Assembly: GCA_043758025.1 (NCBI GenBank)
Contig: JAYVOH010000098.1
Location: 199 to 64,198, forward strand
Reading direction: 5' to 3'
Length of the DNA stretch: 64,000 nt
Origin: Verrucomicrobiota bacterium
GTDB lineage: Bacteria > Verrucomicrobiota > Verrucomicrobiia > Verrucomicrobiales > Verrucomicrobiaceae
In this document: positions 1 to 64,000 of the stretch, piece after piece
Numbering within the stretch: position 1 is the first letter of the stretch
How the letters are laid out: each line of letters begins with the position of its first letter
Notes under the pieces: generated by a model
Seen by the model: the letters and a program-made list of their open reading frames with translations, nothing else
Told to the model about the DNA's origin: nothing
The model's database searches: none
Position numbers and translations under genes: made by a program

Positions 1-3000
1 CGGCGCGGGTGTGGTCACCTTCGGCGGCACTGTGACCCAGGCCTCAGGCAGCCGGAAGCTGACGAAATCCGGCACCGGCACGCTGACGCTCAACGGCGCG
101 AACACGTTCGTCGGCGGACTCATTGTGAACGCCGGCACGGTCATCCTCGGAACCAACACGGCCGCGGGCACTGGCACCTTCACGATGAGCACCGCCACCA
201 TCCAGGCCGGCGGCGCGGCGCGCACCCTCGCCAACGCCGTCACCCTCCTGGGCAACACGACCTTCAGCGGCGCCTACGACCTGACCTTCACCGGCGCGAC
301 CGTAGTGGCCGCCACGCGCACGCTCACCGTCAGCAACACGAGCACCACCTTCAGCGGCGTCATCAGCGGTGCGGGCGGACTGACGAAGGGCGGCTCCGGC
401 GCCCTCACGCTGGGCGGCGCTTCCGCGAACACCTTCGGCGGCAGCGTGACGGTGAATGACGGCACGCTCGTTTTCAACAAGACGGCGGGCGTGGATGCGA
501 TGGCCGGCACGGTGCTGACCATCGGCGACGCGGCGGGCGCGGCCAATTCCGCCACCTTGCAGCTCAGCGCCTCGAATCAGATCCCTGACACCGCGGGCGT
601 GACGGTCAACGCCGACGGCCAGCTCAATCTGCAAGGCTTCACCGATGCGATCGGCACGCTGACGATGAGCGGCGGCAGTGTGACCGGCACTGGCACCTCG
701 CTGCTCGTCCTCGGCGGCGATCTCACCGTGACCGCGACCGGAACGAATGTCGCACAGATCACCGCGAACGTCGGCCTCAACGCCAACCGCACTTTTACGA
801 TCAACGACAACGCCGTTTCCACGGACAACGACCTCGCCATTTCCGGCATCATTTCCACCGCCTTCGCGCTCACGAAGACCGGCGCGGGCACGCTGCTGTT
901 GAGCGGCACCAACACCTTCAGCGGCGGCGTGAACGTCAACGCCGGCACGCTCTCCATGGACAACGCCGCCGCGCTCGGCACCGGCGCGGTGAACGTCGGC
1001 GACACCGCCGGCACGAGCGGCGCGACTTTGCTCTTCAGCGCCACGGGAGGACGCACCGTGACGAACGCCATCGCCGTGCGCGCCGGCAGCAGCGGCACCG
1101 CGACGCTCGGCGGCCTGAACACGGGCGGCGCGAACATTTTCGGCGGCAACATCACGCTCAACAAGTCCGTCACGCTCACTGCCGCAGCGGGCGGCGAGGT
1201 GGCCTTCAACGGCGTGATCTCCGGCGCGCTCTTCGGCCTGACGAAGATCGGCGCGGGCACCGTGCGCCTCGGCGGCGCAAACACCTACACCGGCCTGACC
1301 ACGATCAGCACGGGCACGCTGGCCTATGGTGCCAGCAACGTGATCGCCACCGGCAGCGTGACCGTGGATGGTGCGACCGCAGTGCTCGATCTCGGCGCGA
1401 GCCGCACCGACACCGTGGGCCAGGTCATTCTCGACAACGGCGGCGTCATCACCGGCAGCGGCACGTCCGCGCTCGGCAGCACCGCAGCGTTCGATGTGCG
1501 CAACGGCTCCGTCGCCATCCCGCTCGGTGGCAGCGTCGCGCTGACGAAATCCACCAGCGGCACCGTCGTGCTCTCCGCGGCGAACACTTATACCGGCGCG
1601 ACCACGATCAGCGCGGGCACGCTCCAGCTCGGCGTCGCCAGCAGCATCCCATCCGCTTCCGCAGTCAGCGTCTCCGGCGGCGCGACGCTTGATCTCGGCG
1701 GCTTCAATCAAACCATCGGCTCGCTGGCCAGTGCGGGCACGGCGGCGCTCGGCGCGGCCACGCTCACGACGGGCGGCGACAATACCTCCACCACTTTTTC
1801 CGGCGTCATCGGCGGCACGGGCGGCCTGACAAAAAACGGCAGCGGCGTCTTCACTGTCAGCGGCACCAACACCTTCACCGGCGCGACCGCGATCAACGCG
1901 GGCACGCTCAAACTCGGCGCGGCGGGCGGCCTCCACAGCGCCACGGCGGTGAGCGTCGCGGGCGGGGCGACGTTCGATCTCAACAGTTTCTCCGCGACCG
2001 TCGGCTCGCTCGCCGGCGCGGGCAGCGTCACGCTCGGCAGCGGCGGGCTGAATACGGGTGGCAATAATTCAACCACGACCTTTTCGAACGCGATCAGCGG
2101 CAGCGGCGGGCTGACCAAAAGCGGCACCGGCACGCTCACGCTCACCGGCACCAACACCTTTACCGGTGCAGTTGCAGTCAACACCGGCACCCTGGCGCTC
2201 TCCGGCGCGTCCGGCCGCGCGGCCAGCGCGTCCGGTTTCACCATCGGCACCGGCGCGACGCTGACCCTCGACAGCAACGCGGGCGAAAACGCCGACCGCA
2301 TCGGCAACGGCGCGGCAGTCACGTTCACCGGCGGCACGCTGCGCTTCCTCTCCGACGGCAACGGCTCGACGGAAACCGTCGGCGCGCTCAACGCCTCCGG
2401 CGGCGCATCCACCATCACAGTCACGCACAACGGCGCGGTCACGGACAGCACCTCGCTCACGTTCAGTTCGCTCGGCACCATCGCCGGCGGGGCGACCGTG
2501 AATTTCACCGCCACGGGCGGCACCCTCGGCTCCACCACCACCGGCCCGCACATTTACATCGCCGGCCAGGCGAACGGGCTGCTCGGCGGCTGGGCGACGG
2601 TCGGCAGCAACTTCGCCGAATATTACATCGACGGCGTCCGCGCCTTCAGCAGCTACTACACCGGCAGCCTCGGCATCAACATCAACGACGCCGCAAAAAT
2701 CCCGCAGTTGGGCAGCAGCTCGCCTTCCACCGCTTACACGCTGACCAATGCGGGAACGACGACCGATCTTGGCTTGAATCTCAACGACCTCGCCACCGTG
2801 GATCTCGGCGCGGCGTCCACGCGCACGCTCAATCTCGCGGGCGGCGGCCTGATCAAAAGCACCGCCACCGCGACGACCATCTCCGGCGCCGGACGGCTCA
2901 CCGCGGGCGGCACGGCTAGCGGCACGCTCTCGGTTTCGGTGGACACGGGCCACACGCTCACGATTTCATCGGTCATCATCAACAACGCCGGCGTGAACGG

Positions 3001-6000
3001 CACCTACGGCGATGGCGACGACGGCGTGGTCTCGCTCTCGAAAGGCGACGCGGGCCTGCTCGTCCTCAGCGGCGCGAGCACCTTCGGCGGAAGCGTTTTC
3101 ATCAACGCGGGCACCGTGCAGATCGGCGCGGAAAACAATCTCGGCGCGTCGGCCAACGGCGTGATCTTCGGCGGCGGCACGCTCAGCGTCACCGCTGGCT
3201 TCACCGCGGGCACGGGGAAAGTTCTCACCGTCAGTTCCGATCTCAGCGGCACGCTCGACATTGCCTCGGGGCAGACGCTCACGCTCGGCAACGCCAGCGA
3301 CGTGCTCACCACCGGCAACACCGCGGGCGTGCTGCTCAAGGCCGGCGCGGGCGCGCTCGTGATCCAGGCGGCGAACCCCGCCTTCGACGGCACGATGCAA
3401 ATTGACGCGGGCAGCGTCGAGCTGCGCCACGCGCAGTCGCTCGGCGACTCGGTGAACCGCGGGCGCATCACGCTCAACGGCGGCACGCTCAAGCTGCGCA
3501 ACGACACGGGCACGAACTTCGCGAATGACGTGACCGTCGCCGCCAGCTCGACGGTGGATGTCGCGCGGCTGACCGGAACCACGCCCGCCGTCACGCACAC
3601 GCTCGGCGCGCTTTCCATCGGCACCCAGACGCTCACGATCAGCGGCAGCAACGGCGCGGCGCTCACCTTCGGCGCGGTCACGCTCACCGGCGGTGCGACG
3701 TTCAATCCGACGACCGCGGATGCCACGCTCGCTGCGGTTTCCGGCATGTTTGGATTCACAAAAACCGGCGCCGGCACGCTCGTGCTCAACGGCGCGGGCA
3801 GCTACACGGGCACGGCGACGGTGAGCGTCGGCACGCTGCGCCTCGGCGTCGCAGGCGGTGTGGCCTCGACATCGGCGGTCAGCGTCGCCAGCGGCGCGAC
3901 TTTCGATTTGAACAGCCTCAGCGCGACCATCGGATCGCTCACCGGCGCGGGCAGCGTCACCCTCGGCAGCGGCACGCTCACGACCGGCGGCGACAACACC
4001 AGCACGACTTTCTCCGGCGTCATCAGCGGCGGCGGCGGCCTCACAAAAACCGGCAGCGGCGTTTTCACCGTCAGCGGCACGAACACTTACTCGGGCATCA
4101 CCAGCGTCAGCAGCGGCGTGCTCAGGCTCGGCAGCGCGGGCGGCGTGCCGTCTTCCTCCGCGCTCAGCGTCAGCGTCGCGATCGGCGCGACTTTTGATCT
4201 GAACAATTTCAGCGCGACCATCGGCTCGCTCAGCGGCGCGGGCAGCGTCACGCTCGGCAGCGGCACACTCACCAGCGGCGGCGACAACACCTCGACCACC
4301 TTCTCCGGCGTCATCAGCGGCACCGGCGGCCTGACGAAAACTGGCACGGGCGCGCTCACGCTCTCCGGCGCGGACACCTTCACGGGCGCGGTCAACGTCA
4401 ACAACGGCGTCGTCATTGCCCAGGACTCCGCCGCGCTCGGCAGCACCGCGGGCGGCACGACCGTCGCCTCCGGCGCGGAGCTGCGAATCGCAGGCGGCAT
4501 CGCCGTCGGCGCGGAGCCGCTGACGCTGAGCGGCAGCGGCACGGGCAGCGCGGGAGCGTTGCGAATCATCAGCGGCATCGCCTCGGCCGCGGGCAACATC
4601 ACGCTCGCGGCCGCGGCATCCATCGGCGCGGACGCCGGCCAGCTCACGCTCGGCGGCACGATCAGCGGCGGCACGAACACCCTGACCTTCACCGGCGCGG
4701 GCAACATCCAGGCCGACGGCATCATCAGCGGCAGCAGCGCCCTGGTGAAGAACGGCGCGGGCACGCTCAAGCTGACCGCGGCGAACACCTACACCGGCGC
4801 GACGACGATCAATGCCGGCGCGGTCAATGTGCAGAACGGCGCGGCGTTTGGCGCGACCGGCGCGGGCGCGGTGACTCTGGTGAGCGGCGCGGCGATTCAG
4901 CTCAACAACGCCAGCGGCATCAATGTCGGCAACAAATCACTCACGCTCAACGGCACCGGCATCAGCGGCGCGGGCGCGATTGACAGCATCCTCGGACACC
5001 ATTCGTGGGCGGGCAGCATCACGCTCGCCACCGACACGACCATCGCCGTGGACGCCGACAGCCTCACGATTTCCGGCGTGATCGGCGAATCGGGCGGCGC
5101 GCGCGCGCTGACGAAGACCGGCGCGGGCACGCTCGTGTTCGTCGGCAGCAATTCCTACACCGGCGCGACGCTGATCAACGCCGGCATCCTTCAGCTCGGT
5201 TCCTCAGAGCGCATCGGCGACACCTCGGCGGTGCTCATCGCCGCGGGCGCGACACTTAATTTCAACGACTTCGATGAAACCGTCGGCTCGCTCGCGGGCG
5301 CGGGCACGGTTGATTTCGGCACGCTCCTCACCGCGTCGCTCAGCTCCGGCGGCGACAGCACCAGCACGACCTTTTCCGGCGTGCTCACCGGCACCGGCGA
5401 CCTCATCAAGACCGGCAGCGGCACCCTGACGCTGAGCGGCGCGAACACCTTCACCGGCACCGTGTTCATCAACGGCGGCGTGCTCTCGATTGACAGCGAC
5501 GCGCGGCTCGGCAACAGCGCCAACGCGCTCAACTTCGGCGGCGGCACACTCAAGCTGACCTCGGCGTTGACGATCAGCCGCGCCATCACCCTGAGCAGCG
5601 GCGGAACCGTGGACACCGCTGGCGTGAATTCCACCATCAGCAGCGCGATCGGCGGCGTCGGTTCGTTCACCAAGTCGGGCGCGGGCACGCTGAGCCTGAC
5701 CACGGCGAATAGCTACACCGGCGACACCACCGTGAGCACTGGCACGCTAAGCATCGGCTCCAGTGGCGCGATCGTAAGCGCGAACGTGGGCGTCAGCAGC
5801 GGCGCGACGCTTTCCATTGTCAGCGGCGGCACGATTCCCACCACCACCGCGCTGACCACGGACGGCACGGTGAATTTCAACAGCGCGACCGCCACCATCG
5901 CCTCGCTCAGCGGCGCGGGCACCGGCGTGCTCACCCTCAACAGCACCACCCTCACCGTCAGCAGCGGCAGCTACGCCGGCGTGGTGCAAAACGGCGCCAG

Positions 6001-7933
6001 CACGGGCAGCCTGACCAAGACCAGCACCGGCACCTCGACGCTCACCGGGGCGAACACTTACACCGGCGCGACGACCGTGAACCTCGGCACTCTGGCCCTG
6101 GGCACCGGCGGGTCGCTCGGAGGGACAGCCGTGACCGTCGGCAGTGGCACCACTCCGACCGCCACGGCGGGCAACGCCACCTTGCAGATCAATGGAAACT
6201 ATACCATCGGCACCACCTCCCTGGGCGGCCTCACCATCAAGGGCGGCAACACCGGCGGCACGCCTTTGGGCCAGGGAACGCTGAGCTTGCAGGATACGAC
6301 GATCAACACCCTGACTCTGGCCAACACCTCGGCCACCACGAACCTGACCCTCGGCGGCACCGCTGGAAATCCCTCCCTCCTGAGCTTCGACCTGGGCAAC
6401 TCCTCCACCGACCTCATCGCCGTCGGAAAAAAACTGACGCTCAACGCAGGTGGCGCAGTCATCAGCCTTAACCAGCTTGCCGGCACCAACATCGCCAACG
6501 GAACCTACACCCTGCTGAGCTTCACGGCCTTTGGCAGTGCTCCAGCGGGCGCATTCAGCCTGGCCGCCGGCAGCACGGTCTTCGGCGGTCACGCGTTTTC
6601 GTTGAGCGCTTATTCGAGCAGTTCCACAATCGAGTCGCTGATCGTCACCTCCAATGTCATTCCACCCATTGCCTACTGGACCGGGAGCCAGGACACATTT
6701 TGGAATTCTTTTGGCATCAGCCAGGTGAATACGAACTTCAGCACGGATGCCGCTGGCACCACGAATCCCAACCAGCTTCCAGGAAGCATCACGGATGTTT
6801 TCTTCACCGCCAACAGCGCCGCCAACCTCTCCACGACGCTCGGTTTGGACTTTTCCATCAAGAGTCTGACCTTCACCGGCACCGGCACCACGGCAGCTTC
6901 CAGCTCCGTGACCATCGGCGGCGCGAACACGCTCACGCTGGGCACCGGCGGCATCACGGTTCAGACCGGCTCCGCCGCCCACACCATCAGCAGCAACGTG
7001 GCCCTTGGCGTGGCCCAGTTCTGGACCAACAACAGCGGCAGCCTCCTGACCGTGAGCGGCAACGTCAGCAACAGCACTTACCTTCTCACCGTGGCCGGCA
7101 GCGGCAGCACCACCATTTCCGGCATCATCGGCAGTGGCAGCGGTGGCCTGACGAAGACCGGCGCAGGCACGCTCACGCTCTCCGGGCTGAACACTTACAC
7201 CGGGGCGACGTCAATCACCGGCGGCACGCTGCAAGCCGGCGTCGCGGGCGTGGGCCAGACCGGCGCCGGAGTGACTACCGTGGGCGATGGCACGAATGCG
7301 GCGACACTTGCCGGAACCGGCACCATCAGCGGCACAGTCAATGCCACCAATCACATCATTCGTGGTGTCGCCTCATTAAAGCCTGGGGACAGCGGCGGCA
7401 ATCTCAACGGTGCCTTGACCTTTAATGGCAACCTCAACCTCAACAACAATTCGCAGACGATTCTCCAGATCACCACCCGCACCGCCACCGCCGGGACATT
7501 CGGCGGCAACCCTGTCGGCTCCGCCGCCTACATCGCCTACCTCGCCGCCAACGTCGCCACCTGGAACAGCGCCACGCCCGGCAACCATGACAGCATCACC
7601 GTCAACGGCACGATAACCCTCGGCACTAACGCCGCGGGATTGATTCAGGTGCTGGACAACGGCTACGTCAGCCAAGCTCTACTTGGCGACGTCTATGATT
7701 TGCTGGACTGGAACAGCATCGTTGTGGGCAGTTTCAATTCGGGAACCACCATCCGCTCCGGTGGTGCCGGCGGTGGCGATCTCTTTCTGCCCGACCTCTC
7801 GGCGCGAGGACTCGGTTGGGACGTGCGCCACTTCACTAGTTCTGGAGTTCTCGTCGTAGTGCCGGAGCCGTCACGCGCAGTTATGATCTCGGCGGGGCTG
7901 GCTGCACTTTTGCTGCGCCGGAAAAGGCGCTGA
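1..7933 (+). CDS. Giant cell-surface protein, autotransporter-associated beta-strand repeat type, PEP-CTERM anchored (5' end outside window)
   Basis: The frame is open from the window edge to the TGA at 7931-7933. It encodes >2600 aa of Gly/Thr/Ala/Ser/Asn-rich beta-strand repeats (..GTGTLTLSGANTFTG..). The C-terminus VPEPSRAVMISAGLAALLLRRKRR is a PEP motif plus hydrophobic helix plus basic tail, typical of exosortase substrates. Confidence 0.9.
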   Translation, partial: GAGVVTFGGTVTQASGSRKLTKSGTGTLTLNGANTFVGGLIVNAGTVILGTNTAAGTGTFTMSTATIQAGGAARTLANAVTLLGNTTFSGAYDLTFTGATVVAATRTLTVSNTSTTFSGVISGAGGLTKGGSGALTLGGASANTFGGSVTVNDGTLVFNKTAGVDAMAGTVLTIGDAAGAANSATLQLSASNQIPDTAGVTVNADGQLNLQGFTDAIGTLTMSGGSVTGTGTSLLVLGGDLTVTATGTNVAQITANVGLNANRTFTINDNAVSTDNDLAISGIISTAFALTKTGAGTLLLSGTNTFSGGVNVNAGTLSMDNAAALGTGAVNVGDTAGTSGATLLFSATGGRTVTNAIAVRAGSSGTATLGGLNTGGANIFGGNITLNKSVTLTAAAGGEVAFNGVISGALFGLTKIGAGTVRLGGANTYTGLTTISTGTLAYGASNVIATGSVTVDGATAVLDLGASRTDTVGQVILDNGGVITGSGTSALGSTAAFDVRNGSVAIPLGGSVALTKSTSGTVVLSAANTYTGATTISAGTLQLGVASSIPSASAVSVSGGATLDLGGFNQTIGSLASAGTAALGAATLTTGGDNTSTTFSGVIGGTGGLTKNGSGVFTVSGTNTFTGATAINAGTLKLGAAGGLHSATAVSVAGGATFDLNSFSATVGSLAGAGSVTLGSGGLNTGGNNSTTTFSNAISGSGGLTKSGTGTLTLTGTNTFTGAVAVNTGTLALSGASGRAASASGFTIGTGATLTLDSNAGENADRIGNGAAVTFTGGTLRFLSDGNGSTETVGALNASGGASTITVTHNGAVTDSTSLTFSSLGTIAGGATVNFTATGGTLGSTTTGPHIYIAGQANGLLGGWATVGSNFAEYYIDGVRAFSSYYTGSLGININDAAKIPQLGSSSPSTAYTLTNAGTTTDLGLNLNDLATVDLGAASTRTLNLAGGGLIKSTATATTISGAGRLTAGGTASGTLSVSVDTGHTLTISSVIINNAGVNGTYGDGDDGVVSLSKGDAGLLVLSGASTFGGSVFINAGTVQIGAENNLGASANGVIFGGGTLSVTAGFTAGTGKVLTVSSDLSGTLDIASGQTLTLGNASDVLTTGNTAGVLLKAGAGALVIQAANPAFDGTMQIDAGSVELRHAQSLGDSVNRGRITLNGGTLKLRNDTGTNFANDVTVAASSTVDVARLTGTTPAVTHTLGALSIGTQTLTISGSNGAALTFGAVTLTGGATFNPTTADATLAAVSGMFGFTKTGAGTLVLNGAGSYTGTATVSVGTLRLGVAGGVASTSAVSVASGATFDLNSLSATIGSLTGAGSVTLGSGTLTTGGDNTSTTFSGVISGGGGLTKTGSGVFTVSGTNTYSGITSVSSGVLRLGSAGGVPSSSALSVSVAIGATFDLNNFSATIGSLSGAGSVTLGSGTLTSGGDNTSTTFSGVISGTGGLTKTGTGALTLSGADTFTGAVNVNNGVVIAQDSAALGSTAGGTTVASGAELRIAGGIAVGAEPLTLSGSGTGSAGALRIISGIASAAGNITLAAAASIGADAGQLTLGGTISGGTNTLTFTGAGNIQADGIISGSSALVKNGAGTLKLTAANTYTGATTINAGAVNVQNGAAFGATGAGAVTLVSGAAIQLNNASGINVGNKSLTLNGTGISGAGAIDSILGHHSWAGSITLATDTTIAVDADSLTISGVIGESGGARALTKTGAGTLVFVGSNSYTGATLINAGILQLGSSERIGDTSAVLIAAGATLNFNDFDETVGSLAGAGTVDFGTLLTASLSSGGDSTSTTFSGVLTGTGDLIKTGSGTLTLSGANTFTGTVFINGGVLSIDSDARLGNSANALNFGGGTLKLTSALTISRAITLSSGGTVDTAGVNSTISSAIGGVGSFTKSGAGTLSLTTANSYTGDTTVSTGTLSIGSSGAIVSANVGVSSGATLSIVSGGTIPTTTALTTDGTVNFNSATATIASLSGAGTGVLTLNSTTLTVSSGSYAGVVQNGASTGSLTKTSTGTSTLTGANTYTGATTVNLGTLALGTGGSLGGTAVTVGSGTTPTATAGNATLQINGNYTIGTTSLGGLTIKGGNTGGTPLGQGTLSLQDTTINTLTLANTSATTNLTLGGTAGNPSLLSFDLGNSSTDLIAVGKKLTLNAGGAVISLNQLAGTNIANGTYTLLSFTAFGSAPAGAFSLAAGSTVFGGHAFSLSAYSSSSTIESLIVTSNVIPPIAYWTGSQDTFWNSFGISQVNTNFSTDAAGTTNPNQLPGSITDVFFTANSAANLSTTLGLDFSIKSLTFTGTGTTAASSSVTIGGANTLTLGTGGITVQTGSAAHTISSNVALGVAQFWTNNSGSLLTVSGNVSNSTYLLTVAGSGSTTISGIIGSGSGGLTKTGAGTLTLSGLNTYTGATSITGGTLQAGVAGVGQTGAGVTTVGDGTNAATLAGTGTISGTVNATNHIIRGVASLKPGDSGGNLNGALTFNGNLNLNNNSQTILQITTRTATAGTFGGNPVGSAAYIAYLAANVATWNSATPGNHDSITVNGTITLGTNAAGLIQVLDNGYVSQALLGDVYDLLDWNSIVVGSFNSGTTIRSGGAGGGDLFLPDLSARGLGWDVRHFTSSGVLVVVPEPSRAVMISAGLAALLLRRKRR

Positions 7934-7935
7934 AC
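7912..7935. repeat. Direct repeat copy 1 (24 nt, GCTGCGCCGGAAAAGGCGCTGAAC), overlaps stop codon of giant PEP-CTERM gene
   Basis: Perfect 24/24 match to 10904-10927, read directly from the sequence. Confidence 0.9.
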
Positions 7936-7990
7936 AAATATTTAGCGCCCATCTCGCCGAAGATGGATGCGGCGCTTGCGGAGTATACTT

Positions 7991-8707
7991 TCAGTTTGCA
8001 GTCCGAACTTTCTTTGGCGCACCGCCTCGATACCCGCTCGGTGCCTCCAGCAGCCGCATTTGAGGGTCCACGTGACCTTTCCGTTGCGCCACATTCTGTA
8101 GAGAGTTCTGCTCGACGTCTTCATTGCCCCATTGATGCCAACCTAGACGCTTGAAACGAGCGAACAATTCGAGAAAAGGGCCTGGCGAACATGATTCAAT
8201 GATGTCGTAGATCTCGTCCGGCTTCCGGCTGTGCTCACGTTTGCGCGTTGCCAGCATATTCACCTGTGTCCGCCCCGGCTTGAGCGTCCTCATTGATCCA
8301 CGCACACCGAACAAAATCAGTTCAGTGACATTGCGGAAATAAAATCCAACTCCCCGACCATCAGGCCCGCCGTCTTTCCGCACCTTAAACCAGACCACGT
8401 TTGATTTGTAGGTGAACCCCCACGCTTTCATCACTTGAAGACCTTCTTGCAACAAGGCATTGGGAACCCACAAGTAGAGATGAGACTGAGCGGCAGCGAG
8501 TTTCCCGATGGGAAGATCCATGATCTCTTGGAGTTCCATGGTCGGATAGCGAAGCAGCCGCCGATGCTCTGGCGCGACCTTGCCTGTGGAATTCTGAAAG
8601 CGCCAAGGCGGGTCTGCCACGATTGTGGAATATCGGCCTTCGACCTTCTGAAGAAGATCTTCGGCGGGGGCAGGCTCAGGCGAGTGGATGCTAACAATCT
8701 TCGACAT
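7991..8707 (-). CDS. MT-A70 family N6-adenine DNA methyltransferase
   Basis: DPPW catalytic motif in ..YSTIVADPPWRFQN.., then ..HLYLWVPN..AWGF..WFK..; the C-terminal part SRKPDEIY matches the MT-A70 fold pattern. The start is placed at ATG 8707 (MSKIVSIH); the longest ORF would start at 8755. It overlaps the upstream endonuclease stop by 17 nt. Confidence 0.8.
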   Translation of the reverse strand: MSKIVSIHSPEPAPAEDLLQKVEGRYSTIVADPPWRFQNSTGKVAPEHRRLLRYPTMELQEIMDLPIGKLAAAQSHLYLWVPNALLQEGLQVMKAWGFTYKSNVVWFKVRKDGGPDGRGVGFYFRNVTELILFGVRGSMRTLKPGRTQVNMLATRKREHSRKPDEIYDIIESCSPGPFLELFARFKRLGWHQWGNEDVEQNSLQNVAQRKGHVDPQMRLLEAPSGYRGGAPKKVRTAN

Positions 8708-9317
8708 AAAGTTTTGAGGTGATTCCAAAGACAATGATCGGGCATCCACCACCACCGCCGCCTTCGATGCGCGGCAGAAGTTTACTCATGTGAGTCGTCG
8801 ATGCCCCAAACGATTCCCCGCGCCCAAGTTTAGCGACGACACTTTGAAGCTCATCACAGCGCGTGATGATGATCCCCACCGAGACGGTGCGAAGTTCAAA
8901 CAGCAGCCGGAAATTATTGAGGTCCCGATCATAAAATGGATCCTTGTTGTTCCATTCAATTTCTAGAGCGACACGATTCTTGAAGCAATCGACCTTGTGC
9001 GTTGGACTCTTAAACTCTGACTCATCCACAACAATCTTCGTGTCGAAGTGGCGTTCCGCCCATCCTTTCTTCTCAAACTCGCTGTCGATCCAGCCAGCCA
9101 CATCGCTCTTCCGACCTCCACCGACAGCAATGGCGCTTTTTAGCAACCGGAAGCGACCGAGCACATCATAAATGTCCGCGCATTGGTCTGAGAAATCAGC
9201 CTGCAGAATCGCCGACGCGTGTCTCCACTCATGGAGTTCATAATTCTCGCGGATAAATTCTGGAAAGTCTTCAAGTGCCACCGCGTGAGTTTTGCATCTT
9301 ACGGTGCGGAGCGCCAC
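8691..9317 (-). CDS. Type II restriction endonuclease, BglII/BamHI fold
   Basis: ..VDCFKNRVALEIEWNNKDPFYDRDL..VGIIITR..PIIVFGI.. parallels the BglII pattern IDFGKRDTLVEVQF..VAIIITKG..PIRLVGL (D..ExE/Q active-site block). GTG start at 9317. Sits next to methyltransferase genes. Visibly low GC. Confidence 0.7.
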   Translation of the reverse strand: MALRTVRCKTHAVALEDFPEFIRENYELHEWRHASAILQADFSDQCADIYDVLGRFRLLKSAIAVGGGRKSDVAGWIDSEFEKKGWAERHFDTKIVVDESEFKSPTHKVDCFKNRVALEIEWNNKDPFYDRDLNNFRLLFELRTVSVGIIITRCDELQSVVAKLGRGESFGASTTHMSKLLPRIEGGGGGGCPIIVFGITSKLYVEDC

Positions 9318-9418
9318 AAGAAATCATTATTCAGGTCAATCAGGTGGGCAAGGTGGGTCGTCACGACATCAATGCCAATCCACTGTCGCTTGAGCTTGTG
9401 CCGTTTACAGCGAACGAA
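9299..9418 (-). pseudogene. 3' remnant of a disrupted N4/N6 DNA methyltransferase (C-terminal AdoMet-binding region)
   Basis: The minus-strand frame reads FVRCKRHKLKRQWIGIDVVTTHLAHLIDLNNDFLWRSAP*. K(L)xRxWIGID followed by THLA is the conserved C-terminal block of beta-class DNA methylases. It begins immediately after the DUF4145 stop codon and has no start codon of its own. Confidence 0.6.
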
Positions 9419-10096
9419 TCACGTGCCCCGTGACTGCGCGTCTTTGCGGCCTCGCTCGACCATCGAAGGCAGGACATACATAAAAAGCCCAAGTGCCTTA
9501 GTAAAGTCGATACACTTCTTCGCATCTTCCTCCGTGGGAAGCGCAGCATCCTCATCGGCGTGACGCTCATTATTCGCATCAAGTCTTACATCATGGGCCC
9601 AAAGAGCCATCTCATCCGTGATGAGGCCTGCTGCCTTCGCGTCGTTGATTCTTTTGTTCAATGATCCTTCCTTCAACCCCTTCTGCTTTAGCATTGCATC
9701 CACGCTTGATGCACAAAGCATAATGGCACCGGATGGTGAGTGAAGACATTCGATCGCTTGGTTGAGAAATGATTCAGCCTTCGCGGGCAGGCCTTCCTGA
9801 ATTGCTTCCTGCCCTGGGAAAATCTCTGAAAGCGGATGTTCGTCGCTAAATGCCCATCCCAGCACAGCGCCGCCACATTTTGAGCAGACATAGACACGCC
9901 ACGATCTCGCCGAGGTTTGGTTGGAGTTATTAGTAGCAAAACGATGCACACTCTTGAGATAAGGGTTTGCGATGCTGCAATGCGGACATCGCGCAAGATT
10001 CAATGCATCGTCCGAAAGGCGGGTTGATGTCGAAGGGCGAGCCATAATCAATAGATTTTGAATTTCGTAGCACTTCAAAACTGCGTTTCCTGACAA
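9419..10096 (-). CDS. Zinc-ribbon + DUF4145 domain protein (defence-island associated)
   Basis: N-terminal CPHC..(x26)..CSKCGG zinc-ribbon-like pairs. The C-terminal helical region ..AIMLCASSVDAMLKQKG..LNKRINDA..GLITDEMALWAHDVRLDANNERHAD.. matches the DUF4145 pattern. An alternative start is ATG 10045 (MARPSTS). Visibly low GC. Confidence 0.65.
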   Translation of the reverse strand: MSGNAVLKCYEIQNLLIMARPSTSTRLSDDALNLARCPHCSIANPYLKSVHRFATNNSNQTSARSWRVYVCSKCGGAVLGWAFSDEHPLSEIFPGQEAIQEGLPAKAESFLNQAIECLHSPSGAIMLCASSVDAMLKQKGLKEGSLNKRINDAKAAGLITDEMALWAHDVRLDANNERHADEDAALPTEEDAKKCIDFTKALGLFMYVLPSMVERGRKDAQSRGT

Positions 10097-10542
10097 CCAA
10101 AGGCAAGATAGAGTGAGCCGGTGGGCTTGAGCACGCGATGCAGTTCCAGCAGGCGGTTGGCCATCATGGTGAGGTAGGCCATCATATTGTTCTCCCCGAG
10201 GAAGGCGCGCAGAGCCTGCATCATCGCCGCGACCGCGTTGTTCCGCTGGTGCAGCAGTTCATCGAACTCCCGCTCCGCCTGCTCGCCCCAATGCCATGAG
10301 TCCTCGAAGGCGGTGATCTGCGACTGGCTGTATTCTTGTAGGGCGTCTGTGCCAGACGCCGAAGCTTTGGGTGTTTCGCCGGTTGACACAACCGGCCTAC
10401 AGATATTCTTCGGCGACTTGAAGAGGAGGTTGTAGTCCCGCTTGGAGTTGAACGGCGGATCAAGGTAGATGAGGTCCACGCTCTCCGGCGCGATGGACTC
10501 GCGCAGGACGTAAAGGTTGTCGCCGTAGTAGAGCTGGTTCAT
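10075..10542 (-). pseudogene. 5' fragment of the same disrupted N4/N6 DNA methyltransferase
   Basis: MNQLYYGDNLYVLRESIAPESVDLIYLDPPFNSKRDYN.. carries the DPPF catalytic motif IV, followed by ..AFEDSWHWG..MMAYLTMMANRLLELHRVLKPTGSLYL. Homology then stops (AFGCQETQF*) at about nt 10104, where intact family members continue with HCD... Confidence 0.7.
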
Positions 10543-10653
10543 GCCGTGCCTGTCTTTGGGCGATGCTAACCCGAATGTCAACGATGTCTGCGGGCCGAAC
10601 GCCACACTGCCTTACCTTTAGGGGGATAGCTCTGGGGAAACGCTGAACAAAGG

Positions 10654-10714
10654 GTAGAAGCGACGCCCTCGTCGCTTGCTGCACTGGGATAAGCGACGGT
10701 GGCGTCGCTTCTAC
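10654..10714. repeat. Twin-hairpin palindromic element (clamp GTAG/CTAC, two hairpins with identical 8-bp stems AAGCGACG/CGTCGCTT)
   Basis: Hairpin A is 10658-10677 (loop CCCT) and hairpin B is 10691-10710 (loop GTGG). The outer 14-nt arms 10654-10667 and 10701-10714 are perfectly complementary. Confidence 0.7.
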
Positions 10715-10789
10715 TTGCGATTAATCAGCGCTTCCCAGTGCGGGCTAACAAGTTCGTGCCCTTGGCAGCGAGCGGAGTTTTTTTGCAGC

Positions 10790-10830
10790 GCACGCGCCCT
10801 CGCGTGCCAAAGTCCGCGCCTCCGCGGACT
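10790..10830. repeat. Two adjacent GC-rich hairpins with C-rich tetraloops
   Basis: GCACGCG-CCCT-CGCGTGC (10790-10807) and AGTCCGCG-CCTC-CGCGGACT (10811-10830). Confidence 0.6.
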
Positions 10831-10903
10831 CCCTGCGGATGCCACTTGTTGTTGGATCATCGAGGGCTTGCGCTTCGCGAGGGCGCAAAGGGCCGCACGC
10901 GAG

Positions 10904-10927
10904 GCTGCGCCGGAAAAGGCGCTGAAC
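10904..10927. repeat. Direct repeat copy 2 (24 nt) closing the restriction-modification islet
   Basis: Perfect match to 7912-7935. Confidence 0.9.
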
Positions 10928-11001
10928 TTGGGAGCAGTCTCTTTGATTCACACGGGAATATTTTCTTGCTGACAACCCGCGCGGCGTGTGTTCAGTAACC
11001 T

Positions 11002-12459
11002 ATGGGCGATCTATCGTTATCTTTGTCATTCGATGACGTGCTTCTCCTCCCGGCCAAAAGCTCCGTGCTGCCGGGAGATGTGGAACTGGGCACGCAACTC
11101 ACGCCGCTCCTGCGGCTTCATATTCCCGTGCTGTCCTCTGCCATGGACACGGTCACGGAAAGCGAGCTGGCCATCGCGCTCGCTCGCGAGGGCGGCATGG
11201 GCGTGATTCACCGCGCATGTCCGATTGACTACCAGGTCGAGCAAGTCGCGCGGGTGAAGCGCTCGGAAAACACTGTTATTCACGACCCGCTGACCGTAAG
11301 GCCGGACATGACCTTGAGCGAAGTGACGCAGTTGATGCGCGAGCGCGGCGTGAGCGGCTTCCCCGTTGTCGATCAGAGCAATGTTCTCGTCGGCATGGTG
11401 ACGAGTCGCGACATGTGGTATATCGAGGACGATAACACACCCGTGAGCGAAGTGATGACGCCGCGCGAACGGCTGGCCACGGGCACACCGACGACCACGC
11501 AAGAGGAGGCGCTGAAGCAAATCTTCGTGCATCGCATTGAAAAACTTCCGCTGGTGGACAGCGCCGGACGACTCGCCGGATTGATCACGAAGCAGGATAT
11601 CGGGAAGATGCAAACCTTCACCAACGCCGCAAAAGATTCACATGGTCGCCTGCGTGTGGGCGCTGCCGTCGGCGTAAGCGAGGACTGCGTGCAGCGCGCG
11701 CTCTTGCTGCAAGCCGCGGGCGCGGATGCCGTGTTCATTGATGCCGCTACTGGTCACACAGATCGAGTGCTCAAGGTCATCTCGCAATTGCGCGAAGCCT
11801 TGGGCGAAAGGACGCCGATTGTGGCGGGCAACGTGGTCACGAAAGATGGCGCGAAAGATTTGTGCAATGCCGGCGCGTCAGCCATCAAGGTCGGCGTCGG
11901 CCCCGGTTCCATTTGCACCACGCGCATTATCTCCGGCGTGGGCATGCCGCAATTCACCGCTGTGCAGGAAGTCGCGGAAGTATGCCGCCCGCGCGGGGTG
12001 GCGGTCATTTCCGATGGCGGCATCCGTTACTCCGGCGACGTGGTCAAGGCCATCGCTGCGGGCGCAGACTGCGTCATGATCGGTTCTATTCTCGCGGGCA
12101 CGGCGGAAAGCCCCGGCGCGATGGTTCGCTGGCAAGGCCGCACTTTCAAAGAGTATCGCGGCATGGGTTCGCTCAAGGCGATGCGCAAGGGCGCGGGCGA
12201 CCGTTACGGCCAGAACTCATCCGGCAAGCTGGTGCCCGAAGGTGTGGAAGCGCGCGTGCCTTACAAAGGCCCGCTCAGCGAAGTCGTCTTCCAGCTCATG
12301 GGCGGTCTGCGCAGCGGCATGGGTTATGTCGGTGCCAACAATCTCGATGAACTGCGCAGCAAGGCGCGCTTCGTGCGCATCACCGCCGGCGGACTCAAGG
12401 AAAGCCATCCGCACGACATTCTGATCACCGAGGAACCGGTTAACTACGAGGTGGGCTAA
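11002..12459 (+). CDS. guaB: IMP dehydrogenase
   Basis: [10 protein letters not shown] start, tandem CBS region, catalytic loop [11 protein letters not shown], and ..GMGS..; length 485 aa. Confidence 0.95.
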
Positions 12460-12468
12460 GCCTGTCGC

Positions 12469-13305
12469 ATGATCCAAACCGGCAAATGGAACAAGCTCCG
12501 CATTTTGCGTGAGACAAGCTCCGGGCTGTTCCTTGATGGCGGCACCGAAGGCGAAATTCTTCTGCCGGGACGTTACATCCCGGCCCGTGGCTTTCCCGGC
12601 GCAGAGGCGGACGTTTTTATTTACCGCGACTCAAAGGACTGGCTCATCGCGACCACGGAAACACCGAAGGCAACAGTCGGCGAGTTTGCAGCGCTGGACG
12701 TGAAGGATTTCAAGCCCGGCGTTGGCGCGTTTCTTGATTGGGGTCTTCCAAAGGACTTGCTGCTGCCACTCAACAATATTCGGATCCCGGCGCGCCCCGG
12801 CGAGCGGGTGGTGGTTTATGTTTATCTCGACGAAGCAACAGACCGCATTGTGGCCACGACCAAGTTCGACCATTACCTTGATCTGTCACCACCACCCTAC
12901 AAGGAGGGCGACAGCGTGGATTTGCTTATCGAAAGCGAAACCCCGCTCGGATGGGGTGCGATCATTGATAGTAAGCATCGTGGTCTGATTTATCAGGGCG
13001 AGACGGGTGCGGCGCCACGCATCGGCGACCGCGTGAAGGGCTTCGTGCGCGAGGTGCGCCCCGATGGGAAAATCGATCTCGGCCTTGATGATGCCGGCTA
13101 TCAGCGCATCGCGCCGCTTTCGGAACAGATCATCGAAAAACTCAAAGCCGCCGGTGGAAGCCTTCCCTATCACGACAAAAGCACGCCGGAGGAAATTCGC
13201 ACCGCATTTGGTTGCAGCAAGAAAGCGTTCAAGCAGGCGCTCGGCGCGCTCTACAGCGAAAAGCGCATCCGCATCGCGAACGGCGGCTTTGAACTTCCCG
13301 GCTGA
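12469..13305 (+). CDS. S1 RNA-binding domain protein, CvfB/YitL family
   Basis: Repeated S1-like segments (..GAFLDWGLPKDLLLP..) and a C-terminal winged-helix-like tail. 278 aa, typical of CvfB. Confidence 0.7.
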   Translation: MIQTGKWNKLRILRETSSGLFLDGGTEGEILLPGRYIPARGFPGAEADVFIYRDSKDWLIATTETPKATVGEFAALDVKDFKPGVGAFLDWGLPKDLLLPLNNIRIPARPGERVVVYVYLDEATDRIVATTKFDHYLDLSPPPYKEGDSVDLLIESETPLGWGAIIDSKHRGLIYQGETGAAPRIGDRVKGFVREVRPDGKIDLGLDDAGYQRIAPLSEQIIEKLKAAGGSLPYHDKSTPEEIRTAFGCSKKAFKQALGALYSEKRIRIANGGFELPG

Positions 13306-13375
13306 GGGCACCAACACGCAAGATTCCCCCTTTGACACACAGCCAGTCTGAGCGAATGACTGCTGCCTTCCTATT

Positions 13376-14899
13376 ATGATGATCGAAGGCGAAGTTTCTG
13401 TTCTGGATTATGGCTCGCAATACAGCCAGCTCATTGTCCGCCGCGTCCGCGAGCTGGGATTTGTCTCGCATCTTTATCCGCCTGCGCGGCTGGGCGAACT
13501 GAACAAACCGGGTGCCATCATCCTCAGCGGCGGCCCGCGCAGCACGAGCGAGAAGGATGCGCCGGACGTGGATTTTGCGAAGCTGAACTCGTTCAGCGTG
13601 CCAGTGCTCGGTGTCTGCTACGGCATGCAATTGCTCAACATCAAACACGGCGGCACGGTGAAGCCCGGCGTCACGCGCGAGTATGGACCAGCCAAGCTTG
13701 TAGTCGCGCAGGACTGCGCGTTGTTCAAAGGCGTATCGCACGAGTCCCAGGTGTGGATGAGCCACAGCGACACCTGCCAGGATCGCGGCGGCGAGACCAA
13801 GGTCATCGCGACCAATGAAGACGGCGTGCCCGTGGCTCTGCAATGGAGCTCGACTTGCTTCGGCATTCAATTCCACCCGGAGGTCACGCACTCGCACGAA
13901 GGCACGGCCATCCTGCGCAACTTCCTCACCAATACCGGCGCGAAACTAGCGAAGTTCGACATCCAAGCCTTCAAGACGCAGATGCTGGAGCAGATCAAAC
14001 ACGATGTCGGCAATCGCGAAGTAATCTGCGGCGTTAGCGGCGGCGTTGATTCGACCGTGCTCGCCGTGCTGTTACAGCGTGCGAGCGTAAAAGTGCGCGC
14101 GATCTACATCGACAACGGCCTGATGCGTCTGAACGAAACGGCCGAAGTGATAGCGCAATTTGTAGAAGTCGGCGTCCCCATTGAAGTCATCGATGCCAGC
14201 AAGCGTTTCCTCGATGCGCTAAAAGGCGTGACCGATCCCGAGCAGAAGCGCAAGATCATCGGCACTATGTTTGTCGATGTGTTCTGGGGCGTGGCCGACA
14301 ATGTGGAGCTGCTCGCACAGGGCACGCTTTATCCCGACGTGATCGAAAGCGCCACCAGCGGCAGCATTGCCAGCGTGATCAAAACGCATCACAACCGCGT
14401 GGATCGCATCATGGAACTCAAGGCGCAGGGCAAGGTGCTGGAACCGCTCGCGGAACTCTTCAAAGACGAAGTGCGCGCGCTCGGTGCGAGCCTCGGCATC
14501 CCCCATCACGCACTGTGGCGGCATCCGTTCCCTGGGCCTGGGCTCGCCGTGCGCGTGCCTGGTGAGATCACCGAGGAGAAACTGACGATCTGCCGCGCTG
14601 CTGATGACATTTGGATCAAAGAACTGCGTCGCAGCGGCCAATACGAACGCGTGTGGCAGGCCTATGCCGCGCTGTTGCCCGTGAAAACCGTGGGCGTGAA
14701 AGGTGATGAACGAAGCTACGAAGCCGCCATCTCCCTGCGCGCCGTGATCAGCGAAGACGCCATGACCGCCGACTGGGTGGAACTCCCCTATGAAGTGCTG
14801 CGTGCCGCATCGAATAAGATCCTGAACTCGGTCAAAGGCATCAACCGCGTGCTCTACGATATTTCCACGAAGCCGCCGGCGAGCATTGAATGGGAGTGA
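13376..14899 (+). CDS. guaA: GMP synthase (glutamine-hydrolysing)
   Basis: N-terminal GATase (..VLGVCYGMQLL..FHPEV..), ATP-PPase loop GVSGGVDS, and canonical C-terminus ..KPPASIEWE*. Confidence 0.95.
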   Translation: MMIEGEVSVLDYGSQYSQLIVRRVRELGFVSHLYPPARLGELNKPGAIILSGGPRSTSEKDAPDVDFAKLNSFSVPVLGVCYGMQLLNIKHGGTVKPGVTREYGPAKLVVAQDCALFKGVSHESQVWMSHSDTCQDRGGETKVIATNEDGVPVALQWSSTCFGIQFHPEVTHSHEGTAILRNFLTNTGAKLAKFDIQAFKTQMLEQIKHDVGNREVICGVSGGVDSTVLAVLLQRASVKVRAIYIDNGLMRLNETAEVIAQFVEVGVPIEVIDASKRFLDALKGVTDPEQKRKIIGTMFVDVFWGVADNVELLAQGTLYPDVIESATSGSIASVIKTHHNRVDRIMELKAQGKVLEPLAELFKDEVRALGASLGIPHHALWRHPFPGPGLAVRVPGEITEEKLTICRAADDIWIKELRRSGQYERVWQAYAALLPVKTVGVKGDERSYEAAISLRAVISEDAMTADWVELPYEVLRAASNKILNSVKGINRVLYDISTKPPASIEWE

Positions 14900-14927
14900 G
14901 GCCGCGGGTGCCAGCGTCCTGAGTGCC

Positions 14928-15584
14928 CTAAAGCTTGTGCGACGAAGATATACGAATCCAAATTCCAGACCATCTGTCTTCCAGATATCCCATATAGTTG
15001 AACAGGTATCCCGGAGTAAATGATTGAATACCGGCTGAAGCTGTCCCGCTCTTGTCGCTGCCATATCGATAAAGTTGATCAGGTGTTCGATCAACCCCGG
15101 TATATGCCTCATATCCGAAGAACTGATTAAGGTCTTTTGCGGATAATGACCAAGGCGTTGGCCATTGGAATTCGTCACTCGGCAAGAGGCTCCTATATCG
15201 CTTGAGTAGATCAGCTATCTCATGATTCTTCTTGTTTGGCTCTTTATCTATCAACTCAAGACATGCCTTCAGGAACAATTCCGTAGCGAGATGAAGGCAG
15301 TAATAACAAACATTCGCCTGCGGCCAATCGAGGTCGTGACCAATCTCTCCGGCATCTTCGCAGAGAACTTTTGCTGCGTGGAGGAAGGCTCGACTTTGTT
15401 GATATAACCTCTCAGACGGAGAAAGTGCTTTGAAGGCCCATGATTCCACCCTCACTCCGGGCCATCGCATGTTTGCTTGGAACTGATCAACGATGTAAAG
15501 GATGCCATCACTGTCATAGTGGGCCGATACCCACGGCGGCAAATTGGTCGGCAATTCTTTTGGTTCTTGCGCATCATCTGGCAT
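14928..15584 (-). CDS. Hypothetical protein, possible HEPN-like helical domain
   Basis: 218-aa ORF in an AT-richer segment. The helices ..CYYCLHLATELFLKACLELI..KNHEIADLLKRY.. resemble HEPN helices, but no canonical Rx4-6H motif is present. Confidence 0.55.
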   Translation of the reverse strand: MPDDAQEPKELPTNLPPWVSAHYDSDGILYIVDQFQANMRWPGVRVESWAFKALSPSERLYQQSRAFLHAAKVLCEDAGEIGHDLDWPQANVCYYCLHLATELFLKACLELIDKEPNKKNHEIADLLKRYRSLLPSDEFQWPTPWSLSAKDLNQFFGYEAYTGVDRTPDQLYRYGSDKSGTASAGIQSFTPGYLFNYMGYLEDRWSGIWIRISSSHKL

Positions 15585-15816
15585 ATGGCTGGCACCCCTT
15601 TATGGGGTGCAAAATCAGTCGTTTCGTTACATTTGCAACTCTACCAATTGAGTCTCGCTATGAATCACGGGCTGCAGGCTGTCGGCGAAATGGTTGGGGT
15701 CGGTTCTCGTGATTGGGCTCCTCGCAATCAAACAAAATCTAGTGAGCATGGGTCACAAGCCCTGGCCCGCATCATCTGAATTTGTTGTGTTGGAGCATCA
15801 ACTGGCTTGTTGAAGG

Positions 15817-16077
15817 CTATTTGTAAATGTCACCACGTGGCCCAATCGCCAGAACGACGATCATGTCCTGTTCCCGGTCCCATTGGTAAATCACGCGCAG
15901 ATCGCCGTGACGCAGCCGAAGACAGCCGGTGTATTCTCCCTCCATTGGTTTGACATTGGGTGTGTTTTCGGGGTCTTGGGCAAGGGCTTCGAGCTTGGCG
16001 ATGAGCTGGGCTTTGATGCGCCCGTCCATGCGCTCCAGATATTTCCGCGCCTTCCGGTGGACGAGGATCGCGGCCAT
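15817..16077 (-). CDS. Type II toxin-antitoxin system RelE/ParE family toxin
   Basis: 86 aa; ..KARKYLERMD..I..KLEALAQDP......G.LRLRHGDLRVIYQWD....IVVLAIGPRGDIYK is the RelE/StbE pattern. It shares 1 nt with the upstream antitoxin stop (TAATG). Confidence 0.8.
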   Translation of the reverse strand: MAAILVHRKARKYLERMDGRIKAQLIAKLEALAQDPENTPNVKPMEGEYTGCLRLRHGDLRVIYQWDREQDMIVVLAIGPRGDIYK

Positions 16078-16280
16078 TATTTCAATTCCGAAAGCGGCAC
16101 GAATGCCTTGCGATTCCCGCTTCGCCAGTCCTTGATAGCTTCCTGGAGTTCTTCTGCTTCACTGGCATCCAAGTCCCAGCCCAGACGTTCGGCGAGATCT
16201 TGGTAGTCGGACCAGGCGATAATGACTTCCAGCGGCGCACCGCGCTCGTTCACGACGATCTTCTTGGGAACAGCGGTCAT
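16077..16280 (-). CDS. Antitoxin partner of RelE/ParE toxin
   Basis: 67-aa acidic ORF directly upstream of, and overlapping, the toxin gene. Confidence 0.65.
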   Translation of the reverse strand: MTAVPKKIVVNERGAPLEVIIAWSDYQDLAERLGWDLDASEAEELQEAIKDWRSGNRKAFVPLSELK

Positions 16281-16285
16281 GTCTG

Positions 16286-16314
16286 GAGTGTATTGCCTTT
16301 CTGGTGCTTTCGCA
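16286..16314 (-). promoter_or_regulatory. Candidate sigma70-type promoter of the RelE TA operon (possibly leaderless)
   Basis: The minus strand reads TTGCGA, a 17-nt spacer, TACACT, then 5 nt (CCAGA) before the ATG at 16280. Confidence 0.4.
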
Positions 16315-16368
16315 ACTACGCTTAAGGAGAAGGGCGTTGCGGTGTTGTATCCAGTCAGGCTGGCCGGA

Positions 16369-16436
16369 TCAAAGGCATCAACCGCGTGCTCTACGATATT
16401 TCCACCAAGCCTCCCGCGAGCATTGAGTGGGAGTGA
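16369..16436 (+). repeat. Duplicated guaA 3' end, copy 2 (encodes ..[19 protein letters not shown])
   Basis: Aligns with 14832-14899, the native guaA end. The first ~37 nt are identical and the remainder carries a few substitutions. There is no upstream guaA body. Confidence 0.9.
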
Positions 16437-16437
16437 A

Positions 16438-16500
16438 GTGGGTCGGCAGCCTTCTGCCGACTTTTAATTGATTGATGTCGGCGGAGGGCCGCCGACCCAC
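16438..16500. repeat. Twin-hairpin palindromic element (clamp GTGG/CCAC)
   Basis: GTCGGCAG-CCTT-CTGCCGAC (16442-16461), a 15-nt AT-rich spacer, then GTCGGCGG-AGGG-CCGCCGAC (16477-16496). Flanked by 19-nt direct repeats at 16420-16438 and 16505-16523 (16/19 match). Confidence 0.75.
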
Positions 16501-16707
16501 ATTTGCATTGCATGAGAGTGAAGCGGCGGATGTCTGCATCAAGGGTGAAAGAGCCCGGTGAATAAGGTTGACCCACAGGATTGTTGATCAGCAAAAAGAT
16601 CGGCAATTTCATCTGAATTCAAAGTTGATTAATGCCCGTAATGCCCTTATTATATATGGATTACCCCATGAACGACGCCGACAAATAGATCGGTAATTTT
16701 TACCCTC

Positions 16708-17895
16708 ATGCCCCGCTTTTACGACAATCTCTCAGACATGAAGCCGCTACTGCCTGCGGACCGTGACGGCAGTCTTGCGTCACTGGGCTGGCAGGTGGTG
16801 CGACGGGCGGAGCGGCTTGGAGGGGCGCTACATCCGGTCACGGCGCGCGGGCTGGCGCAGGTGGTGCGGGTGATGAACAGCTACTACTCTCACCTCATTG
16901 AGGGACATCACACCGCGCCGGCGGACCTGGATGCTGTGCTGCGCGGCGCGACCACTGGCAGACTGGAGCGGCGGGAGTTACAACAGCTTCACTTGGCGCA
17001 CCTGCACACGCAGTCGGAGATGGAGCAGGGTCTGGCGGCGCAGCCGGATGAGGACATCACCGAGCCAGCTTTCATTCAGAAGCTGCATGCCATTTTCTAT
17101 GACGCGCTGCCGGCCAGTGCGCGGCTGGTGAGGGGGCATGATGGGAAAAGCCACGCCGTGCCACCGGGGCAGTGGCGGGGATTCAACGTGTCCGTAGGGC
17201 AGCATCTCGCGCCGAAGCATGAAAAGCTCCCAACGTTCATGGAGCGTTTTGGCCGGTTTTATCGACCGCTGGTGGCGGACACGGGCGCCAGTCTTGTGGC
17301 CTGCGCGGCGGCGCATCACCGGCTGGCGTGGATTCATCCGTTCGCGGATGGGAACGGTCGGGTGGCGCGGCTTTTCAGCCAAGCGTGGCACTGGCGCGGC
17401 GGCGTGCATGCGCACGGGCTGTGGTCCGTCTCGCGTGGCCTGGCGCGCCGACTGGACGACTATCGCGCGGCATTGTCCGCAGCGGATGGAAAGCGCCGGC
17501 ATGATGCGGACGGGCGCGGCTATCTGTCCGAGACGGCACTGGCGGAGTTCTGCTGGTTTTATCTGGAGACCAGCGTGGACCAGCTTGATTTCATGGCGGA
17601 ACGCCTCGCCGTGGATTCATTGGCACGAAGGATCACGGGTTACGCGGAACTTTCAGAAGCCACGGGTGATCTGCCCAAAGGCAGCCGCCATCTGCTGCCG
17701 GAAGTCTCACGACGTGGTGAAATCCCGCGAGGAGACGCCGCGCGGATCATCGGCAAAAGCGCGCGCACGGCGCAGACCGTGATTCGTGGTCTGTTGGACA
17801 GCGGCCATTTCACCAGCCCCAGCGAGAAAGGTCCGCTGCGTTTGGGTTTTCCCCTCGAGGCGCTGGCGGCGTGGCTTCCGGGGTTATATGCGTGA
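16708..17895 (+). CDS. Fic family protein (AMPylase-type, auto-inhibited class)
   Basis: Fic motif HPFADGNGRVAR and an N-terminal inhibitory-helix motif SHLIEG ([S/T]xxxE[G/N]) at residues 61-66. C-terminal winged-helix-like region. Confidence 0.9.
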   Translation: MPRFYDNLSDMKPLLPADRDGSLASLGWQVVRRAERLGGALHPVTARGLAQVVRVMNSYYSHLIEGHHTAPADLDAVLRGATTGRLERRELQQLHLAHLHTQSEMEQGLAAQPDEDITEPAFIQKLHAIFYDALPASARLVRGHDGKSHAVPPGQWRGFNVSVGQHLAPKHEKLPTFMERFGRFYRPLVADTGASLVACAAAHHRLAWIHPFADGNGRVARLFSQAWHWRGGVHAHGLWSVSRGLARRLDDYRAALSAADGKRRHDADGRGYLSETALAEFCWFYLETSVDQLDFMAERLAVDSLARRITGYAELSEATGDLPKGSRHLLPEVSRRGEIPRGDAARIIGKSARTAQTVIRGLLDSGHFTSPSEKGPLRLGFPLEALAAWLPGLYA

Positions 17896-17916
17896 GGCCT
17901 GCTGCGCGCTGCGTCG

Positions 17917-17974
17917 CATCCGCGTGCTCTACGATATTTCCGCGAAGCCGCCTGCGAGCATTGAGTGGGAGTGA
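17917..17974 (+). repeat. Duplicated guaA 3' end, copy 3 (encodes ..[17 protein letters not shown])
   Basis: Aligns with 14846-14899 and 16383-16436. Confidence 0.9.
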
Positions 17975-17986
17975 AGTGGGAGTGAA

Positions 17987-18045
17987 GTGGGTCAGCAGCC
18001 CTCTGCCGACTTCCAACTGATGTCGGCGGAGGGCCGCCGACCCAC
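17987..18045. repeat. Twin-hairpin palindromic element, second copy
   Basis: GTCAGCAG-CCCT-CTGCCGAC (one mismatch), an 11-nt spacer, then GTCGGCGG-AGGG-CCGCCGAC. Flanked by 19-nt direct repeats GCATTGAGTGG(G/A)AGTGAAG at 17958-17976 and 18050-18068 (18/19 match). Confidence 0.75.
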
Positions 18046-18134
18046 ATTGGCATTGAGTGGAAGTGAAGCCAGGGCACCGAGACGTTGCTTGCAATGAGGC
18101 CCAAGCTTGGTGAAAGTCCTGTTCTCTTCCGGGC

Positions 18135-20867
18135 ATGTCCTCACCTTCGCAATTCAAGCATTACCTGATCTGTCAGGACGTGGCGGGCAAGAACATCGAG
18201 ATTGTCCGCTCCGGCGATCAGGTTGTGGTGCTGGCTTTTGATTCGCAGCGCTTGCAGTTCGTCCACTGCCATGTGCTGATGGAACCGCTGGCGGATCGGG
18301 GCGCATTTGAGAAACGCGCCAGCCTGCTGAAAAAGTCGGGCCATCCGCTGCTGGCGCGGGTGCTGGATTTTGGCGAGGATGAGGGCAGTCCGTATTACAT
18401 CACAGCCAACACTGATGGCGAAACCTTGCGCGAATTGATCTCGCGTCACGAGGAGCTTCCGGGCTGGCTGGCGATGCAACTCACGACGCTGGCGATCGGG
18501 GCCGTCCGGGTCTTGCATGAACGGGGTGATTTTTTGTCCGGCCAACCGCTCAGCGATTTACGCGCGCTGTTTACGGGACCGACGCAGCTTCAGGTCTGCG
18601 TGGCCGATTATCGGCTGAGAGAGGACGGGTCGGTGAAAAAAATTTCGCGCCGCAAACAGGAGGCCGCCCTGGCCATGCAATCGAAGGCTCTGTTAGATTA
18701 CATGGAAGAAAAAATCCGCCTTGGCGGAGTTGCGGAGGCCATGTTGCCCGCATCGGAGTTCGGCGCACGGTTGGACGCACTGCTGGTCTCCATTGCGCCC
18801 GGCTTGGGCGCTGCGCTTGATGAACTTCAAAGCGCGCTCGCCAGTCTCCAGCCTCCGGTTCCTTCGGGCGATCTGGTGGCGACTTACAAACCGAAGCCGC
18901 TCATCGTTCCACTGCTCGCGAGTTTTCAGGAGGTCGCGCGCTGTGTCGCGCAGAGCGTGCGAATGCAAAGCCAGAGGCTCGATCCCTCGCAGCCCTATGC
19001 GCTGAGCGGCACACTAATGAAGACTGGGCAGCATATTTTCGTAGAGCAGGTGCCGCCATTCCGTCTGGTCGGCGCGGCTCCGTCGGGGGCCTTGCTGCAG
19101 GTGGTGCATTCTCCTAAATCCGGCAAGCTGCCGAATCTGTTGCCGGTGGTTTTTGTGGAGGAGAAAGACGGGATTGAATGCTTCGCAGAAACGGTTGTCG
19201 AGGGCCTCAATCTCCGTGAACTGCTCGATGAGCGGGGGGCGCTTGATGCGCAGGAAATTTATCTGGTGCTGGCGGCTGTGGACTCGTCTCTGGCACAGTT
19301 TGAAAAAGCCGGGCGCACGAGCCGACGGCTGCGATTGGATGACATTTATTTGTTCACAGGATACGGCCAGGAGAATCCGCGCGATGCCGGGCTGATGGGA
19401 CGGAAGCTTGGTGAGTGGCCGGGCTTTTCCATCGTGCTGCGCGGTCATCACTGTCTGCATTCGTTGGTTGGGCGCGGCACGGACCCGGCGGTTTTGTTGC
19501 CGTTGGAACCGGTGAACTTGAGCGGTGTGGAATCGCTCTGGAATGGCGGCTGGATGGCTGCGCTTGCGACATGTCTGCTCGGTTCAGGCGACAAGGTGAA
19601 AAACAGTGATGCCGAAGAATCCGTCGCGCAGTTATTGAATGATGAACTGGCACTGGCTCAGCGCGGATCGCCGAGTTCACGCGCGGGATTTCTCGGACGA
19701 TATGCGCGCGTGCTCCGCTATGAAGACATGGAGGAAATCAGCGGTGGCGGTCTCTGGACGGAAGTGGGAGCAACCAGCATCGCACCCAGTCCCGTCGCGG
19801 AAATGCCACGCATGGAAGTGACGGATTTTCCTGCGCTCATGGTTTCGACCGAGGAGCCTGAGCCTGCCATCGGATTTGCCGAGGCGCTCATGCAGCCCTT
19901 CACCGATGACCAGATGGATGAACCTGATGAAAGTTCCTGGATGGAATTTCGGAACAAGCGCCCGCTCTGGATCAAGGCGTTACTCTTAATCATCGTGGCT
20001 GCCATCGCTGCTGCTGGTCTGGCGCATTATCAAGGCCGCGCCTGGTGGCAGAAACGCGCGTCTGCAAAAAATGAACGGGGCCGACCTCTCATCGACCCGC
20101 TGGAAATGCCCAAGGGAGAAGCATTGGAAAAATCAGCAACGCCACTCCTGCCCCCGCCTAATGACCCTCCAGCTCCAGTGATTGACAAGCTCACCGTTCG
20201 TCTGCGTGAAATCCGGCAGAGCGGGGCTAAATTCCCTGATGAACTGCGCGCCTCGACCGAGAAGGCCGCGCAATCAGGCAACACGGAAGCGATGATCGCG
20301 CTCGGCACATTGTTGTTGCGGGCAGATTCCGGCAATGTGGATGAGCCTGCGGCTTTCGGATGGTTCGACAGGGCGTTCATGGCCGGCGACAAATCGGCGA
20401 TGCTCCCATTGGCGAGTTGTTATCTTCAAGGCTGGGGCACCAAGCCGGATTTCTCCCAGGCGGTGAACCTGCTCAAAAAAGCGTTGGGTAATGGAGAAAA
20501 CGCCGCGGGCGATTTGTTGGGAGTCTGTTACCTCGGCGGACTCGGCGTGACCCGCGATGAAGCGAAAGCGCACCAGCTTTTCACAGAAGCGCGCGATGCC
20601 GGAGTTGCCAGTGCGTGCGGGAATCTGGGGAACATGTATCTTAAAGGCCTGGGCGTGACTGCCGATGCCGCGCGCGCGGTGACCTTGTTTGCCGAGGGTG
20701 CGCGGAAAGGACATGCGGAGAGCATGTTATTCTACGCGCAGTGTCTTGAAAACGGAACTGGCACCCGGGCCGATTTGGGTCAGGCAACCATCTGGTATCA
20801 GAAAGCTGCACGCGCAGGAAACGCAGAGGCTGCGGGCTGGTGCCGGGCCAGGGGACTGGCGTTTTGA
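18135..20867 (+). CDS. Membrane protein with N-terminal degenerate kinase-like region(s) and C-terminal Sel1 repeats
   Basis: 910 aa. TM helix PLWIKALLLIIVAAIAAAGLAHY. The C-terminus holds about 5 Sel1-type repeats (..AMIALGTLLL.., ..CYLQGWGTKPDFSQAVNLLKKA.., ..NMYLKGLGVTADAARAVTLFAEGA.., ..ATIWYQKAA..). The N-terminal segments resemble protein-kinase lobes but lack the HRD/VAIK motifs. Confidence 0.75.
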   Translation: MSSPSQFKHYLICQDVAGKNIEIVRSGDQVVVLAFDSQRLQFVHCHVLMEPLADRGAFEKRASLLKKSGHPLLARVLDFGEDEGSPYYITANTDGETLRELISRHEELPGWLAMQLTTLAIGAVRVLHERGDFLSGQPLSDLRALFTGPTQLQVCVADYRLREDGSVKKISRRKQEAALAMQSKALLDYMEEKIRLGGVAEAMLPASEFGARLDALLVSIAPGLGAALDELQSALASLQPPVPSGDLVATYKPKPLIVPLLASFQEVARCVAQSVRMQSQRLDPSQPYALSGTLMKTGQHIFVEQVPPFRLVGAAPSGALLQVVHSPKSGKLPNLLPVVFVEEKDGIECFAETVVEGLNLRELLDERGALDAQEIYLVLAAVDSSLAQFEKAGRTSRRLRLDDIYLFTGYGQENPRDAGLMGRKLGEWPGFSIVLRGHHCLHSLVGRGTDPAVLLPLEPVNLSGVESLWNGGWMAALATCLLGSGDKVKNSDAEESVAQLLNDELALAQRGSPSSRAGFLGRYARVLRYEDMEEISGGGLWTEVGATSIAPSPVAEMPRMEVTDFPALMVSTEEPEPAIGFAEALMQPFTDDQMDEPDESSWMEFRNKRPLWIKALLLIIVAAIAAAGLAHYQGRAWWQKRASAKNERGRPLIDPLEMPKGEALEKSATPLLPPPNDPPAPVIDKLTVRLREIRQSGAKFPDELRASTEKAAQSGNTEAMIALGTLLLRADSGNVDEPAAFGWFDRAFMAGDKSAMLPLASCYLQGWGTKPDFSQAVNLLKKALGNGENAAGDLLGVCYLGGLGVTRDEAKAHQLFTEARDAGVASACGNLGNMYLKGLGVTADAARAVTLFAEGARKGHAESMLFYAQCLENGTGTRADLGQATIWYQKAARAGNAEAAGWCRARGLAF

Positions 20868-20998
20868 GTTCGCGTCGGAAAAATCACCGGCAGTTTCAAC
20901 AAAATTACAAAAATACCGTCTATTGTGACGTTGCTGATGATGCAGGATACCTGCGAGCAACGTAACACTTCAACGAAACCCCAACCCCCAAGACATCC

Positions 20999-22594
20999 AT
21001 GAAAATAAATCGAACCACATCCATGATCCTCGTCGGCGCCAGCCTGCTGGGTGTGGCGGCCTTGGTTTATTCCGAGGACGCCAAAGGCAAATTCACTTCT
21101 GCAGAACTGGAAAAGAAGATCACCCGTGACACAGCGGAAATTCGCAACGCCACCCCCGCGATGGCTGGGTTTGCTGATGTCGTCGAGCGCATTCTTCCCA
21201 GCGTCGTCAGCATCAACACCTACTCGAAAAAAGCCCCGCGCAAGGGCTTCAATTTTAACGAAGATGAAATGGAACAGCTTCCGCCCATGCTGCGACCCTT
21301 CTTTGAAGACTGGCTTCAGCGTCACGGCGACAGTCCTATTCCGAATCAGCGCAACCGCCAGTCGCCACAACGTCCCCAGAAGCCTGTGCAGACCGGACTC
21401 GGTTCCGGAATGTTGCTCACGGATGATGGCTACATCCTGACTAACAATCACGTCGTGGATGGCGCGGATGATATCAAGGTTATGGTCGCCGGCAAAGGCA
21501 AGGAATACACCGCCAAGGTCATCGGCGCGGATCCGTCCACGGATGTCGCTCTTATCAAGATCGAGGGGACGGGACTGCCGCACGCCACCATTGGCGACAG
21601 CTCCAAGCTGCGCGTCGGCGATATCGTGCTGGCCGTTGGTGCGCCGATGGGACTCGAACAATCTGTGACGCACGGGATCGTCAGCGCGCTCGGGCGCAGT
21701 GCGATGGGAATCATCGGCAACAAGAAGGGTGAAGCCGGTTACGAGAACTTCATCCAGACCGATGCGGCCATCAATCCGGGCAACTCCGGAGGTCCATTGG
21801 TCGATGCCCAGGGGCGCGTCATCGGCATCAACTCCGCCATTGAAACCCAGAGCGGCATGTTCGCTGGCATCGGCCTCGCCATTCCGGTGAACATGGCCAT
21901 GTCAGTCGTCCGTGATCTCGTGGACTCCGGCAAGGTTCAGCGCGGATTCCTTGGCATCCAGATGGATGCAGTCGAGCCGAGCATGTCCGATTTCCTCGGA
22001 CTGAAGGATGAAAACGGCGTCACGGTTTCGCGGATTGTCGATGGTTCCCCCGCAGCCAAGGCCGGATTTGAAGAGGGTGACGTGATCATCAGTGCCGATG
22101 GCCAAAAAATTGCCGATCCCACAAAACTCCGCCTCATGATCAGTTCTAATCATCCAGGAACCGACGTGAAATTCGGCGTTGTCCGCTTCAACGAGTCGAG
22201 CAAAAAACCCGAGCGCAAGGAGATCACCGCTAAACTGGAAAAACTTCCGGACCAGCTCAGTTCCGCCTTTGAAAAAATCAGGCCAGGCCCCGAGAAGGCC
22301 AAGGGTGCCGGTGATGTTTTCCTCGAAGGCGTCAAGGTGGAGGAACTCAATGATGAGTTGCGCGTGAATTATAAAATCGAAGCCGATGTGAAGGGGGTGG
22401 TCGTCACCAACGTGGATGAAAAAAGTCCGGCGGCGAAAGTCGGCCTCCAAGAAGGCGATGTGATCACACAGGTGAATCGCAAGGTTGTGAGCAGCCTTCC
22501 CGAGGCCCGCTCCAATAAAGGAGAAGCTGGCGGCGCGGTGCAGTTGAAGATTGTTCGTGCGGGCCAGACGAAGTTTCTTGTCGTGAAGAACTGA
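20999..22594 (+). CDS. HtrA/DegP (Do) family periplasmic serine protease with two PDZ domains
   Basis: Signal peptide. Catalytic triad context TNNHVV, DVALIKI, GNSGGPL. Two PDZ-like regions (..GDVIISADGQKI.., ..GDVITQVNRKVV..). Confidence 0.9.
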   Translation: MKINRTTSMILVGASLLGVAALVYSEDAKGKFTSAELEKKITRDTAEIRNATPAMAGFADVVERILPSVVSINTYSKKAPRKGFNFNEDEMEQLPPMLRPFFEDWLQRHGDSPIPNQRNRQSPQRPQKPVQTGLGSGMLLTDDGYILTNNHVVDGADDIKVMVAGKGKEYTAKVIGADPSTDVALIKIEGTGLPHATIGDSSKLRVGDIVLAVGAPMGLEQSVTHGIVSALGRSAMGIIGNKKGEAGYENFIQTDAAINPGNSGGPLVDAQGRVIGINSAIETQSGMFAGIGLAIPVNMAMSVVRDLVDSGKVQRGFLGIQMDAVEPSMSDFLGLKDENGVTVSRIVDGSPAAKAGFEEGDVIISADGQKIADPTKLRLMISSNHPGTDVKFGVVRFNESSKKPERKEITAKLEKLPDQLSSAFEKIRPGPEKAKGAGDVFLEGVKVEELNDELRVNYKIEADVKGVVVTNVDEKSPAAKVGLQEGDVITQVNRKVVSSLPEARSNKGEAGGAVQLKIVRAGQTKFLVVKN

Positions 22595-22614
22595 GATTGC
22601 GTTCAACTATCAGG

Positions 22615-22651
22615 GCCGGTTTCTGCTGCATGCAGGAACCGGCATTTTTTT
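22615..22651 (+). terminator. Rho-independent terminator downstream of the HtrA-type protease gene
   Basis: GCCGGTTTCTGC-TGCAT-GCAGGAACCGGC (11/12-bp stem) followed by A + 7 T (22645-22651). Confidence 0.8.
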
Positions 22652-22705
22652 GCAACGCTGATTTGCAATCGCGGTTGTAAAATTGATGGTGCCACCCCTT
22701 TCCAA

Positions 22706-23395
22706 ATGTCCGCCCTCCGACGCCTCGATCAGCTTCTCTCCTCTCTGGGTTATGGTTCCCGTCGGGAGGTTCGCGCATTAGTAAATGCCGGGCACGTCAC
22801 CGTGCGCGGTGCAGTGGCGTCGCATCATGACGTCAAAGTTGCTGCGAGTGATGTCCTCTTTGACGGTGTGCCACTCGAAGCGCCTGATGGTTTGCTCGCC
22901 ATCCTGCACAAGCCGATCGGTTATGTCTGCACTCGCGCCGACGGAGAAGGCCCGACGATCTACGAATTGCTTCCCCCGCGCTGGTCGCGACGCAACCCGC
23001 CCGTCACCAGCGTGGGCCGGCTCGACAAGGATACCAGCGGCCTGCTCTTAATCACGGATCGCGGCGATCTCGTGCAGAAATGGACCTCGCCGAAATCAGA
23101 CATAGAAAAAGTCTATGAGGCCACCGTGGACAAACCTCTTTCAGTGGAGCTGGCCGAAATCTTCGCACGGGGCGACCTGATGTTGCGCAGTGAGGAGAAA
23201 CCATGCCGACCTGCGAAGCTGGAGATTATCAATGAACTAAATGCGCGACTCACCATCACCGAAGGCCGCTACCATCAAGTGCGCCGCATGTTCGCCAGCC
23301 AGGGCTGGCATGTGGAGCAGCTGCACCGCGCGCGGTTTGGGGAATTTGATCTTGGAGAGTTAAAGCCGGGCGAGTGGTGCATTTTCAAAGCTTGA
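22706..23395 (+). CDS. rsuA: 16S rRNA pseudouridine synthase (RsuA/RluB family)
   Basis: N-terminal S4 domain (RLDQLLSSLGYGSRREVRALV) and catalytic motif VGRLDKDTSGLLL. 229 aa. Confidence 0.8.
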   Translation: MSALRRLDQLLSSLGYGSRREVRALVNAGHVTVRGAVASHHDVKVAASDVLFDGVPLEAPDGLLAILHKPIGYVCTRADGEGPTIYELLPPRWSRRNPPVTSVGRLDKDTSGLLLITDRGDLVQKWTSPKSDIEKVYEATVDKPLSVELAEIFARGDLMLRSEEKPCRPAKLEIINELNARLTITEGRYHQVRRMFASQGWHVEQLHRARFGEFDLGELKPGEWCIFKA

Positions 23396-23589
23396 TGCCA
23401 GGCTCGATCTGCTCATAGAAATGCTAGAGGGCTGGGGCTGTGACGCATCAGACTTCACAAGACAAATTAGCAAGCTAATGACGGTGCTTTCCTTAATAAC
23501 TTAGGGTTTTGCCCCATATACCATGAGCGTGATTTGCAAGACACTTTGCGTGTTCAAAAGATTGTTGTTGATAAGTGATTTCCATTTCC

Positions 23590-24015
23590 ATGCAGCCACC
23601 ATCATCTCGCTTTTATCTTGCGTCGTTCCTCGCAACGGGGATTCTGGCCCTGACCGGCTGTGATCAGCCGCCTCCAACTACTGCTCCATCTGGCGGGCAC
23701 CCGCGCACGACGTCAGCCAGCAATCCCCAAGATGTTAAGCAGCGTCAGATGGCCTTTCTCAATCGAATTCGCGAGGCTGATCCCCAAGGGCGCACCATTG
23801 ATCGTGCGCTTTTGAATGAGCAAAACGAACTCGGCCTCGTGCTGGATCGCAGCGTTGAGATGGATAAAATCCCTGCATTGATGCGAGTCATGCTCGGTAA
23901 AATGGCGGCCGAGTTTCCTGGCGCGGATGCGACGGTCATTGTTTATACGCCCTCGAATCCGCCGCACAAACTTGGCACTGGTCACTTGAATGCGCGCACT
24001 CGCCTAAACAAATAA
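23590..24015 (+). CDS. Hypothetical lipoprotein
   Basis: Signal peptide with lipobox LALTGC. The start is taken at ATG 23590; the ORF opens at GTG 23575. Confidence 0.6.
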   Translation: MQPPSSRFYLASFLATGILALTGCDQPPPTTAPSGGHPRTTSASNPQDVKQRQMAFLNRIREADPQGRTIDRALLNEQNELGLVLDRSVEMDKIPALMRVMLGKMAAEFPGADATVIVYTPSNPPHKLGTGHLNARTRLNK

Positions 24016-24019
24016 ACAT

Positions 24020-24526
24020 ATGCCTGGAACTGTTGATGACTTTATGAGCCGCTTTGGCGGAGATAAAACTGTGGATGATCGCGATGCCGCCCAGTATCAC
24101 GACCGCTTTGTTTCGACTCATCCAGACGACGCTGGCTTCGACAACAAAACCTACCAGCAAAGCGCGACGGAATATCTGGGCAAGATGCCAGACGACCAAT
24201 TTCACCAGGCGGCAAGCACCGCGATCGCTCAAGCTCCGCCAGAAGAGCGCAAGGGTCTGCTCGGCGGGTTGTTGGGTTCGCTGGGTGGCGGCGGTGCGCT
24301 GAGTGGCATCGCCAGCATGTTGGGCCTGGGCTCGATTGATCCAAACAAGATGAGCGGAGATGACGCCGCCCGACTCATGGACTACGCCCGCCGTGAAAAG
24401 CCGGAGGCGCTGCAGAAGGTTGTGGAGGAGAAGCCTTGGCTCGTGAAAGCGATGGGTAACCCTGTAGTGCTCGGTGCGCTGACGGTGGCTGCCGCCAAAT
24501 TGCTGCAGCATCAGCGTGGACAATAG
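24020..24526 (+). CDS. Hypothetical protein
   Basis: 168-aa ORF 4 nt after the preceding stop. Gly-rich central segment. No family recognised. Confidence 0.55.
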   Translation: MPGTVDDFMSRFGGDKTVDDRDAAQYHDRFVSTHPDDAGFDNKTYQQSATEYLGKMPDDQFHQAASTAIAQAPPEERKGLLGGLLGSLGGGGALSGIASMLGLGSIDPNKMSGDDAARLMDYARREKPEALQKVVEEKPWLVKAMGNPVVLGALTVAAAKLLQHQRGQ

Positions 24527-24618
24527 ACATTAGATATGATGTTATACTTTCGCCCATTTAGCAGTGGGCATGCCAATGATGGCACAATTGATAAAATAAC
24601 TAACCTACTATACATATT

Positions 24619-24876
24619 ATGAGTTTTCTTTGGATGTTATTAATTGGTCTTATTGTTGGAGCAATCGCAAAGTTCCTGATGCCCGGCAGAGATCCCGGCG
24701 GATTCATTGTCACGATTCTGATTGGAATCGTGGGAGCACTTATCGCAGGATTTTTGGGTCGCACTCTTGGATGGTATACCGAAGGTCAACCCGCGGGCTT
24801 TCTGGCCTCTGTGGTGGGAGCCATCTTGCTTCTGATGGTTTACCGGCTTTTGACCAAAGGTCGGACTGCGGCATGA
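24619..24876 (+). CDS. GlsB/YeaQ/YmgE family stress-response membrane protein
   Basis: 85 aa; WMLLIGLIVGAIAKFLMPGRDPGGFIVTILIGIVGALIAGFLG is the typical transglycosylase-associated family pattern. Confidence 0.85.
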   Translation: MSFLWMLLIGLIVGAIAKFLMPGRDPGGFIVTILIGIVGALIAGFLGRTLGWYTEGQPAGFLASVVGAILLLMVYRLLTKGRTAA

Positions 24877-24942
24877 GAATCTGCGCAGTAAATTAATATT
24901 AGAGCCGCAGCAGGGCCTGTTTTTACTGCTCGATAATTAATG

Positions 24943-24971
24943 GTAGCCGTGGGTTTCAACCCCACGGCTAC
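24943..24971. other. Perfect 11-bp stem hairpin between convergent genes (possible bidirectional terminator or REP-like element)
   Basis: GTAGCCGTGGG-TTTCAAC-CCCACGGCTAC. No flanking U-tract. Confidence 0.4.
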
Positions 24972-25023
24972 ATTCATGTTCACGATGGGGCATGTAGTGG
25001 ACGGCAACCATTTAAGTTCTGAA

Positions 25024-26010
25024 CTAAGGAGCTTTGGGTTCGGGCGAAGTATCGGTCGCCCGCGGGATGCTCGGGGGCGTGGATGCGGCATCAATGATGG
25101 CGTGAGTCAGCCCCAACCGCTCCCGGAGCAGATCATCAATCAGCACGGCGTGACTGTTCGGCACGATGCCGGAGCCAAATTTGCGTGCGTAGATTTTTGT
25201 GATCTCGGCACCGAAAAACAAGATGCAAGCTGAGTAGTATATCCAGATAAGCACGATCACGACGGATCCTGCCGCGCCGAACGAGGAGGCGATGCTGCTG
25301 GTGGCGAGGTAATAGCCGATCACGAATTTGCCCAGTGTGAAAAGCAGAGCTGTCCAAACTGCACCCAGCCACACGTCGCGCCATCTGATGCGGACGTTGG
25401 GCATTAATTTGAAGATCATGGCGAAGAGACAACTTACCACGACGAACGAGATGAGAAAATCCCAAGCTTGCCAGACTGCCGTCGGGAACTGGAAGCGACC
25501 GCTCATATATTGTCCCAGCGCCGCCAGAAGGACGCTGATGACCAGGGAAACAAGAAGCAGGAAGCCCACGGCCAGAACTATAGAGAAGGAGAAGAAACGA
25601 TCCCGCGCCAGCGTTAGAAAGGGCCGACCGGGTTTCACGACGACTCCCCAAATTGTGTTGAGGGAGTCTTTCAGTTCGGCAAATACGGTGGAGGCTCCAA
25701 AGAGCAGCAGGGCCGTGCTGAGGACCGTGGCCAGCACTCCGGTGGATTTTTGCGATGCGCTGGAATGCACCGCCGACTGAATCGCTTCTCCTGCGCCCTT
25801 GCCTGCCAAGGTGGCAATCTGCTGCGCTAATTGGCCGCGAGCTGCTTCCTCATCAAAGAACAACCCGGCTATGGCGACAACGATGATAAGTAGTGGTGCG
25901 AGCGAGAAGATGGCGTAATACGCCAGCGATGAACTGAGGCGCATCGCGCCGTCCGCAACCCACTCTGACGCGGCCTCTTTCAACACTTGGAACGAATAAG
26001 GGGAAGGCAT
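25024..26010 (-). CDS. YihY/BrkB family inner-membrane protein
   Basis: ..RLSSSLAYYAIFSLAPLLIIVVAI.. and six predicted TM segments. 328 aa. Confidence 0.85.
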   Translation of the reverse strand: MPSPYSFQVLKEAASEWVADGAMRLSSSLAYYAIFSLAPLLIIVVAIAGLFFDEEAARGQLAQQIATLAGKGAGEAIQSAVHSSASQKSTGVLATVLSTALLLFGASTVFAELKDSLNTIWGVVVKPGRPFLTLARDRFFSFSIVLAVGFLLLVSLVISVLLAALGQYMSGRFQFPTAVWQAWDFLISFVVVSCLFAMIFKLMPNVRIRWRDVWLGAVWTALLFTLGKFVIGYYLATSSIASSFGAAGSVVIVLIWIYYSACILFFGAEITKIYARKFGSGIVPNSHAVLIDDLLRERLGLTHAIIDAASTPPSIPRATDTSPEPKAP

Positions 26011-26013
26011 GGG

Positions 26014-28449
26014 TCAGGAAGGAGGCGGGGTGTCTGTTGCAGTGGGACTGGATTTTTCCTGCGCGGGTGCCCGGCGCGCGATTTCTTCCATGACTTCGTT
26101 GGCATATTCCTGAAGCAGGCGCTTTTCACGCTCGGTGACCTGGCGCGGCTTCATGTCCATCAGGCAGAGCGAGCCGATGGGCTGCCCATTGGGCGCGAGG
26201 AGCGGAACGCCGGCGTAGAATCTAATCCCGTGTTCTTTGAATAATGGGTTGTTGGCGAAACGGCGGTCGCGCGCCAGGTCTTCGATGACCATCACTTGAT
26301 TTTTTGCCACCACATGTCCGCATGCGGAGACGTTGCGCGGCGTCTGGCGCGCTTTGGCGAGATCCTCGGAAAGACCGGTTTGGGATTTGAAAAACTGCCG
26401 GTCGCGATCAACGAACGTGATGAGGGCGATGGGCACCTCGAAGACACGCGCGAGCTTTGCGGTGATGCGGTCAAAGACGGGCTCCGCTTCCGTGTCGAGC
26501 AGGTTCAGTTCGAAGAGGGCGGCGAGACGCTCTTCCTCGTCTGCTGGAATCGGCGCGGGCGTCATCTCTTCGGTCAGTGGTGGCGCGAGCTTGGCGATTT
26601 TCACAAGTGCATCCGCCAGCGAGGTGACCACTTCATCGGCACCTGACTCGCGCAAGCGTCTCGTGGCCTCGATCAGATCTTCGGTTGCGCCCCAGAGGCC
26701 GATCACGATTTTTTGTTTCAGCAGTAACGCGCGCAATTTCAGACAAAGATAGCGCGCGTGGATGACGGTGGACGGAGCCACGACTGAAATACAGACGACA
26801 TCGACGTCTGCTTTTTCAGCCAGCACGAGCAACTCGCCCGCGACGAGTTGAGCCGCAGCATTTTGAGCGCCGAAGCCTTGCTGGCGCGCGAGTTGCACGA
26901 GCATGGTGCCGGCCAGCTCATCGCGATCTGCACGCGCGGGCAGGCAGTAAATTCGGCAGTCCGGCGCTTGCGCAGGCTCCGGGGCTGTCACTTCGCCATC
27001 AACCGCCTCCGCAGAGTCCTCCGCCATCTTCGCTGGGACCGTAGGACGGGTGCCCAGGTCTTCGATGATGTCGCGCATGCTTTGCTCCACGTAAACGAGC
27101 TGTTCGGGGTCCAGCAAGTCCGAGCGGGCATCTGTCCCCGCAGCGGTGAGCACCGGGATGAAGACGGAGTCATAAAGCGCGGTCAGTGAGTTCGCTTTCA
27201 AATAAGCCTCCACCAGCTCGAGTTCGTCGCGATCCCCGGGCGTGAGCAGCCGGTGATAGCAATCCTCGGCGGGAGTGAGCGCTTCTTCATCGCTAAGAAT
27301 GATACTGAGAAAACTCAGGCGTGGGACATGTCTCCCCATGACCACGAGACATACGGTGAGCGGAGTCGCGAGCACTAGGCCGAGCGGCCCCCACATCCAC
27401 GTCCAGAACACTGCAGCCATAATTAATGCGATGGATGAAACGCCCGTATGCGCCCCGTAGAGCAATGGTTCCATCACGTTGTTGAGGAGCAATTCGAGCC
27501 CGGCGAATAGCGCGATAGTCAGCAAAGGCATCAACCAGTGAGGCGAGACAGCTAGGGCGAGAATAGTTGGAAAAATCGTGGCTATCCACGGCCCAATGTA
27601 AGGAATAAACCGGAGCACCGTCCCGAACGCGCCCCAAAGCACGGCATTGGGCACACCGATAAAATACAGGCCAATGGCGATGACCGTTCCGTAGGTTACG
27701 TTCACGAAAAGCTGCATGAGCAGGTAACGCGAAACGCGGTGGCCTGCGTCGTCCATGGCGCGCGTGGTGGCGCTGATGCGCCCTTGGCCGATGAGCCGGA
27801 TGAGCCGGCTGCGCAAATCTTCGCGCTGGAAGAGCATGCAAATGACCAGCACCAGGACAAGCGCCGCCATGCCCAACGGCCCGAGAAGCGGCGCGATGAT
27901 AAGCTGCACCAGATCGAACGGATTTGCCTTCGAACTCTCGACCACATGCACCGGCACAGCGTTTACCGAGGAACCTGCTGGAGTGGCGACGGCCGTATCG
28001 GGTTTTCCAGGGTCGCTCGTAATCGTTGGTCCGGTTGGCGCTGACCCACCAGGCAGCTCCTTTTTTAACTCCTCGACGGCCTCGGAAATTTTTCTAAAAA
28101 CGCCGCCCTTCGGCATGTCGAAGGCGTGGATCTTGGTGATGATATTGCCTTTGTATTCGGGTAGTTTCGTCGCCAAGTCTACAAGTTGCCGGGTTAGCAT
28201 CCAGCCGGCTGCACCTAAGCCGGTGAAGATCAGCGCCACCACCGACAGCACCGCCGCAATGCGGCCGATCCACCGTTCCAGACGCGTGACCAGTGGCGAA
28301 AGGAGAAACGTGAGCAGTGCCGACAGCGCGAGTGGAATGAGCAGTTCTCGCGCGAAGTAGAGCGTCGCGACGATGAACCCCGTCAGCATCACGGTCCAGA
28401 TACCGACAAGCGCATCAGCCGCGCTGGTTTTTATTTTTGTGTTGGGCAT
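26014..28449 (-). CDS. AI-2E (PerM) family transporter fused to B12-binding-like and GAF domains
   Basis: The N-terminal ~370 aa is a multi-TM AI-2E pattern (..LRFIPYIGPW..). The middle Rossmann-like segment (..VDVVCISVVAPSTVIHARYLCLKLR..IVIGLWGA..) resembles cobalamin-binding domains. The C-terminal GAF is ..FDRITAKLARVFEVPIALITFVD..FYAGVPLLAPNGQPIGSLCLMD... Confidence 0.8.
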   Translation of the reverse strand: MPNTKIKTSAADALVGIWTVMLTGFIVATLYFARELLIPLALSALLTFLLSPLVTRLERWIGRIAAVLSVVALIFTGLGAAGWMLTRQLVDLATKLPEYKGNIITKIHAFDMPKGGVFRKISEAVEELKKELPGGSAPTGPTITSDPGKPDTAVATPAGSSVNAVPVHVVESSKANPFDLVQLIIAPLLGPLGMAALVLVLVICMLFQREDLRSRLIRLIGQGRISATTRAMDDAGHRVSRYLLMQLFVNVTYGTVIAIGLYFIGVPNAVLWGAFGTVLRFIPYIGPWIATIFPTILALAVSPHWLMPLLTIALFAGLELLLNNVMEPLLYGAHTGVSSIALIMAAVFWTWMWGPLGLVLATPLTVCLVVMGRHVPRLSFLSIILSDEEALTPAEDCYHRLLTPGDRDELELVEAYLKANSLTALYDSVFIPVLTAAGTDARSDLLDPEQLVYVEQSMRDIIEDLGTRPTVPAKMAEDSAEAVDGEVTAPEPAQAPDCRIYCLPARADRDELAGTMLVQLARQQGFGAQNAAAQLVAGELLVLAEKADVDVVCISVVAPSTVIHARYLCLKLRALLLKQKIVIGLWGATEDLIEATRRLRESGADEVVTSLADALVKIAKLAPPLTEEMTPAPIPADEEERLAALFELNLLDTEAEPVFDRITAKLARVFEVPIALITFVDRDRQFFKSQTGLSEDLAKARQTPRNVSACGHVVAKNQVMVIEDLARDRRFANNPLFKEHGIRFYAGVPLLAPNGQPIGSLCLMDMKPRQVTEREKRLLQEYANEVMEEIARRAPAQEKSSPTATDTPPPS

Positions 28450-28507
28450 AGGGCGGACTTGGAGAATTGTGGAAGCCGCTGGTTTAATGTGTTTTTTTGA
28501 ATTCAGG

Positions 28508-29581
28508 CTATCGTTGCCAGAACCACTTAAATCTGCGCTTGGACTCGGGGATCACAGCTGGAGGAGCCTGCGATTCAGATTTGTTATTCAAATAGATGGA
28601 CCGCGGCTCTACAGGAGGGCCTTCGATGATCACGACCATGCTTTTGGTGATCATCTTCGACAGGCGCACGATGTCCCAGTTCGCAGTCCTCATGCAGCCG
28701 TGGCTGGCGCTGCGACCGATGGTCTGCGGCTGGTTCGTCCCGTGAATGCCGATGCCGGGCCGGTTGAGGCCGATCCACATGATGCCGACAGGATTGTTGG
28801 GGCCGATGGGCAACTGGTAGAAGTCGTTGCTGCGCACGCCATATTCCAAAACGCTTTTGTCCCAGCGGAAGGTCGGCATTTGCGCGATGTCAACAATTCT
28901 CCAAGTGCCGGGCGGCGTCCCAAGGTGGCCGCTGCCGGGCGTGATCGGGATGCTGGCAAGCAGCTTCTCCCCTTCATAAAGATCGAGCATCTTCTCGCGC
29001 GTATCTATTTTGATGACACGGCTCTGGTATGCAGGGATCTCAGGAAGCTTCGCAATCTGGGTCAGCTCTTCGATCAAGAAAGGCTGCACGTTCGGCACCT
29101 TCACCACGTCACCCGGCTTCAAGGCGCTCATTTTCATCGGCCGGTTGATGAACTCGATAAGTTGGGGCGAACTGTGAAAGCGCTCCGTCAAGAATTCCAG
29201 CAGAGAGTCATACGGCAAATATTTCTTCTTGCTCTGTGCAGAAGGCTCGCTGGGAAATACGCCTACGAACTTGAGGTCATCGGAACTGATGGTGTAGGTC
29301 GTATAATTCAGTGGAACGCTCGCAAGGTCTAAGGTGTGCGACTCCAACTCCGTCTCGGCAATGCCCCGCGAACGCTGGTAGCGCTGCAGGGCTTTGGACG
29401 TAAACTCTCCGGGCCGACCGTCCAGCTGCCCCGGTCCGAAAAGATGACCATCCAAAAAAATCTGAAGCTGGAGAATGCCTTCGACAGGCTCGGGCGACTT
29501 AGGCAGCGGGACAGGGATCACCGCATAAACTGAAGATACAAGAGCAAGTAGGGCTAAAAAACTCGGAAGTCGTTTGTTCAT
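28508..29581 (-). CDS. L,D-transpeptidase (YkuD) with peptidoglycan-binding domain
   Basis: Signal peptide; PG_binding-like segment ..TSKALQRYQRSRGI..; catalytic motif GIHGTNQPQTIGRSASHGCMR. Confidence 0.9.
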   Translation of the reverse strand: MNKRLPSFLALLALVSSVYAVIPVPLPKSPEPVEGILQLQIFLDGHLFGPGQLDGRPGEFTSKALQRYQRSRGIAETELESHTLDLASVPLNYTTYTISSDDLKFVGVFPSEPSAQSKKKYLPYDSLLEFLTERFHSSPQLIEFINRPMKMSALKPGDVVKVPNVQPFLIEELTQIAKLPEIPAYQSRVIKIDTREKMLDLYEGEKLLASIPITPGSGHLGTPPGTWRIVDIAQMPTFRWDKSVLEYGVRSNDFYQLPIGPNNPVGIMWIGLNRPGIGIHGTNQPQTIGRSASHGCMRTANWDIVRLSKMITKSMVVIIEGPPVEPRSIYLNNKSESQAPPAVIPESKRRFKWFWQR

Positions 29582-29714
29582 TTAAGACTCTTGAAAGGGT
29601 GTAGATCGCTCCTAATGGAGCCGAGAACTCAACACTAGTAGCCCAACGATGATCTCCAACTAAGGGACTAAGTCATTACGGGCAGCTGCGTGCGGTCTCG
29701 CCTCCTAGCAACGC

Positions 29715-30413
29715 TTATTTGGTCCGGACAACAAGCACACGTCGGTCCTGCTGCAACTGTTCTTCCGTTCCGTTGGGAAACGCAGGGAAATTTTCACCGT
29801 AGCCGTGGGCGCTTAATGCGTTGGCTGGCACGTGGTAGCGCTGGGTAAGCTCGTCATACACGCGCTGGGCGCGAGCGGCGGACAGAGACATGTTAAACTC
29901 GTCAGTGCCCTCGGTGCTGGTGTGGCCTTCAATGTCAAACTGCGTGCCAGGTTCTGTTTTGCTAACTTCCAAAATCACGCCTGCGATCTGGTCAAGAGCG
30001 GCGCGTGACTCGGTGTCGAGAAGTTCAGCGGTGGACTTCACAAACAAAACTGGAAGCGTCACATAGGGTAATTCCCGGGTTTGACCCTGATCCTCCACCA
30101 CAACAACACTACGCTCTGAGTTGTAAACACGACGTGGTCTGCCGGGGGTATCTACTACGGTGGTGGTCTTGGTGGTCTTGATAATCTCCTGCGGTGCGGG
30201 GGCAGGCGTTGGAGCCGGAGTCACGGTCACCACCCTCGGGGCGACAGACAGGTGACCGCGCAATACGACCGTATCCATCGGGCGTGCGGTAGGTCGCACT
30301 TCTTGAACAATGACACGTGTCGGTGCCGGAACTGGCTCAACGATAACGCTTTGAGCGAACAATGGAATTTGAAGCGGAAAAAGGAGAAGAATAACTAATA
30401 AGGGGGATTTCAT
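29715..30413 (-). CDS. OmpA-family peptidoglycan-associated protein
   Basis: Signal peptide and C-terminal OmpA-like domain (..FDIEGHTSTEGTDEFNMSLSAARAQRVYDEL..RRVLVV). Confidence 0.85.
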   Translation of the reverse strand: MKSPLLVILLLFPLQIPLFAQSVIVEPVPAPTRVIVQEVRPTARPMDTVVLRGHLSVAPRVVTVTPAPTPAPAPQEIIKTTKTTTVVDTPGRPRRVYNSERSVVVVEDQGQTRELPYVTLPVLFVKSTAELLDTESRAALDQIAGVILEVSKTEPGTQFDIEGHTSTEGTDEFNMSLSAARAQRVYDELTQRYHVPANALSAHGYGENFPAFPNGTEEQLQQDRRVLVVRTK

Positions 30414-30665
30414 TTTGGTATGGTGGGATAAGTTTGACGAACTTTAGTGTCGTTCTTTAGTCCCGGTTCTCCATGGGGCATAACCCTACCTAATAAGCCG
30501 CTTTATTTTAGCATCGGGCAATATTCTTGCCCTTGGCAACTTAGTAATCGTCGTGCCGGAATCGTAGGGTTACACCCCATCGCAGATGACGCACACGTTG
30601 TGTAATATATTCACTCAAGAATCAAGCGCACCGACATCGTCACTTAAATTTAGCCATTTTATTAA

Positions 30666-32450
30666 ATGAAAATATTCAGGACACTATTCGTGGTTGCTAT
30701 CCTCCTTACGGCGGCAGCTCCTTCTGTTCGTGCGGAAACCCGCGTATCGATCGACTTTTTTTATGACAATCTGGATCCTTATGGGACTTGGCGCGAGGTC
30801 GGCGAATACGGCTACTGCTGGCAGCCGCGCGACGTGGACCGCGACTGGCAACCCTACAGCGATGGACGTTGGGTCTATACCGATGCGGGATGGACTTGGG
30901 ATTCTGAGGAACCCTATGCATGGGCCGTCTATCATTATGGCCGTTGGGCCTTTGTCGAGGACACTGGCTGGATTTGGGTGCCGGATACGCAATGGGGCCC
31001 CGGCTGGGTTTCCTGGCGGCACAGCAATAACTATGTCGGTTGGGCTCCACTCCCCCCTGAGGCGCGCTTCGTTGCCAATGTGGGCTTTAGTTCTTGGGTG
31101 GACAATTACTATGATATTGGCCCCAGTCATTACCGGTTTGTAGAAACGCGCAATTTTGGTGATCGCAGACTGCGCTCCAGATTTGTCGATTCGCGACAGA
31201 ACCTGACGATCATCAACAGCACGACCAACATCACCAATATCACCTATGCCGACAGTGTGGTTCACAATGGTGGTCCACGCTATGAAGAGATAGCCGGAAT
31301 CAGCGTGCAGCCCATTCAACGATTCCGCCTGGATCGGCAGCAGCAGTTTGAGGGCAATTCTGGAAGCGAGCGTGGGGAAAGATTCCGGTCCAGGGAAGAT
31401 GGTGGATCATTGCGAGTCTTCGCACCACCAATTGAACTGAGTGCGACCGCAGTTCCGAAGCGAGTGGCCGAACGGGTAGATCGGGTCGCGATCAATCACG
31501 GCTGGAAGAATGTTGGAACTGAAGCCGAGGTGAGCCAACTGCGCACTCAAATGAAGAGCAAGGCCCAGCCACCTCCGGAGCTGCCGCCACAGCCAAAGTT
31601 TGAAAAGCCCGTCGTGCAGCAAGCGACCGACCCTTCAACAAAGCAGACGCAGAAGCCATTCTCGGACGCTCCACCAAGCAGCGTGGTAAAACCTGGGGCG
31701 ACCGATACTACGCCATCTATCAGGCCTAATGTTCCGGATCGCGCCGATCAACCTCCTGCAACACCGATGCCTAGGAAGACTGGCAATGGCGAACCAGCGG
31801 TAAGACCCCAACCGCCCGAGAGACCTCCCGTTGTCCCTGGAACCGAACCGGAACTTCCGCGTATTAAGCCGACTGTTCCTGCTGATAACACCAACAGGCC
31901 CGAAAAACCTTCCAACACGAAAGGTGACAGGCCGCGTCAGCCGGGACCGACAGAGCCAATCCCTACCGTGAAAACACCTGCAGTAACTCCTAAACCAGAT
32001 GTGCCCCCTGTCATCCCTCATCCCGCTACTGAGGCACCGCGTGTGCGCCCGCTAGACACTACCACTACCCGCACACCGGATAAAAAGCCTGACTTGCCAA
32101 AAGTGCGCGAGCGCGACGGAAAACCGCAGCGTCCAGAGGAAACGCCTTTGCCACGCAAGCCAGACCCTACGCCAATCCCCAGCGAAAAACCACCGACACG
32201 CAGGCCCCAGCCCGCGACACCCGAGCCGGAGATCAAACGCCCAGCTCCTCCTTCTCAGAGCGACAGAGTTCCTCCGCCAAGGAATGAAAGGCCATCGAAT
32301 CCCCCGGTTCCCACGCCCCAGAGAAAACCAGAAATCGTTCCACAACAACCGGTCACCAAGCCACCTACAGGTGAGTCTGAGCAGCCGGTTCAGGGAAAAG
32401 GCAAGGGTAAACCCAAGGACAAAAATAAAGATGACCCTGACAAAAATTAA
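30666..32450 (+). CDS. Secreted Trp/Tyr-rich repeat protein with ~300-aa Pro-rich tail
   Basis: Signal peptide. N-terminus YGTWREVGEYGYCWQP..GRWVYTDAGWTWDSEEPYAWAVYHYGRWAF..GWIWVPD..WGPGWVSWR. C-terminal low-complexity P/T/K/E-rich region. Confidence 0.75.
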   Translation: MKIFRTLFVVAILLTAAAPSVRAETRVSIDFFYDNLDPYGTWREVGEYGYCWQPRDVDRDWQPYSDGRWVYTDAGWTWDSEEPYAWAVYHYGRWAFVEDTGWIWVPDTQWGPGWVSWRHSNNYVGWAPLPPEARFVANVGFSSWVDNYYDIGPSHYRFVETRNFGDRRLRSRFVDSRQNLTIINSTTNITNITYADSVVHNGGPRYEEIAGISVQPIQRFRLDRQQQFEGNSGSERGERFRSREDGGSLRVFAPPIELSATAVPKRVAERVDRVAINHGWKNVGTEAEVSQLRTQMKSKAQPPPELPPQPKFEKPVVQQATDPSTKQTQKPFSDAPPSSVVKPGATDTTPSIRPNVPDRADQPPATPMPRKTGNGEPAVRPQPPERPPVVPGTEPELPRIKPTVPADNTNRPEKPSNTKGDRPRQPGPTEPIPTVKTPAVTPKPDVPPVIPHPATEAPRVRPLDTTTTRTPDKKPDLPKVRERDGKPQRPEETPLPRKPDPTPIPSEKPPTRRPQPATPEPEIKRPAPPSQSDRVPPPRNERPSNPPVPTPQRKPEIVPQQPVTKPPTGESEQPVQGKGKGKPKDKNKDDPDKN

Positions 32451-32475
32451 GGGCTAACTGGCCAACTTACTCAAT

Positions 32476-32925
32476 ATGTCCGATCCTCGAAACGTTGCTC
32501 ACGACAAGAAAGTCGCCCGCGAAAAAGGTCATCAAGGAGCACCGGCGGGAATCGCCGGTGAACCGCCAGTGCAGCCAGGTAAGAAGGCGAGAAAAAAATC
32601 CATTTCGGCGCAGACCACCCCGACTGTCGAAATCATTCCAATGATAGAAATCGCACCTGAGGAGAATTCCAGAAAGGAAGCACCGCTCGAGTTAGAAGGC
32701 TCCCTGGTCGTGCTTTCGCAACTCAAGGGAATAGCATTCCATTCCAAGGCTCACCAAGAACAGCTTGCTCAACTCATGCTGACGGTGGAGGAAAAACTGA
32801 AGCAGAAGGAATTGGCTAATACCACGGGGGAAGTTTATTCCGCCCACGCCGAATTTCACACCCAGCTAATAACACTCATCGACGTTTACGAATCTGAGTG
32901 CGCCAAGCTTAACGGCCAAGCCTAA
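32476..32925 (+). CDS. Hypothetical protein
   Basis: 149-aa ORF with a basic N-terminus and helical C-terminus. No family recognised. Confidence 0.5.
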   Translation: MSDPRNVAHDKKVAREKGHQGAPAGIAGEPPVQPGKKARKKSISAQTTPTVEIIPMIEIAPEENSRKEAPLELEGSLVVLSQLKGIAFHSKAHQEQLAQLMLTVEEKLKQKELANTTGEVYSAHAEFHTQLITLIDVYESECAKLNGQA

Positions 32926-32990
32926 GTAGGGCGTGCTGATCCTTTAGATAGGAAGGATATCGACATGCCGGGAAAACGCCATCAGTTACT

Positions 32991-33911
32991 TCAGTGCGCC
33001 AGATAGCGTTCCGCCTCCAGCGCAGCGGCGCAGCCCTGACCGGCGGCGGTAATGGCCTGGCGATAGACGTGATCCGCTACGTCGCCCGCAGCGAAGAGTC
33101 CCGCGACGTTGGTCTGGGTGCCCTTGGTCTGCACAATGTAGCCGTTCTCATCGAGCGTGATCAGGCCGTTGAGAAACTGCGTGTTAGGCACATGGCCGAT
33201 GGCGACGAAAACGCATTTCAGTTCCAGTTCGTTCTCCGCGCCGGTCACGAGGTTTTTCAGTGTAACCGCGCGCACCTCGCCTTTCTCATCGGCAAGGTAT
33301 TCTGAGACTGTGCTGTTCCAGACGGGCTTAATTTTTGGATTGGCCAACGTGCGGTCGGCCATGATCTTGGAGGCCCGTAATTCTTCGCGACGATGTATAA
33401 GATACACCACGCTGGCGAAGCGGGTGAGAAACATCGCCTCCTCGCAGGCGCTGTCGCCGCCGCCGATGACGCAGACGGGCACGTTGCGATAGAACGCTCC
33501 ATCGCAAGTGGCGCAGCTTGTCAGTCCGTGGCCGATGAGCTTTTGTTCCCCGGGCAGACCAAGGTGGCGGGGCGAGGCGCCGGTGGCGATGATGACGGTC
33601 TTCGCGTGCAAGGTGCGACCGCCTTCCAGGGCGAGTTCAAAATGGCCGTCCGCGCATTCTGTGAGGACCTCGACCTTCGCATAATCAATGCGCGCGCCGA
33701 ACTTTTCCGCTTGGGCCTGCATTTTCATCATTAAATCTGGCCCTTGGATGCCTTCGGGAAAACCTGGAAAATTCTCCACTTCGGTCGTGGTGGTGAGCTG
33801 GCCGCCGGGCTGGGTGCCGGAGAGCAGGAGCGGATTCAAATTAGCGCGTGCGGTGTAAATGGCTGCTGTGTAGCCGGCGCAGCCGGTGCCGATGATGATG
33901 ACGTTTTCCAT
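32991..33911 (-). CDS. trxB: Thioredoxin-disulfide reductase
   Basis: FAD motif [14 protein letters not shown], redox centre CATCDG, NADPH motif GGGDSA. 306 aa. Confidence 0.95.
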
Positions 33912-33976
33912 GTTTGCAGGATAAAATTGAGCGCCAAAGATGCAAGGCGGCCCGCGTGGGTCAATCCCTCATTTGC

Positions 33977-34004
33977 TTGCAATGACCGGCGGCAGACTTA
34001 GAAT
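33977..34004 (+). promoter_or_regulatory. Candidate sigma70-type promoter of second RelE/ParE TA operon (possibly leaderless)
   Basis: TTGCAA (33977-33982), a 16-nt spacer, TAGAAT (33999-34004), then 6 nt before the ATG at 34011. Confidence 0.4.
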
Positions 34005-34010
34005 GCCGAC

Positions 34011-34205
34011 ATGAGCGGTGCGTTGCAATATCTGACCGACACCAAGGGCGAGAAGACCGCCGTGGTGCTCCCTCTGCATGATTATGAGGAGTTGCTGGAG
34101 GACCTTGATGATCTTGCCGTGATCGCCGAGCGGCGCGACGAACCAGCCGTGCCCCACGAGGAGTTCATTAACAAGCTGCGCGCGGATGGCCTCCTTCCGA
34201 CTTGA
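34011..34205 (+). CDS. Type II antitoxin (Phd/YefM-like)
   Basis: 64 aa; ..KTAVVLPLHDYEELLEDLDDLAVIAERRDEP.. is typical of antitoxins. It overlaps the toxin gene by 20 nt. Confidence 0.7.
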   Translation: MSGALQYLTDTKGEKTAVVLPLHDYEELLEDLDDLAVIAERRDEPAVPHEEFINKLRADGLLPT

Positions 34206-34449
34206 GTGGCGCGCTTCCGTCCACAAGGACCTGCGTAAGCTGTCGCCAGATATAAACGCAAGACCCGTGGCGGTCGTCACAAGCCTGATTTGCAATCCCT
34301 TTCCATCGGGTATAAAAAAAATAGCAGGATGTGAGCATACCTATCGGATTCGTAATGGCGACTACCGCATTATTTACGAAGTGATAACATCGCAATCCCT
34401 AGTTGTTGTGCAGCGCGTCCGGCATCGGAAGGACGCTTATCGAGATTAA
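34186..34449 (+). CDS. Type II toxin-antitoxin system RelE/ParE family toxin
   Basis: 87 aa; ..YRIRNGDYRIIYEV.....VVVQRVRHRKDAY is the RelE/ParE C-terminal pattern. Confidence 0.8.
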   Translation: MASFRLEWRASVHKDLRKLSPDINARPVAVVTSLICNPFPSGIKKIAGCEHTYRIRNGDYRIIYEVITSQSLVVVQRVRHRKDAYRD

Positions 34450-34450
34450 T

Positions 34451-35047
34451 ATGTTCACTGGCATCGTCGAAACCACAGGCACCGTGCAAGGCATCGCCTT
34501 CCGCGAAGGTGGGGCGCGGTTTGTCGTGCAAGTCGGCGCGATGGCTGCGGAACTTTCGCTCGGTGAAAGCGTGGCGGTGAACGGCTGCTGTCTTACGGTC
34601 ACGGAGTTTAATGGTGCAGCGGGGACAGCGGCATTTGACCTCCTGAGCGAGACTCTGCGGGTGACAAGCCTGGGCAAGTTGAACGAAGGCGGCATCGTTA
34701 ATCTGGAGCGCGCGCTGCGTGTGGGCGACCGGCTCAGCGGTCACTTTGTCCAAGGGCATGTGGATGCCACGGCAGAGGTGCTCGCCTTGGAACCAGTCGG
34801 GGCCGATCACCGCTTTGTGGTCGCCCTGCCGCAGGAGTGGGCGCGACTCGTCGTTCACAAAGGTTCCGTATGCATTGACGGCATGAGCCTGACCATCGCC
34901 GAACTCGGAACGGATCGCATGACGTTCTGGATCACGCCGCACACCTTCGCGGTGGCGAATTTGTGCGCTCTCCGAACTGGCGACTTGGTGAACCTCGAGT
35001 TCGACATGCTGGCCAAGCACATCGAGCGTCTGGTGGCGGGGCGCTGA
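34451..35047 (+). CDS. ribE: Riboflavin synthase alpha subunit
   Basis: MFTGIVETTG start and duplicated lumazine-binding repeats (..GESVAVNGCCLTV.. and ..GSVCIDGMSLTI..). The start at ATG 34451 lies 1 nt after the toxin stop. Confidence 0.9.
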   Translation: MFTGIVETTGTVQGIAFREGGARFVVQVGAMAAELSLGESVAVNGCCLTVTEFNGAAGTAAFDLLSETLRVTSLGKLNEGGIVNLERALRVGDRLSGHFVQGHVDATAEVLALEPVGADHRFVVALPQEWARLVVHKGSVCIDGMSLTIAELGTDRMTFWITPHTFAVANLCALRTGDLVNLEFDMLAKHIERLVAGR

Positions 35048-35055
35048 GACGGTGC

Positions 35056-35541
35056 TCAATCTTGCTTCTCGAAGCGCAGCAAATGCTGGCCATCGCCTTT
35101 CTCCTGGGGATGGAAGAGCCAGCCGGGAGATTCGTTGCGCACCTCCCAGCAGGTGAGTATAAACTCGGGCAGGTAGAGATCGCTGTTCGGATCATAGATT
35201 TTCCGCCCGGAGAAATGGCCGGTCATTTTGTATTCGCGGTTATGGTCGAACCCATGTGCAGGACCGCCATCGAGAGGCATTTCCGGCAACCGGTCTGGAG
35301 CGAGCTTGCGGTTTTCATTGATCAGCACCAGACGGGAATCATCCCATGACTGGCCGGGCCGTCGGATGTAACCCCAGAACTGGGTGCGTTCGATGTAGAA
35401 CCGGCGCCCGATGAAGTAATCGCCGCGAGGCTCGCTCATGATCGAGAGCCGGCGTTCCTCAATGTGTTGCTGCACCATCGGGTCCGCACAAGCGGCGAGG
35501 AACAAGCAAGACAAAAGCAGAAGCGGTATGAGGCGGCGCAT
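35056..35541 (-). CDS. Hypothetical lipoprotein
   Basis: Signal peptide with lipobox FLAAC. 161 aa. Confidence 0.6.
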   Translation of the reverse strand: MRRLIPLLLLSCLFLAACADPMVQQHIEERRLSIMSEPRGDYFIGRRFYIERTQFWGYIRRPGQSWDDSRLVLINENRKLAPDRLPEMPLDGGPAHGFDHNREYKMTGHFSGRKIYDPNSDLYLPEFILTCWEVRNESPGWLFHPQEKGDGQHLLRFEKQD

Positions 35542-35578
35542 AGCGGAGAGTTAAGGAGCAAAGACGATTATTCAAGCA

Positions 35579-36430
35579 TCAAGATTCAAAACGCCGTCCG
35601 GTCGGATAGCTGCCGACGCTGCGGATATTGGATGCGATGGCACGCGCTTTTTCAAGAGCGGCCTCAACTTGCGGCAGCGCGGGCGAGCCTTCGATCTCGA
35701 TATAGAAGCGATATGTGTTTGGCTTGCCGCGAATGGGGCGTGACTCGATGCGCTTCAAGCTCACGCGCGCCTCCGAGAACGGGGAGAGAAAAGCGCAAAG
35801 GATGCCCGGCTTGTCCGGAAGTTCCACGGCGAGCGCGGTGCGATTGTTTGCGGGCGAGGGGGATTTTTCCTGATGACCGATGAGAAAGAATTGCGTGACG
35901 TTCACCAGGCCGTCGTTGATGGGAAACTCCAGGAGGTCGAGTCCGTGCAGACGGGCGTTGCCACGGCTCCCGATGGCGGCGGAGTTCGGCTCCTGCGCAG
36001 CGCGCGCGGCCGCTTGCGAGGTGCTGGGCAGGGGAACGCGGCGCGCGTTCGGGTGCTGCGCTTTCAGCCATTCATCACAATGATAAAAGGGCATGTAATG
36101 CGAATAGATCACGTCCACGGGACGGCCCAGCTTTCCGAGCAGTGCGAGCTTCACATCCAGCGTCAGTTCCTCGCGAATTTTCAGATGGCATTGCGGATCC
36201 ATCAAGCGATCCACCGTGGCCATGATGATGCCGCCGGATGAATTCTCGATGGGAACAATGCCGAGCGCGTCCGGCTTGTTCGCGAGCCAGTCGAAGACTT
36301 CCTCCACGCTGCCGAGCGTGGTGATTTCTCCGGCGGGCGCGAATTGGGTGGCCACCAGATGAGAGAAACTCCCCTCGGGGCCGAGGCAGGCGATGACTTC
36401 GGGCATGACGCCTTTCATAAACGCAAACAT
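35579..36430 (-). CDS. pheA: Prephenate dehydratase
   Basis: PDT domain (..LGPEGSFSH..) and ACT domain with ..LKRIESRPIRG..YRFYIEIEG... 283 aa. Confidence 0.85.
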   Translation of the reverse strand: MFAFMKGVMPEVIACLGPEGSFSHLVATQFAPAGEITTLGSVEEVFDWLANKPDALGIVPIENSSGGIIMATVDRLMDPQCHLKIREELTLDVKLALLGKLGRPVDVIYSHYMPFYHCDEWLKAQHPNARRVPLPSTSQAAARAAQEPNSAAIGSRGNARLHGLDLLEFPINDGLVNVTQFFLIGHQEKSPSPANNRTALAVELPDKPGILCAFLSPFSEARVSLKRIESRPIRGKPNTYRFYIEIEGSPALPQVEAALEKARAIASNIRSVGSYPTGRRFES

Positions 36431-36610
36431 CGCGGCAATCCAGACCGTTTCGCAGACATTGCGGATTTCTGATTGCGCGGCTGTTCTGCGATGCAGGTGG
36501 GCCGCTTGTTCGGGTCGATGCGTAGCGGAAAATATTAAGATGAAATGAATCTAAAACTCACGCTTTGTATTCACGGCAATTATTGCTAAGATGCGCCCTC
36601 TCGATTTCCC

Positions 36611-38782
36611 ATGACTTCCGCTGCCGCGACCGCAACCCATCATGCCACCATCAATGGTTTGGAGAATGTGCCGAGTGTCGGTGTGCTCATCATTCCGAGC
36701 AGGCTGGGGTTCTCTGATCTGATCAATTTGGAAAAAATGCTTCCCGGGCGGGAGCTGGTTTATTTGATCGAGCACGACGCGCAGTTCTCGGCGGAATTAA
36801 AAAAGCATCTGCACAGCGACGGAGTCCATGCCCTTGAAATACCCCCTGGCCCGGCAAAAGCGGATGCGCTGCATCGCGAGATCCAAGGCGCCGCCGCCGC
36901 TGGCAAAGTCATCATCTATGTGCCTTCAGAGTTGGTGGCCCCCGGCGCCCCCCTGTGCACCATCCCAGGCGCGAAGCTCGAATTTCTCATGCAGTTGAAG
37001 TTGCCGGTGCTGCCTCTCCACGTGCTGCACACCCATGATCTCGCCATGGCTATTGAGAGGAAGAGGCCGTCAGACGCGGCGGTCTTCTCTTTCGGCACCG
37101 TGGTGTCCGAGGGTTCGGTGGCAGCGATTCAGGAGTCACTCTTGCTGCTCTCGGAGAAAAGCTTCTCCCGGCTTCCGCTGCTTGATCTGCATCTGGCGCG
37201 CGCACTATTGATGGGATTAAAAAAACACCGTTCTCACGCCTGTGTCATTGACGGGAAAGACGACAGGATTTTCAGCTTCGATAGGATTCTGGCCCTGGCC
37301 ATCGTGCTCAGCAAGCACATCCGGTCCGCCACCAAGAAAAACCGGGTGGGCATCATCCTCCCTCCGTGTGGGGCCTCCACGGTAGCCAACGTCGCGGTGC
37401 TGCTGGCCGGGAAAGTTCCGGTGAATCTCAATTTCACGGCGGGTCGCGCCGCGATTGAAAGCGCTATGAAGCAGGCCGAGACCGATCACTACATCACCTC
37501 CGATTTGTTTGTTCGGAAAGTGCAGACTTTCCCGTGGCCGCCCAACCGCCAGCTCACTTTCATCGAGCGACTCCTGCCGATGAAGAAGGGGGCCATCATC
37601 TTTTGGTCGGCCGTCTCCAAGTTTCTCCCGACCTCCATCCTCGCGATGGTTCTGGGCGTTCCCAAAAAAGGCGGCGACTCCGAGGCCACGCTCCTTTTCA
37701 CCAGCGGCAGCAGCGGCGACCCCAAGGGCGTGGTGATGAGCCATCGCAATCTCATGGCCAACATCTGCCAGTTCAGTTCGCGCCTGAATCTGAAGCGTGG
37801 AGACAGTATCCTCGGCTGCCTGCCGCTCTTTCACTGCTTCGGCAGCACGGTGACGCTCTGGTATCCCATGGTCCAAGGGATCAATGTGGTGACTTATCCC
37901 ACGCCGCTGGAGATCAAAAAACTCGCCGAGCTGGTGCACAAGCACAAGATCACCGTGATGATTTCCACCCCGACCTTCCTGCGCGGTTATCTCAAGGGCG
38001 TGAACCCTGAGATGCTGGCGTCATTGAATCTCATTGTCACCGGCGCGGAGAAACTACCCAGGGCGGTGGCCGATGCCTTCGAATCGCGCTTCGGAAAAAA
38101 AGTTTACGAAGGATATGGCCTCACGGAAACCTCGCCCGTCTCCAATGTCAACCTGCCCGATCCCGTGCCACCCAGTGGAGCCGGTGATAGCTCGGTCATG
38201 ACCACTCATCGCCCGGGCAGCGTCGGCCAGTTGGTGCCGGGCTTGGCGATGAAAATCACCGTGCCGGAATCTGACTCGCCCCTCAGCTTGCATCAAAGCG
38301 GCATGATCTGGTTCAAGGGGGCCAATGTTTTCAAAGGCTATCTAAAAAATCCCAAGAAGACGGAGGAGGTCATTCAGGACGGATGGTTCCGCACTGGTGA
38401 CATCGGACGCATGGATGCAGATGGTTTCCTCTATATTGAAGGCCGTCTCAGCCGTTTCTCGAAGATCGGCGGCGAAATGGTGCCGCACGAAACCGTTGAG
38501 GAGAACCTGGTCAGAGCCCTGAATCTCGAAAGTGAAAGCAACCGCTGCATCGCTGTGGTCGGCATCCCCGACGCGGACAAAGGTGAGGCGCTGGTGATGC
38601 TCACCACCTTGCCCGGCGGTTCCGTGCAGCAGGAGATTCTCGATCTGCGTTACAAGCTGCTCGATCGAGGCATGACGCCGCTCTGGATACCCAAAAAGAT
38701 GATCCGCGTTCAGGAAATTCCCGTGCTGGCCAGCGGCAAGCTTGATATCAAAGCGTGTGAAGTCATCGCGATGACTGCGTGA
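36611..38782 (+). CDS. Aas-like bifunctional-type protein: degenerate acyltransferase-like N-domain + AMP-dependent acyl-(ACP/CoA) synthetase
   Basis: AMP-binding motifs LLFTSGSSGDPKGVVMSHRNL, YGLTETSP, GWFRTGDIG and the terminal ..ASGKLD. The N-terminal ~230 aa resembles PlsC-type acyltransferase, but the HxxxxD position reads PSRLGFSD. Confidence 0.8.
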   Translation: MTSAAATATHHATINGLENVPSVGVLIIPSRLGFSDLINLEKMLPGRELVYLIEHDAQFSAELKKHLHSDGVHALEIPPGPAKADALHREIQGAAAAGKVIIYVPSELVAPGAPLCTIPGAKLEFLMQLKLPVLPLHVLHTHDLAMAIERKRPSDAAVFSFGTVVSEGSVAAIQESLLLLSEKSFSRLPLLDLHLARALLMGLKKHRSHACVIDGKDDRIFSFDRILALAIVLSKHIRSATKKNRVGIILPPCGASTVANVAVLLAGKVPVNLNFTAGRAAIESAMKQAETDHYITSDLFVRKVQTFPWPPNRQLTFIERLLPMKKGAIIFWSAVSKFLPTSILAMVLGVPKKGGDSEATLLFTSGSSGDPKGVVMSHRNLMANICQFSSRLNLKRGDSILGCLPLFHCFGSTVTLWYPMVQGINVVTYPTPLEIKKLAELVHKHKITVMISTPTFLRGYLKGVNPEMLASLNLIVTGAEKLPRAVADAFESRFGKKVYEGYGLTETSPVSNVNLPDPVPPSGAGDSSVMTTHRPGSVGQLVPGLAMKITVPESDSPLSLHQSGMIWFKGANVFKGYLKNPKKTEEVIQDGWFRTGDIGRMDADGFLYIEGRLSRFSKIGGEMVPHETVEENLVRALNLESESNRCIAVVGIPDADKGEALVMLTTLPGGSVQQEILDLRYKLLDRGMTPLWIPKKMIRVQEIPVLASGKLDIKACEVIAMTA
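38735..38782 (+). repeat. Direct repeat copy 1 (3' end of Aas-like gene, ..GKLDIKACEVIAMTA*)
   Basis: Aligns with 43591-43638. The exact 23-nt core ATCAAAGCGTGTGAAGTCATCGC lies at 38747-38769. Confidence 0.85.
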
Positions 38783-39137
38783 CTTGCGGTCCTTATTTTT
38801 TCTGCGGCAGATTCAACTTCATTGATTGCGCCACGGCATATCCGGCGAGCTTGGAGATCGCGCAGAGTGGTCGGGAGGGAGGACTTGCTCGTATGCTGAG
38901 TTCGTGAAGTGGCTGCTGTAACCGCACGCGATTCACCGCGCCCTACCGACTGCAAGCCAAGGGGAAGTCAAGACATACAGAGACGGAGCAGCCTCCCGCA
39001 AGCACAAGACAAGAAATGAAAGAAACTACTGCTACAGACTACACTACGTTGTAACAAGTTTACTCATAAGCTGACGCAGAGTGTTTCAGCGGAGGGTAAG
39101 CGCATATCCGCGAACGGCGGCGTTGTGTTAGAGTTGG

Positions 39138-40130
39138 CTATCTAGCACCGAGTTTCGGCTCAAGGTTTCTATCATTTGGAGATGGGTTTCGAAAGCCGTC
39201 CACGACCGCAAAGTGATCGCCACCCGCTATCATTCTAAATCGAACCTTGGCAAAGGAATTATCAGGTAGTTGCAGCCAGTAGTTCTTTGTCTCGGTATCC
39301 CTCCATTTTCGAATACCAAGTGACTTCGGCATATCAATTACTGTTGAAGTAGTATAACCTTTAACAGGTGCTTCAAAAGCGGTGCTATCTGTCACTTCTT
39401 GGATGCCTCCGCCATTTACGATGATTTCGCATCGCCAATCAAACGGTGCTGCTGAGTCGTCAGTGTGGGCTTCGCTTTCACACTTCACGGTCAAGATCGG
39501 TGATCCCTTCCGACTTAAGCTAATCGGTAAAGCAACTCCGTTCCGAGGAATTTTTGCTTGTCCATTGAGCCGTTCAAGAACCACCGGATTGCCAGGCTTC
39601 CGAAGGTTGAAAATTGCTGGACGACTTGGATCGGATTTATGGACTCCACGGCCGGTATCAGCAGCAAAGTCAAATCCCTGCGAAGTAGGCTTTAACTGGC
39701 CTCCACGATCAATGTCGTCGTAGCCGTCCTTCGACACGCGCACATGAAGGCTTGCACCATTCGCACGGATTGTAAACCTGCCATCAGCAGCGGAAGATGT
39801 GGAGAGTGGAGTGCCAGATTGAAGATTATTGAGAACCGTCGCACTGACGGTTGCGCCTTGCACTGGGTTCTGATTCTGATCTAGCACAATGCCATAAAAC
39901 GTGATCGGCGTTTGAAGCAATGCTAGCATTGGCTTGGCCTCTGAAGCTGGCGGTGATTGATTGCCGACATTTGTCGGCAACAGAGTTGAAGCTTCCGTTG
40001 TGTATGGCTTTGACGCCAAAGTATCGACTCTACTTTGTTTGCTGGACGAATCGGGTCGGAGACACAAAAACAGCAGTGTTACCAGAAGTAAGACCCCACT
40101 TATCCAAACAATCTTCCTTGGTGTGCTCAT
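39138..40130 (-). CDS. Membrane-anchored protein with carboxypeptidase-regulatory-like beta-sandwich domain
   Basis: N-terminal TM anchor IVWISGVLLLVTLLFLCL, and ..FYGIVLDQNQNPVQGATVSATV...ADGRFTI.. (CarboxypepD_reg pattern). ATGA overlap with the upstream gene. Visibly low GC. Confidence 0.65.
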   Translation of the reverse strand: MSTPRKIVWISGVLLLVTLLFLCLRPDSSSKQSRVDTLASKPYTTEASTLLPTNVGNQSPPASEAKPMLALLQTPITFYGIVLDQNQNPVQGATVSATVLNNLQSGTPLSTSSAADGRFTIRANGASLHVRVSKDGYDDIDRGGQLKPTSQGFDFAADTGRGVHKSDPSRPAIFNLRKPGNPVVLERLNGQAKIPRNGVALPISLSRKGSPILTVKCESEAHTDDSAAPFDWRCEIIVNGGGIQEVTDSTAFEAPVKGYTTSTVIDMPKSLGIRKWRDTETKNYWLQLPDNSFAKVRFRMIAGGDHFAVVDGFRNPSPNDRNLEPKLGAR

Positions 40131-42364
40131 GGCATTGGGTTTGGGTTGATTCTGAAAGTGTAGAGAAGCTCACGCCATACTCCAAATGTCCTCTGAAGCG
40201 ACCAAATCCACTCCGCGCTGTGTTCACTGCCGAACAGTGACCGGTAGTTGTTCTCGAAAACGAATCTGTCCATGTCGATTTGCCAAGCCCCTGGCATTTC
40301 TAAATTGGTCGGTGTTCGACCGGCGGGTAGGGATTGCGTCCGAGTCACGAACGCCATGGCCTCTTCTTCCATTGTAACAGCATGATTTGAGAATAGGTCG
40401 AATCGAATTAGCTTACTCTTTGTTCCATGTCCGTCGCCAAGATCCCAGCCGCTATTTGAATACTCGTAGGTGCGATCGGTGACACTGTTTGGTTTGTTTA
40501 TTGTTTGATTGAGGCTCCAAGCCGTCGTTGCAAAGTCATCCTCAAGATAGAAATTGGTAACTGTCGCTGTGATGCCACTGAACTTCCCAGAAAGACCGAA
40601 CTTCGTCCGGATTGATGCGTCATCGTCCGTGTCTGGTGTGGCCAAGTTCGGAATGTCAATTCGGGTGGGGTCATATGATTGTGCGGCCATCGCAGCATTG
40701 AAAAGCGCATATCGTGAGACTCCAGTCATTCCCTGGAGAAACGCAGAACCGACAACTACATTTCCCATGCTATGCGCCATGATGTTCTTGGTGTAGCCGC
40801 TGGGTAGGGATGCCACATACGACTTCAGCGCCGCACCTGAGAGCCATGCACGATACTCGCTCTTGTTGTAAGTCAGGTAGCCATTGAGCGCACTTGTTGC
40901 AGGATTGAAAGTTGGCCAACTAAAGAAAGCATATCGTCCTTTATAGCCCAGATGCCACAATCGTTTGAATGTAGTGTTTGCCCAAGTCTGTGCTTCAGCA
41001 TACGTCATGCGCCAGCTGTGAACGTGGATGATGTATTGCTTGGTTTCGTCTGGATCTGTCTGGAACGCATTTCCATTTGGGTCAGTGGTTGACTGGAAGA
41101 TCAATGGCTCAGCTGTCACCCATGGGTCAGGAACGTTGTCAGGTTCAGCCATGGGAGCTGCAACCTTGCCGCGCTCGAACATCTCTTGGACGTCCATGAG
41201 TTTGATCCAAACGCCAGCCCCCTCGGCTTCTGCTGTAGAGCCAAACTTGATGACCATGGCAAGCTGTGCTGTTCCTTTTTCACAGCCTTCAAAAATAAAG
41301 TTCAATTTCGATGTTCCTGCCGCCACACCATGCCAGTAGGAGATTGGTAGAAATGTGGTCTGGCTTCCCTTCACATCAAGCACAGATTTCTGGTGGTCAG
41401 GGTCAACCTGCAAGTTAGCCTCATATTTGTAAAACAAGTATCTCTCATCTCCTTCGTCACCTTGCGCTTTGTAAACGCGAATTCGTGGGCCGATGCCATT
41501 TACCCATTTAAACCCAACCTGCAGTTCACCCGCTTTGGCTTTCTGCACGATGGCCGACGGCAATCTCACATGCAGGCGCGTGAAGTCCTCAAGGTCACGC
41601 ACTCCATCAATGTGACCTAGTGTCGGAGAAGAACGCCAGTCCGCAAATTCAGGCGGCGAAAGCTCGTCCCTCTTCATTGCTGTCTCAACATCTTCTCCGA
41701 GAGTATAAGGATCATCATCGTTATTGATCCAGAACCTAAACGGCTTTTGTTGGCTGGTCGTGTCTTTCTCATCGAAAGTGATTTCACCATCCCTGTTGGC
41801 GTCCACTGCTAAGTCAATAGGCAGTAAACACAAGATCACAGAAATGCCATCCTGATCATTGACGCCGGGTTTATACCACTTTTGACAGTAGTGAAGCTGG
41901 ATGTCGTAAGTTTTGCCAGATATGAATACACTCGGCCACGGTCTGGCTCCATTTAAAATATCGTGTCCTTTGTCATATTCTTCCAACCATGGCTTGGTTG
42001 TGTTATCAATATTCATTTCACAGCCATCATCGGACACTAGCGTCATCAGGCAGATGAACGACTGGCCATGTTTAGCTTCCGGCAATCTGAGCGCTCCGTC
42101 GTAGGTCTTGCCTATGGCTGTGCCTTGCGTGGCATCCATGTTTTTAATCTTGAGTTTACCACTTTTTGCTTTTTCTATCTCCTTAGTATAATCTGCATAA
42201 CTTTTCGTGTGCACGACGACGCTGGGAAAGTCTCCTGTGACGTTGGCATTAGTTGGATCTTGGGCTTGAAGCAGTGCTCCCGCACCATGAAGAATGCAGA
42301 CGGCGATCAACCCTGCACGAATTCCGGGACCATTTGAGAGTAATCTGAAATGCTTTATGGTCAT
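40127..42364 (-). CDS. Secreted multidomain protein with C-terminal DUF900-type alpha/beta hydrolase (lipase/esterase-like)
   Basis: Signal peptide. The C-terminal part ..IIHVHSWRM..GYKGRYAFFSWPT..NIMAHSMGNVVV.. matches the DUF900 pattern (HG.. / FSWPS / nucleophile elbow HSMG). The N-terminal PA14-like pattern (..SDDGCEMNID..GKTYDIQLHY..) is tentative. Acidic Ca-binding-like motifs DANRDGEI and FWINNDDD. Confidence 0.7.
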   Translation of the reverse strand: MTIKHFRLLSNGPGIRAGLIAVCILHGAGALLQAQDPTNANVTGDFPSVVVHTKSYADYTKEIEKAKSGKLKIKNMDATQGTAIGKTYDGALRLPEAKHGQSFICLMTLVSDDGCEMNIDNTTKPWLEEYDKGHDILNGARPWPSVFISGKTYDIQLHYCQKWYKPGVNDQDGISVILCLLPIDLAVDANRDGEITFDEKDTTSQQKPFRFWINNDDDPYTLGEDVETAMKRDELSPPEFADWRSSPTLGHIDGVRDLEDFTRLHVRLPSAIVQKAKAGELQVGFKWVNGIGPRIRVYKAQGDEGDERYLFYKYEANLQVDPDHQKSVLDVKGSQTTFLPISYWHGVAAGTSKLNFIFEGCEKGTAQLAMVIKFGSTAEAEGAGVWIKLMDVQEMFERGKVAAPMAEPDNVPDPWVTAEPLIFQSTTDPNGNAFQTDPDETKQYIIHVHSWRMTYAEAQTWANTTFKRLWHLGYKGRYAFFSWPTFNPATSALNGYLTYNKSEYRAWLSGAALKSYVASLPSGYTKNIMAHSMGNVVVGSAFLQGMTGVSRYALFNAAMAAQSYDPTRIDIPNLATPDTDDDASIRTKFGLSGKFSGITATVTNFYLEDDFATTAWSLNQTINKPNSVTDRTYEYSNSGWDLGDGHGTKSKLIRFDLFSNHAVTMEEEAMAFVTRTQSLPAGRTPTNLEMPGAWQIDMDRFVFENNYRSLFGSEHSAEWIWSLQRTFGVWRELLYTFRINPNPMP

Positions 42365-43413
42365 GGGCGGGGCTTGGGCTTGACTTCGGTGTTGGTTGCT
42401 TTCTTTTTTAAAACTTTCTCAGCAGCATCTTTTTTTGCTTTGGCAGCCGCGATCCATTTGTCAAAATATTTTCGACATGGCGCAAGGTTGCCATCCGTTC
42501 GCAGCATTGCTGCCTCTGTCCGGGCTTGGTCGTATCGGCCCGTTGAGAGATAAATCACTGCGAGGTTGTAATGAACATCGTCCAAGTCATTTCCTTCTCC
42601 CGGTCTGATGAAGCGCGGCGCAAGACTTTTTAGTAACTGAATGGCGCATTCTGTGTTCGCCTGACCTCCAAGTGCTTGAGCCTCCTGTGCCGCATCCTTG
42701 GTAAGGCTCAATACCTTATCACTAGAGAAATGTTCCGACGACGGTTCAAGCGCAGCCAGGAGTTCACTCATCCAGCCACGCCGAACCAAATGCGTCAGCC
42801 AGCTGCTGGAACGGGCGGCAAACTGTTTATCCTTGGGGAAATTGCCTGTGTTGATCAAATCACATATGTAAAAAATGATCCTTCGCGCCATGATGCGGCG
42901 GGTTTCGGGCGTGAAGGCAACGGGGTCCTGGGAATTCATCATATAACCCAATGAGAACTCCCATTTCGCACGTCGCTCATTGCCGGTCAGTTCCGCATCA
43001 CACACAGCCAGGATCACTCGCAGGCCGGCGCACATGCCGGGCCAGTCTTTCGCTTCGTCAAGGTAAGCGTATGCCGTGGTTTCCGGCACATAACCCGTGG
43101 TGGTAATAGAAAATGGTGGCACAATGGTGTCACCTTTGGCCTTGTCCAGATAGGTCATGACACGAGTGCGGATGATTGCTGCATCAAAAGCGTAATTGGA
43201 AGCGAGTGCTTTCAAATAATCGATGTCCACATTGGTCTTGCGCCATTCTCGATCAAACAAGCGCTGAAACTCTGTAGGTTCCGTAGTTGTTCCACTCTGG
43301 CTTTCGCCAGACTGCGCATTGATGAGGCCGCATGGGAAAATCACTGCCATGACAAGCCATAGCCATGCTCCGCAACTCAATGGGAGACTCCTGAAGTTTA
43401 TGAGACGAGTCAT
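42361..43413 (-). CDS. Secreted helical (TPR-like C-terminus) protein
   Basis: The signal peptide begins at MTRLINFRSLPLSCGAWLWLVMAVIFPCGLINAQ (ATG 43413; the ORF opens at 43473). The C-terminus ..YNLAVIYLSTGRYDQARTEA.. is TPR-like. ATGA overlap with the downstream gene. Confidence 0.6.
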   Translation of the reverse strand: MTRLINFRSLPLSCGAWLWLVMAVIFPCGLINAQSGESQSGTTTEPTEFQRLFDREWRKTNVDIDYLKALASNYAFDAAIIRTRVMTYLDKAKGDTIVPPFSITTTGYVPETTAYAYLDEAKDWPGMCAGLRVILAVCDAELTGNERRAKWEFSLGYMMNSQDPVAFTPETRRIMARRIIFYICDLINTGNFPKDKQFAARSSSWLTHLVRRGWMSELLAALEPSSEHFSSDKVLSLTKDAAQEAQALGGQANTECAIQLLKSLAPRFIRPGEGNDLDDVHYNLAVIYLSTGRYDQARTEAAMLRTDGNLAPCRKYFDKWIAAAKAKKDAAEKVLKKKATNTEVKPKPRP

Positions 43414-43590
43414 TTCAGTGTTCTCCGTTGTTCGTAGAATGGAAATGGTTAACCCCAGTTTGGTTGCTGGCAATCAACAAATGGTAGATTTTCGTTACCG
43501 ACCATGCCGTGCTGATAGAATGGTGAAGGCAATCGATTGCGCCCGGCTTGATGCGAATACAAGCCGATGAAAAGAATGGTGTCCGGCTGC

Positions 43591-43638
43591 GGCAAGCTGG
43601 ACATCAAAGCGTGTGAAGTCATCGCCAGGAACGCATGA
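43591..43638 (+). repeat. Direct repeat copy 2 (orphan copy of Aas-like gene 3' end, ..GKLDIKACEVIARNA*)
   Basis: The 23-nt exact core lies at 43603-43625, with flanking partial identity. No gene body upstream. Confidence 0.85.
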
Positions 43639-43647
43639 CCGAAGCTC

Positions 43648-45273
43648 CTAGTTTTTCCGTGACAAAAACAACTTCATCGACTGCGCCACATAAAAACCGG
43701 CGAGTTTGGCAAAGCCTGGCTCATTGATGATTTGATCCAGTTGATCGCGTGCTTCCTCCGGAGTTCCTTTGCGTTGCGCAAGTTCCGCGCGGTAGAGTGC
43801 GCAGCGAAGCTGGTCTTCCGGCACTGTGTTCAAGGAGCGGGCGTGCTGATAGAAATCATCCGCCTGACCGAAATTTCCCTCAAGCGTGGACAGCATCCCG
43901 GCCAGTTCAAGTAACAGCGGTTTTTTCATTTCCTCCGCAATGCGGACGATTTCCCGGTGAAATTTTTTTGTGTCATGCGGTAGAAAACGATGCGCCTGCT
44001 CCTGGTAAAGCGCGTAGTCTGCACCCGGCGACCCGCTCCCGGGCAGCGCGCGCTCCTTGCGAAATGGCTGGTAGAGAGGATCGCCGACCACCACGTTCAT
44101 CCATGAGAGCACCGGAGTGCCGCTCCATGCGGCCTCGCCCAGCGTGAAGCCTTCAAGCAGCCGCGCATTCATCAGGTCAAAGTGCGTGGTCAGCGTGAGG
44201 TAGGGTTCCCAGACATTTCCCAAGACCGCTGCTGCGCCGTGGTCGAGCATCGGCCCGCACCAGTTGTCTGTTTTCGTGCGCAGGGTGGCGGCGCTGAATG
44301 AATGAAGATGACACGCGATGGCTCCCGGCTTGAACCTGAATCCCGGTGATCCCAGGGCGCCGCTGCATTGGTCGTTATACCAGCCGAAGTAGAGAATCGT
44401 GTCCGGCAGCGGCCAGTTGCTGCGCAGGATTTCCTTGTTCCGGTCGGCATAGACAGGAATGCCTGCATCGCGAAAAAGTTTCACGCTGTTTCCCAGCCAG
44501 CGCTCGCCCTCGAGAAATGCTCCGTCTTTGAGGGCAAAGTCCACCACCGCGCGCCCCCACAAGCCTTCCTTCTCGGCCTTCAACGTTTCATTGATCATGC
44601 GCTTGACGATGTCATCGGTCGCCGCATCGAGGCGTCCGATGAGAAGCTGGCCGCGTGCCTCATAGTGATCGGCGAATCGGCGGGTGGATTGGTAGTATCG
44701 GTTTTCAATGCCGCCCTTGATAGGCCGCTGCATAAGTCCCAGCGCTGCCAGCTCGCTGTCCACGCTGGCCTCGTCGGTATCCATCACATTGGGCTTAGCC
44801 TCATGCGAGGCCCGGCTTACACGCAGCGGAATGCCGCGAATCAGCACCAGCACCCGCACGTTTTGGCTAACCACTTGCGGCCCCTGGCTGATCGGGCTGC
44901 CGTTTGGATCCAGCACATCGCGGGTCTCCACGACCCACCATTTCTTTTCGGTGAATTTTTTCAGCAAAGGTTCACGGATCGATTTTTCAAACTCATCCCG
45001 CGTGATGGTTTCTTCCTTGGAGCACTCGATGCCCACCACGCGATCATCTGGGATTAGTCTCAGGCCGGCGTAATATTTCGCCAGTGCTTCCGAGCCTTCA
45101 CATGCCGGATTGAAGACGACCACCGCTTCCTTGACCGGCTCCCATTCTCGCGCCGGAGTAGGGGCGGGCATCGCAGGTGGCGCTGCGGAAACCCGATGAA
45201 CACCCGCCAGTAGTGAAAGTAACAGCAGCTTTCTCAACAGGGCCGTGAAGCCCTGTCGTCGCGTGATTCTCAT
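43648..45273 (-). CDS. Secreted hypothetical protein with C-terminal TPR-like repeats (possibly TIGR03790-type family)
   Basis: Signal peptide after MRITRRQGFTALLRKLLLLSLLAGVHRVSA (the ORF opens at 45312). ..VVVFNPACEGSEALAKYYAGLRLIPDDRVV.. is recalled as typical of a Verrucomicrobia/Planctomycetes conserved family. That family call is from memory only. Confidence 0.65.
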   Translation of the reverse strand: MRITRRQGFTALLRKLLLLSLLAGVHRVSAAPPAMPAPTPAREWEPVKEAVVVFNPACEGSEALAKYYAGLRLIPDDRVVGIECSKEETITRDEFEKSIREPLLKKFTEKKWWVVETRDVLDPNGSPISQGPQVVSQNVRVLVLIRGIPLRVSRASHEAKPNVMDTDEASVDSELAALGLMQRPIKGGIENRYYQSTRRFADHYEARGQLLIGRLDAATDDIVKRMINETLKAEKEGLWGRAVVDFALKDGAFLEGERWLGNSVKLFRDAGIPVYADRNKEILRSNWPLPDTILYFGWYNDQCSGALGSPGFRFKPGAIACHLHSFSAATLRTKTDNWCGPMLDHGAAAVLGNVWEPYLTLTTHFDLMNARLLEGFTLGEAAWSGTPVLSWMNVVVGDPLYQPFRKERALPGSGSPGADYALYQEQAHRFLPHDTKKFHREIVRIAEEMKKPLLLELAGMLSTLEGNFGQADDFYQHARSLNTVPEDQLRCALYRAELAQRKGTPEEARDQLDQIINEPGFAKLAGFYVAQSMKLFLSRKN

Positions 45274-45301
45274 TTGAGTATGAACATTCATCACCATGCA
45301 A

Positions 45302-46093
45302 TCATGCATCATTCCAAGTCAGCCGGAGACCATCATAAGCGATCTTCACGCCATCCGGCAACTTCTGTTCCTCTCGTGCATGCATAATTTCGCACTGGAT
45401 GTGTGTGAACCAGGTCTGTCGTGCGCCAACATTCCCGGCAAACGCCAGCGCCTCCGGGAAGTTCATATGCGTGGGGTGCGGTGAGTGCCGCAGGGCGTCC
45501 ACAATGAGTGTGTCCACCCCGCTCAAGGCATCAATGGTTCCTGCAACCGCCTCCTTCATGTCGCTGATATACGCGCAAATTTTTCTGCCATGCCGCATAA
45601 ACAAAAACCCGATAGCTTCCACATTGCCATGTTTCACCGGGACTGGGATCACTTCCGTCTGTCCGATCTGGAACGGCCCGCTGATCGGCCGGGCCTCCGC
45701 TTTCAGATAGCCCCGCCAGCGGTTCACCGGATTGAAGCTGAAATAAAAGATGCGCTGCAGCGCCTCCAGCGTTTCCGGCAGTCCATACACCGGCATCACC
45801 GCCTCCTCGGGAATCGTGAACCGGCGCACATCATCAAAGCCGACGACATGATCAATGTGCGAATGCGTGAGCAGCACCGCATCCACGCGGCGAATGTTTT
45901 CCCGCAGGCATTGCGCGCGAAAGTCCGGCCCCGTATCCACCACGAAAGTGCATTCCGGCGTCTGGATGTAAATCGAGGATCGCAGGCGCTTGTCCCTTGG
46001 ATCAACGCTCCGGCAGGTCTCGCAGTCGCAGCCGATCATCGGCACGCCGACCGAGGTTCCGGTTCCGAGAAAGGTGAGTTCAAATGTGGACAT
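45302..46093 (-). CDS. MBL-fold metallo-hydrolase (PhnP-like)
   Basis: ..FLGTGTSVGVP..C.C..C.. then the HxHxDH motif THSHIDHVVG. 263 aa. Confidence 0.85.
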   Translation of the reverse strand: MSTFELTFLGTGTSVGVPMIGCDCETCRSVDPRDKRLRSSIYIQTPECTFVVDTGPDFRAQCLRENIRRVDAVLLTHSHIDHVVGFDDVRRFTIPEEAVMPVYGLPETLEALQRIFYFSFNPVNRWRGYLKAEARPISGPFQIGQTEVIPVPVKHGNVEAIGFLFMRHGRKICAYISDMKEAVAGTIDALSGVDTLIVDALRHSPHPTHMNFPEALAFAGNVGARQTWFTHIQCEIMHAREEQKLPDGVKIAYDGLRLTWNDA

Positions 46094-46144
46094 CGTTGCA
46101 AATTAATACGTGCTCTCTCATACTCTACCAGCCAGCTTCCTGCC

Positions 46145-47803
46145 ATGCTTTCCCTGCTGAAAATACAAAACCTCGCCCTCGTCGAAGATCTCGCATGGGA
46201 ACTAGACGCGGGACTTATCGGCGTCACCGGCGAAACGGGCGCGGGTAAGTCCATCATCGTCGGGGCCTTGAAGCTCATCCTCGGCGAGCGCGCGGATCGC
46301 GGGCTGATCCGCACCGGCGCGGACACCTGCACGGTGGAGGCGGTGTTTGATTTGAAAAAAACCGCGATCGTGGACGAAATCCTCACACAAAGCGGCCTCG
46401 ACAAGCTTGATGGAGAGCCGCTCATCATCCGCCGCGTCATCGGCGCGACCACGAACAAGCAGTTCGTCAACGGCTCGCCAGTCACCAGCGCGATGTTGAA
46501 GCAACTGGGCGAACATCTGGTCGATCTGCATGGCCCGCATGATCATCAATCGCTTAATTCAAAAGAACGCCAGCTTGAAATGCTCGACGCCTACGCGGCG
46601 ATCGATGATTTGGCGGACAAATATCAAGTCGCATTTGCCACCTGGCGTCGCCTTCAGTCCGAGCACGACGAACTCGCGAACGCCGGTCGCGCCACGGAGC
46701 AGGAAATGGACATGCTCCGCTTCCAGATCAAAGACATCGCCGATGCGGATTTGCAGGACGGCGAGGAAGAGGAAATCGAATCACGGCATCGCATCGCCGC
46801 CAACAGCACGCGCCTCATCGAGCTCTGCGGCGGCATCGCCGAACGGCTCGGTGAAGGTGAGAATGGTCTCATGACCGCGCTGCGCGAAGTTGCGAAGATG
46901 GTGCATGAGCTGGAGAAATACGATCCGAAGCTCGCTGAAATATTTGGCGGCTTTGAGTCCGCGCATATCGAGTTGCGAGAGATGGAAAGCTCCGTGCGCG
47001 ACTACGCCGAGGGTATCGAAATCCAGCCGGACGAACTCGCGCGTCTGGAGCAGCGCATTCACACCATCCAGATGCTGAAGCGAAAATACGGCGCGACCGT
47101 CAAAGACATTCTCGCATTCAAGGAACAGGCCGAGGGTAAACTCGCGAAGATGGAAAATCGCGGTGACGTCCTCGAAAAATTCCGCCATCAAGCCGATGCC
47201 GCGCGCACCGAAGTCGGCAAAGTCGGCACCCAGCTTTCCATGAAGCGTAAATCCGCCGCGCCCAAGCTCGCCAAAGATATCAGCGCTCATCTCGCCGATC
47301 TCGGCTTCCAGCGCGCCGTGTTTGAAGTGCCTCTCATCAAGCGTGACGAACCAGCACGTGACGGGCTCGAAGAATGTGATTTTCAGTTTGCGCCGAATCC
47401 CGGCGAACCGCTCAAGCCCCTGCGTCTGACTGCATCCAGCGGTGAAATGAGCCGCGTGCTGCTCGCCGTGAAAAGCGCGCTCGCCAAACAGGATGCCATC
47501 CCGCTCATGGTCTTCGATGAAATCGACGCCAACGTCGGCGGTGCCATCTCCGAGGCCGTCGGTCGCAATATGGCCGCGCTCGCTGAACGCCACCAAGTCA
47601 TCGCCATCACCCACATGCCGCAGCTCGCGAGCCTGGCGAAGACCCAGTTCGTCGTGACCAAGGAATTCGACGACAAACGCACGCGCTCTACGATCACCGA
47701 AGTCAAAGGCAAAGACCGCGTCGCCGAACTCGCGCGGATGCTCGGTGGAAAAGCCGAGAGCGCCAGGGCACACGCGGAGAATTTGCTTGCCGCAAGACGA
47801 TAA
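46145..47803 (+). CDS. recN: DNA repair protein RecN
   Basis: MLSLLKIQNLALVEDL.., Walker A GETGAGKS, long coiled coil, signature ..SGGEMSRV.. and Walker B MVFDEIDA. The start at ATG 46145 was chosen over the artefactual long ORF from 45485. Confidence 0.9.
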   Translation: MLSLLKIQNLALVEDLAWELDAGLIGVTGETGAGKSIIVGALKLILGERADRGLIRTGADTCTVEAVFDLKKTAIVDEILTQSGLDKLDGEPLIIRRVIGATTNKQFVNGSPVTSAMLKQLGEHLVDLHGPHDHQSLNSKERQLEMLDAYAAIDDLADKYQVAFATWRRLQSEHDELANAGRATEQEMDMLRFQIKDIADADLQDGEEEEIESRHRIAANSTRLIELCGGIAERLGEGENGLMTALREVAKMVHELEKYDPKLAEIFGGFESAHIELREMESSVRDYAEGIEIQPDELARLEQRIHTIQMLKRKYGATVKDILAFKEQAEGKLAKMENRGDVLEKFRHQADAARTEVGKVGTQLSMKRKSAAPKLAKDISAHLADLGFQRAVFEVPLIKRDEPARDGLEECDFQFAPNPGEPLKPLRLTASSGEMSRVLLAVKSALAKQDAIPLMVFDEIDANVGGAISEAVGRNMAALAERHQVIAITHMPQLASLAKTQFVVTKEFDDKRTRSTITEVKGKDRVAELARMLGGKAESARAHAENLLAARR

Positions 47804-47824
47804 TGATTTTTATTAGACAACAGT

Positions 47825-48436
47825 ATGTTGGAGCCAGCAATTGAATCATCAAAAAGTCTAGAGCATTTCCAGATGGGAAGGTGCCATGCAGTCCTTATTG
47901 GGAATATTGTGACAAGCGGGTTTGTTGAGTATGAGTTTATCATGGCTGTCTCTGATGAGGATAGTAATCCATGCTATTATGTAACTTCAGAGATCAATAA
48001 TACAGGCCGCGCTAACATGGGTTCGCATTTCCTCTGTGCATTCGAGGGTGCTTTGCATGTCAATTATGGATGCTCAGATGATTGGGCAGACCAATCAAAA
48101 TTTAGATCAGAAGCCCTCATAATGGTTTGCAAGCATCTAGGATTTGATTCAAGCGACATTAAATCTTCACGCATTAGCTATGACACGTTGAAGAAAATTG
48201 ATCCGATTGTAAAGTTGGTTTGTATTGCTGGTAGGGACACTTCATTGGCTTTTCAGCATGATAACAGCCTCAAGTGGGAGCACGCGCAGAGGTGGTGCGC
48301 CATGTGCGGGTCGATACCCGCGTTTGCATTTGTCATTATGCGGGAGGCTTATATGTCTGGTGGCACGACCCCGTCCTCCGACCAAATAGCTTTTTTTCAA
48401 GTCGATAGAGAACATTCTTTTCGAGCTATATGGTAA
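47825..48436 (+). CDS. Hypothetical protein (AT-rich orphan)
   Basis: 203-aa ORF in a markedly AT-rich stretch. No family recognised. Confidence 0.5.
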   Translation: MLEPAIESSKSLEHFQMGRCHAVLIGNIVTSGFVEYEFIMAVSDEDSNPCYYVTSEINNTGRANMGSHFLCAFEGALHVNYGCSDDWADQSKFRSEALIMVCKHLGFDSSDIKSSRISYDTLKKIDPIVKLVCIAGRDTSLAFQHDNSLKWEHAQRWCAMCGSIPAFAFVIMREAYMSGGTTPSSDQIAFFQVDREHSFRAIW

Positions 48437-48542
48437 CGACAAGTCATCTTACACCGTCACCATTAAGTCGTGTTTACTTCTGAAATCAGAATGTGAAATC
48501 GTTTGTAATGCTCTGGGTGTCACATCAGACACATTAGTCACC

Positions 48543-48809
48543 ATGGACATGATACTTGGTGTAATTTTTCCTGAACGATTGGCCAGATACCAGGTTGATT
48601 GGGCTGACGGCTTTACTTCTCGTTCAGGTTGTGGCCCTGCGGTGTATGCGGCAATGCGCCTGACGGCAGACTTAACGGGAGTTGTGACGCCAAATTCCTT
48701 AGTAGGTCACACTGCTGATGAGCTAGGCCTCATGAGTTTTGGTTCTGCATTAGTAGTCCTTACAGATTTTGTAGCTTCATATATTTCGGAATGCCCTAAC
48801 CGCCAATGA
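48543..48809 (+). CDS. Hypothetical protein
   Basis: 88-aa ORF in AT-rich context. Weak support. Confidence 0.35.
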   Translation: MDMILGVIFPERLARYQVDWADGFTSRSGCGPAVYAAMRLTADLTGVVTPNSLVGHTADELGLMSFGSALVVLTDFVASYISECPNRQ

Positions 48810-48957
48810 ATGAACCCAAGACGCAAGGCGGTGTCGTGGCGCAGCTATGATCGGCACGGACGGTCGCTTCACTGCATCGGGTGCTCCGGCTCGATGAAAT
48901 CGTCGTGCCTTGCTGTTTTCGATATTGATGAACTTTGGTCTCAACGCATTCCCTATG

Positions 48958-49639
48958 TCCCAACGGGACATCAGCCTCCAGCCCAAGGTTGCCGCTCGGC
49001 GGCTACCTTGGGTAACGGGTTTCCCCATGATGGATCAACCCTGAAGGGGTTGCAGCAGTGCTGCCCTGAACGATCAATCCCACACATAACGCTCATCGAA
49101 ATCCATTTCATGTTTGCGGAACATCGCTCGCAGTTCGTCCTGAAAGCTCAGCTTGCGATGATGTTCCTCCTGCCGAGCGACGTAATCCCGCACGCGGCTC
49201 AAACTGGACTGGCTTACGGAGAAGACGGCATAGCCGCCCTGCCATTGAAAATCACGCCAGTTCGTTCCGTGCTCCTGCAGCCAGAGATTGGACGATCGCT
49301 TAATTTCCTTCACCCAGTCGGCGATGGAAATAGTCCGGCCGAATCGTGCGAGGATGTGGACATGATCCTCCACTCCGCCGATGAGGATCGGGGCGCATTC
49401 GAGCCGTTTGGAGATGCCGCCGAGGTATTCATGCAGCGAGGCGCGCACGGCCTCATCGTGCAGCCAAGGGCGACGCTCCTTGGTGGAAAATACGAGGTGC
49501 AGATAAACCGTGGCGAGTGATTGCGGCATGATCTTTAAGAGGCTGCAACCCCGTTAGGGTTGGGCGATTGGATAATCTTATACCCAAGGTAGCAGCAAGC
49601 TGCAACCTTGGGCTGGAGGCCGAAATCCCGTTGGGATTT
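48958..49639. mobile_element. IS200-like Y1 transposase (RAYT-type) unit flanked by ~100-bp inverted hairpin arrays
   Basis: The left arm (48958-49056) is the reverse complement of the right arm (49542-49639) with few mismatches. Examples are CCTCCAGCCCAAGGTTGC / GCAACCTTGGGCTGGAGG and CAACCCTGAAGGGGTTGCAGC / GCTGCAACCCCGTTAGGGTTG. Each arm contains three short hairpins. Confidence 0.8.
49074..49529 (-). CDS. IS200/IS605-family Y1 (HUH) transposase, REP-associated tyrosine transposase-like
   Basis: 151 aa; ..YLHLVFSTKERRP.., HUH motif VEDHVHIL, and ..QWQGGYAVFSVS.. with the catalytic Tyr region. Confidence 0.85.
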   Translation of the reverse strand: MPQSLATVYLHLVFSTKERRPWLHDEAVRASLHEYLGGISKRLECAPILIGGVEDHVHILARFGRTISIADWVKEIKRSSNLWLQEHGTNWRDFQWQGGYAVFSVSQSSLSRVRDYVARQEEHHRKLSFQDELRAMFRKHEMDFDERYVWD

Positions 49640-49933
49640 GGAATTGTGCGTGGCAATCATCGCTGGGTGTTTTTGAATTCCGCACAATTGATCGGCGACC
49701 AAAACAGAAAGGCATGAAGGAGCGCGAACATGATGGAACCTGCCCGCCGAGACCTCCTGCGGCACTGTAAATCTATAATCAAGGCATGCGGTTTCAAAAA
49801 AATCCCCCAGATGTGTCCCACCCTTCGGAGATCACCGGCTCCCCGCCTCACTTCGTCAGCCACACACGTTTTCCTTGGCATCTGTCTTTGATGATTGGTG
49901 CAAAGCCTGGTATTTCATCGTATTCTCTACTTG

Positions 49934-52900
49934 ATGAAGTTCCCGCTGCAAACGATGCAGGCCATCAGTTTCGGCTGGTTGCTCATGGCTGTCTTGTTAT
50001 GCGCCGCAGACCCGCAGCCATGGGTGGAGAAGGACACCCGGCTGGCGACGGAGTATTTGAAAATGCTGGTTGAGAAGCCGGAATATGGGCGCGTGCTTGA
50101 TCTGCTCTGGGAACTTTACGACAAGCACGGATCATCTGCCCTGTTGCTCGACAGCATCAACGCGCAAGTGAAGCAGCAAGCGCATCCGAATGTGCTGCTG
50201 GTTCAGGCGCACTTGCTCCGCAAGGCGGGTCACGTTGATGAGGCGGCGCTGGATTATCGCGCGATACTTGTGAAGGAACCGAACAACACGGTCGCTCTGC
50301 GCGGACTGGCGGACATTTTGCTGGAGCAATCGAAGCGTGAGGAGGCGTTGCAAATTTTAAGACTCCTCGCGGCGACCTTGCCCCATAACGATCCGCAGCG
50401 TGGACCTTTGCTTTTGGAGCAGGGAAAAATCGCACTGCAAATTGGAAAACGTGATGGTGCGGCGGCGGCGTGGGAGGAGGCCGTGAAGCTACAGCCGGAC
50501 AATGTCGCGCTGGTGCGTGAAGTTGCGCAGTTATTTCTGGGTGCGGGATTTTTGGAGAAGGCTCTCGAACTGCAGCGGCAGATCGCGCGCTCAACGGATC
50601 CGGTGAAGAGACTCGATGCACTCCTTGAACTCTCACGCATTGAGGAACAGAGCGACCATTTCTCCGAGGCCAAGGCCGCGCTGCACAATGGTATAGCTCT
50701 ACTGCATTACAAAGAAGGCCGTTATGAAATGTTTTTTCAACGTATGGTGAAACTGCATGAGCGCTTCGGACAGCTTGATGCCTTGAAATCTGAACTGCTC
50801 AAGGCGGCGGAACCCAAGCCAGTGCCGGAGAAGGCGTTGATGGACTTGGAACATTTTTTTGCGATCACCGTCGAGCCGGAGCAGCGCATCATCTGGTTGC
50901 GCATATTGGCGCAAACTTTTCCGCAAAACAACGAACACATCTGGAAACTCGTGGGCGCGCTGCTCGATCACGAAGGCAACGCGGAAGCGGCGCAACTCCT
51001 CGATGCCCGGTTAAAAAATGACGGCACTGATTTCGCCAGCGTCGTATTGATGCGGTGTGCCGCCCATTTGCAAGCGGGCGAAGCAGATCAGGCCGCTGCG
51101 CGACTGGGTAAACTTCTGGAAGTTCAGAACGCGAATGCGGATGTGGAAAAACAGGTGCTCGCCTTTGCCCAACAGAAGTCGCTCGATGCCGTCACGGAGC
51201 AGCTGTTACGGGGGCGCTTGGCGCGCGATCCGGCCAAGGCGGAGCCGGTGTTTGAACTTGCCGCCTTTCTTCGCGCGCGCGGACGTGGACGGGAATCAGG
51301 AGCACTGTTTGATGCCTTCGTTGCGGCTGCACCGCCTGCGGAAAAATTGCGCCACATGAATGACGTGGCCGGATTTCTGGCCAATGGCGGCGACCCTGAC
51401 GCGGCGGAAGATGCGGCGCGCAGGGCATTGAAACAACGGAACGCAGGTCGCGATGAGATCATCCGCCTTGCTGATGTGCTCTCACAGAATGAAAAAAACG
51501 GCGAGGCACTTTCGCTACTGGAACAGGCCTGGGTGTTGAGTGACAGCACCGACAAGCGGATGGAGACTGATGAGCGTATTCTGGCGTTGCTTTCAGGCGG
51601 GCCGGCACCGAAGACGGCACCACCTGCGGCTGTGACCGACTTCAAGCTGCCTGCGTTTTTCACCCCCGGATTCGGTTCCGATGCCCCGACCGAGAAACGC
51701 GCCACTGTGGCGAGGGCGGCTGTTGAATATGCCGTGGCGCAGGCTGCTGTGGTTAAGTTTAAGTCCCGTCAGTTCGAAATTCCCCATGGAATATTTCGAC
51801 TGTGGCCCATCGGAGACTTGGAGGGCGCGTGGAATATCCTCCTGCAAAATTTTCCTGCCGCCACGCCGGAGCGTATGTTGCGCGCCGCATGGTGGTGCTT
51901 CCGCTCCGACCAGACAGAACTCGCCTACGCCGTGGTGTGGAATCTTATATTCGATGACAGAGGTCGTCGCGTAACCGCATCGACTGAAGTTGAGAAGTTG
52001 CTGCTGGATATTGCGCTTGCGGATAAGAACTCGTTTCTCGCCATCCGTCAGTTGAGGCTGCTTTCAGAAATCGATCCCGAAAATCGCACCGCTCACCAAC
52101 TGCGACTGGCCGAGCAGCAAATGGCGCGGGAGGGCGCGGCGGGGCGCGGGGAGGCGATGGGCATTCTGGAATCCCTTGCGAGGTCAGTGCCGCAGAATGA
52201 ATCAGTGCTTTCCGCACTCGCCCAATGTTATAAGGTCGAGGGCCGTCGCGACAAGGTGCTTGCTCTCTGGGAAAATGCCGTGCGCAGCACGAGGACACCG
52301 CTGGCAACGCTTCAGGAACATCACGCGGAGGCACTTATGGAGCAGCATAAGTTCAAGGAGTTCATCGAAATCCAAATGCGATTGATCGAGTCAGAAACCG
52401 ATCTGAAGCGGAGACGGGAAAATTTTCAGCGCGCCTTGGAACGATTGATGTGGGCTGATTCCTTGCAAGGCGAGCTGCCGGATGATGAGAAAAAAAAGCG
52501 CCTCACTCTGGTGGCGGGTGCACTCAAAGAACGATCACAGCAACATTCTTTCGAGGGCTTCTGGTTTGAGGCGCTTGCGAGAATCTATGAGCGTCAGGGT
52601 GATCCCGCCAAGGCATTTGCTGCCATGAAACAGGCTTACTACACAACTCCAGATGCGCCGTATTCGCTGGAGGAGCTTCGATCCGCCGCGCAGAGGGCGG
52701 GGGACTTGAAGATCTCGATATATTTTCAGAAGCAAATCGCCGCTGGTGCCCCGGCAAAAAACTCGGCCGCCGAATGGCGCGAACTGGTGCAGCTGCTTGA
52801 GCAGGATTTTCGCATCACGGAAGCAGATCAGGTTCGCCGTCAGTTGGAAACTCGTTCCTCCCAGAATTTTGCCGCGTTGGACGATCTGGCAAAATATTAT

Positions 52901-55900
52901 GCCGACACTTCACAGGAAGATGCCGGGCGACGCGTGCTTGAGCAGATGGCACGCATTCGCCCGTGGGATGCCCGGAATTTGTTAAAGCTTGCGATGGTGC
53001 AGAAAAGCATGGGTGACATCAAGGCCGCCGGGCAGGTCTTGCAGGCGTTGCTCACCGTCACGCCCGTGGTGGAGATTCCGCAGAACACGCCGCTGGAATT
53101 ATGGCCGTGGCCAGTCATGGACCAGCGCATGTCCGCCGCTCCGGTGCGCACGGCGCTCATGAGCGCGCTGGATAACGCTCCGGGAATCGAGCAGCCGGAG
53201 CGGGATCGCCTGCGTATATTCCTGAGCCTGCCGCGCGGTGAATCTGCGGAGATTCCTGATGAAGCTGGTCGGGTGCGGCTGCGGGCGATAGAAGAGATGT
53301 CGGCCATGAAAGTTGCACCTGACATCGTGGCGTCACCACCTTCAGAAATCGAGCGCGCCTGGGCGATGTTTCACAGCGCGGATAAGGCGGGTTTTCACAA
53401 GCTGATGGGCGCACGATTCAAGGATGCAAGGGCCTTGGAGGAGCAATTCGTTTACGTTTGGCTGGGCCTGCGTTCTCATGGCATGGCGGAGATGATCGCA
53501 TGGGCTGGTGATGAAAAGCTGGCCGAGGCTCAGCGCAAATCACGCAAGGGATTGATTCAAGCCGTGGTGCACATGCTGGTGGAATCCCCAGGCTTTGTCT
53601 TCTCCGCTTCCGACATATCAGCGCTGGGTGACGCGAATTTCTTCACCAACACGGAGCTCATCGACATAACGCGCAAGCTGGAAAGCCGCCAGCGCCGCGA
53701 TCTGGCGCTGCTGTTGGGCACTGCGGCCAAGCGCAATGCGCCAGCGCTGGATGCCGACTACGGAATCTTTCTGGCCCGTCTCGCGGAGGTCTCGGGTGAT
53801 CTGGATTCACAGCGAAAATTTTTGCTGGACGGATGGAACAGGCCGCTGCAGGCCGAGCGACCAGGCGTGAATGATGTCTTTATGCAAAGCCTTGCGGGCT
53901 TGCTGAGACTGGCGCGCGATGATGCGGAACGCGCACGGATTCTCACCGAGGGCTGGCGCAGGCTGAAACAGCTGCCGCCTTCCGGGCAAGGCAATCTTCG
54001 TGAAGCGAGACTGCTGGGCCTGGCAGGAGCGGATGACATCGCGGAGCGAAAGCTTGCTGGCTATCTCGGCAACGGTTTTCTCACGGCGCGCGCATTTGTG
54101 GAACCCATGATTGGCCGCCTGCCACCAGGGGTGAAACCCGGACCTAGAGTTGATGAGGTGAATCATCTGCGGGGTTATTGGGATGATTTGCGCGTTTGGG
54201 GCGAGGTATTGAAACAGGACGGTCTGGCGCCGTTGGTGAATGATGCCGCGCAAATAGTTGGTCTGAGAAATGGGGGCGTGCCCGCCGGCCCCCGGTCAAA
54301 CTATGAGTTCAGCATGTGGCAGCATCAGGTGACGGATCTGAACTTGCGCGTCACGTCTTATCCTGAGCGTTTGCTGAAAGTGCGCGCGATCGCAGCGGCC
54401 AATGAATCCGTGGATGCGATCATTGAGGTTGGAAATTTTCTCGAATCCCAAGGGTTCGCTCGCGAGTGTATTGAGCTTTACCGCCGGCTTCCCGATCGTG
54501 CGCCATCGAATGTGGAATACTGCGAGCAGTTGCTGCGTGTGAGTGAAAGCGCGTGGGACTATGAGGCGGCCATTCCCTTGATCGAGAAATTGCTGGTGGC
54601 CGCGCCCGAGATGCGACCGCAAAATCTTGCGGAGCGACTGCTCGAAGAAAAGCACGCCCGGTTCCTCGCGCGGCTGCATGACACGGCCAGGCTGCGCGTC
54701 ATGGCCTTCGGCGCGGCGTCTCCATTGAAGTCGGGGCGCATCCCCGGGGAGGCTCCTTATCTCAGGGAGCTGGCCTTGTTGCTGGAGCGCGAGGGGGACC
54801 GGCCCGGCGCTCTCGCCGCGTGGGATCAGCTAGCCTTGCTGATGCCGGATGATGTTGTAGCGACACTGCATCGCGCAAAAATATTTGCGGCCCAAGGACA
54901 TTCCAGTCTGGCGCTGGAGACACTTCGCAAAGTGGCTGCGGCAGATTTATCCAAGGAAGGTTCACGCGGAGTCCTGGAGCTGCGAGCCAGACTGGAGGCG
55001 GAAGCCGGGCACTGGGATCACATGCGGGAATTGATGAACGTGGTGAGTGGTGGTTCCGTGAACGCATCATTCCTGCATGTCGGAAATGTCATCATGCTCG
55101 CCCAAGTGCTCGCTGACCATCATCGTCCGGTTGAGGCGCAGAGCCTGCTGGTGCGTGGAGAGCGAATGGTGAAGGATGAAACCGGGCGCTTTAGATTGCG
55201 GCTGGAACAGTTCAAGCTGGCGGCGCATGATCCGGCATGGGATCCCCGGCGGGATGCGGTGCGCATCGCCTCACTTTTGCGGATCGAAATCACGGATCGG
55301 GATGTATTGAACAATCTTCGCGAATGGATGGCGCATGAGTCAGTCACAACACGGGCAGCGGCATGGGCTGAGTTATTAACCGGACTGCCACCAGCGCCGT
55401 CCGTGATTTTGGCATTGGCGACGATGGACGTTCCGCAGGAAAATCTTCGATCTGTAATTCAGAATGCACGATGGGATTTGCCAGATGGTCGCCAGAAAGC
55501 TGTGAGGCGGTTGATTGCAGAGACATTGATGGATCACGGGAAGCCGCAACTCGCGCTTGAATTGCTGCCGGACGACGGCCCGCAGTCAGTTCGCGCGTTG
55601 TCCGCTCTGGGCGACAGACATGGTTTGCAGGAGTTGGTGGGCAAACTTGTAAGAATGAGTTTTCCCGGTGGTGGTGAAATCGTGGAATATGCGGAGGCAT
55701 TGGCCGCATCGGGTCAAGCAGAACTTGCGGATGAATTGTATTCACTGGGCATGAAGCGGCTGCGGGCGACGGCAGGCATCCTGCCGCCATTGGTGAAATC
55801 TTACGCGACGTTTTTATTGAAGAGGAGACAGTTTGAACGTGCGGAGGTATTGCTGATCCGGGAGAACGCGGGCATCACCGAAGGGCTGCCGGAATTGCTG

Positions 55901-56026
55901 GTTGAACTTTACAGGGAATGGAACAGGCTTGGTCAGTTGCCCTTGGAGTTGGTAAAGTTTCATCTGCCCAACGGGGTTCGCGAGGAAGCTTTGTTCCTTG
56001 CCAGGCAACGCGAAAAGAAGCCATGA
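49934..56026 (+). CDS. Giant TPR-repeat protein
   Basis: About 2030 aa. Signal/anchor MKFPLQTMQAISFGWLLMAVLLCA, then continuous helical TPR-like repeats. The ORF opens at 49895. Confidence 0.8.
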   Translation: MKFPLQTMQAISFGWLLMAVLLCAADPQPWVEKDTRLATEYLKMLVEKPEYGRVLDLLWELYDKHGSSALLLDSINAQVKQQAHPNVLLVQAHLLRKAGHVDEAALDYRAILVKEPNNTVALRGLADILLEQSKREEALQILRLLAATLPHNDPQRGPLLLEQGKIALQIGKRDGAAAAWEEAVKLQPDNVALVREVAQLFLGAGFLEKALELQRQIARSTDPVKRLDALLELSRIEEQSDHFSEAKAALHNGIALLHYKEGRYEMFFQRMVKLHERFGQLDALKSELLKAAEPKPVPEKALMDLEHFFAITVEPEQRIIWLRILAQTFPQNNEHIWKLVGALLDHEGNAEAAQLLDARLKNDGTDFASVVLMRCAAHLQAGEADQAAARLGKLLEVQNANADVEKQVLAFAQQKSLDAVTEQLLRGRLARDPAKAEPVFELAAFLRARGRGRESGALFDAFVAAAPPAEKLRHMNDVAGFLANGGDPDAAEDAARRALKQRNAGRDEIIRLADVLSQNEKNGEALSLLEQAWVLSDSTDKRMETDERILALLSGGPAPKTAPPAAVTDFKLPAFFTPGFGSDAPTEKRATVARAAVEYAVAQAAVVKFKSRQFEIPHGIFRLWPIGDLEGAWNILLQNFPAATPERMLRAAWWCFRSDQTELAYAVVWNLIFDDRGRRVTASTEVEKLLLDIALADKNSFLAIRQLRLLSEIDPENRTAHQLRLAEQQMAREGAAGRGEAMGILESLARSVPQNESVLSALAQCYKVEGRRDKVLALWENAVRSTRTPLATLQEHHAEALMEQHKFKEFIEIQMRLIESETDLKRRRENFQRALERLMWADSLQGELPDDEKKKRLTLVAGALKERSQQHSFEGFWFEALARIYERQGDPAKAFAAMKQAYYTTPDAPYSLEELRSAAQRAGDLKISIYFQKQIAAGAPAKNSAAEWRELVQLLEQDFRITEADQVRRQLETRSSQNFAALDDLAKYYADTSQEDAGRRVLEQMARIRPWDARNLLKLAMVQKSMGDIKAAGQVLQALLTVTPVVEIPQNTPLELWPWPVMDQRMSAAPVRTALMSALDNAPGIEQPERDRLRIFLSLPRGESAEIPDEAGRVRLRAIEEMSAMKVAPDIVASPPSEIERAWAMFHSADKAGFHKLMGARFKDARALEEQFVYVWLGLRSHGMAEMIAWAGDEKLAEAQRKSRKGLIQAVVHMLVESPGFVFSASDISALGDANFFTNTELIDITRKLESRQRRDLALLLGTAAKRNAPALDADYGIFLARLAEVSGDLDSQRKFLLDGWNRPLQAERPGVNDVFMQSLAGLLRLARDDAERARILTEGWRRLKQLPPSGQGNLREARLLGLAGADDIAERKLAGYLGNGFLTARAFVEPMIGRLPPGVKPGPRVDEVNHLRGYWDDLRVWGEVLKQDGLAPLVNDAAQIVGLRNGGVPAGPRSNYEFSMWQHQVTDLNLRVTSYPERLLKVRAIAAANESVDAIIEVGNFLESQGFARECIELYRRLPDRAPSNVEYCEQLLRVSESAWDYEAAIPLIEKLLVAAPEMRPQNLAERLLEEKHARFLARLHDTARLRVMAFGAASPLKSGRIPGEAPYLRELALLLEREGDRPGALAAWDQLALLMPDDVVATLHRAKIFAAQGHSSLALETLRKVAAADLSKEGSRGVLELRARLEAEAGHWDHMRELMNVVSGGSVNASFLHVGNVIMLAQVLADHHRPVEAQSLLVRGERMVKDETGRFRLRLEQFKLAAHDPAWDPRRDAVRIASLLRIEITDRDVLNNLREWMAHESVTTRAAAWAELLTGLPPAPSVILALATMDVPQENLRSVIQNARWDLPDGRQKAVRRLIAETLMDHGKPQLALELLPDDGPQSVRALSALGDRHGLQELVGKLVRMSFPGGGEIVEYAEALAASGQAELADELYSLGMKRLRATAGILPPLVKSYATFLLKRRQFERAEVLLIRENAGITEGLPELLVELYREWNRLGQLPLELVKFHLPNGVREEALFLARQREKKP

Positions 56027-56568
56027 ATCGCAGCGCCATCCTTTTTTTCATCCTCATCTCGGGGCTGTCGGGCTGTGCGCACAAGCAGAAGGACAGCGGA
56101 ACAGGCCCGCGACTGGCGGAGCGCCTAGGCAAGTGGGATATGAACAAAAAAAGTTCATTCGAAAAGGAGCTGTATGCGACCAAGTCGTCCAAAGTCATAA
56201 AAACAGGTCCTTTCCGAACCACGGAATTTAAAGGCACCAAAGGCTTCACGGGTGCATGCGACTCCTATCGCACCAAGGATTTTCAGCAGTCCTCCAAAAC
56301 TAGCAGCGTGGCGGATAAAATTTTCTCTGACGCAAAGAAGGACAGCAACCTCGCCCAATCACAATTCAAAACCAAGGAAAGCAGTTTTGATCAAAAAACG
56401 AGCCGGGATGCTGGAAAGAAATTCGCCGACACCGACAAGACCTATCAGACCAAGGATGAGCGAGAGGCCACGAAGGCGCTGAAAAAGAAAAGCCATCCCG
56501 TGATGGTCGATACCGGTAAACCGAGCTACACCGAAGACGAGGTGCGGGGGCTGCTGAACAAGAAGTGA
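56023..56568 (+). CDS. Lys-rich lipoprotein, translationally coupled to giant TPR gene
   Basis: MNRSAILFFILISGLSGC lipobox. The ATG overlaps the TPR gene stop (ATGA at 56023-56026). Confidence 0.7.
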   Translation: MNRSAILFFILISGLSGCAHKQKDSGTGPRLAERLGKWDMNKKSSFEKELYATKSSKVIKTGPFRTTEFKGTKGFTGACDSYRTKDFQQSSKTSSVADKIFSDAKKDSNLAQSQFKTKESSFDQKTSRDAGKKFADTDKTYQTKDEREATKALKKKSHPVMVDTGKPSYTEDEVRGLLNKK

Positions 56569-56573
56569 ACGGA

Positions 56574-56601
56574 AGTTTTCAGTTTTCAGTTTTCAGTTTT
56601 C
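56574..56601 (+). repeat. Heptanucleotide tandem repeat (AGTTTTC)x4
   Basis: Four perfect contiguous copies, 6 nt after the lipoprotein stop. Confidence 0.9.
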
Positions 56602-56649
56602 GGCTTCAAGTGCGAGCCTGCCTCCTGAATACCGACCCTTGATAAACTG

Positions 56650-57825
56650 ATGCTTTCCGTTCCTGAACAATTAAAAATCCTCACCCGAGGCACCGTCACT
56701 ATTCACAGCGAGAAGGAACTCGCGGACAAGTTGGCGCGTGGCAAGCCCCTGCGCGTGAAACTTGGTGTTGATCCCACCGCGCCGGACATTCATCTCGGAC
56801 ACGCGGTCGGCTTGCGGAAGCTGCGGCAGTTCCAGGAACTCGGTCATCATATCGTGCTCATCATCGGCGACTTCACCGCCATGATCGGCGATCCCAGCGG
56901 ACGCAGTTCCACGCGCCCTCCGCTGACGCACGACGACGTGATGGCCAATGCCAGGACTTTCACCGAACAGGCGTTTCTCGTGCTCGACAAGTCGAAGACC
57001 GAGGTCGTGTATAATGGCGACTGGTTTTCCAAGATGACCTTCACCGAAGTCATCAAGCTGAACGCGCGGGTCACCCTCAACCAGATGATGCAGCGCGAGG
57101 ATTTTAAGAACCGCTTTGGTCAGGGGCACGAGATTCGGTTGCATGAAATTCAATATCCCATCATGCAGGGCTGGGATTCCGTCGTAGTGCGCGCGGATGT
57201 GGAGATCGGAGGCAGTGACCAGTTGTTTAACATTCTCGTTGGTCGTGATTTGCAAAAAGAAGAGGGCCAGGAACCGCAGGTCGTGATGACGTTGCCTTTG
57301 CTTGAAGGCCTCGACGGCGTAAAGAAGATGAGCAAATCGCTCGGCAACTACGTCGGCCTCACCGACGCGCCGAAAGAAATGTTCGGCAAGCTCATGAGCA
57401 TCCCGGATGAACTGATGGAGAAGTATTACCTCCTCGTGCTCGGTGAAATTCTGGACAAATCACTTCACCCGATGGAGGCCAAGAAGCAGCTCGCCGCGAA
57501 ATGCGTCGCGACTTATCATGGCGCCGAGGCTGCGATAGAAGCGCGCGCGGATTTCGAGACGCGCTTCAGCAAGCGTGATCTGGCGCACGCGGATTTGCCC
57601 GTCGTGAAACTTGGTGACCGGCGTGATGTGCTCGGTGTCGTGTTGCAAGCCTACACCGATGCCTTTCAAACCACCCCCAGCGGCGGAGACGTGCGCCGCC
57701 TCATCCAAGGCGGTAGCGTCCAGCTCAACGGTGAAAAGCTGTCCGATCCAAAAACGACGCCCGAGTGGAAGGAAGGCGATGTGCTTAAGCTAGACAAAAA
57801 GCGTCAGGTGCGGCTTTCGCTGTGA
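56650..57825 (+). CDS. tyrS: Tyrosine--tRNA ligase
   Basis: HIGH-type motif DIHLGH, KMSKS motif KKMSKSLGN, C-terminal S4-like domain. 391 aa. Confidence 0.9.
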   Translation: MLSVPEQLKILTRGTVTIHSEKELADKLARGKPLRVKLGVDPTAPDIHLGHAVGLRKLRQFQELGHHIVLIIGDFTAMIGDPSGRSSTRPPLTHDDVMANARTFTEQAFLVLDKSKTEVVYNGDWFSKMTFTEVIKLNARVTLNQMMQREDFKNRFGQGHEIRLHEIQYPIMQGWDSVVVRADVEIGGSDQLFNILVGRDLQKEEGQEPQVVMTLPLLEGLDGVKKMSKSLGNYVGLTDAPKEMFGKLMSIPDELMEKYYLLVLGEILDKSLHPMEAKKQLAAKCVATYHGAEAAIEARADFETRFSKRDLAHADLPVVKLGDRRDVLGVVLQAYTDAFQTTPSGGDVRRLIQGGSVQLNGEKLSDPKTTPEWKEGDVLKLDKKRQVRLSL

Positions 57826-57991
57826 CTGCGACCGCGAGCGTTGTGAGTGGTAAGTAGTCTTCGACTCTAGTCGAAAACTATTGCCATGAATCCAAACATT
57901 CTCGCGCAGGGAAGTCCTCAATTGAGAGATGATTGCATCAATAGTCCGAACACCGCGCTAGTTGTAATTGTCGCTCTTGTCTGCGAATTTC

Positions 57992-58657
57992 TCATTTTAC
58001 GGTTCGTGTGGTCTGGAATCGCTTTATGCTATGTGTGCTGCCCTGAGAATCACTGTATGAGAAGACTCCGTCCTCATATGCGTCAACATCAATTCTATCA
58101 CCTTCCACTTTTCTTTCCTTTTCGGAGTGGCCTGTGATAAGAAGAATGTCTCTTTGCGTCTTTGGGTCATAGTCCCGTGGGCGCCCCTTTTCGGCAGCAC
58201 TTCCCGCAGGGAGCGATCCCCCCATGCCAACGCTGCTCGCGGAACTGCTTGGCCCAAATGAGAATCCCTTAATAACGATAAGCCCTTCCGGTATGACCTG
58301 AAATATTGCTCCGTTAATGCGCACTGCATTCTTTGCGTTCTCGACCTGCTTTTTCTTAGCTGCCTCCTCAATTTGTGCGGCCTTATACTCTTTCACTTTC
58401 GACTCCTGAGCAGATTTTTTAAACTGTGCCGCTTTCTCCGAATCAAAGTTGTATTTTGCGCGAAGCTCCTCTGGCAAATCGACAAACGGAACTTTTGATA
58501 CGCCGTCTTTATGAGCAAACACAAGCCCGTCTGGATCGGCCCGCTTGACCGTTACGCCCTCAAACTTTTTGCCCGAGAGTGTCAAAATGTCTTCGGAGCG
58601 AAGCTGACTATAATCGAAAATGACGAGGAGCAGAACAAAAAGAACTTTTGCGTTCAT
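57992..58657 (-). CDS. Secreted hypothetical protein
   Basis: Signal peptide MNAKVLFVLLLVIFDYSQL (ATG 58657; the ORF opens at 58732). Lys/Ala-rich coiled segment. AT-richer. Confidence 0.55.
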   Translation of the reverse strand: MNAKVLFVLLLVIFDYSQLRSEDILTLSGKKFEGVTVKRADPDGLVFAHKDGVSKVPFVDLPEELRAKYNFDSEKAAQFKKSAQESKVKEYKAAQIEEAAKKKQVENAKNAVRINGAIFQVIPEGLIVIKGFSFGPSSSASSVGMGGSLPAGSAAEKGRPRDYDPKTQRDILLITGHSEKERKVEGDRIDVDAYEDGVFSYSDSQGSTHSIKRFQTTRTVK

Positions 58658-58736
58658 GGCTTCAATTGGACACTTTAAATTAGTTGGCGCAATCAGAAAC
58701 GCTCCGTTCCTTGTTATCGCGCCCTCGGGCAATATG

Positions 58737-59063
58737 CTAAACCAGTCTCCAGCCCATCGCCGCGTTGATCTTGTTCACGATCTGGCGGCGGCGCAGCGGG
58801 GACACGGTTCCGCGCTTTTGTTTGAGGTTGGATTTCTCCACAAGCCACAGCGCATCACAGCGGCACAGCGTTTCCCAGTCGAGTCCATCGGCGCCGTTGA
58901 GACGGACTTCGTTTCCATTTGGAGGGCGGTTGGCGCGCTGTGAGGTGCAGAGCAGGATGTTCACGGCGTTAGAGCGCGCGATGCGATCCGGGTGAGAGAC
59001 AATGACCGCTGGATGTGGGCCTGCATGCTCGAAGTCATAGGTGTAAATGTCCCAGGCTTTCAT
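58737..59063 (-). CDS. Type II toxin-antitoxin system PemK/MazF family toxin
   Basis: ..WDIYTYDFEHAGPHPAVIVSHPD..ILLCTSQ.. is the MazF/PemK pattern. 4-nt overlap with the upstream antitoxin. Confidence 0.75.
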   Translation of the reverse strand: MKAWDIYTYDFEHAGPHPAVIVSHPDRIARSNAVNILLCTSQRANRPPNGNEVRLNGADGLDWETLCRCDALWLVEKSNLKQKRGTVSPLRRRQIVNKINAAMGWRLV

Positions 59064-59290
59064 ACCTCATCGGGTTCGAGCACACGGAGACTGCGCATGA
59101 GCTTAATTTCCTCGCGATTTGCTTCGGCAGTGTAAAGGTGCTCAAGCGATCCGGGCGGGAAGACTTCGCCTTCTTTTTCCTGCAATTCACGCAAGGCGGC
59201 GCGGACGACCTCGCTGGCGTTGTTGTAGCGACCCGATTGGATGAGTTGCTGGATGAAGCCCTCGAAATGGCTGGTGAGTGCGACGTTCAT
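59060..59290 (-). CDS. ParD/CopG-type ribbon-helix-helix antitoxin
   Basis: MNVALTSHFEGFIQQLIQSGRYNNASEVVRAALRELQEKE is the ParD-family pattern. The ORF opens at 59308. Confidence 0.75.
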   Translation of the reverse strand: MNVALTSHFEGFIQQLIQSGRYNNASEVVRAALRELQEKEGEVFPPGSLEHLYTAEANREEIKLMRSLRVLEPDEV

Positions 59291-59484
59291 GTGGATAACT
59301 ATTAGCAATAGATGTCCAAAGTCAAGGCTCGCGAATGAGGTCGCATCTCGAGAATGTTCATGTCGGTTGTTCGAGTGAAGATCAACGCTTCTTGAGATGT
59401 TTCGGAGTCGGTGTTAAAACTAAAATCTACGTGATTTTTCGGTTCTTTCGGCCAATCCTCACTGCTGTTTTCGAATGAATCCCA

Positions 59485-60018
59485 ATGGAATCGACTTGCT
59501 CAAAAATTATCATCCACACTGACGGCGGCTGCATTGGCAACCCGGGCGTGGGCGGCTGGGCAGCAGTCATGGAATCAGGCAGGCATCGTAAGGAGATCAG
59601 CGGAGGCGAACTCGCCACGACGAACAATCGCATGGAACTTCGGGCGGCGATCGAGGCGCTTGGTCTATTGAAAAAGCCCTGTGCGGTGGAGATGCACACC
59701 GATTCCCAATACGTCCGCAACGGCATTACCAAATGGCTGGCAGGGTGGAAGAAGAACGGATGGAAGACTGCCGCCAAACAACCGGTTAAGAACGGGGAGC
59801 TCTGGCGCGCACTGGATCTTGCCGCGTCACGGCACCAGGTGAAATGGCATTGGCTCAAAGGCCACGCGGGTCATGATGGGAATGAGCGCTGCGATCAACT
59901 CTGCGCCGAAGCGATGGCCGCGATCAAAAAGCAATACACCCATCAGCAACTTGCAGTCGCATTGACGGCCTTCAAGGATGCCGGGGTGGCCGCGACTTCT
60001 TCTTCGCAGCTTTTTTGA
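59485..60018 (+). CDS. rnhA: Ribonuclease HI
   Basis: ..[17 protein letters not shown].., TNNRMEL, ..HTDSQYV.., ..[15 protein letters not shown]... It has a ~20-aa C-terminal extension relative to E. coli RNase HI. Confidence 0.9.
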
Positions 60019-60817
60019 CTGCTTTCTTGGCGGTTTTCTTGGCGGTTTTCTTTGCCGCCTTGCTCTTGGGCTTGGCAAGTGTCTTCACAACCGTCTCGCC
60101 CGCATCCAGTTCGATGCCGAAGATGTCGCTCAGATCACCCAGCCCGGACGCAGCTTCAGCACCCTCGGTTTGAGCTAGGACAGCATCACCGGCACCGGCG
60201 ATGAGTTCCGTGTGATCCACGCCGCGCAGGAGAAAGAGCAGATCGGGGCATTCATCAAGGCGCGCGCCGACACCGTAAGCGGCGGCGGCGGAGTGTTTGC
60301 ACAAGTCCGCGTAGTCGGGACAGGAGCAATCAAAACGAATGTCCTTGGGTTCTGGAAACAAACCCGTGTCATGATGAGTGACAGCAGCCATCACGGGCGC
60401 CGGGAGTTTGCCCTGAAGCAGGCCGATCAAGGACGTGATCTGGCCAGAGCATTCCTGCTTCAATTCCTTCCACCTCGTCGGTTTTAGTGGCTGGATGTGA
60501 ATGTTCACGGTGTAGAGTTCGGAGCCGCTCACGAGGGCTTTGATCATGCCTTTCTCGACCTTCAGATCAATAACCGCACCGTGTTTCACATAGGAGCGCC
60601 CGCGCGGCAGCCGGTTCTCATAGTGCTGATAGCTTTCAAGATTTCGGTTCCACGCCTGGCCCCAAAAGCTGCTCGCAATCTTTGAGCCTTTGACGACGGC
60701 GGGTTCGAGCTTCTCCCCTTTCCCGGCCAGCTTCTTCGAGTGCTTTTCGGCTTTTACCTTTTTCTGCGCCACTGAGACGTATTCAGAATAATCAGTGTAG
60801 TAGTTGCCCCAGCCCAT
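59972..60817 (-). CDS. SWIM zinc-finger protein with Lys/Ala-rich histone-H1-like tail
   Basis: SWIM motif [20 protein letters not shown]-terminal tail [28 protein letters not shown]. The 3' end overlaps convergent rnhA by 47 nt. Confidence 0.8.
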
Positions 60818-60826
60818 GATGTTTAA

Positions 60827-63589
60827 TTAGTCGTCGGTTGAAATTTGATTCACATCCAGCGAGACGAAACTTAACAGATCCGCGTCGCTCAGTTCAGTAA
60901 GTGGCAATTCTCCGCCGCTGGCAAGCACACCTTCAGCAAGGTCGCGTTTTTCCGTGATCACGCGGTCGATCCTCTCTTCCAAAGTGCCGCGACAGACGAA
61001 TTTATGAACGAGCACGTTTTTTTTCTGGCCGATGCGGAAAGCGCGGTCGGTGGCCTGAGTTTCCACGGCGGGATTCCACCATCGATCAAAATGAATCACG
61101 TGCGATGCCGCCGTGAGAGTCAGTCCGGTGCCACCCGCCTTCAGCGATAGAATAAAATACGGCGGGCCTGATTCGCGCTGGAACTCATCGACCAGCGCGC
61201 GCCGCTGTTTCACGTCCGTCTTGCCCGTCAAGACAAGTCCATCACGCCCAAAGATGCCCCTCATGAAATCGCGGAGCGCCGGGATGATCTGGGTGAATTG
61301 CGTGAAGACCAGCACCCGCTCCTGCCGCTCAGCGATAGGCTGGCAGAGTTCGCGCAACCTCGCAAACTTCCCACTTTGCGCGGGATCATAGTGGGTGTCA
61401 CCGCTGTGTTGCGCGGGGTGGTTGCAAATCTGCTTGAAGGCCATGAGCGCAGCGAGGATAAGGCCTTTTTTTTGCACGCCTTTGGTCTCGGACAGATCCT
61501 TTGCGAGCTGATCCACCACGCGCTGATAGAGAATGGCCTGGGGCTTGGTCAGCAGACACCAGGCGTTCATCTCGGTCTTGTCCGGAAGATCAGAGATGAT
61601 GGTCTTGTCCGTCTTCAGTCGTCGCAAAATGTAGGGCCGGACCAGCTTGCGCATGGGTCCGTATTGCATGCCGTCGTTGCTGGACAATGATTTCACAAAT
61701 CTCCCGAACGCGGCACCGGAGCCGAGCAGTCCGGGGTTGATGAAATCGAACAAAGACCACAAGTCGCCCAGCCGGTTCTCCACCGGTGTGCCGGTCAGAA
61801 CAATGCGATTGTCCGCCTGCAATTCTTTCACGGCGCGGGTTTGCGAAGCGCCGGGATTTTTGATGGCCTGCGCTTCATCGAGCACCGCAAGCCTCCAGCG
61901 CTGCTGCTTGAGCGCCTTGACTCGCAACATCATACCGTAGGTGGTGAGCACGAGATCGACGCCTTGCAGTGATTGCTCATTGCCTTCGGTGAAACGTTGG
62001 AGCCGATCCGGTTCAGCGCCCGAAGGATGAGCAATAAACAGCCGTAGCGTCGGCGCGAACTTGTCGGCCTCGCCCTTCCAGTTCGCCAGCAAAGACGCGG
62101 GCGCGACCAGCAACGACGCGCCGCCATCCGGTGCCGTGCGTTTTAAATGTAGCAACAAGGCGAGCACCTGAATCGTTTTGCCGAGGCCCATGTCATCCGC
62201 GAGGCACGCGCCGAGGCCGATCCGAGTCATGAAGTGCAGCCAGTTGACGCCATCGCGTTGATAGGGTCGCAGCGTGGCCTTGAGATCGGGATGCCCGGCG
62301 ATTTCATTCAGTCGCGCCGGATCACGCAAGTCTCCGAGCATCTTCTCCAACCACGGACCCGCTTCAATACCCGTCCATGCGCGCGCATCTTCAGTCAAAA
62401 GTTTCGCATCCGCACCTTCGATGCTCGCGCCGGAGAGCAGCCGCATCGCTTGGAGAAAAGAAATGCCGCCCGCGAATTGCATCGTCTGCGCCTGCCGCCA
62501 GTGATCGAGCACCGCTTGCAGTTTCTCCGCATCCGCCTCCACCCATTTGCCTTTGACGAGCACTAGGCCTTCCGCTGTTTTCAGGGCAAGAAGTTCGTTC
62601 GGCGTGAGCTTTTCTCCATCAAGCGTCAGCTCAATCTTAAAGCTGAGCAGGTCGCCTATGTCGAAAGCCTTCGGCGCCCCAGCACCCACCGTCACGGAAA
62701 CTTTCGGGCGCGGCGGTGCGGATGGGTTCCACCAATCCGGAATGCGCACCGTGAGTCCGCATTCTTCGAAGCGCGGAACTTCTCTCAAGAACTTCAAGGC
62801 CTGCCCCGGAGTCCAGCTTTGGGGCCGATAGATATCGCCGCTCTCCACTTGATCCTTGGCCCACGCGCTCTGCTCCGCTGCACGGCTCAGGGGTTCCAGA
62901 AGATTGAGCAACACCGTGCGATTCTGCGCTCCGGCGTATTCCTTGACCGCCTGTTGCAGTGGGAGATGCCGCGCTTTGCCCTCGGCGTTGAGTCCGCTCG
63001 TGTAAGTCGCGAGAAATGCAAAAGGATGATCGGGATTCTTTTTGTTCTCGGCCAGATGCAACGTGACCCGTCCCACCAGATGCCAGTGCGGCAGCGTCTC
63101 TCGCAACCAGGCATCCGGGCCCGAAAGATGCGCTGACGAACGCGCGATCACATGATTTCCAAACGCCGACCACAGTGCCCGCAACACGTCCGCAGTGAGA
63201 TGTTCCGCGCCCCGCATCGGCGGAACTTGCTCGATGAATTTCGCCACCTCTGAATCGGACAATGCTTCGGGCGCAACCCCGCCCCGATGGCAAAATCGCG
63301 ACAGCCAATGCCCCGCGATTTCGCGCCAATAGATCGCAGGCGGCGGCAGATCGGCGCTGGTTTTCAGTGAAGCCAGCCAGAACAGCAACTCGGCTCCGCC
63401 CTGCTCTAGATATTCTCTGGCGGGCTGTTCATGACTCGGAGAAAAACATGATGATTCATCGCTCAGCTCGTCAGCGACGATATGACCTTCAGAAGTTAGA
63501 GAGAGCGAGAGCGGCAAGGTCCCGCGAAATAGAACATGTTTGGATTGCGGGCAAGTGCTTTGCACTTTCCATTTTGTCCGAAATTTCAC
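60827..63589 (-). CDS. SNF2-family DEAD/DEAH-box helicase with bacterial SNF2-associated N-domain
   Basis: Helicase motifs LADDMGLGKT, DEAQAIKN, ..LTGTPVENRL.., the C-terminal ..LKAGGTGLTLT.. and ..QATDRAFRIGQ... The start is uncertain. Confidence 0.85.
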   Translation of the reverse strand: MKFRTKWKVQSTCPQSKHVLFRGTLPLSLSLTSEGHIVADELSDESSCFSPSHEQPAREYLEQGGAELLFWLASLKTSADLPPPAIYWREIAGHWLSRFCHRGGVAPEALSDSEVAKFIEQVPPMRGAEHLTADVLRALWSAFGNHVIARSSAHLSGPDAWLRETLPHWHLVGRVTLHLAENKKNPDHPFAFLATYTSGLNAEGKARHLPLQQAVKEYAGAQNRTVLLNLLEPLSRAAEQSAWAKDQVESGDIYRPQSWTPGQALKFLREVPRFEECGLTVRIPDWWNPSAPPRPKVSVTVGAGAPKAFDIGDLLSFKIELTLDGEKLTPNELLALKTAEGLVLVKGKWVEADAEKLQAVLDHWRQAQTMQFAGGISFLQAMRLLSGASIEGADAKLLTEDARAWTGIEAGPWLEKMLGDLRDPARLNEIAGHPDLKATLRPYQRDGVNWLHFMTRIGLGACLADDMGLGKTIQVLALLLHLKRTAPDGGASLLVAPASLLANWKGEADKFAPTLRLFIAHPSGAEPDRLQRFTEGNEQSLQGVDLVLTTYGMMLRVKALKQQRWRLAVLDEAQAIKNPGASQTRAVKELQADNRIVLTGTPVENRLGDLWSLFDFINPGLLGSGAAFGRFVKSLSSNDGMQYGPMRKLVRPYILRRLKTDKTIISDLPDKTEMNAWCLLTKPQAILYQRVVDQLAKDLSETKGVQKKGLILAALMAFKQICNHPAQHSGDTHYDPAQSGKFARLRELCQPIAERQERVLVFTQFTQIIPALRDFMRGIFGRDGLVLTGKTDVKQRRALVDEFQRESGPPYFILSLKAGGTGLTLTAASHVIHFDRWWNPAVETQATDRAFRIGQKKNVLVHKFVCRGTLEERIDRVITEKRDLAEGVLASGGELPLTELSDADLLSFVSLDVNQISTDD

Positions 63590-64000
63590 TTGCCATTTTA
63601 GGGTCTATTGAGTAAAACATTTTTCCATGACGACACAGCCCAGATTTTCAACGGCTCAACGGCTCAACGGATTTAGCGGCTCAACCCGCGCTGCTTTTAC
63701 AAGGCGCGATTTCGGTGGATCGGGCGGATGGTCGGGCGATGGTAAGAGCCCGTCCGACAAGCGGCGGGCTTGAATCGCGGCTGGATATTGGAGCCGCTCG
63801 CCTCGGCATCGACGGCTCGGGTCAGAGCAGCCCCGACCTGAGCACGATCCAGCCCGATTTCCAAGTCACATCGGTGGCAATCAAGCCGTGTTCGCTGGGC
63901 ATGGAGCGGCAACGTGGCGTTCCTCGACATGATCGAGCTGCAAGTGGATCGCGGCGACGGCAAGGGCTTCGTTTTTCTGACCTACGGCACCACGCCCGGC

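Follow-up and report, generated by a model that had tools for sequence, protein, structure and literature searches.

A perfect 24-bp direct repeat brackets 2968 bp between a giant surface-protein gene and guaB in an uncultured Verrucomicrobium (Table 1; positions are those of the window, the whole stretch of 64,000 nucleotides that was analysed). The giant gene begins at position 4823 of the abutting contig C96 and encodes about 2922 aa in total; the last 98 nt of C96 are the first 98 nt of contig C98, with a 60-mer that is unique in the genome. Paralogues of the giant protein in relatives align through to its last residue, and an intact sorA-sorB pair lies upstream of the giant gene on C96. 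Between the two repeat copies lie a remnant of a second sorB (sorB′), a minus-strand restriction-modification (R-M) pair, a methylase gene broken by a DUF4145 gene, and three dispersed repeats. guaB starts at 11002, 75 nt downstream of copy 2.

Table 1. Features of the repeat-bracketed segment and its flanks
Feature	Positions	Strand	Basis or remark
Giant autotransporter-repeat/PEP-CTERM surface protein gene, 3′ part	2..7933	+	ORF list
Direct repeat copy 1	7912..7935	+	Last 7 codons (LLRRKRR, first L partial), TGA stop, 2 nt
sorB′, 3′ remnant of sulfite-dehydrogenase cytochrome-c gene, codons 84-100, 51 bp	7936..7986	+	Collinear match
MT-A70-family (DPPW) adenine methyltransferase, 238 aa, intact	7991..8707	-	Pfam PF05063, E 2e-30
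BglII/BstYI-family type II restriction endonuclease, 196 aa, intact	8691..9281	-	Pfam PF09195, E 9e-45
N6_N4 DNA methylase, presumed C-terminal remnant (..KRQWIGIDVVTTHLAHLID..)	about 9300..9410	-	Minus-strand translation
Zinc-ribbon + DUF4145 protein, 208 aa, within broken methylase gene	9419..10045	-	Pfam PF13643, E 4e-10
N6_N4 methylase N-terminal fragment (DPPF motif), same gene as C-terminal remnant	10105..10545	-	Pfam N6_N4_Mtase
Two-hairpin dispersed repeat, 66 bp, in frame within methylase fragment	10337..10402		Own-genome copies
Twin-hairpin palindromic MITE-like element, ~105 nt, TAGGGAA(A/G)CGCTGA terminal inverted repeats	10635..10736		Alignment
Second MITE-like dispersed repeat, truncated	10779..10903		Comparison with full copies
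Direct repeat copy 2	10904..10927	+	Non-coding
Native guaB leader and guaB (IMP dehydrogenase)	10938..12459	+	Homology to genus relatives

A unique repeat at the end of the giant gene

The repeat, GCTGCGCCGGAAAAGGCGCTGAAC, is identical at all 24 positions and is not expected by chance (0 matches in 100 shuffles). The coordinates of both copies are those of the original prediction, and the ORF list agrees with its claim that copy 1 ends the giant ORF (L-R-R-K-R-R-stop) and that copy 2 is non-coding. ORFs overlapping copy 2 have no Pfam match. Even at 3 mismatches there is no third copy in the window, and only these two copies occur in the whole 3.87-Mb genome at ≤3 mismatches, which rules out a dispersed repeat. 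Ungapped extension to either side, with mismatches allowed, yields no longer repeat, and the repeat edges are sharp. Independent Logan and ENA contigs from other runs span both copies at 100% identity; these contigs, together with a repeat length below the assembly k-mers, rule out an assembly artefact.

Inside the 24-mer lies a 5-6-5 palindrome, GCGCC-GGAAAA-GGCGC, an architecture typical of recombinase core sites. For an Xer/dif-type (IMEX) site, 28 nt would be expected; the repeat here has 24 nt and sits in a gene end. A terminator or promoter role was dropped since a consensus site is missing at both copies. Similarity of the 24-mer to an arm of the twin-hairpin element (common CGCTGAACAAA) was judged to be chance because the match takes in 3 nt of sorB′. 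A DNA transposon or MITE-mobilised composite was likewise rejected: no terminal inverted repeats link 7936.. with ..10903, and the duplication measures 24 bp against the <15 bp expected. Were the 2968-bp unit excised, its circular junction would read ..GCACGCGAG-24mer-AAATATTTAGCG.

Both inner ends are broken chromosomal pieces

The DNA directly inside each repeat copy is a broken piece of a chromosome of the genus, as seen from a sorB fragment at one border and a cut MITE at the other. Copy 1 passes directly into sorB′, with no base between them: the remnant sets in mid-gene, at codon 84, and ends at 7986/7987, where the R-M block cuts it off. It keeps the reading frame without gaps and has ~8 private changes, mostly non-synonymous, and its match in the relative G004 is collinear and lies upstream of guaB (E 5.7e-6 per genome). 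It shares 78% identity with G004, 75% with G005 and 69% with the intact sorB of its own genome. G004 and G002 have the order sorA-sorB-guaB with only ~200-450 bp between sorB and guaB, and G003 retains a similar sorB tail upstream of guaB. Because relatives carry sorB beside guaB, the sequence after copy 1 is ancestral-locus DNA and not the arm of an element; because the intact sorA-sorB pair sits upstream of the giant gene, sorB′ is a second, decayed copy. Its start was taken as 7936, since in-frame protein and nucleotide comparison further left gives chance-level similarity. We rejected an extension of sorB homology into the 24-mer, as BLAST reaches 7921 only via a 2-nt gap and a 9/10 match.

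At the other border, full copies of the second MITE-like repeat continue ..GCACGCGAGG|GCGCGTGCGCTCCAAA; in the copy here, the 3′ terminal inverted repeat (its final ~16-17 nt) is missing, and copy 2 takes its place exactly at 10903/10904. Read as the MITE's own diverged terminus, copy 2 gives 10/15 matches with two gaps and a negative alignment score, a similarity that we attribute to chance. Homology to genus relatives returns ~10 nt past copy 2.

The dispersed repeats also point to a long local history. The 66-bp two-hairpin repeat has ~10 more copies in its own genome and matches in relatives, and the twin-hairpin element could be aligned from 11 copies of G000, G003 and G006. All three families occur across the genus, so the segment had long been resident in a genome of the genus.

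Base composition marks the segment as composite. The predicted AT-richness over both flanks holds: GC is 0.543 in the 2968 bp, compared with 0.674 in the giant gene and 0.616 in guaB. The genome mean is 0.568, and the segment as a whole reaches only the 13th percentile of the genome. The core at 7987-10105 has a GC of 0.521 (3rd percentile of the genome), while 10105-10903 has 0.59-0.61 and the methylase fragment within it (10105-10545) is host-like at 0.594. The claim of a single R-M islet did not survive this comparison: the low-GC block covers only ~7987-10105, and the remainder is the sorB remnant, a methylase fragment whose GC resembles that of the host, and dispersed repeats that are typical for the genus.

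An intact R-M pair beside a broken methylase

The gene content expected from the original prediction (minus-strand MT-A70, BglII-fold endonuclease, DUF4145 and methylase fragments) was matched throughout by Pfam or by translation. The MT-A70 domain is covered at positions 1-172 of 172, with further matches to PADLOC MTase_II (E 2e-98) and to MT-A70 proteins in the PDB (E 1.6e-19). PF09195 (Endonuc-BglII) is covered at positions 1-163 of 163 in the endonuclease, which has no PDB match in phmmer and whose gene overlaps the methylase start by 17 nt. Homologues of the 196-aa endonuclease number in the thousands, and an MT-A70 partner is present in both other contexts examined. From their sequences, the two genes would form a type II R-M system of the BglII/BstYI family. 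The full-length PF09195 endonuclease and the two compact overlapping genes are as in that family; the partner methylase, unlike M.BglII, which we take to be of the N6_N4 (PF01555) type, is of the MT-A70 (adenine-N6) type.

Elsewhere, the BglII/MT-A70 pair is a bare 1.3-kb two-gene unit between housekeeping genes, without DUF4145, the 24-mer or mobility genes. Neither the 24-mer nor any long repeat surrounds these other pairs; the sole repeat near them is 11 bp in L033, ~7% likely by chance. Next to the pair, the remnant with KRQWIGIDVVTTHLAHLID is presumably the C-terminus of an N6_N4 methylase, judging by the family motif. The N-terminal fragment of this gene has no homologue in 40 relatives. 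The intervening DUF4145 protein has a weak PADLOC match to PD-T7-4 (E 4e-4), and its gene is also called in independent contigs. The 2968 bp hold no mobility gene, consistent with the predicted lack of an integrase, transposase or relaxase between the repeats. Neither C98 nor C96 has a Phage_integrase or Resolvase match; nine tyrosine-recombinase genes lie elsewhere in the genome.

Distribution among relatives and a shared recombination tract

The 24-mer is missing from 5/6 other genus genomes; across all GTDB species genomes, the sister MAG JAYVZW010000239.1 alone carries it, with two copies in an identical layout, and it has no match in JGI metagenome contigs, where the best find for the giant protein's C-terminus is a 42% relative. 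Elsewhere the giant gene was found only in G006, and the islet is present there too. Genus relatives without the islet lack the DNA between the 24-mers at the same locus, and also the giant gene and the 24-mer. Population contigs with an identical guaB or an identical endonuclease all have the islet, and no second copy of the 2968-bp unit was found. The expected empty site with a single 24-mer was recovered neither from genus relatives nor from all GTDB species genomes nor from JGI metagenome contigs, so we infer the insertion at the giant gene's stop rather than see it. We observed no relatives that share the gene order and lack the repeat.

The islet lies in a near-identical tract of 4.6 kb that the sister MAG also carries. 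G000 and G006 have 9 differences in 7412-12044, against ~18% divergence on the left, in the giant gene, and ~5% on the right. The borders of this tract do not match the repeat positions.

Comparable islets occur elsewhere in the genome. At ≥4 other loci, integrase-less islets lie just past a stop codon and are bracketed by duplicated gene 3′ ends; the genes concerned are guaA (twice), an AMP-binding enzyme gene, truD and a nucleotidyltransferase gene. Their repeats are long (37-177 nt) and diverged, in contrast to the short, perfect 24-mer here. Such recurrence hints at a systematic mechanism and not an accident.

Discussion

Our preferred reading, held tentatively and with somewhat less than even confidence, is that one illegitimate joining event, independent of any recombinase, left the 24-bp repeat as its footprint, and that no self-mobile element was at work. 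The sorB-guaB spacer would be a variable spot in the genus, with the giant PEP-CTERM gene immediately upstream of the guaB leader in one version and a long-resident defence patch in the other. In that patch, the sorB tail would have been clipped by the BglII/MT-A70 cassette and the methylase broken by the DUF4145 gene, with MITEs alongside. From the second version, 2968 bp with arbitrary ends, one within sorB and one within a MITE, would then have entered the first version right behind the giant gene's stop, and the last 24 bp of the target would have been copied to both sides. This might have come about through capture of a fragment at a staggered break followed by fill-in, or repair between the alleles may have switched template twice and come back 24 nt behind the point of its first exit. 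The intact R-M pair probably stabilises the patch by post-segregational killing, and the patch now spreads among lineages when ordinary homologous recombination acts on its flanks.

Template switching of the HFIR/MMBIR type shares several features with this locus, namely joints at arbitrary points in genes or repeats, the combination of material from an allelic locus, and a short stretch copied twice. However, HFIR/MMBIR-type events usually involve 3-10 bp of microhomology and no 24-bp duplication, and to our knowledge none has been demonstrated in this phylum. Several observations weigh against the joining event. The searches gave no locus where one 24-mer stands between the giant gene and the guaB leader, the 24 bp fall within the size range of recombinase core repeats, the 24-mer contains the 5-6-5 palindrome, and ≥4 similar integrase-less islets exist in the same genome. 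The MITE cut at copy 2 could also reflect a later deletion that shortened a once-longer repeat.

R-M units with flanking direct repeats and no mobility genes are a recognised class (PMC2853133). The layout here resembles an R-M insertion with long target duplication (Nobusato et al. 2000; Furuta, Abe & Kobayashi 2010, PMC2853133), with which it shares intact R and M genes, a length of 2968 bp (<20 kb), a unique direct repeat and the lack of an integrase or transposase. That class is defined by R and M homologues in the insert, a size <20 kb, no other mobile element, a duplication >30 bp and a single copy of the duplicated sequence at a related empty locus (PMC2853133). In contrast, the repeat here has 24 bp, its patch is composite with an R-M block that ends 51 bp and ~800 bp inside the repeats, and no empty-site genome aligns with it; the published scheme would file such a case as "substitution" (PMC2853133). 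The class of substitution by other R-M genes (PMC2853133) offers a further likeness, as the R-M pair adjoins remains of another methylase.

The original prediction interpreted the repeats as an attL/attR scar, left when an element integrated site-specifically at the PEP-CTERM gene's 3′ end. The integrase would then act in trans or have been lost later, as in a CIME-like, cis-mobilisable element. We regard this as possible but rather unlikely. What holds of it is a unique, non-chance repeat at a stop codon, with relatives that lack the bracketed DNA and no recombinase in cis; broken host-type inner ends and composite content tell against it, and the searches yielded no empty site. The repeat spans the last codons and the stop, and a crossover point 2 nt past the stop would be as in classical gene-3′-end integration. 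The palindrome and the other islets with duplicated gene 3′ ends that finish at a stop codon also fit, and the nine tyrosine-recombinase genes could work in trans. CIMEs, as in the Streptococcus thermophilus ICESt1 family, are what remains of integrative elements that have lost the integrase but keep attL and attR at their ends. The direct repeats at a gene 3′ end around cargo that lacks a recombination module are alike, as are the islets behind guaA, truD and other genes of the genome. Unlike in CIMEs, however, the searches turned up neither attB nor attP, nor a related element with an integrase and this att site. In place of element-specific arms, the inner flanks carry a piece from the middle of sorB and a truncated MITE, and the giant gene that serves as target is strain-specific instead of conserved. 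The bracketed DNA moreover is composite and has a long local history; outside this locus and the sister MAG, neither the 24-mer nor the unit occurs (among GTDB species genomes and JGI metagenome contigs), and the repeats of the other islets differ from the 24-mer in length and divergence.

A broader variant, to which we give little credence, is that in this verrucomicrobial lineage unrecognised machinery, host-encoded or trans-acting, inserts small cassettes of defence or toxin genes directly after stop codons, with a duplication of 24-177 bp from the gene tail. The R-M patch would then be one of ≥5 such loci, and the palindromic 24-mer would be near the minimal site.

It is similarly improbable that nothing was inserted between the repeats, with copy 2 a secondary, templated patch of 24 nt and the stretch from sorB′ through the R-M genes and MITEs to guaB old native DNA. 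Under the matching course of events, for which we see an equally slim chance, homology-facilitated illegitimate recombination first joined the giant gene to this DNA at 7935/7936, and a break in the hairpin-prone MITE was then repaired with 24 nt copied from 3 kb upstream. From G004, sorB′ diverges by 22%, as much as the two lineages differ at neutral sites (25%, guaB four-fold sites), which fits an old native remnant, and the MITE ends exactly at copy 2. The repeat is also perfect while sorB′ is decayed; were they equally old, the estimated probability of 0 changes in 24 nt would be ~0.015-0.02. However, two independent illegitimate events would be required, microhomology at the copy 2 junctions is ≤1 nt, and we know of little documentation for such templated insertions in bacteria.

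A tandem-duplication relic of the unit from sorB codon 84 through the giant gene to the 24-mer, with the 24-mer and sorB codon 84 as the novel joint, is very improbable, and so is the corollary that the defence patch replaced nearly all of a second giant-gene copy and left its last 24 nt before the guaB leader: intact sorB plus sorB′, the joint at 7935/7936 and the native leader after copy 2 would all be explained without a foreign donor, but the 24-mers match perfectly whereas sorB′ shares only 69% identity with the sorB of its own genome, which makes equal age improbable (P ~0.02), many later steps would be required, and a 9-kb tandem repeat would soon be lost by homologous recombination.

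The locus bears on how a defence locus may form and spread even when it carries no mobility gene itself. Two housekeeping genes flank a hotspot where an R-M pair, an older broken methylase, a DUF4145 gene and MITEs have gathered, and one illegitimate event would set this patch behind a surface-protein gene and leave that gene undamaged. By homologous recombination the patch then passes between lineages, as seen in a 4.6-kb near-identical tract within a background of 82-96% identity. Direct repeats around defence genes alone should not be equated with att sites. The debate on R-M mobility gains a case outside Proteobacteria and Helicobacter, and if the islets behind stop codons share one mechanism, that mechanism would be worth study.

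A Perfect Repeat at a Stop Codon Brackets the Restriction-Modification Genes

Two copies of a perfect 24-bp direct repeat, GCTGCGCCGGAAAAGGCGCTGAAC, bracket 2,968 bp of DNA between a giant autotransporter-repeat/PEP-CTERM surface protein gene and guaB. Copy 1 encodes L-R-R-K-R-R-stop, the end of the giant ORF, and guaB begins 75 nt downstream of copy 2. Ungapped extension with mismatches gained nothing on either side. Allowing up to three mismatches, there is no third copy in the window (0 matches in 100 shuffles) or elsewhere in the 3.87-Mb genome (339 contigs), so the 24-mer is not a dispersed repeat. Five of the six other genomes in the genus have no copy. Across all GTDB species genomes, the only match is the sister MAG (JAYVZW010000239.1, Verrucomicrobiota), which again has the 24-mer twice, and the JGI metagenome contigs do not contain it. 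The structure is real, since Logan and ENA contigs assembled independently from other runs extend through the two copies and the flank on either side at 100% identity, and the original prediction of a perfect repeat around restriction-modification (R-M) DNA at the PEP-CTERM stop codon is borne out. The last 98 nt of contig C96, which carries the 5′ part of the giant gene, are the first 98 nt of the present contig (C98), and the 60-mer they share has no further match in the genome, indicating that the gap is only a repeat-induced assembly break. A 9-bp hairpin (GGCGCTGAA / TTTAGCGCC) at 7926–7949 straddles the joint between copy 1 and the sequence that follows; the fold of 7900–7960 has a z-score of −1.9.

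Features of the bracketed patch, its flanks, and other islets behind stop codons (window positions unless a contig is named)
Feature	Position	Strand	Details
Giant gene	2..7933		
24-mer, copy 1	7912–7935		
sorB remnant	7936–7986		
MT-A70 methylase	7991–8707	−	Pfam E 2e-30; PADLOC MTase_II E 2e-98
BglII/BstYI-family endonuclease	8691–9281	−	Pfam E 9e-45, full-length
N6_N4 methylase tail	~9300–9410	−	..RQWIGIDV..
Zinc-ribbon/DUF4145 protein	9419–10045	−	
N6_N4 methylase head	10105–10545	−	N-terminal fragment
66-bp two-hairpin unit	10337–10402		in frame inside methylase head; ~10 other genome copies
Twin-hairpin MITE-like element	10635–10736		~105 nt, palindromic; inverted termini (C)TAGGGAA(A/G)CGCTGA
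Third repeat family	10779–10903		
24-mer, copy 2	10904–10927		
guaB	11002..12459		
guaA islet			three tail copies, 68 nt, 81–94% identical
AMP-binding enzyme gene islet	~38726–38835 and 43583–43690		4.8 kb, GC 0.50, three genes, no recombinase
truD islet	C174:9373–9549 and +1933		177 nt, 87% identical; encloses Fic-motif gene (HPFLDGNGRLGR)
Nucleotidyltransferase gene islet	C337:22908–22997 and +862		90 nt, 91% identical; ~770 bp, small ORFs

Content and Composition of the Patch

Every gene between the repeat copies is on the minus strand, and the predicted set of an MT-A70 methylase, a BglII-type endonuclease, a DUF4145 protein, and methylase fragments is confirmed. The R-M system is an ordinary BglII-family/MT-A70 pair. 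Beyond the DUF4145 gene lies the C-terminal remnant of the N6_N4 methylase; with head and tail on opposite sides, the DUF4145 gene has split an older methylase gene. The head fragment has no homologue in 40 relatives. The right part holds three small dispersed repeats, and an alignment of 11 twin-hairpin copies from three genomes (loci L037–L047) shows them to be 90–97% alike across this genome, G003 (a genome of the same genus), and the sister MAG. The full order is sorA, sorB, giant gene, 24-mer, sorB remnant, MT-A70 methylase, BglII-type endonuclease, methylase tail, DUF4145 gene, methylase head, three repeats, 24-mer, ~10 nt, guaB leader, guaB.

As predicted, the patch is AT-richer than both flanks, with GC of 0.51–0.54 at 7936–10096 and 0.59–0.61 at 10105–10903 vs. 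0.674 in the giant gene and 0.616 in guaB (genome mean 0.568). Among genome windows the whole bracketed stretch falls at the 13th percentile and the block 7987–10105 at the 3rd. This low-GC R-M block does not reach the repeats; 51 bp separate it from the left copy and ~800 bp from the right one.

Both Inner Borders Are Breakpoints

The 51 nt directly after copy 1 are the tail of sorB and align with codons K84 to Y100 without a gap or frame shift. Homology begins at the first base past copy 1 and stops at 7986, four bases short of the MT-A70 stop codon. The remnant is 78% identical to the G004 sequence (E 5.7e-6 per genome, in collinear position upstream of guaB), 75% to that of G005, and 69% to the intact sorB of this genome; about eight changes are private, mostly nonsynonymous. 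We also considered sorB homology reaching into the 24-mer and rejected it (BLAST needs a gap there, and the extension is no better than chance). At the right border, full copies of the third repeat family (on C228, C83, and C188) read ..GCACGCGAGG|GCGCGTGCGCTCCAAA, where GCGCGTGCGCTCCAAA is the 3′ terminal inverted repeat; the element here halts at ..GCACGCGAGG, the 24-mer comes next, and the 3′ end is missing. With sorB cut at codon 84 and a MITE lacking its end, both inner borders are breakpoints in genus-typical chromosomal sequence.

Relatives place these fragments. G004 and G002 (guaB 91% and 88% identical) carry sorA, encoding a molybdopterin sulfite dehydrogenase, then sorB, encoding a small cytochrome c, then a ~200–450-bp spacer and guaB; neither has the giant gene, the R-M genes, or the 24-mer. 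G003 and G001 have a different gene upstream of guaB, and G003 retains the last ~55 nt of sorB before guaB. The order in G004 and G002 and the sorB tail in G003 together indicate that sorB–guaB adjacency is ancestral and that the spacer is a variable spot. Homology to the guaB leader restarts at ~10938 in G005 and G003 and at 10960 in G004 and G002. Farther downstream, a CvfB-like S1-domain gene (12469–13305) lies between guaB and guaA; in G004 guaA directly follows guaB. The genome also has an intact sorA–sorB (C96:2690–4319) directly upstream of the giant gene start (C96:4823). Compared with G004, this sorB shows an unusually high divergence of 46% at four-fold sites (25% in guaB), which suggests that sorAB was imported from another lineage together with the giant gene.

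Origin of the Repeat-Bracketed Arrangement

On our best explanation, one illegitimate event would have joined a 2,968-bp piece of an alternative sorB–guaB spacer into the giant-gene version of the locus, directly behind the giant gene stop codon, leaving 24 bp in two copies. The donor piece would have been long resident in some genome of the genus, since it is clipped by the R-M genes, its methylase is broken by the DUF4145 gene, and it bears three MITE insertions. The joining could have proceeded by a staggered break filled in after fragment capture or by two template switches between alleles. The 24-mers are identical, whereas the sorB remnant carries ~16% private change, which argues that the joining event is younger than the decay of the remnant. 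The neutral divergence from G004, 25% at guaB four-fold sites, is compatible with a native and old sorB remnant, and so with a less likely rival that takes copy 2 for a 24-nt patch added later during repair.

The original prediction read the repeats as an attL/attR scar. A unique repeat at a stop codon survives from that reading; the inner ends are broken sorB and MITE sequence, not element arms. A dedicated element of site-specific integration would be expected to have its own arms beside the cores, and normally also a recombinase, relatives at other loci, and an attB in genomes related to its host. Element-specific arms, a recombinase in cis, and relatives of the islet were looked for and not found. 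The lack of an integrase between the repeats, part of the original prediction, is confirmed, as neither C98 nor C96 gave a Phage_integrase or Resolvase match. The genome encodes nine tyrosine recombinases on other contigs and no serine recombinases, and the segment ends have no inverted repeats. The predicted junctions are ..GCACTTTT-24mer-TTGGGAGCAGTC for an empty site and ..GCACGCGAG-24mer-AAATATTTAGCG for a circle or excision product. The anticipated empty site with a single 24-mer did not turn up, which weighs little because the relatives that have no islet have no giant gene either.

A scar left by an integrase acting in trans is unlikely, yet we retain it as a minority reading because of a shared insertion point and a 5-6-5 palindrome within the 24-mer. 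Scanning the genome for unique direct repeats points to at least four other integrase-less islets directly behind stop codons, each bracketed by a duplicated gene tail, which hints at a common mechanism. The AMP-binding islet has an imperfect ~110-nt repeat with a 23-nt exact core, duplicating the 3′ end, stop, and downstream region of the enzyme gene (36611..38782) and the tail of a convergent gene (43648..45312); its genes, all on the minus strand, encode a CarboxypepD_reg-domain protein, a DUF900 hydrolase, and a protein without assignment. The truD and nucleotidyltransferase tail copies end at the stop codon and differ mainly at third codon positions. However, the repeats of these islets are longer, diverged, and in conserved genes, whereas the 24-mer is short, perfect, and in a strain-specific gene. 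A tandem-duplication model, otherwise elegant, is argued against by the same identical 24-mers beside a decayed remnant, since at equal age we estimate P ~0.015–0.02 for zero changes in 24 nt.

Comparison with Known R-M Units and Present Spread

Furuta, Abe and Kobayashi (PMC2853133) recognised three classes of direct-repeat-flanked R-M unit, attributed in turn to site-specific recombination, to insertion with long target duplication, and to chance insertion between repeats. Our patch resembles their long-target-duplication units in its R and M content, size, and lack of mobility genes, but its repeat is 24 bp against a >30-bp criterion and there is no empty-site genome to align. By this comparison it probably works like the second class without being a demonstrated member.

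The endonuclease belongs to a huge family. The BglII-type/MT-A70 pair recurs in two other genomes (84–85% protein identity) as a stand-alone 1.3-kb unit with housekeeping genes on both sides, with DNA similarity confined to 8021–9284 and no DUF4145 gene, 24-mer-like sequence, or mobility genes at either unit. In another metagenomic genome (L033) such a pair lies within an 11-bp repeat, CGCCATAGCTT (5975–5985/7321–7331; chance ~7%).

Between this genome and the sister MAG there are 9 differences over 7412–12044 and 1 over 7936–10600, vs. ~18% divergence to the left (giant gene, 5804–7300), ~5% to the right (12045–13035), and 1–8% farther out. Against a background identity of 82–96%, the near-identical 4.6-kb tract takes in ~500 bp at the end of the giant gene, the R-M patch, and 1.1 kb on the right that includes the first 1 kb of guaB; its borders are not at the repeats. 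Such a tract marks a recent import by homologous recombination acting through the flanks, not repeat-driven movement.

Follow-up and report, generated by a model that had tools for sequence, protein, structure and literature searches.

Three genes in the 64,000-nt stretch of Verrucomicrobiota DNA analysed here (the window), encoding a PEP-CTERM adhesin, GMP synthase (guaA) and an Aas-like ligase, are each followed by accessory DNA that closes with an orphan copy of the gene's own 3' end (Table 1). These islets look like representatives of a known kind of hitch-hiking genomic islet whose mechanism is unsolved, rather than a new system. The original prediction had named the three loci, and the orphan tail copies are present at each of them where it placed them. 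The window contains four gene-bearing islets of 1.5-4.9 kb, to which the guaA locus adds a gene-less hairpin element. The tail-repeat signature was found for 3 of the 42 window genes, and a scan for further orphan 3' ends, performed identically on about 960 genes in other loci, gave one more true case (L010).

Table 1. Coordinates of the target genes, repeats, islets and islet genes in the window.
Feature	Position	Strand	Basis or remark
Target gene 1, giant PATR-repeat adhesin, PEP-CTERM tail ending in VPEPSRAVMISAGLAALLLRRKRR and stop	11-7933	+	ORF, Pfam PATR
Islet 1 left repeat, 24 nt	7912-7935	+	last 22 nt of adhesin including stop, plus 2 nt
Islet 1, 2,968 bp, GC 0.543	7936-10903	-	Pfam, PADLOC
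Islet 1 MT-A70 methylase	7991-8755	-	Pfam/PADLOC
Islet 1 BglII-like endonuclease	8691-9317	-	Pfam/PADLOC
Islet 1 DUF4145	9419-10096	-	Pfam/PADLOC
Islet 1 truncated N6_N4 methylase	10075-10605	-	Pfam/PADLOC
Islet 1 right repeat, orphan adhesin tail, 24 nt	10904-10927	+	74 nt upstream of guaB
Target gene 2, guaA (GMP synthase)	13376-14899	+	Pfam; tail copy c1 = 14832-14899
Islet A, 1,469 bp, GC 0.519	14900-16368	-	first base directly after guaA stop
Islet A 218-aa protein, weak HEPN match	14928-15584	-	Pfam; gene calls in L001
Islet A ParE toxin	15817-16077	-	Pfam; gene calls in L001
Islet A 67-aa presumed antitoxin	16077-16280	-	gene calls in L001, sequence
guaA tail copy c2, orphan	16369-16436	+	64/68 identical to c1
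Double-hairpin element 1	16437-16524	+	ends in 19-nt imperfect guaA-tail copy (GCATTGCATGAGAGTGAAG)
Islet B, GC 0.617	16525-17898	+	one gene
Islet B Fic-family gene, matches SoFic defence model	16708-17895	+	Pfam; PADLOC
guaA tail copy c3	~17899-17974	+	starts 3 nt after Fic stop
11-nt tandem duplication AGTGGGAGTGA followed by double-hairpin element 2 with short guaA-tail copy	17975-18069	+	
Target gene 3, Aas-like AMP-binding acyl ligase	36611-38782	+	Pfam
Islet 3 left repeat, 122 nt	38733-38854	+	sequence comparison
Islet 3, GC 0.497	38855-43588	-	Pfam, translations
Islet 3 CarboxypepD_reg-domain protein	39138-40130	-	Pfam
Islet 3 745-aa DUF900-type alpha/beta hydrolase	40127-42364	-	Pfam
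Islet 3 TPR protein	42361-43473	-	Pfam
Islet 3 right repeat	43589-43709	+	orphan in-frame Aas tail (GKLDIKACEVIARNA and stop) plus convergent gene's true tail
Convergent neighbour of Aas, TIGR03790-family	43648-45312	-	NCBIfam; synteny with L092; 3' end within repeat

The 3' ends of the target genes are intact at all islets. The cargo consists of defence, toxin or exported-protein genes, much as had been predicted. Other parts of the description stood only in part. The accessory DNA begins right after the stop codon only at islets 1 and A, while at islets B and 3 the repeats run 72-95 nt past it. A low G + C content was confirmed for islets 1, A and 3 and not for islet B (flanks 0.58-0.67). 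The predicted repeat of the last 24-68 nt of the gene is too short for the Aas-like gene, whose repeat continues for 72 nt after the stop and reaches into the convergent gene's 3' end.

The two copies behind the adhesin are identical at all 24 positions (blastn-short E = 2.8e-8) and contain a 7-6-7 imperfect palindrome, CTGCGCC-GGAAAA-GGCGCTG; the repeat is short for homologous recombination. Islet 1 ends with about 300 nt of non-coding DNA holding four GC-rich tetraloop hairpins (10659-10709, 10790-10829). Behind guaA, the copies c1 and c2 differ at four sites, all of them synonymous third positions, and the starts of successive tail copies lie 1537 and 1538 nt apart. Copies 2 and 3 are each followed by a double hairpin of 85 nt, and the 19-nt imperfect copy that comes after each double hairpin corresponds to the 15 final nt of guaA together with the stop. 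Element 1 consists of two tetraloop hairpins with 8-bp stems, with a single long hairpin as the alternative fold (z = -5.6). A comparison with L094, where the 104-nt orphan is intact, showed that c3 is a remnant of such an orphan with a 31-nt internal deletion. The sequence common with the syntenic relative restarts at about 18108, before the Sel1-repeat gene (18135-20867). At the Aas-like gene, the left repeat combines 50 nt of genuine Aas tail with a pseudo-copy of the convergent gene's tail, which is in frame and lies behind a spacer of 10 nt; the left repeat is 77% identical to the right repeat over 122 nt, and a 23-nt stretch, ATCAAAGCGTGTGAAGTCATCGC, is the same in both. The genes of islet 3 gave no PADLOC or NCBIfam matches, and its CarboxypepD_reg and TPR proteins have hydrophobic N-termini that resemble signal peptides or anchors.

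The presence and absence of the inserts in relatives agreed with what had been proposed as a check. In L084 and L085, the same Sel1 and DegP genes come 80 nt behind guaA, which represents an empty guaA site. In L007, a relative without islets, the hairpin element lies directly after guaA with nothing else inserted; the element is absent in L084, a more distant syntenic relative. The empty Aas site is found in L092, where the order Aas-h554-MBL-RecN occurs without islet 3. Judged by these empty sites, the guaA and Aas blocks can be taken as true insertions. Alternative cargo was found as well: L094 and L095 carry the Fic cassette of islet B behind guaA (Fic 93% identical in amino acids, 83% in nucleotides overall) with islet A absent, L093 has a Phd-PIN toxin-antitoxin pair directly behind Aas, and L010 bears a 620-bp ParE toxin-antitoxin cassette behind a metallophosphoesterase gene, with a repeat of about 115 nt terminating at the stop codon.

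That strain haplotypes at one hotspot were joined through their common repeat during metagenome assembly is hardly credible. The window stems from an uncultured Verrucomicrobiota population known solely from metagenomes, and the break in contig L100 coincides with a hairpin, but other samples and assemblers give the same checked junctions at 99.97-100% identity. The independent assembly L001 covers guaA, islets A and B and Sel1 at 99.97%, L099, with 100% identity, spans the end of the adhesin gene, both 24-nt repeats, the RM islet and guaB, and the left junction of islet 3 is covered by the independent assemblies L002 and L003. Moreover, the repeat copies are non-identical and are thus not collapsed k-mer nodes. 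Misassembly is improbable at the guaA, adhesin and islet 3 left junctions.

The way in which the copies diverge bears on their origin. Differences at codon positions 1/2/3 number 0/0/4 for guaA c1-c2, 0/2/5 for Aas, 2/1/10 for L094 and 0/0/5 for L010. Pooled over guaA c1-c2, Aas and L094, they amount to 2/3/19 (P = 5e-6 against equal position use, P = 1e-3 against a generous in-situ-duplication model), and the stops in the repeat copies are in frame. As the copies differ mostly at third codon positions, the incoming DNA would have brought its own coding-type copy of the target tail, and the repeats are, by this pattern, att-like hybrid sites rather than fresh target duplications. Within them lie blocks of perfect identity of 24 nt (adhesin), 23 nt (Aas) and 37 nt (islet A); those of islet B measure 21-23 nt, and CGCGTGCTCTACGA is common to A and B. 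These blocks appear to behave like crossover cores.

A true duplication of a long target site, with staggered breaks 24-200 nt apart being filled in at insertion, is very unlikely. Mobility-gene-free RM units between long direct repeats have been catalogued (PMC2853133), and a mobility-gene-free RM unit and addiction-type modules with long repeats at gene 3' ends match that catalogue; the perfect identity of the adhesin repeat also fits. The catalogued units resemble the islets in their RM cargo, the lack of mobility genes, the long and variable repeats that can overlap a gene 3' end and the absence of the insert in a related genome. They differ in having repeats that are near-identical both among themselves and with the unoccupied target, while the islet repeats are mostly 77-94% identical with coding-type divergence, and the islet cargo is wider, including toxin-antitoxin, Fic and exported-protein genes. 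Under the definition used for such units (insert <20 kb, repeat >30 bp), islet 1 has the R and M genes but a repeat of 24 bp, and the longer repeats flank non-RM cargo. Near-identical target duplicates were rejected on the 77-94% identity and the 2/3/19 bias, with the adhesin repeat as the exception. The synonymous third-position bias and the kept stops would be unexpected from the neutral decay of one identical duplicate, and islet 3 retains its foreign G + C content despite a repeat divergence of 23%.

The islets had been claimed to lack a recombinase, and none was found among the islet genes or the major window ORFs tested. Searches with Pfam, PADLOC and NCBIfam detected no recombinase domain (Phage_integrase, Resolvase, Recombinase) in the islets or the major ORFs of the 64 kb, nor any transposase domain. 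Scans of viral contigs with the three cores gave 0 matches, as did those of JGI metagenomes, and none of eight guaA or Aas contexts in relatives had an integrase adjoining the site. Decayed integrase fragments, which had been suggested as a possible find, are lacking: there are no remnants and no room for them, the longest non-coding stretch inside the islets being about 355 nt.

Decay in place, by which the islets would be immobile stumps of integrase-bearing islands or prophages that have lost the integrase and transfer genes, is quite improbable. In the textbook view, cis-mobilizable elements arise in this way (PMC5704250), Prochlorococcus islands with scattered partial tRNAs and fragmented integrases left by such decay offer a parallel (10.1101/2020.12.28.424599), and the 31-nt deletion and 11-nt duplication in c3 show the sites to be eroding. 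Against it, the islets are full of intact cargo genes with no integrase fragments between them, the Fic cassette is equally compact in a second lineage, the L010 cassette is merely 620 bp long, and five clean deletions that each spared both att sites are improbable.

The lack of precedent implied by the original prediction did not hold, because integrase-less insertions between repeats are already known (PMC5704250, PMC3191183, PMC5426353, PMC2853133). Islands of this sort flanked by att sites have been described as cis-mobilizable elements (CIMEs), for which an accretion model is established (PMC5704250). Like the CIMEs of the ICESt1/ICESt3 model (PMC5704250), the islets have attL/attR-type repeats at a gene 3' end with the target gene intact, and both kinds lack integration and transfer genes and form tandem stacks separated by extra att copies. 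In the islets, we found att-type repeats at the gene end, an insert that is absent in relatives (guaA, Aas) and no integrase, excisionase or transfer genes (Pfam, PADLOC, NCBIfam). CIMEs differ in being deletion derivatives of known ICEs or IMEs that adjoin them, while for the islets, which are much smaller (0.6-4.9 kb) and without remnants, no parent or integrase is known.

The guaA 3' end itself is a listed target of tyrosine-integrase elements (ATE-1, the Brucella suis IncP island and GIsul2; PMC5704250). These have the same target gene end, a repeat covering the conserved codons for the C-terminus as well as the stop, and cargo that includes toxin-antitoxin genes; they differ in that each encodes an integrase adjacent to the att site, a gene lacking in islets A and B. 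A classical integrase-bearing island or IME at guaA was rejected: the guaA-tail repeat with the stop is present (c1, c2, c3), but no recombinase was detected in the islets or the major ORFs of the 64 kb. Excision and integration of the H47 island of E. coli, which has no recombinase of its own, were shown experimentally, with the host functions unidentified (PMC3191183, PMC5426353). This small island has extensive imperfect repeats and hybrid att sites in several identity segments, and its excision is RecA-independent (PMC3191183, PMC5426353). The islets also show extensive imperfect direct repeats without a recombinase gene. H47 differs from them in its size (13 kb), its microcin cargo, its enterobacterial host and its experimentally demonstrated mobility, while we infer that of the islets from comparative data only, and their repeats are copies of gene 3' ends.

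Pseudo-SCC units are without a recombinase and depend on Ccr in trans. SCC-type cassettes at the rlmH 3' end (PMC6222049) are similar to the islets in forming an array behind one conserved gene, bounded by its 3'-end repeats; they differ in the target gene, in the use of serine recombinases and in their conserved short core, TATCATAA, and no ccr-like gene is known for the islets. Integron cassettes or CALIN (RYYYAAC...GTTRRRY) were rejected, since the hairpins at 16437-16500, 17986-18045 and 10654-10714 are without GTT or AAC end motifs; the islet boundaries are gene-tail copies, not attC hairpins, and Rfam gave no match in the window. A transposon, IS or MITE was likewise rejected: no inverted repeats join the islet ends, there is no transposase domain, and the repeats measure 24-200 nt, as opposed to duplications of 2-14 bp.

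We give about even weight to the reading in which the islets are cargo-only cassettes inserted by site-specific recombination, with a recombinase that would act in trans or has since been lost. Cassettes with 1-4 cargo genes would arrive on DNA holding a 24-200-nt copy of the target 3' end, and this attP-like 'tail mimic' would recombine with the 3' end of the resident gene. One junction would then hold the complete target gene and the second an orphan tail. The site-specific step would be performed by tyrosine-type recombinases not encoded by the cassettes, which may come from an autonomous element of the same site specificity or from a co-integrated element that has departed. The islets would then be the equivalent of cis-mobilizable elements stacked by tandem accretion, and at guaA the hairpin element would have arrived first, then B, then A. 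The original suggestion that one trans-acting recombinase serves several att sites fared badly: inspection by eye revealed no motif common to the three cores, which makes a single recombinase for all sites unlikely. Several observations run against site-specific insertion as set out here. The viral-contig and JGI scans and the eight contexts in relatives yielded no element that combines an integrase with these att sequences, and neither an excision product nor a circle junction was seen. All five gene-bearing islets, L010 included, are without an integrase remnant, while random decay of full islands predicts otherwise; att sites tend to be shorter than repeats of 120-200 nt; and the unlike cores would require at least three different absent recombinases.

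A recombinase-free insertion guided by homology is possible, if doubtful. A circle or fragment carrying a related donor's target 3' end would integrate by host recombination of the Campbell type, either RecA-dependent or by a RecA-independent short-repeat route as in H47, and the repeats would be the common homology. Since excision between the repeats would regenerate the circle, any repeat-flanked block would become a self-perpetuating cassette. The long and variable repeats (24, 68, ~115, 122 and ~200 nt), the lack of a recombinase in the islets or major window ORFs and the H47 precedent (PMC3191183, PMC5426353) argue for it; it would also explain three unrelated targets without three missing enzymes, and the xenologous, coding-type divergence of the copies suits donor-derived homology. 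However, RecA would find a poor substrate in repeats that are 77-88% identical and whose uninterrupted matches do not exceed 23-37 nt, the adhesin repeat is no longer than the minimum that homologous recombination usually requires and has a palindromic, recombinase-like core, and the one identity block common to A and B at guaA suggests a fixed crossover site.

It is also conceivable, though somewhat improbable, that the islets were never full islands, and that minimal cassettes of one to a few defence, toxin or exported-protein genes and a 20-200-nt coding 'mimic' of the tail of the host gene in front are spread by host-encoded or unlinked recombination. If this were true, such cassettes would constitute a dispersed integron-like system in Verrucomicrobiota, with gene 3' ends in the role that attC sites play in integrons, and the activity behind them could be identical with the RecA-independent one that moves the H47 island of E. 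coli.

Orphan tails, that is, spare copies of the 3' end of a target gene that close an islet, were searched for in the window using the final 100 nt of each of 42 genes together with the 40 nt downstream. Such copies were detected for the PEP-CTERM adhesin (24/24 nt, E = 2.8e-8), for guaA (64/68 and 52/55 nt matches) and for the Aas-like ligase. The identical scan of other loci (about 960 genes) gave one further true case, L010, likewise from a Verrucomicrobiota MAG; a match in L013 lay inside a long ORF and was dismissed. Set against this single case, the 3/42 genes in the window show that the signature is genuine, far exceeds what chance would give and is enriched locally. The repeat searches and the systematic scan, which applied to the window a self-comparison of gene 3' ends like the genome-wide one that the original prediction had called for, confirmed its three loci, while the repeat extents and the GC content of islet B needed correction. 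The lower GC attributed to the accessory DNA was found in islets 1, A and 3 and not in islet B, the flanks being at 0.58-0.67. The window derives from an uncultured Verrucomicrobiota bacterium. The public genome fragment closest to it is L004, from a Verrucomicrobiota MAG, with 96% nucleotide identity, and relatives of GuaA bear the source label Verrucomicrobiaceae.

The arrangement of the window was reproduced by independent assemblies at the junctions checked, the right junction of islet 3 excepted. L001 spans guaA to the Sel1 gene at 99.97% identity, and the two adhesin repeats both lie within L099, which is 100% identical. Moreover, L002 and L003 cover the left junction of islet 3, and L097, L098 and L100 support the guaB area. 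An assembly artefact fits poorly and is barely conceivable as an explanation.

Positions and content of the islets and neighbouring features in the window
Feature	Position (nt)	Content	GC	Repeat sequence
Islet 1 (adhesin site)	7936-10903	MT-A70 methylase, BglII-like endonuclease, DUF4145 protein, truncated N6_N4 methylase (Pfam)	0.543	GCTGCGCCGGAAAAGGCGCTGAAC
DUF4145 gene	9419-10096
N6_N4 methylase gene	10075-10605	155-176 aa, truncated
Tetraloop hairpins	10659-10829, 16443-16495, 17991-18040	eight hairpins, 7-8-bp GC-rich stems, CCYT/RGGG-type tetraloops
guaA	13376-14899			AACCGCGTGCTCTACGAT
guaA tail c1 (functional)	14832-14899
Islet A (guaA site)		weak-HEPN protein, ParE toxin-antitoxin pair	0.519
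guaA tail c2 (orphan)	16369-16436
Islet B (guaA site)		single Fic gene, match to SoFic defence model	0.617
guaA tail c3 (orphan)	17899-17974
Tandem duplication	17964-17985	AGTGGGAGTGA (last 8 nt of guaA and stop)
Islet 3 (Aas site)	38855-43588	CarboxypepD_reg-domain protein, 745-aa DUF900 hydrolase, TPR protein	0.497	ATCAAAGCGTGTGAAGTCATCGC
8.1-kb block	47804-55917	two small ORFs without Pfam match, 2043-aa TPR protein	0.50 (47804-49894)
Inverted repeats, outer pair	48958-48996 / 49598-49636	39 nt, 90% complementary
Inverted repeats, nested pair	49036-49056 / 49542-49562	21 nt

Islet 1 is bounded by perfect 24-nt repeats containing a 7-6-7 imperfect palindrome that appears to resemble a tyrosine-recombinase core. 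The N6_N4 methylase covers just the first quarter of its Pfam model and adjoins the DUF4145 gene, with the MT-A70 methylase lying beyond the endonuclease; the original methylase may have been replaced or disrupted. The independent Logan contig L100 has its position 1 at window position 10654, exactly where the long hairpin of islet 1 starts, which may reflect an assembly break at an inverted repeat or a true structural boundary in some cells. The repeat of islet 3 is 122 nt long with 77% identity; in it a 10-nt spacer separates the Aas tail from that of the convergent TIGR03790-family gene, and an in-frame pseudo-tail of the latter gene lies inside the left repeat. The first and third islet 3 proteins have signal-like N-termini.

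At the guaA site, guaA with c1 is followed by islet A and c2 and then by a double hairpin of 85 nt, at the end of which stands a 19-nt copy of the extreme guaA tail. Next come islet B, c3 and the 11-nt duplication, and a further double hairpin precedes the Sel1-repeat gene. Aligned to L094, a relative with an occupied site, c3 is a 104-nt orphan that begins 3 nt past the Fic stop and from whose interior 31 nt have been deleted. The duplication directly after c3 arose at the att site by an event of the slippage type. Because c3 carries both this 31-nt deletion and the 11-nt duplication, the equal lengths of the two units (1537 and 1538 nt) are probably a coincidence and not a size constraint. 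Within the 64 kb, the tetraloop hairpins are found only beside the orphan repeats that belong to islets 1, A and B. Each pair can alternatively fold as a single long hairpin (z = -5 to -7). They may serve as a terminator, a recombination site or a REP-like element; a dispersed REP-like family was rejected, as they occur in the window at islet borders only.

The comparison with relatives, which had also been proposed, revealed empty guaA and Aas sites, a shared Fic cassette and an alternative cargo behind Aas. In the syntenic L084/L085 (guaB 75%, guaA 82% and DegP 69% nucleotide identity to the window), guaA is followed by 80 nt and then by the genes for Sel1 and DegP, neither hairpin nor islet being present, and in L007 guaA (89%) is followed by the double hairpin only. 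L094 and L095, which the similarity of cvfB and guaA places in the lineage of L007, carry islet B without islet A: guaA is followed there by a hairpin and Fic (93% aa), and the 104-nt orphan tail then stands ahead of the double hairpin. Likewise, L092 has the full Aas neighbourhood (TrxB ... PDT, Aas, h554, MBL, RecN; h554 being the convergent neighbour of Aas) minus islet 3, and in L093 a Phd-PIN toxin-antitoxin pair lies immediately behind Aas. In L010 a 620-bp ParE-type toxin-antitoxin pair starts on the base after a metallophosphoesterase stop, and the orphan tail that closes it, about 115 nt long, likewise ends at a stop codon. An empty adhesin site was not found among the relatives examined. 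These comparisons argue that the blocks are insertions and the sites hotspots. A Fic homologue (70% aa) in L096 has neither flanking repeats nor guaA, therefore the cassette form is not universal in this Fic family.

In the window (13325-14899), guaA is 89-90% identical at the nucleotide level to that of L007, L006 and L094, with the adjacent cvfB at just 67%, and nearly all the relatives examined have a different order of genes around guaA. This would mean either unusual conservation of guaA or its exchange between lineages along with the downstream hotspot; co-transfer with a cassette was rejected, as no clear recombination breakpoint emerged when identity was followed by sliding along the gene. 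L006 (JANNQW010000363.1, 753-873) carries a 122-nt orphan guaB 3' end (87% nt; 85% over 34 aa) with no guaB ahead. Behind it come a gene for a SASA-type esterase of 530 aa and, next, cvfB. This 1.8-kb segment, missing from the sister contig L005, looks like a one-sided, homology-anchored acquisition and not a repeat-flanked cassette. In a contig of sample ERZ21966605, from another relative in the Verrucomicrobiaceae, two PEMT/ICMT-family genes (158 and 141 aa) lie behind guaA and bracket an opposite-strand 325-aa gene, which could be another insertion, having duplicated a neighbouring gene. The 8.1-kb block, located between RecN and the gene at 55918-56568, is missing in the syntenic L092, where RecN is followed by about 200 nt and the homologue of that gene. 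No direct repeat was found at its borders, so the orphan-tail signature does not mark every indel here. The inverted repeats within it bracket about 680 nt overlapping a 236-aa ORF without Pfam match, which could be a MITE- or IS-like element within the low-GC stretch.

The differences between repeat copies are overwhelmingly at third codon positions and mostly synonymous. Counted at positions 1/2/3, they are 0/0/4 for guaA c1 and c2, 0/2/5 for the left and right Aas tails, 2/1/10 for the L094 guaA tail and its orphan, and 0/0/5 for the last 72 nt of the L010 tail and its orphan. The first three pooled give 2/3/19 (P = 5e-6 against equal position use and P = 1e-3 against an in-situ model that was deliberately made generous), and the copies keep their stops in frame, even with TAA -> TAG. 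In-situ duplication of the target would predict decay of the orphan copy regardless of codons; genuine long duplication of the target, of the kind that PMC2853133 describes for RM units, thus fits less well and is highly improbable. The third-position bias, the retained stops and the in-frame pseudo-tail indicate that the incoming DNA brought its own coding-type copy of the target 3' end, from a related but different lineage, and that the repeats are putative hybrid attachment sites. Their perfect-identity blocks measure 24 nt for the adhesin, 23 nt for Aas, 37 nt for islet A and 21-23 nt for islet B, the last two overlapping in CGCGTGCTCTACGA. The functional guaA tail is identical over 33 nt, ending in ATTGAATGGGAGTGA, at both occupied sites (window 14867-14899, L094 2313-2345), and ATTGAGTGGGAGTGA is present in all orphan guaA copies and in the empty site of L007. 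This is a small hint that the tail presently on guaA at occupied sites may be cassette-derived.

In agreement with the original prediction, no integrase, resolvase, transposase or HUH domain was detected in any islet gene or major ORF of the 64 kb (Pfam; many also PADLOC and NCBIfam). The 218-aa islet A protein and the DUF4145 protein, considered as hidden small recombinases, match only HEPN-type or defence-type models. The tRNA/tmRNA scan found no such gene within the window, therefore tRNA-type att sites are absent, and no Rfam family reached the gathering threshold over the whole window. The longest non-coding stretches within the islets are about 355 nt at most, so no decayed integrase is hidden inside them; decayed integrases beside the islets, which had been named as evidence against the prediction, were not found. 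Simple decay of full islands is a poorer fit, with remnants in 0/5 gene-bearing cassettes, and is improbable. The islets also failed the defining test of a classical island, having no integrase of their own, and they lack the attC end motifs of integron cassettes and the terminal inverted repeats or short duplications of a transposon. Searches of outside collections gave no matches for a 54-nt degenerate guaA-tail pattern in JGI metagenomes or for any of the three repeat cores in IMG/VR viral contigs, and no relatives of the Fic protein in JGI metagenomes or of the Fic and DUF900 proteins in viral contigs. The genome-contig search seeded with the CvfB-like neighbour returned mostly distant taxa, the useful loci being L004-L007 and L010 only.

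On the best-supported reading, which has about an even chance of being right, the islets are cargo-only cassettes put in by site-specific recombination at gene 3' ends, as in the model of the cis-mobilizable element (CIME). The recombinase would have been supplied by another element or would have departed with one, and the guaA stack would have grown by accretion of the hairpin element, then islet B, then islet A. Among the targets of tyrosine-integrase elements, PMC5704250 lists the 3' end of guaA. Confidence in the CIME model goes no higher because no integrase-bearing element with a matching att site was found in the relatives or collections searched, all five gene-bearing cassettes are clean and the three cores are unrelated, so three absent enzymes are needed. 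The single recombinase serving several att sites, suggested earlier, is disfavoured by these unrelated cores, no motif being shared, by eye, among them and the islet-internal ends; the non-canonical insertion mechanism suggested beside it is possible. The main rival, recombinase-free, homology-guided insertion with excision via the repeats, is a serious but unlikely alternative; the H47 island of E. coli, with extensive imperfect repeats and without a recombinase, provides an experimental precedent for it (PMC3191183, PMC5426353). It is somewhat more doubtful that the islets are minimal 'tail-mimic' cassettes moved by unlinked or host activity.

The earlier view of integrase-less DNA that regenerates gene ends therefore stands, although the kind of structure is a known one. 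Recombinase-less SCC-like units behind rlmH are known as pseudo-SCC. The islets resemble these in behaviour (ECC/SCCmec cassettes are described in PMC6222049), as well as cis-mobilizable elements, the H47 island and the RM insertions of Furuta and Kobayashi (PMC2853133). On structure they belong to the CIME class, and they are candidate members on its two functional criteria, descent from an ICE or IME and mobilisation by the integrase of that element. They are of a known, mechanistically unresolved kind, for which no prior Verrucomicrobiota description was found in the literature searched.

Most bacterial integration hotspots have no recognisable mobility genes, and the route by which their cargo arrives is debated. 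The examples in the window are unusually clean and lie unusually close together, and the relatives add two empty sites, one cassette common to lineages and one alternative cargo at the same site. If the islets are stranded remnants only, they represent ordinary island biology in an under-studied phylum. If their mobility is true, they offer a tractable natural system for how recombinase-less islands move, a question raised by H47 and by the 'long target duplication' of RM units, and would show the shuffling of defence and toxin-antitoxin modules in Verrucomicrobiota.

What the first reader, a model, noticed from the sequence alone, without database searches (positions are those of the whole stretch)
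9299..10542. DNA methylase gene hollowed out and its interior replaced by a zinc-ribbon/DUF4145 cassette
The minus strand begins with a typical beta-class methylase (MNQLYYGDN..DPPFNS..LHRVLKPTGSLYL). Homology stops at about nt 10104. A conserved methylase C-terminal block (KLKRQWIGIDV..THLA) reappears at 9418-9299, in frame with nothing. That block still overlaps the downstream endonuclease start by 19 nt, which is classic M-to-R coupling. The ~680 bp in between is AT-richer and encodes only the DUF4145 protein. This is a precise replacement of the catalytic core of what was probably the endonuclease's original methylase. It implies either that the MT-A70 enzyme now protects the genome or that the endonuclease is inactive. 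It also shows a single-gene DUF4145 unit behaving as a mobile or recombining cassette inside a restriction-modification operon.
Basis: partly seen in the sequence, partly recalled or inferred. Interest (0 to 1): 0.7.

Follow-up and report, generated by a model that had tools for sequence, protein, structure and literature searches.

The report
Dead methylase scars around defence genes
A 3-kb piece of foreign DNA in a Verrucomicrobiota genome carries two apparently intact anti-phage systems (a restriction-modification pair and a RAZR-like suicide RNase) wedged between the leftovers of a third, destroyed methylase gene; this is mostly ordinary turnover of defence genes, and the methylase was not the restriction enzyme's partner.

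Summary
On the minus strand, a methylase N-fragment (10542-10105) and a short remnant of the same family's motif-I block (9400-9347; E 6.7e-6) flank an intact zinc-ribbon/DUF4145 gene (10045-9419). Intact homologues continue ...LYLHCDPTASHYLK and are about 540 aa.

In 79 of 79 related loci the BglII-family endonuclease is followed directly by an MT-A70 methylase, so MT-A70 is its cognate partner. The "19-nt M-to-R overlap" comes from taking the longest ORF: homologues start at the codon aligned with GTG 9281.

The DUF4145 protein has the architecture of RAZR/PD-T7-4, a characterised single-gene abortive-infection RNase. It keeps the Cys4 cluster and the R-x7-H pair. Its closest relative (68% identity) lies immediately upstream of an intact methylase of the destroyed family.

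The whole 2,992-bp islet is bounded by a perfect 24-nt direct repeat (7912-7935 and 10904-10927), so it is one insertion.

At least five other genomes show this methylase family hollowed out around different cargo genes. An apparent point hot spot for these breaks proved to be largely a ranking artefact. Interest is moderate to low: known kinds of system with a neat genomic scar.

The parts
7912..7935 (.). Direct repeat copy 1 (GCTGCGCCGGAAAAGGCGCTGAAC). It covers the last codons and the stop of the giant PATR/PEP-CTERM gene (11..7933) and marks one boundary of the islet.
   Evidence: perfect 24-nt repeat, spacing 2992; the 16-nt core occurs only at these two places without mismatch in 64 kb. 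By my estimate, the chance of such a repeat within 3.3 kb is about 2e-8.
7991..8707 (-). MT-A70-family DNA methyltransferase (238 aa, ATG 8707, DPPW motif present). It is the cognate methylase of the adjacent endonuclease, and its start overlaps the REase stop by 17 nt.
   Evidence: PF05063, E 2.3e-30. PADLOC MTase_II PDLC03221, E 1.7e-98; adjacent to the REase in 79 of 79 related loci; gene calls of 238 aa.
8691..9281 (-). BglII-family type II restriction endonuclease (196 aa from GTG 9281; the longest ORF reaches 9317). The D-x8-E-x-E motif (HKVDCFKNRVALEIEW) is present.
   Evidence: PF09195, E 8.6e-45, full-length match; start codon position inferred from 80 loci. The catalytic motif is read directly from the translation.
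9347..9400 (-). Remnant (about 18 codons, HKLKRQWIGIDVvtTHLA) of the block just after motif I of a Mod-like/Mrr_cat methylase. It is non-coding debris in frame with nothing.
   Evidence: E 6.7e-6, the only hit in the window; tblastn E 2e-5 to 8e-4 against intact family members; homologues read KLKRKWIGIDITHLAISLIEKRL.
9419..10045 (-). RAZR-like gene (208 aa): N-terminal Cys4 zinc ribbon plus a C-terminal DUF4145/HEPN-like domain with R154-x7-H162. It appears intact.
   Evidence: PF13643, E 4e-10. C20, C23, C54, C57, R154 and H162 are invariant in 36 homologues. PADLOC PD-T7-4, E 4e-4 (8 of 36 members hit). AF2 pLDDT 92.8; the full-length model's longest matches (about 120-150 columns) are to HEPN toxins 7AE6 and 5YEP, weakly. 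PMC13017515.
10046..10104 (-). 59-nt spacer between the 5' breakpoint and the RAZR-like start codon. It contains the 9 out-of-frame codons and the stop (10077-10075) that end the N-fragment ORF.
   Evidence: read directly from the sequence and from the alignment with intact homologues.
10105..10542 (-). N-terminal fragment (146 codons, ATG 10542) of a Mod-like beta-class N6/N4 methylase. It has motif IV (DPPF) through ...KPTGSLYL. It lacks motifs VII and VIII, the TRD, motifs X and I, and the Mrr_cat-like domain, so it is a pseudogene.
   Evidence: 71% identity to L092 aa 1-123; 79-80% DNA identity to the L170 methylase.
10543..10903 (-). Upstream non-coding part of the islet. It holds a 24-nt-arm inverted repeat (10654-10677 / 10691-10714) and GC-rich palindromes. 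It is the presumed promoter region, but no promoter was identified.
   Evidence: I1, 92% complementary; no sigma-70-like site here; a 21-nt palindromic motif at 10787-10807 is shared with the region upstream of the RAZR homologue in L170.
10904..10927 (.). Direct repeat copy 2, the other boundary of the islet, 74 nt before guaB (11002).

Best explanation
Nt 7936-10927 is a single 2,992-bp horizontally acquired defence islet. It was inserted between a giant surface-protein gene and guaB and is bounded by a 24-bp duplication of the target. It holds two apparently functional systems and one wreck.

1. A self-contained type II R-M module: a BglII-family endonuclease and its cognate MT-A70-family methylase, with genes overlapping by 17 nt. 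This pair travels as a unit across phyla, often flanked by long direct repeats.
2. A RAZR-like (PD-T7-4-like) single-gene abortive-infection system. By homology (inferred, not shown here), its zinc ribbon binds ring-shaped phage proteins such as the portal. Assembly on the ring then activates the DUF4145/HEPN RNase and shuts down translation.
3. The debris of a solitary Mod-like methylase with an Mrr_cat-like C-domain. This family is widespread in bacteria and phages.

The dead methylase was never the endonuclease's partner. It was linked to the RAZR-like gene: in the nearest relative, RAZR is translationally coupled to an intact copy.

The present order (N-fragment | RAZR | 18-codon remnant | R-M) arose through at least two illegitimate or homology-assisted recombination events. 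These removed the methylase's centre and then its 3' third, and selection kept only the defence ORFs.

Two routes are open. Either a single methylase had its interior replaced, or the N-fragment is a displaced copy upstream of a former RAZR-methylase operon whose methylase later lost its first 330 or so codons. The evidence does not decide between them.
For: R-M pair:
- REase followed by MT-A70 in 79 of 79 loci from Verrucomicrobiota, Planctomycetota, Proteobacteria, Bacteroidota, Chloroflexota and others.
- The start codon aligns with GTG 9281.
- The Pfam and PADLOC matches are strong.

Mobility:
- A perfect 24-nt direct repeat bounds the islet.
- The islet's G+C is 0.47-0.57, against 0.59-0.70 in the flanks.
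- Six other REase/MT-A70 modules are flanked by exact repeats of 20-64 nt. Chance expectation is about 1e-5 per locus.
- This matches the published 'insertion with long target duplication' of R-M units (PMC2853133).

RAZR-like gene:
- The architecture, the invariant Cys4 and the R-x7-H spacing are as in R146/H154 of E. coli RAZR.
- There is a weak PD-T7-4 HMM hit and a confident model whose best full-domain matches are to HEPN toxin folds.
- An identical protein is found on 8 contigs.

Dead methylase:
- The N-fragment ends inside the Rossmann fold, where homologues continue.
- The remnant is significant.

Linkage of RAZR to this methylase family:
- In L170/L171, RAZR (68% identity) overlaps by ATGA an intact 536-aa methylase that is 72% identical to the window N-fragment.
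- DNA identities are similar for both genes (71-80%).

Recurrence of the scar type:
- L202: aa 1-124 | HNH_2 | aa 323 onward.
- L135, L155, L203: interior replaced, or fused to the Mrr_cat part.
- L095, L150: N-fragment | cargo | full-length copy.

R-M modules abutting truncated methylases of this family occur in two further loci, L089 and L061.
Against: - No empty-site allele was found, so insertion with target duplication is inferred only from the repeat.
- 24 bp is shorter than the 30-bp threshold used in the published survey. An integrase acting in trans cannot be excluded.
- Sequence similarity to the PD-T7-4 model is weak (17.9 bits). No PDB sequence match to RAZR was obtained. Foldseek matches are all above E 0.01.
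- No activity of any of the three proteins has been tested.
- RAZR homologues in seven further loci, representing four distinct genomic contexts, have no methylase nearby. The RAZR-methylase linkage therefore rests on two related lineages.
- No promoter was identified.
Confidence: 0.72

Rival explanations
1. First reader's model. The Mod-like methylase was the endonuclease's original cognate methylase, coupled to it by overlapping reading frames. A mobile DUF4145 cassette precisely replaced its catalytic core, leaving MT-A70 as a substitute protector or the endonuclease inactive.
For: - The relics lie on the same strand, in the right order, directly upstream of the endonuclease.
- The remnant's frame ends 18-36 nt from possible REase starts.
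Against: - 79 of 79 relatives pair the REase with MT-A70, and none has an intact Mod-like methylase upstream.
- Homologous REases start at the codon aligned with GTG 9281, so there is no overlap.
- Intact members of the methylase family continue for about 180 codons (Mrr_cat-like domain) beyond the remnant. The remnant was therefore never a C-terminus abutting an R gene.
- Intact family members are mostly solitary and have no REase partner.
Confidence: 0.04
2. Sub-model A (true hollowing). One methylase gene lost codons 124 to about 332 in a single illegitimate recombination that put the RAZR-like ORF in their place. Later the R-M module replaced everything after codon 357 or so.
For: - It needs the fewest steps (two events).
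- Direct analogues exist in which the same family resumes after the cargo: L202 (aa 1-124 | HNH_2 | aa 323 onward), L135 (131 to 411) and L155 (121 to 394).
- The N-fragment and the RAZR gene show similar divergence from L170.
Against: - It does not explain why the nearest RAZR relative lies upstream of, and overlaps, an intact methylase of the same family.
- The remnant is too short to tell whether it belongs to the same allele as the N-fragment.
Confidence: 0.4
3. Sub-model B (two copies). An L170-type RAZR-methylase operon integrated into or next to a resident family methylase, giving N-fragment | RAZR | full-length methylase, as in L095 and L150. A deletion then removed the first 330 or so codons of the downstream copy, and the R-M module replaced its 3' end. 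The two relics therefore come from different gene copies.
For: - The L170/L171 operon.
- The L095 and L150 architectures. In L150 the duplicated segment runs exactly from the start codon to the break and is 92.5% identical, against a background of 67 +/- 7%.
- The variable 3' junctions in other hollowed loci fit secondary deletions.
Against: - It needs one more event than sub-model A.
- No trace of a methylase start codon follows the RAZR stop.
- No such intermediate was found for the RAZR cargo.
Confidence: 0.35
4. Docking-site model. The conserved 5' block of this methylase family is a specific target for insertion of promoter-less defence genes. This could work through a nuclease-induced break or through cassette circles integrating by homology. 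On this view the hollowing is the footprint of a dedicated cassette-capture mechanism rather than random decay.
For: - In the 80 loci (a sample that is not selected on anything downstream of aa 118, though it is not a random sample of the family), 8 junctions or deletions fall in codons 118-134 against at most 5 in codons 135-540.
- In 10 of 11 same-strand junctions the cargo start codon lies within 60 nt of the break.
- Cargo is defence-like: RAZR, a PLD nuclease, HNH, PDC-M24B/DUF1828 and the R-M module.
- The R-M module abuts truncated methylases of this family in 3 of 80 loci.
Against: - The striking protein-level 'hot spot' was a ranking artefact. With a shorter query the breaks spread evenly over aa 70-130.
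- DNA-level junctions are scattered over about 45 nt with no shared motif on the cargo side.
- One junction is an ordinary IS66 insertion and two are plain deletions.
- No recombinase is associated.
- All 26 viral copies matched; the 25 that lie wholly on their contig show no foreign insert (one has a frameshift-like break).
Confidence: 0.2

Closest known systems
RAZR / PD-T7-4 (ring-activated zinc-finger RNase; Vassallo et al. 2022 selection; Nature 2026, PMC13017515)
   Same: - A single gene of about 200 aa.
- An N-terminal Cys4 zinc ribbon.
- A C-terminal DUF4145 (divergent HEPN) domain with a conserved Arg and a His eight residues later (R146/H154 in E. coli; R154/H162 here).
- Widespread across phyla.
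- Weak but specific PADLOC PD-T7-4 hit.
   Different: - Only distant sequence similarity to the E. coli prototype (17.9 bits).
- From Verrucomicrobiota.
- Embedded between methylase relics and next to an R-M module.
- Its nearest relative is translationally coupled to a methylase, which has not been described for RAZR.
- Defence, ring binding and RNase activity are untested.
Type II R-M systems of the BglII/BstYI/BamHI endonuclease fold paired with an MT-A70-type (M.MunI-like) methylase
   Same: - Full-length PF09195 match.
- D-x8-E-x-E catalytic spacing as in BglII (D84/E93/Q95; from my own knowledge).
- Tightly overlapping R and M genes.
- The PADLOC MTase_II model matches at E 1.7e-98.
   Different: - M.BglII itself is a beta-class N4-cytosine methylase, whereas here the partner is MT-A70 family.
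- The recognition sequence is unknown.
- No solved structure matches by sequence.
Mobile R-M units: 'insertion with long target duplication' and allelic substitution at R-M loci (Nobusato 2000; Furuta 2010, PMC2853133)
   Same: - A small R-M-containing unit without integrase or transposase, bounded by a direct duplication of the target.
- Lower G+C than the host.
- Remnants of a previous methylase at the locus.
- Several homologous modules elsewhere are also bounded by 20-64-nt repeats.
   Different: - The repeat here is 24 bp, below the 30-bp threshold of that survey.
- No empty site was observed.
- The unit also carries a non-R-M defence gene and methylase debris.
HEPN/DUF4145 genes associated with R-M systems (Anantharaman et al. 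2013, PMC3710099); PrrC-type second-line defence inside R-M loci
   Same: - A DUF4145/HEPN gene in an operon-like arrangement with R-M genes.
- Fusion of DUF4145 to zinc ribbons is listed there.
- The proposed role is an abortive-infection backup to restriction.
   Different: - No evidence here that RAZR-like activity is regulated by the neighbouring R-M proteins.
- Its former methylase partner is dead.

Membership tests
RAZR / PD-T7-4 | N-terminal Cys4 zinc-ribbon domain | tested here: met
   CPHC...CSKC. C20, C23, C54 and C57 are invariant in 36 homologues. The N-terminal 76 residues are modelled as beta strands at pLDDT >90.
RAZR / PD-T7-4 | C-terminal DUF4145 (divergent HEPN) helical domain | tested here: met
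   PF13643, E 4e-10. Helices span residues 88-206. The longest Foldseek matches, spanning about 120-150 columns, are to HEPN toxins 7AE6, 7AE8 and 5YEP, with probability 0.97-0.99 but E 0.04-0.12.
RAZR / PD-T7-4 | Catalytic Arg and His with the spacing of R146/H154 | tested here: met
   R154 and H162 (VRLDANNERH) are invariant across the alignment. The spacing is identical to that reported in PMC13017515.
RAZR / PD-T7-4 | Significant sequence match to the family model or prototype | tested here: inconclusive
   PADLOC PD-T7-4: E 4e-4, 17.9 bits. 8 of 36 homologues hit, best 4.3e-5. The profile search found no PDB chain of RAZR.
RAZR / PD-T7-4 | Abortive-infection phage defence, activation by ring-shaped phage proteins, ssRNA cleavage | not testable with these tools
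   Needs cloning, plaque assays and biochemistry.
Type II R-M (BglII-fold REase + MT-A70 MTase) | REase domain with catalytic D...E-x-(E/Q) | tested here: met
   PF09195, E 8.6e-45, profile positions 1-163 of 163. The HKVDCFKNRVALEIEW motif is conserved in relatives.
Type II R-M (BglII-fold REase + MT-A70 MTase) | Cognate methylase adjacent and conserved as a pair | tested here: met
   MT-A70 is directly downstream in 79 of 79 related loci. The genes overlap by 17 nt here. The DPPW motif is present.
Type II R-M (BglII-fold REase + MT-A70 MTase) | Sequence-specific cleavage blocked by the methylase | not testable with these tools
   Needs expression and methylome analysis.
Beta-class N6/N4 DNA methyltransferase (Mod-like, with Mrr_cat-like C-domain) | Complete catalytic domain: motifs IV-VIII, TRD, motif X, motif I (FxGxG) | tested here: not met
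   Only motif IV through ...GSLYL (146 codons) and 18 codons after motif I remain. The FCGCGT motif I itself is absent. This is a pseudogene.
   The true start is inferred at GTG 9281 from 80 loci. The remnant's stop at 9301-9299 lies upstream of it. In the intact family the remnant is an internal segment, not a C-terminus.
Insertion with long target duplication (mobile R-M unit) | Direct repeat of target sequence at both ends, with no mobility genes inside | tested here: met
   A perfect 24-nt repeat at 7912-7935 and 10904-10927. The five ORFs or relics inside include no integrase or transposase.
Insertion with long target duplication (mobile R-M unit) | Empty site with a single repeat copy in a related genome | tested here: inconclusive
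   All contigs carrying the identical guaB either contain the islet or end before it. The collection scans were exhausted.

The most novel reading that the evidence does not exclude
The conserved 5' block of this widespread, mostly solitary Mod-like/Mrr_cat methylase family may act as a recurrent docking and expression platform for promoter-less defence genes. Cargo seen so far includes RAZR-like, PLD nuclease, HNH, PDC-M24-like genes and whole R-M modules. This produces N-fragment | cargo | (methylase) cassettes that could excise and re-integrate by homologous recombination between the duplicated 5' blocks. If so, it would be a recombinase-free cassette system for defence genes. A second, smaller novelty would be a functional RAZR-methylase partnership, as in the ATGA-coupled operon of L170.
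Probability: 0.2. Interest if true: 0.65.

Novelty: new member of a known kind. Interest (0 to 1): 0.38.

Why it matters
- It corrects an attractive but wrong story. There is no orphaned restriction enzyme here, and no methylase swap.
- It identifies the "domain of unknown function" gene as a probable member of a defence system whose mechanism was solved in 2026. That extends the system to Verrucomicrobiota and links it, in two lineages, to a particular methylase family.
- It gives a compact, datable example of how defence genes accumulate: a 3-kb repeat-bounded unit that stacks an R-M pair and an abortive-infection RNase on the ruins of a third system.
- The recurrence of the same kind of scar, with different cargo, in unrelated genomes hints at a homology-assisted route for spreading defence genes. 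That would be worth a systematic survey.

Tried and rejected
1. A point "hot spot" at KPTGSLYLHCDPTASH.
   - The first protein search returned only truncated homologues, many breaking there.
   - A control search with a 79-aa query again returned only the shortest proteins that just cover the query, with breaks spread evenly over aa 70-130.
   - The protein-level signal is therefore a ranking artefact. Only the weaker DNA-level enrichment is kept.
2. "The family is always truncated". Rejected: most of the 80 metagenome loci are intact ORFs (50 of more than 500 aa), and the 25 viral copies that lie wholly on their contig show no foreign insert. Some "truncations" are frameshifts in long-read assemblies (L008, L009).
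3. The methylase as a conserved downstream partner of variable upstream genes. Rejected: 46 of 68 intact copies have no coupled upstream ORF, and the rest are heterogeneous.
4. RAZR homologues generally linked to this methylase. Rejected: none is nearby in L172, L174, L201 or L209-L213.
5. Empty-site search through identical guaB contigs. Nothing informative.
6. Sequence search of the PDB for RAZR or BglII relatives. No useful hits.
7. NCBIfam. Nothing for the three intact proteins.
8. Promoter and terminator scan. Nothing above the shuffle expectation.
9. Homology between the region upstream of the N-fragment and the region upstream of RAZR in L170. Only a 21-nt palindromic motif is shared.
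10. Literature search for defence genes nested in methylase genes. Unproductive.
Full report
**What is there**

All features below lie on the minus strand between the end of a giant PATR/PEP-CTERM protein gene (11..7933, plus strand) and guaB (11002..12459). In order of transcription:

| Feature | Coordinates | Evidence |
|---|---|---|
| Methylase N-fragment ORF | 10542-10075 | PF01555 |
| Zinc-ribbon/DUF4145 ORF | ATG 10045 to 9419 | PF13643, E 4e-10 |
| Methylase-like peptide, in frame with nothing | about 9400-9347 | |
| BglII-family endonuclease | 9281/9317-8691 | PF09195, E 8.6e-45 |
| MT-A70 methylase | 8707-7991 | PF05063, E 2.3e-30 |

G+C is 0.47-0.57 across this block and 0.59-0.70 outside it. 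The same gene order is seen on the six places shown, from five samples, out of 10 contigs that carry the N-fragment protein. It is also present in a GTDB MAG named Verrucomicrobiota bacterium GL91_UP_metabinner_10. It is therefore not an assembly artefact.

**Checking the observation**

The N-fragment is 48-75% identical to the N-termini of a large family annotated "adenine-specific DNA methylase Mod".
- Intact members are 520-611 aa. They consist of a beta-class N6/N4 methylase domain followed by an Mrr_cat/NA-iREase1-like domain.
- Homology in the window ends exactly after ...KPTGSLYL (nt 10105). Every intact homologue continues HCDPTASHYLKIVLDG....

The downstream peptide is a genuine relic.
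- I built a profile of the family's motif-I region from 52 intact sequences and searched it against all 2,016 six-frame segments of the 64-kb window.
- It hits only 9302-9418(-), at E 6.7e-6, aligning qklkRkWiGiDi..thLa with HKLKRQWIGIDVvtTHLA, i.e. nt 9400-9347.
- The reciprocal tblastn gives E 2e-5 to 8e-4 against intact members.
- Only about 18 codons are recognisable. Motif I itself (FCGCGT) is gone.

I fetched 80 loci encoding relatives of the endonuclease from one-genome-per-species bacterial and archaeal genomes and located each window protein in them.
- In all 79 loci other than the window's own MAG, from at least ten phyla, the endonuclease is immediately followed by an MT-A70 methylase (60-80% identical to the window's).
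- None has an intact Mod-like methylase upstream.
- MT-A70 also matches a PADLOC type II methylase model at E 1.7e-98 and overlaps the endonuclease stop by 17 nt.

The endonuclease and MT-A70 are therefore a conserved, self-contained R-M pair.

The claimed 19-nt overlap depends on the GTG at 9317.
- In 66 of 80 loci an ATG aligns with window codon 13 (GTG 9281-9279), frequently with in-frame stops just upstream.
- The remnant's stop at 9301-9299 therefore precedes the real start.
- In intact family members the WIGID block is followed by about 180 more codons. It was never a C-terminus that could be coupled to an R gene.

**What the DUF4145 protein is**

The 208-aa product belongs to a well-conserved family of about 200-aa proteins (949 hits).
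- In an alignment of 36 members, C20, C23, C54, C57, R154 and H162 are invariant (VRLDANNERH).
- PADLOC's only hit is PD-T7-4 (E 4e-4; 8 of 36 members hit, best 4.3e-5).

PD-T7-4 has been renamed RAZR (PMC13017515). That paper reports:
- an N-terminal Cys4 zinc ribbon that senses ring-shaped phage proteins (portal, Gp77);
- a C-terminal DUF4145 domain that is a divergent HEPN RNase, with catalytic R146 and H154;
- activation when the protein assembles as a 24-mer around the phage ring, leading to RNA cleavage and abortive infection.

The Arg-to-His spacing is identical here. An AlphaFold2 model is confident (pLDDT 92.8). It has beta strands in residues 1-76 and helices in residues 88-206. The longest Foldseek matches, spanning about 120-150 columns, are to HEPN toxins 7AE6, 7AE8 and 5YEP, the same structures the RAZR paper uses. 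The E-values are only 0.04-0.12, and shorter matches to eIF5A rank alongside them. No PDB chain matches by sequence.

I therefore file it as RAZR-like. Architecture and catalytic residues are met, sequence membership is weak, and function is untested. Anantharaman et al. 2013 had already noted DUF4145/HEPN fused to zinc ribbons and in operons with R-M systems.

**Link between RAZR and the dead methylase**

- The closest homologue (P0122, 68% identity) lies in L170/L171, immediately upstream of an intact 536-aa methylase of this same family. Its stop overlaps the methylase start (ATGA).
- That methylase is 72% identical to the window's N-fragment.
- DNA identity to L170 is 79-80% for the N-fragment and 71-78% for the RAZR gene.
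- Seven further RAZR-homologue loci, representing four distinct genomic contexts, show no methylase.
- Intact methylases are mostly solitary, with heterogeneous neighbours.

The linkage is therefore specific to these two related lineages. It suggests that the dead methylase was RAZR's neighbour, not the endonuclease's.

**The islet as a unit**

- A perfect 24-nt direct repeat, GCTGCGCCGGAAAAGGCGCTGAAC, occurs at 7912-7935 (the last codons and stop of the giant gene) and at 10904-10927 (74 nt before guaB). The spacing is 2,992 bp.
- Everything discussed lies between the two copies, and no mobility gene does.
- I screened the other endonuclease loci for exact repeats bracketing the R-M pair. Six have repeats of 20-64 nt (L043 64, L054 30, L067 27, L053 22, L059 21, L076 20), where about 1e-5 per locus is expected by chance. 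In L053 the bracketed unit is only 1.5 kb.
- This matches "insertion with long target duplication" described for R-M units (PMC2853133).
- I could not find an empty site.

**Is the hollowing a recurrent phenomenon?**

Among 80 metagenome loci retrieved with the N-fragment, most carry intact ORFs (50 of more than 500 aa). Eight lose homology within codons 118-134. These eight, with three further N-fragment loci from contig look-ups (L202-L204), are:

| Locus | What follows the break |
|---|---|
| L095, L113 | A PLD-like nuclease gene; in L095 it is followed by a second, full-length methylase |
| L150 | DUF6978 and a DUF1828/PDC-M24B-like gene, then a full-length methylase (see below) |
| L140 | An IS66 insertion |
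| L135 | Interior replaced; the methylase resumes at aa 411 |
| L155 | Interior replaced (HNH gene plus IS200-like TnpA); the methylase resumes at aa 394 |
| L091 | A plain deletion |
| L106 | An unknown ORF |
| L202 (contig look-up) | aa 1-124, then HNH_2, then aa 323 onward; this is the window's closest analogue |
| L203 (contig look-up) | A new domain fused in frame to the Mrr_cat part |
| L204 (contig look-up) | An unknown ORF |

In L150 the first 375 bp of the full-length methylase are 92.5% identical to the N-fragment, and the duplication runs exactly from the start codon to the break.

The R-M module itself abuts truncated methylases of this family in two more loci: L089 (break at aa 43) and L061 (aa 57 and 455, opposite strand).

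In 10 of 11 same-strand junctions the cargo's start codon lies within 60 nt of the break.

**A correction to my own lead**

The first protein search returned 120 truncated homologues, many breaking at KPTGSLYLHCDPTASH. This looked like a point hot spot. A control search with a 79-aa query again returned only the shortest proteins that just cover the query, with breaks spread evenly over aa 70-130 and many obvious frameshifts. That signal is a ranking artefact.

What remains is the DNA-level sample, which is unbiased only for positions from aa 118 onward. It shows 8 events in codons 118-134 against at most 5 in codons 135-540. Junction nucleotides are scattered over about 45 nt, with no shared motif on the cargo side. 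I read this as enrichment of rearrangement in the highly conserved 5' block, the stretch with the longest near-identical DNA between alleles. It is compatible with homology-assisted illegitimate recombination. It is not evidence for a site-specific mechanism.

**Most likely history (inferred)**

1. A RAZR-like gene and a Mod-like/Mrr_cat methylase were neighbours.
2. Recombination left a 146-codon N-fragment upstream of RAZR and removed the methylase's centre. This happened either by direct replacement within one gene (sub-model A, about 0.4) or through an N-fragment | RAZR | full-length methylase intermediate like L095 and L150, followed by a 5' deletion (sub-model B, about 0.35).
3. The mobile endonuclease/MT-A70 module replaced everything after codon 357 or so.
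4. The composite landed between the giant gene and guaB with a 24-bp target duplication.

The order of steps 3 and 4 is not determined.

**How it works now (inferred)**

- MT-A70 methylates the endonuclease's recognition sites, and the endonuclease cuts unmodified incoming DNA.
- The RAZR-like protein is a second, abortive-infection layer.
- The methylase fragments are inert. The N-fragment region may supply the promoter and leader for RAZR, but this was not shown.

**Verdict**

- The sequence observation is sound.
- The headline interpretation (orphaned endonuclease, original methylase hollowed out, M-to-R coupling) is not.
- The components are new members of known kinds.
- The scar pattern is a modestly interesting example of defence-gene turnover.
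- There is an unproven possibility that this methylase family serves as a recurrent landing pad for defence genes.

Noticed in passing
window 7912-7935 and 10904-10927: A perfect 24-nt direct repeat brackets the whole 2,992-bp islet. Copy 1 is the 3' end and stop of the giant gene.
   Followed up: yes
window 10639-10650 (compare 7927-7938): A partial third copy of the repeat's right end plus its flank (CGCTGAACAAA) lies inside the islet, just before the hairpin region. It could mark a nested or older insertion boundary, or it could be chance (about 1e-3).
   Followed up: no
L043, L054, L067, L053, L059, L076 (endonuclease loci): Homologous REase/MT-A70 modules in unrelated genomes are bracketed by exact direct repeats of 64, 30, 27, 22, 21 and 20 nt. 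In L053 the bracketed unit is only about 1.5 kb. This suggests the R-M pair is a frequent 'long target duplication' traveller.
   Followed up: partly
L089 4819-4998; L061 4697-4975 and 6241-6471: The same R-M module abuts truncated Mod-like methylases in two other phyla. In the Bacteroidota locus the break is at aa 43. In the Rhodobacteraceae locus the module sits in inverse orientation between aa 57 and aa 455. Three of 80 loci is far more than chance adjacency.
   Followed up: partly
L170 5001-7285 and 8591-8674: A RAZR homologue is translationally coupled (ATGA) to an intact Mod-like/Mrr_cat methylase. A relic of another methylase C-terminus (aa 504-531) lies 1.3 kb downstream, hinting at allele replacement there too.
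   Followed up: partly
L150 8001-11287: N-fragment | DUF6978 + DUF1828 (PADLOC candidate PDC-M24B, E 1e-15) | full-length methylase. The 375-bp 5' block is duplicated at 92.5% identity, exactly from the start codon to the break. Homologous recombination could excise this structure as a circle.
   Followed up: partly
L203 5451-6659: An unknown 240-aa N-terminal domain is fused in frame to the Mrr_cat-like C-terminal part (aa 372-531) of the methylase. This is a possible new domain combination created by the same kind of rearrangement.
   Followed up: no
window 10654-10714 and 10787-10807: There is a strong hairpin (24-nt arms, 92% complementary) and a 21-nt palindromic motif, AGCGCACGCGCCCTCGCGTGC. 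The motif occurs once in the window and twice, inverted, upstream of the RAZR homologue in L170. It may be a REP/MITE-like or terminator element.
   Followed up: partly
window 11-7933: A very large ORF (more than 2,640 aa; it runs off the window start) made of PATR/autotransporter-like repeats. It has a C-terminal PEP-CTERM-like sorting signal (VPEPS...LLLRRKRR), which fits a Verrucomicrobiota origin.
   Followed up: no
tool behaviour: The word-indexed protein search lists the shortest proteins that just cover the query first. Apparent 'universal truncation' or break-point hot spots in its top hits are artefacts unless checked at DNA level.
   Followed up: yes
L175-L200 (viral contigs): The Mod-like/Mrr_cat methylase is carried on 26 IMG/VR viral contigs with no foreign insert in any copy. 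Phages are therefore a likely vehicle for its spread.
   Followed up: partly
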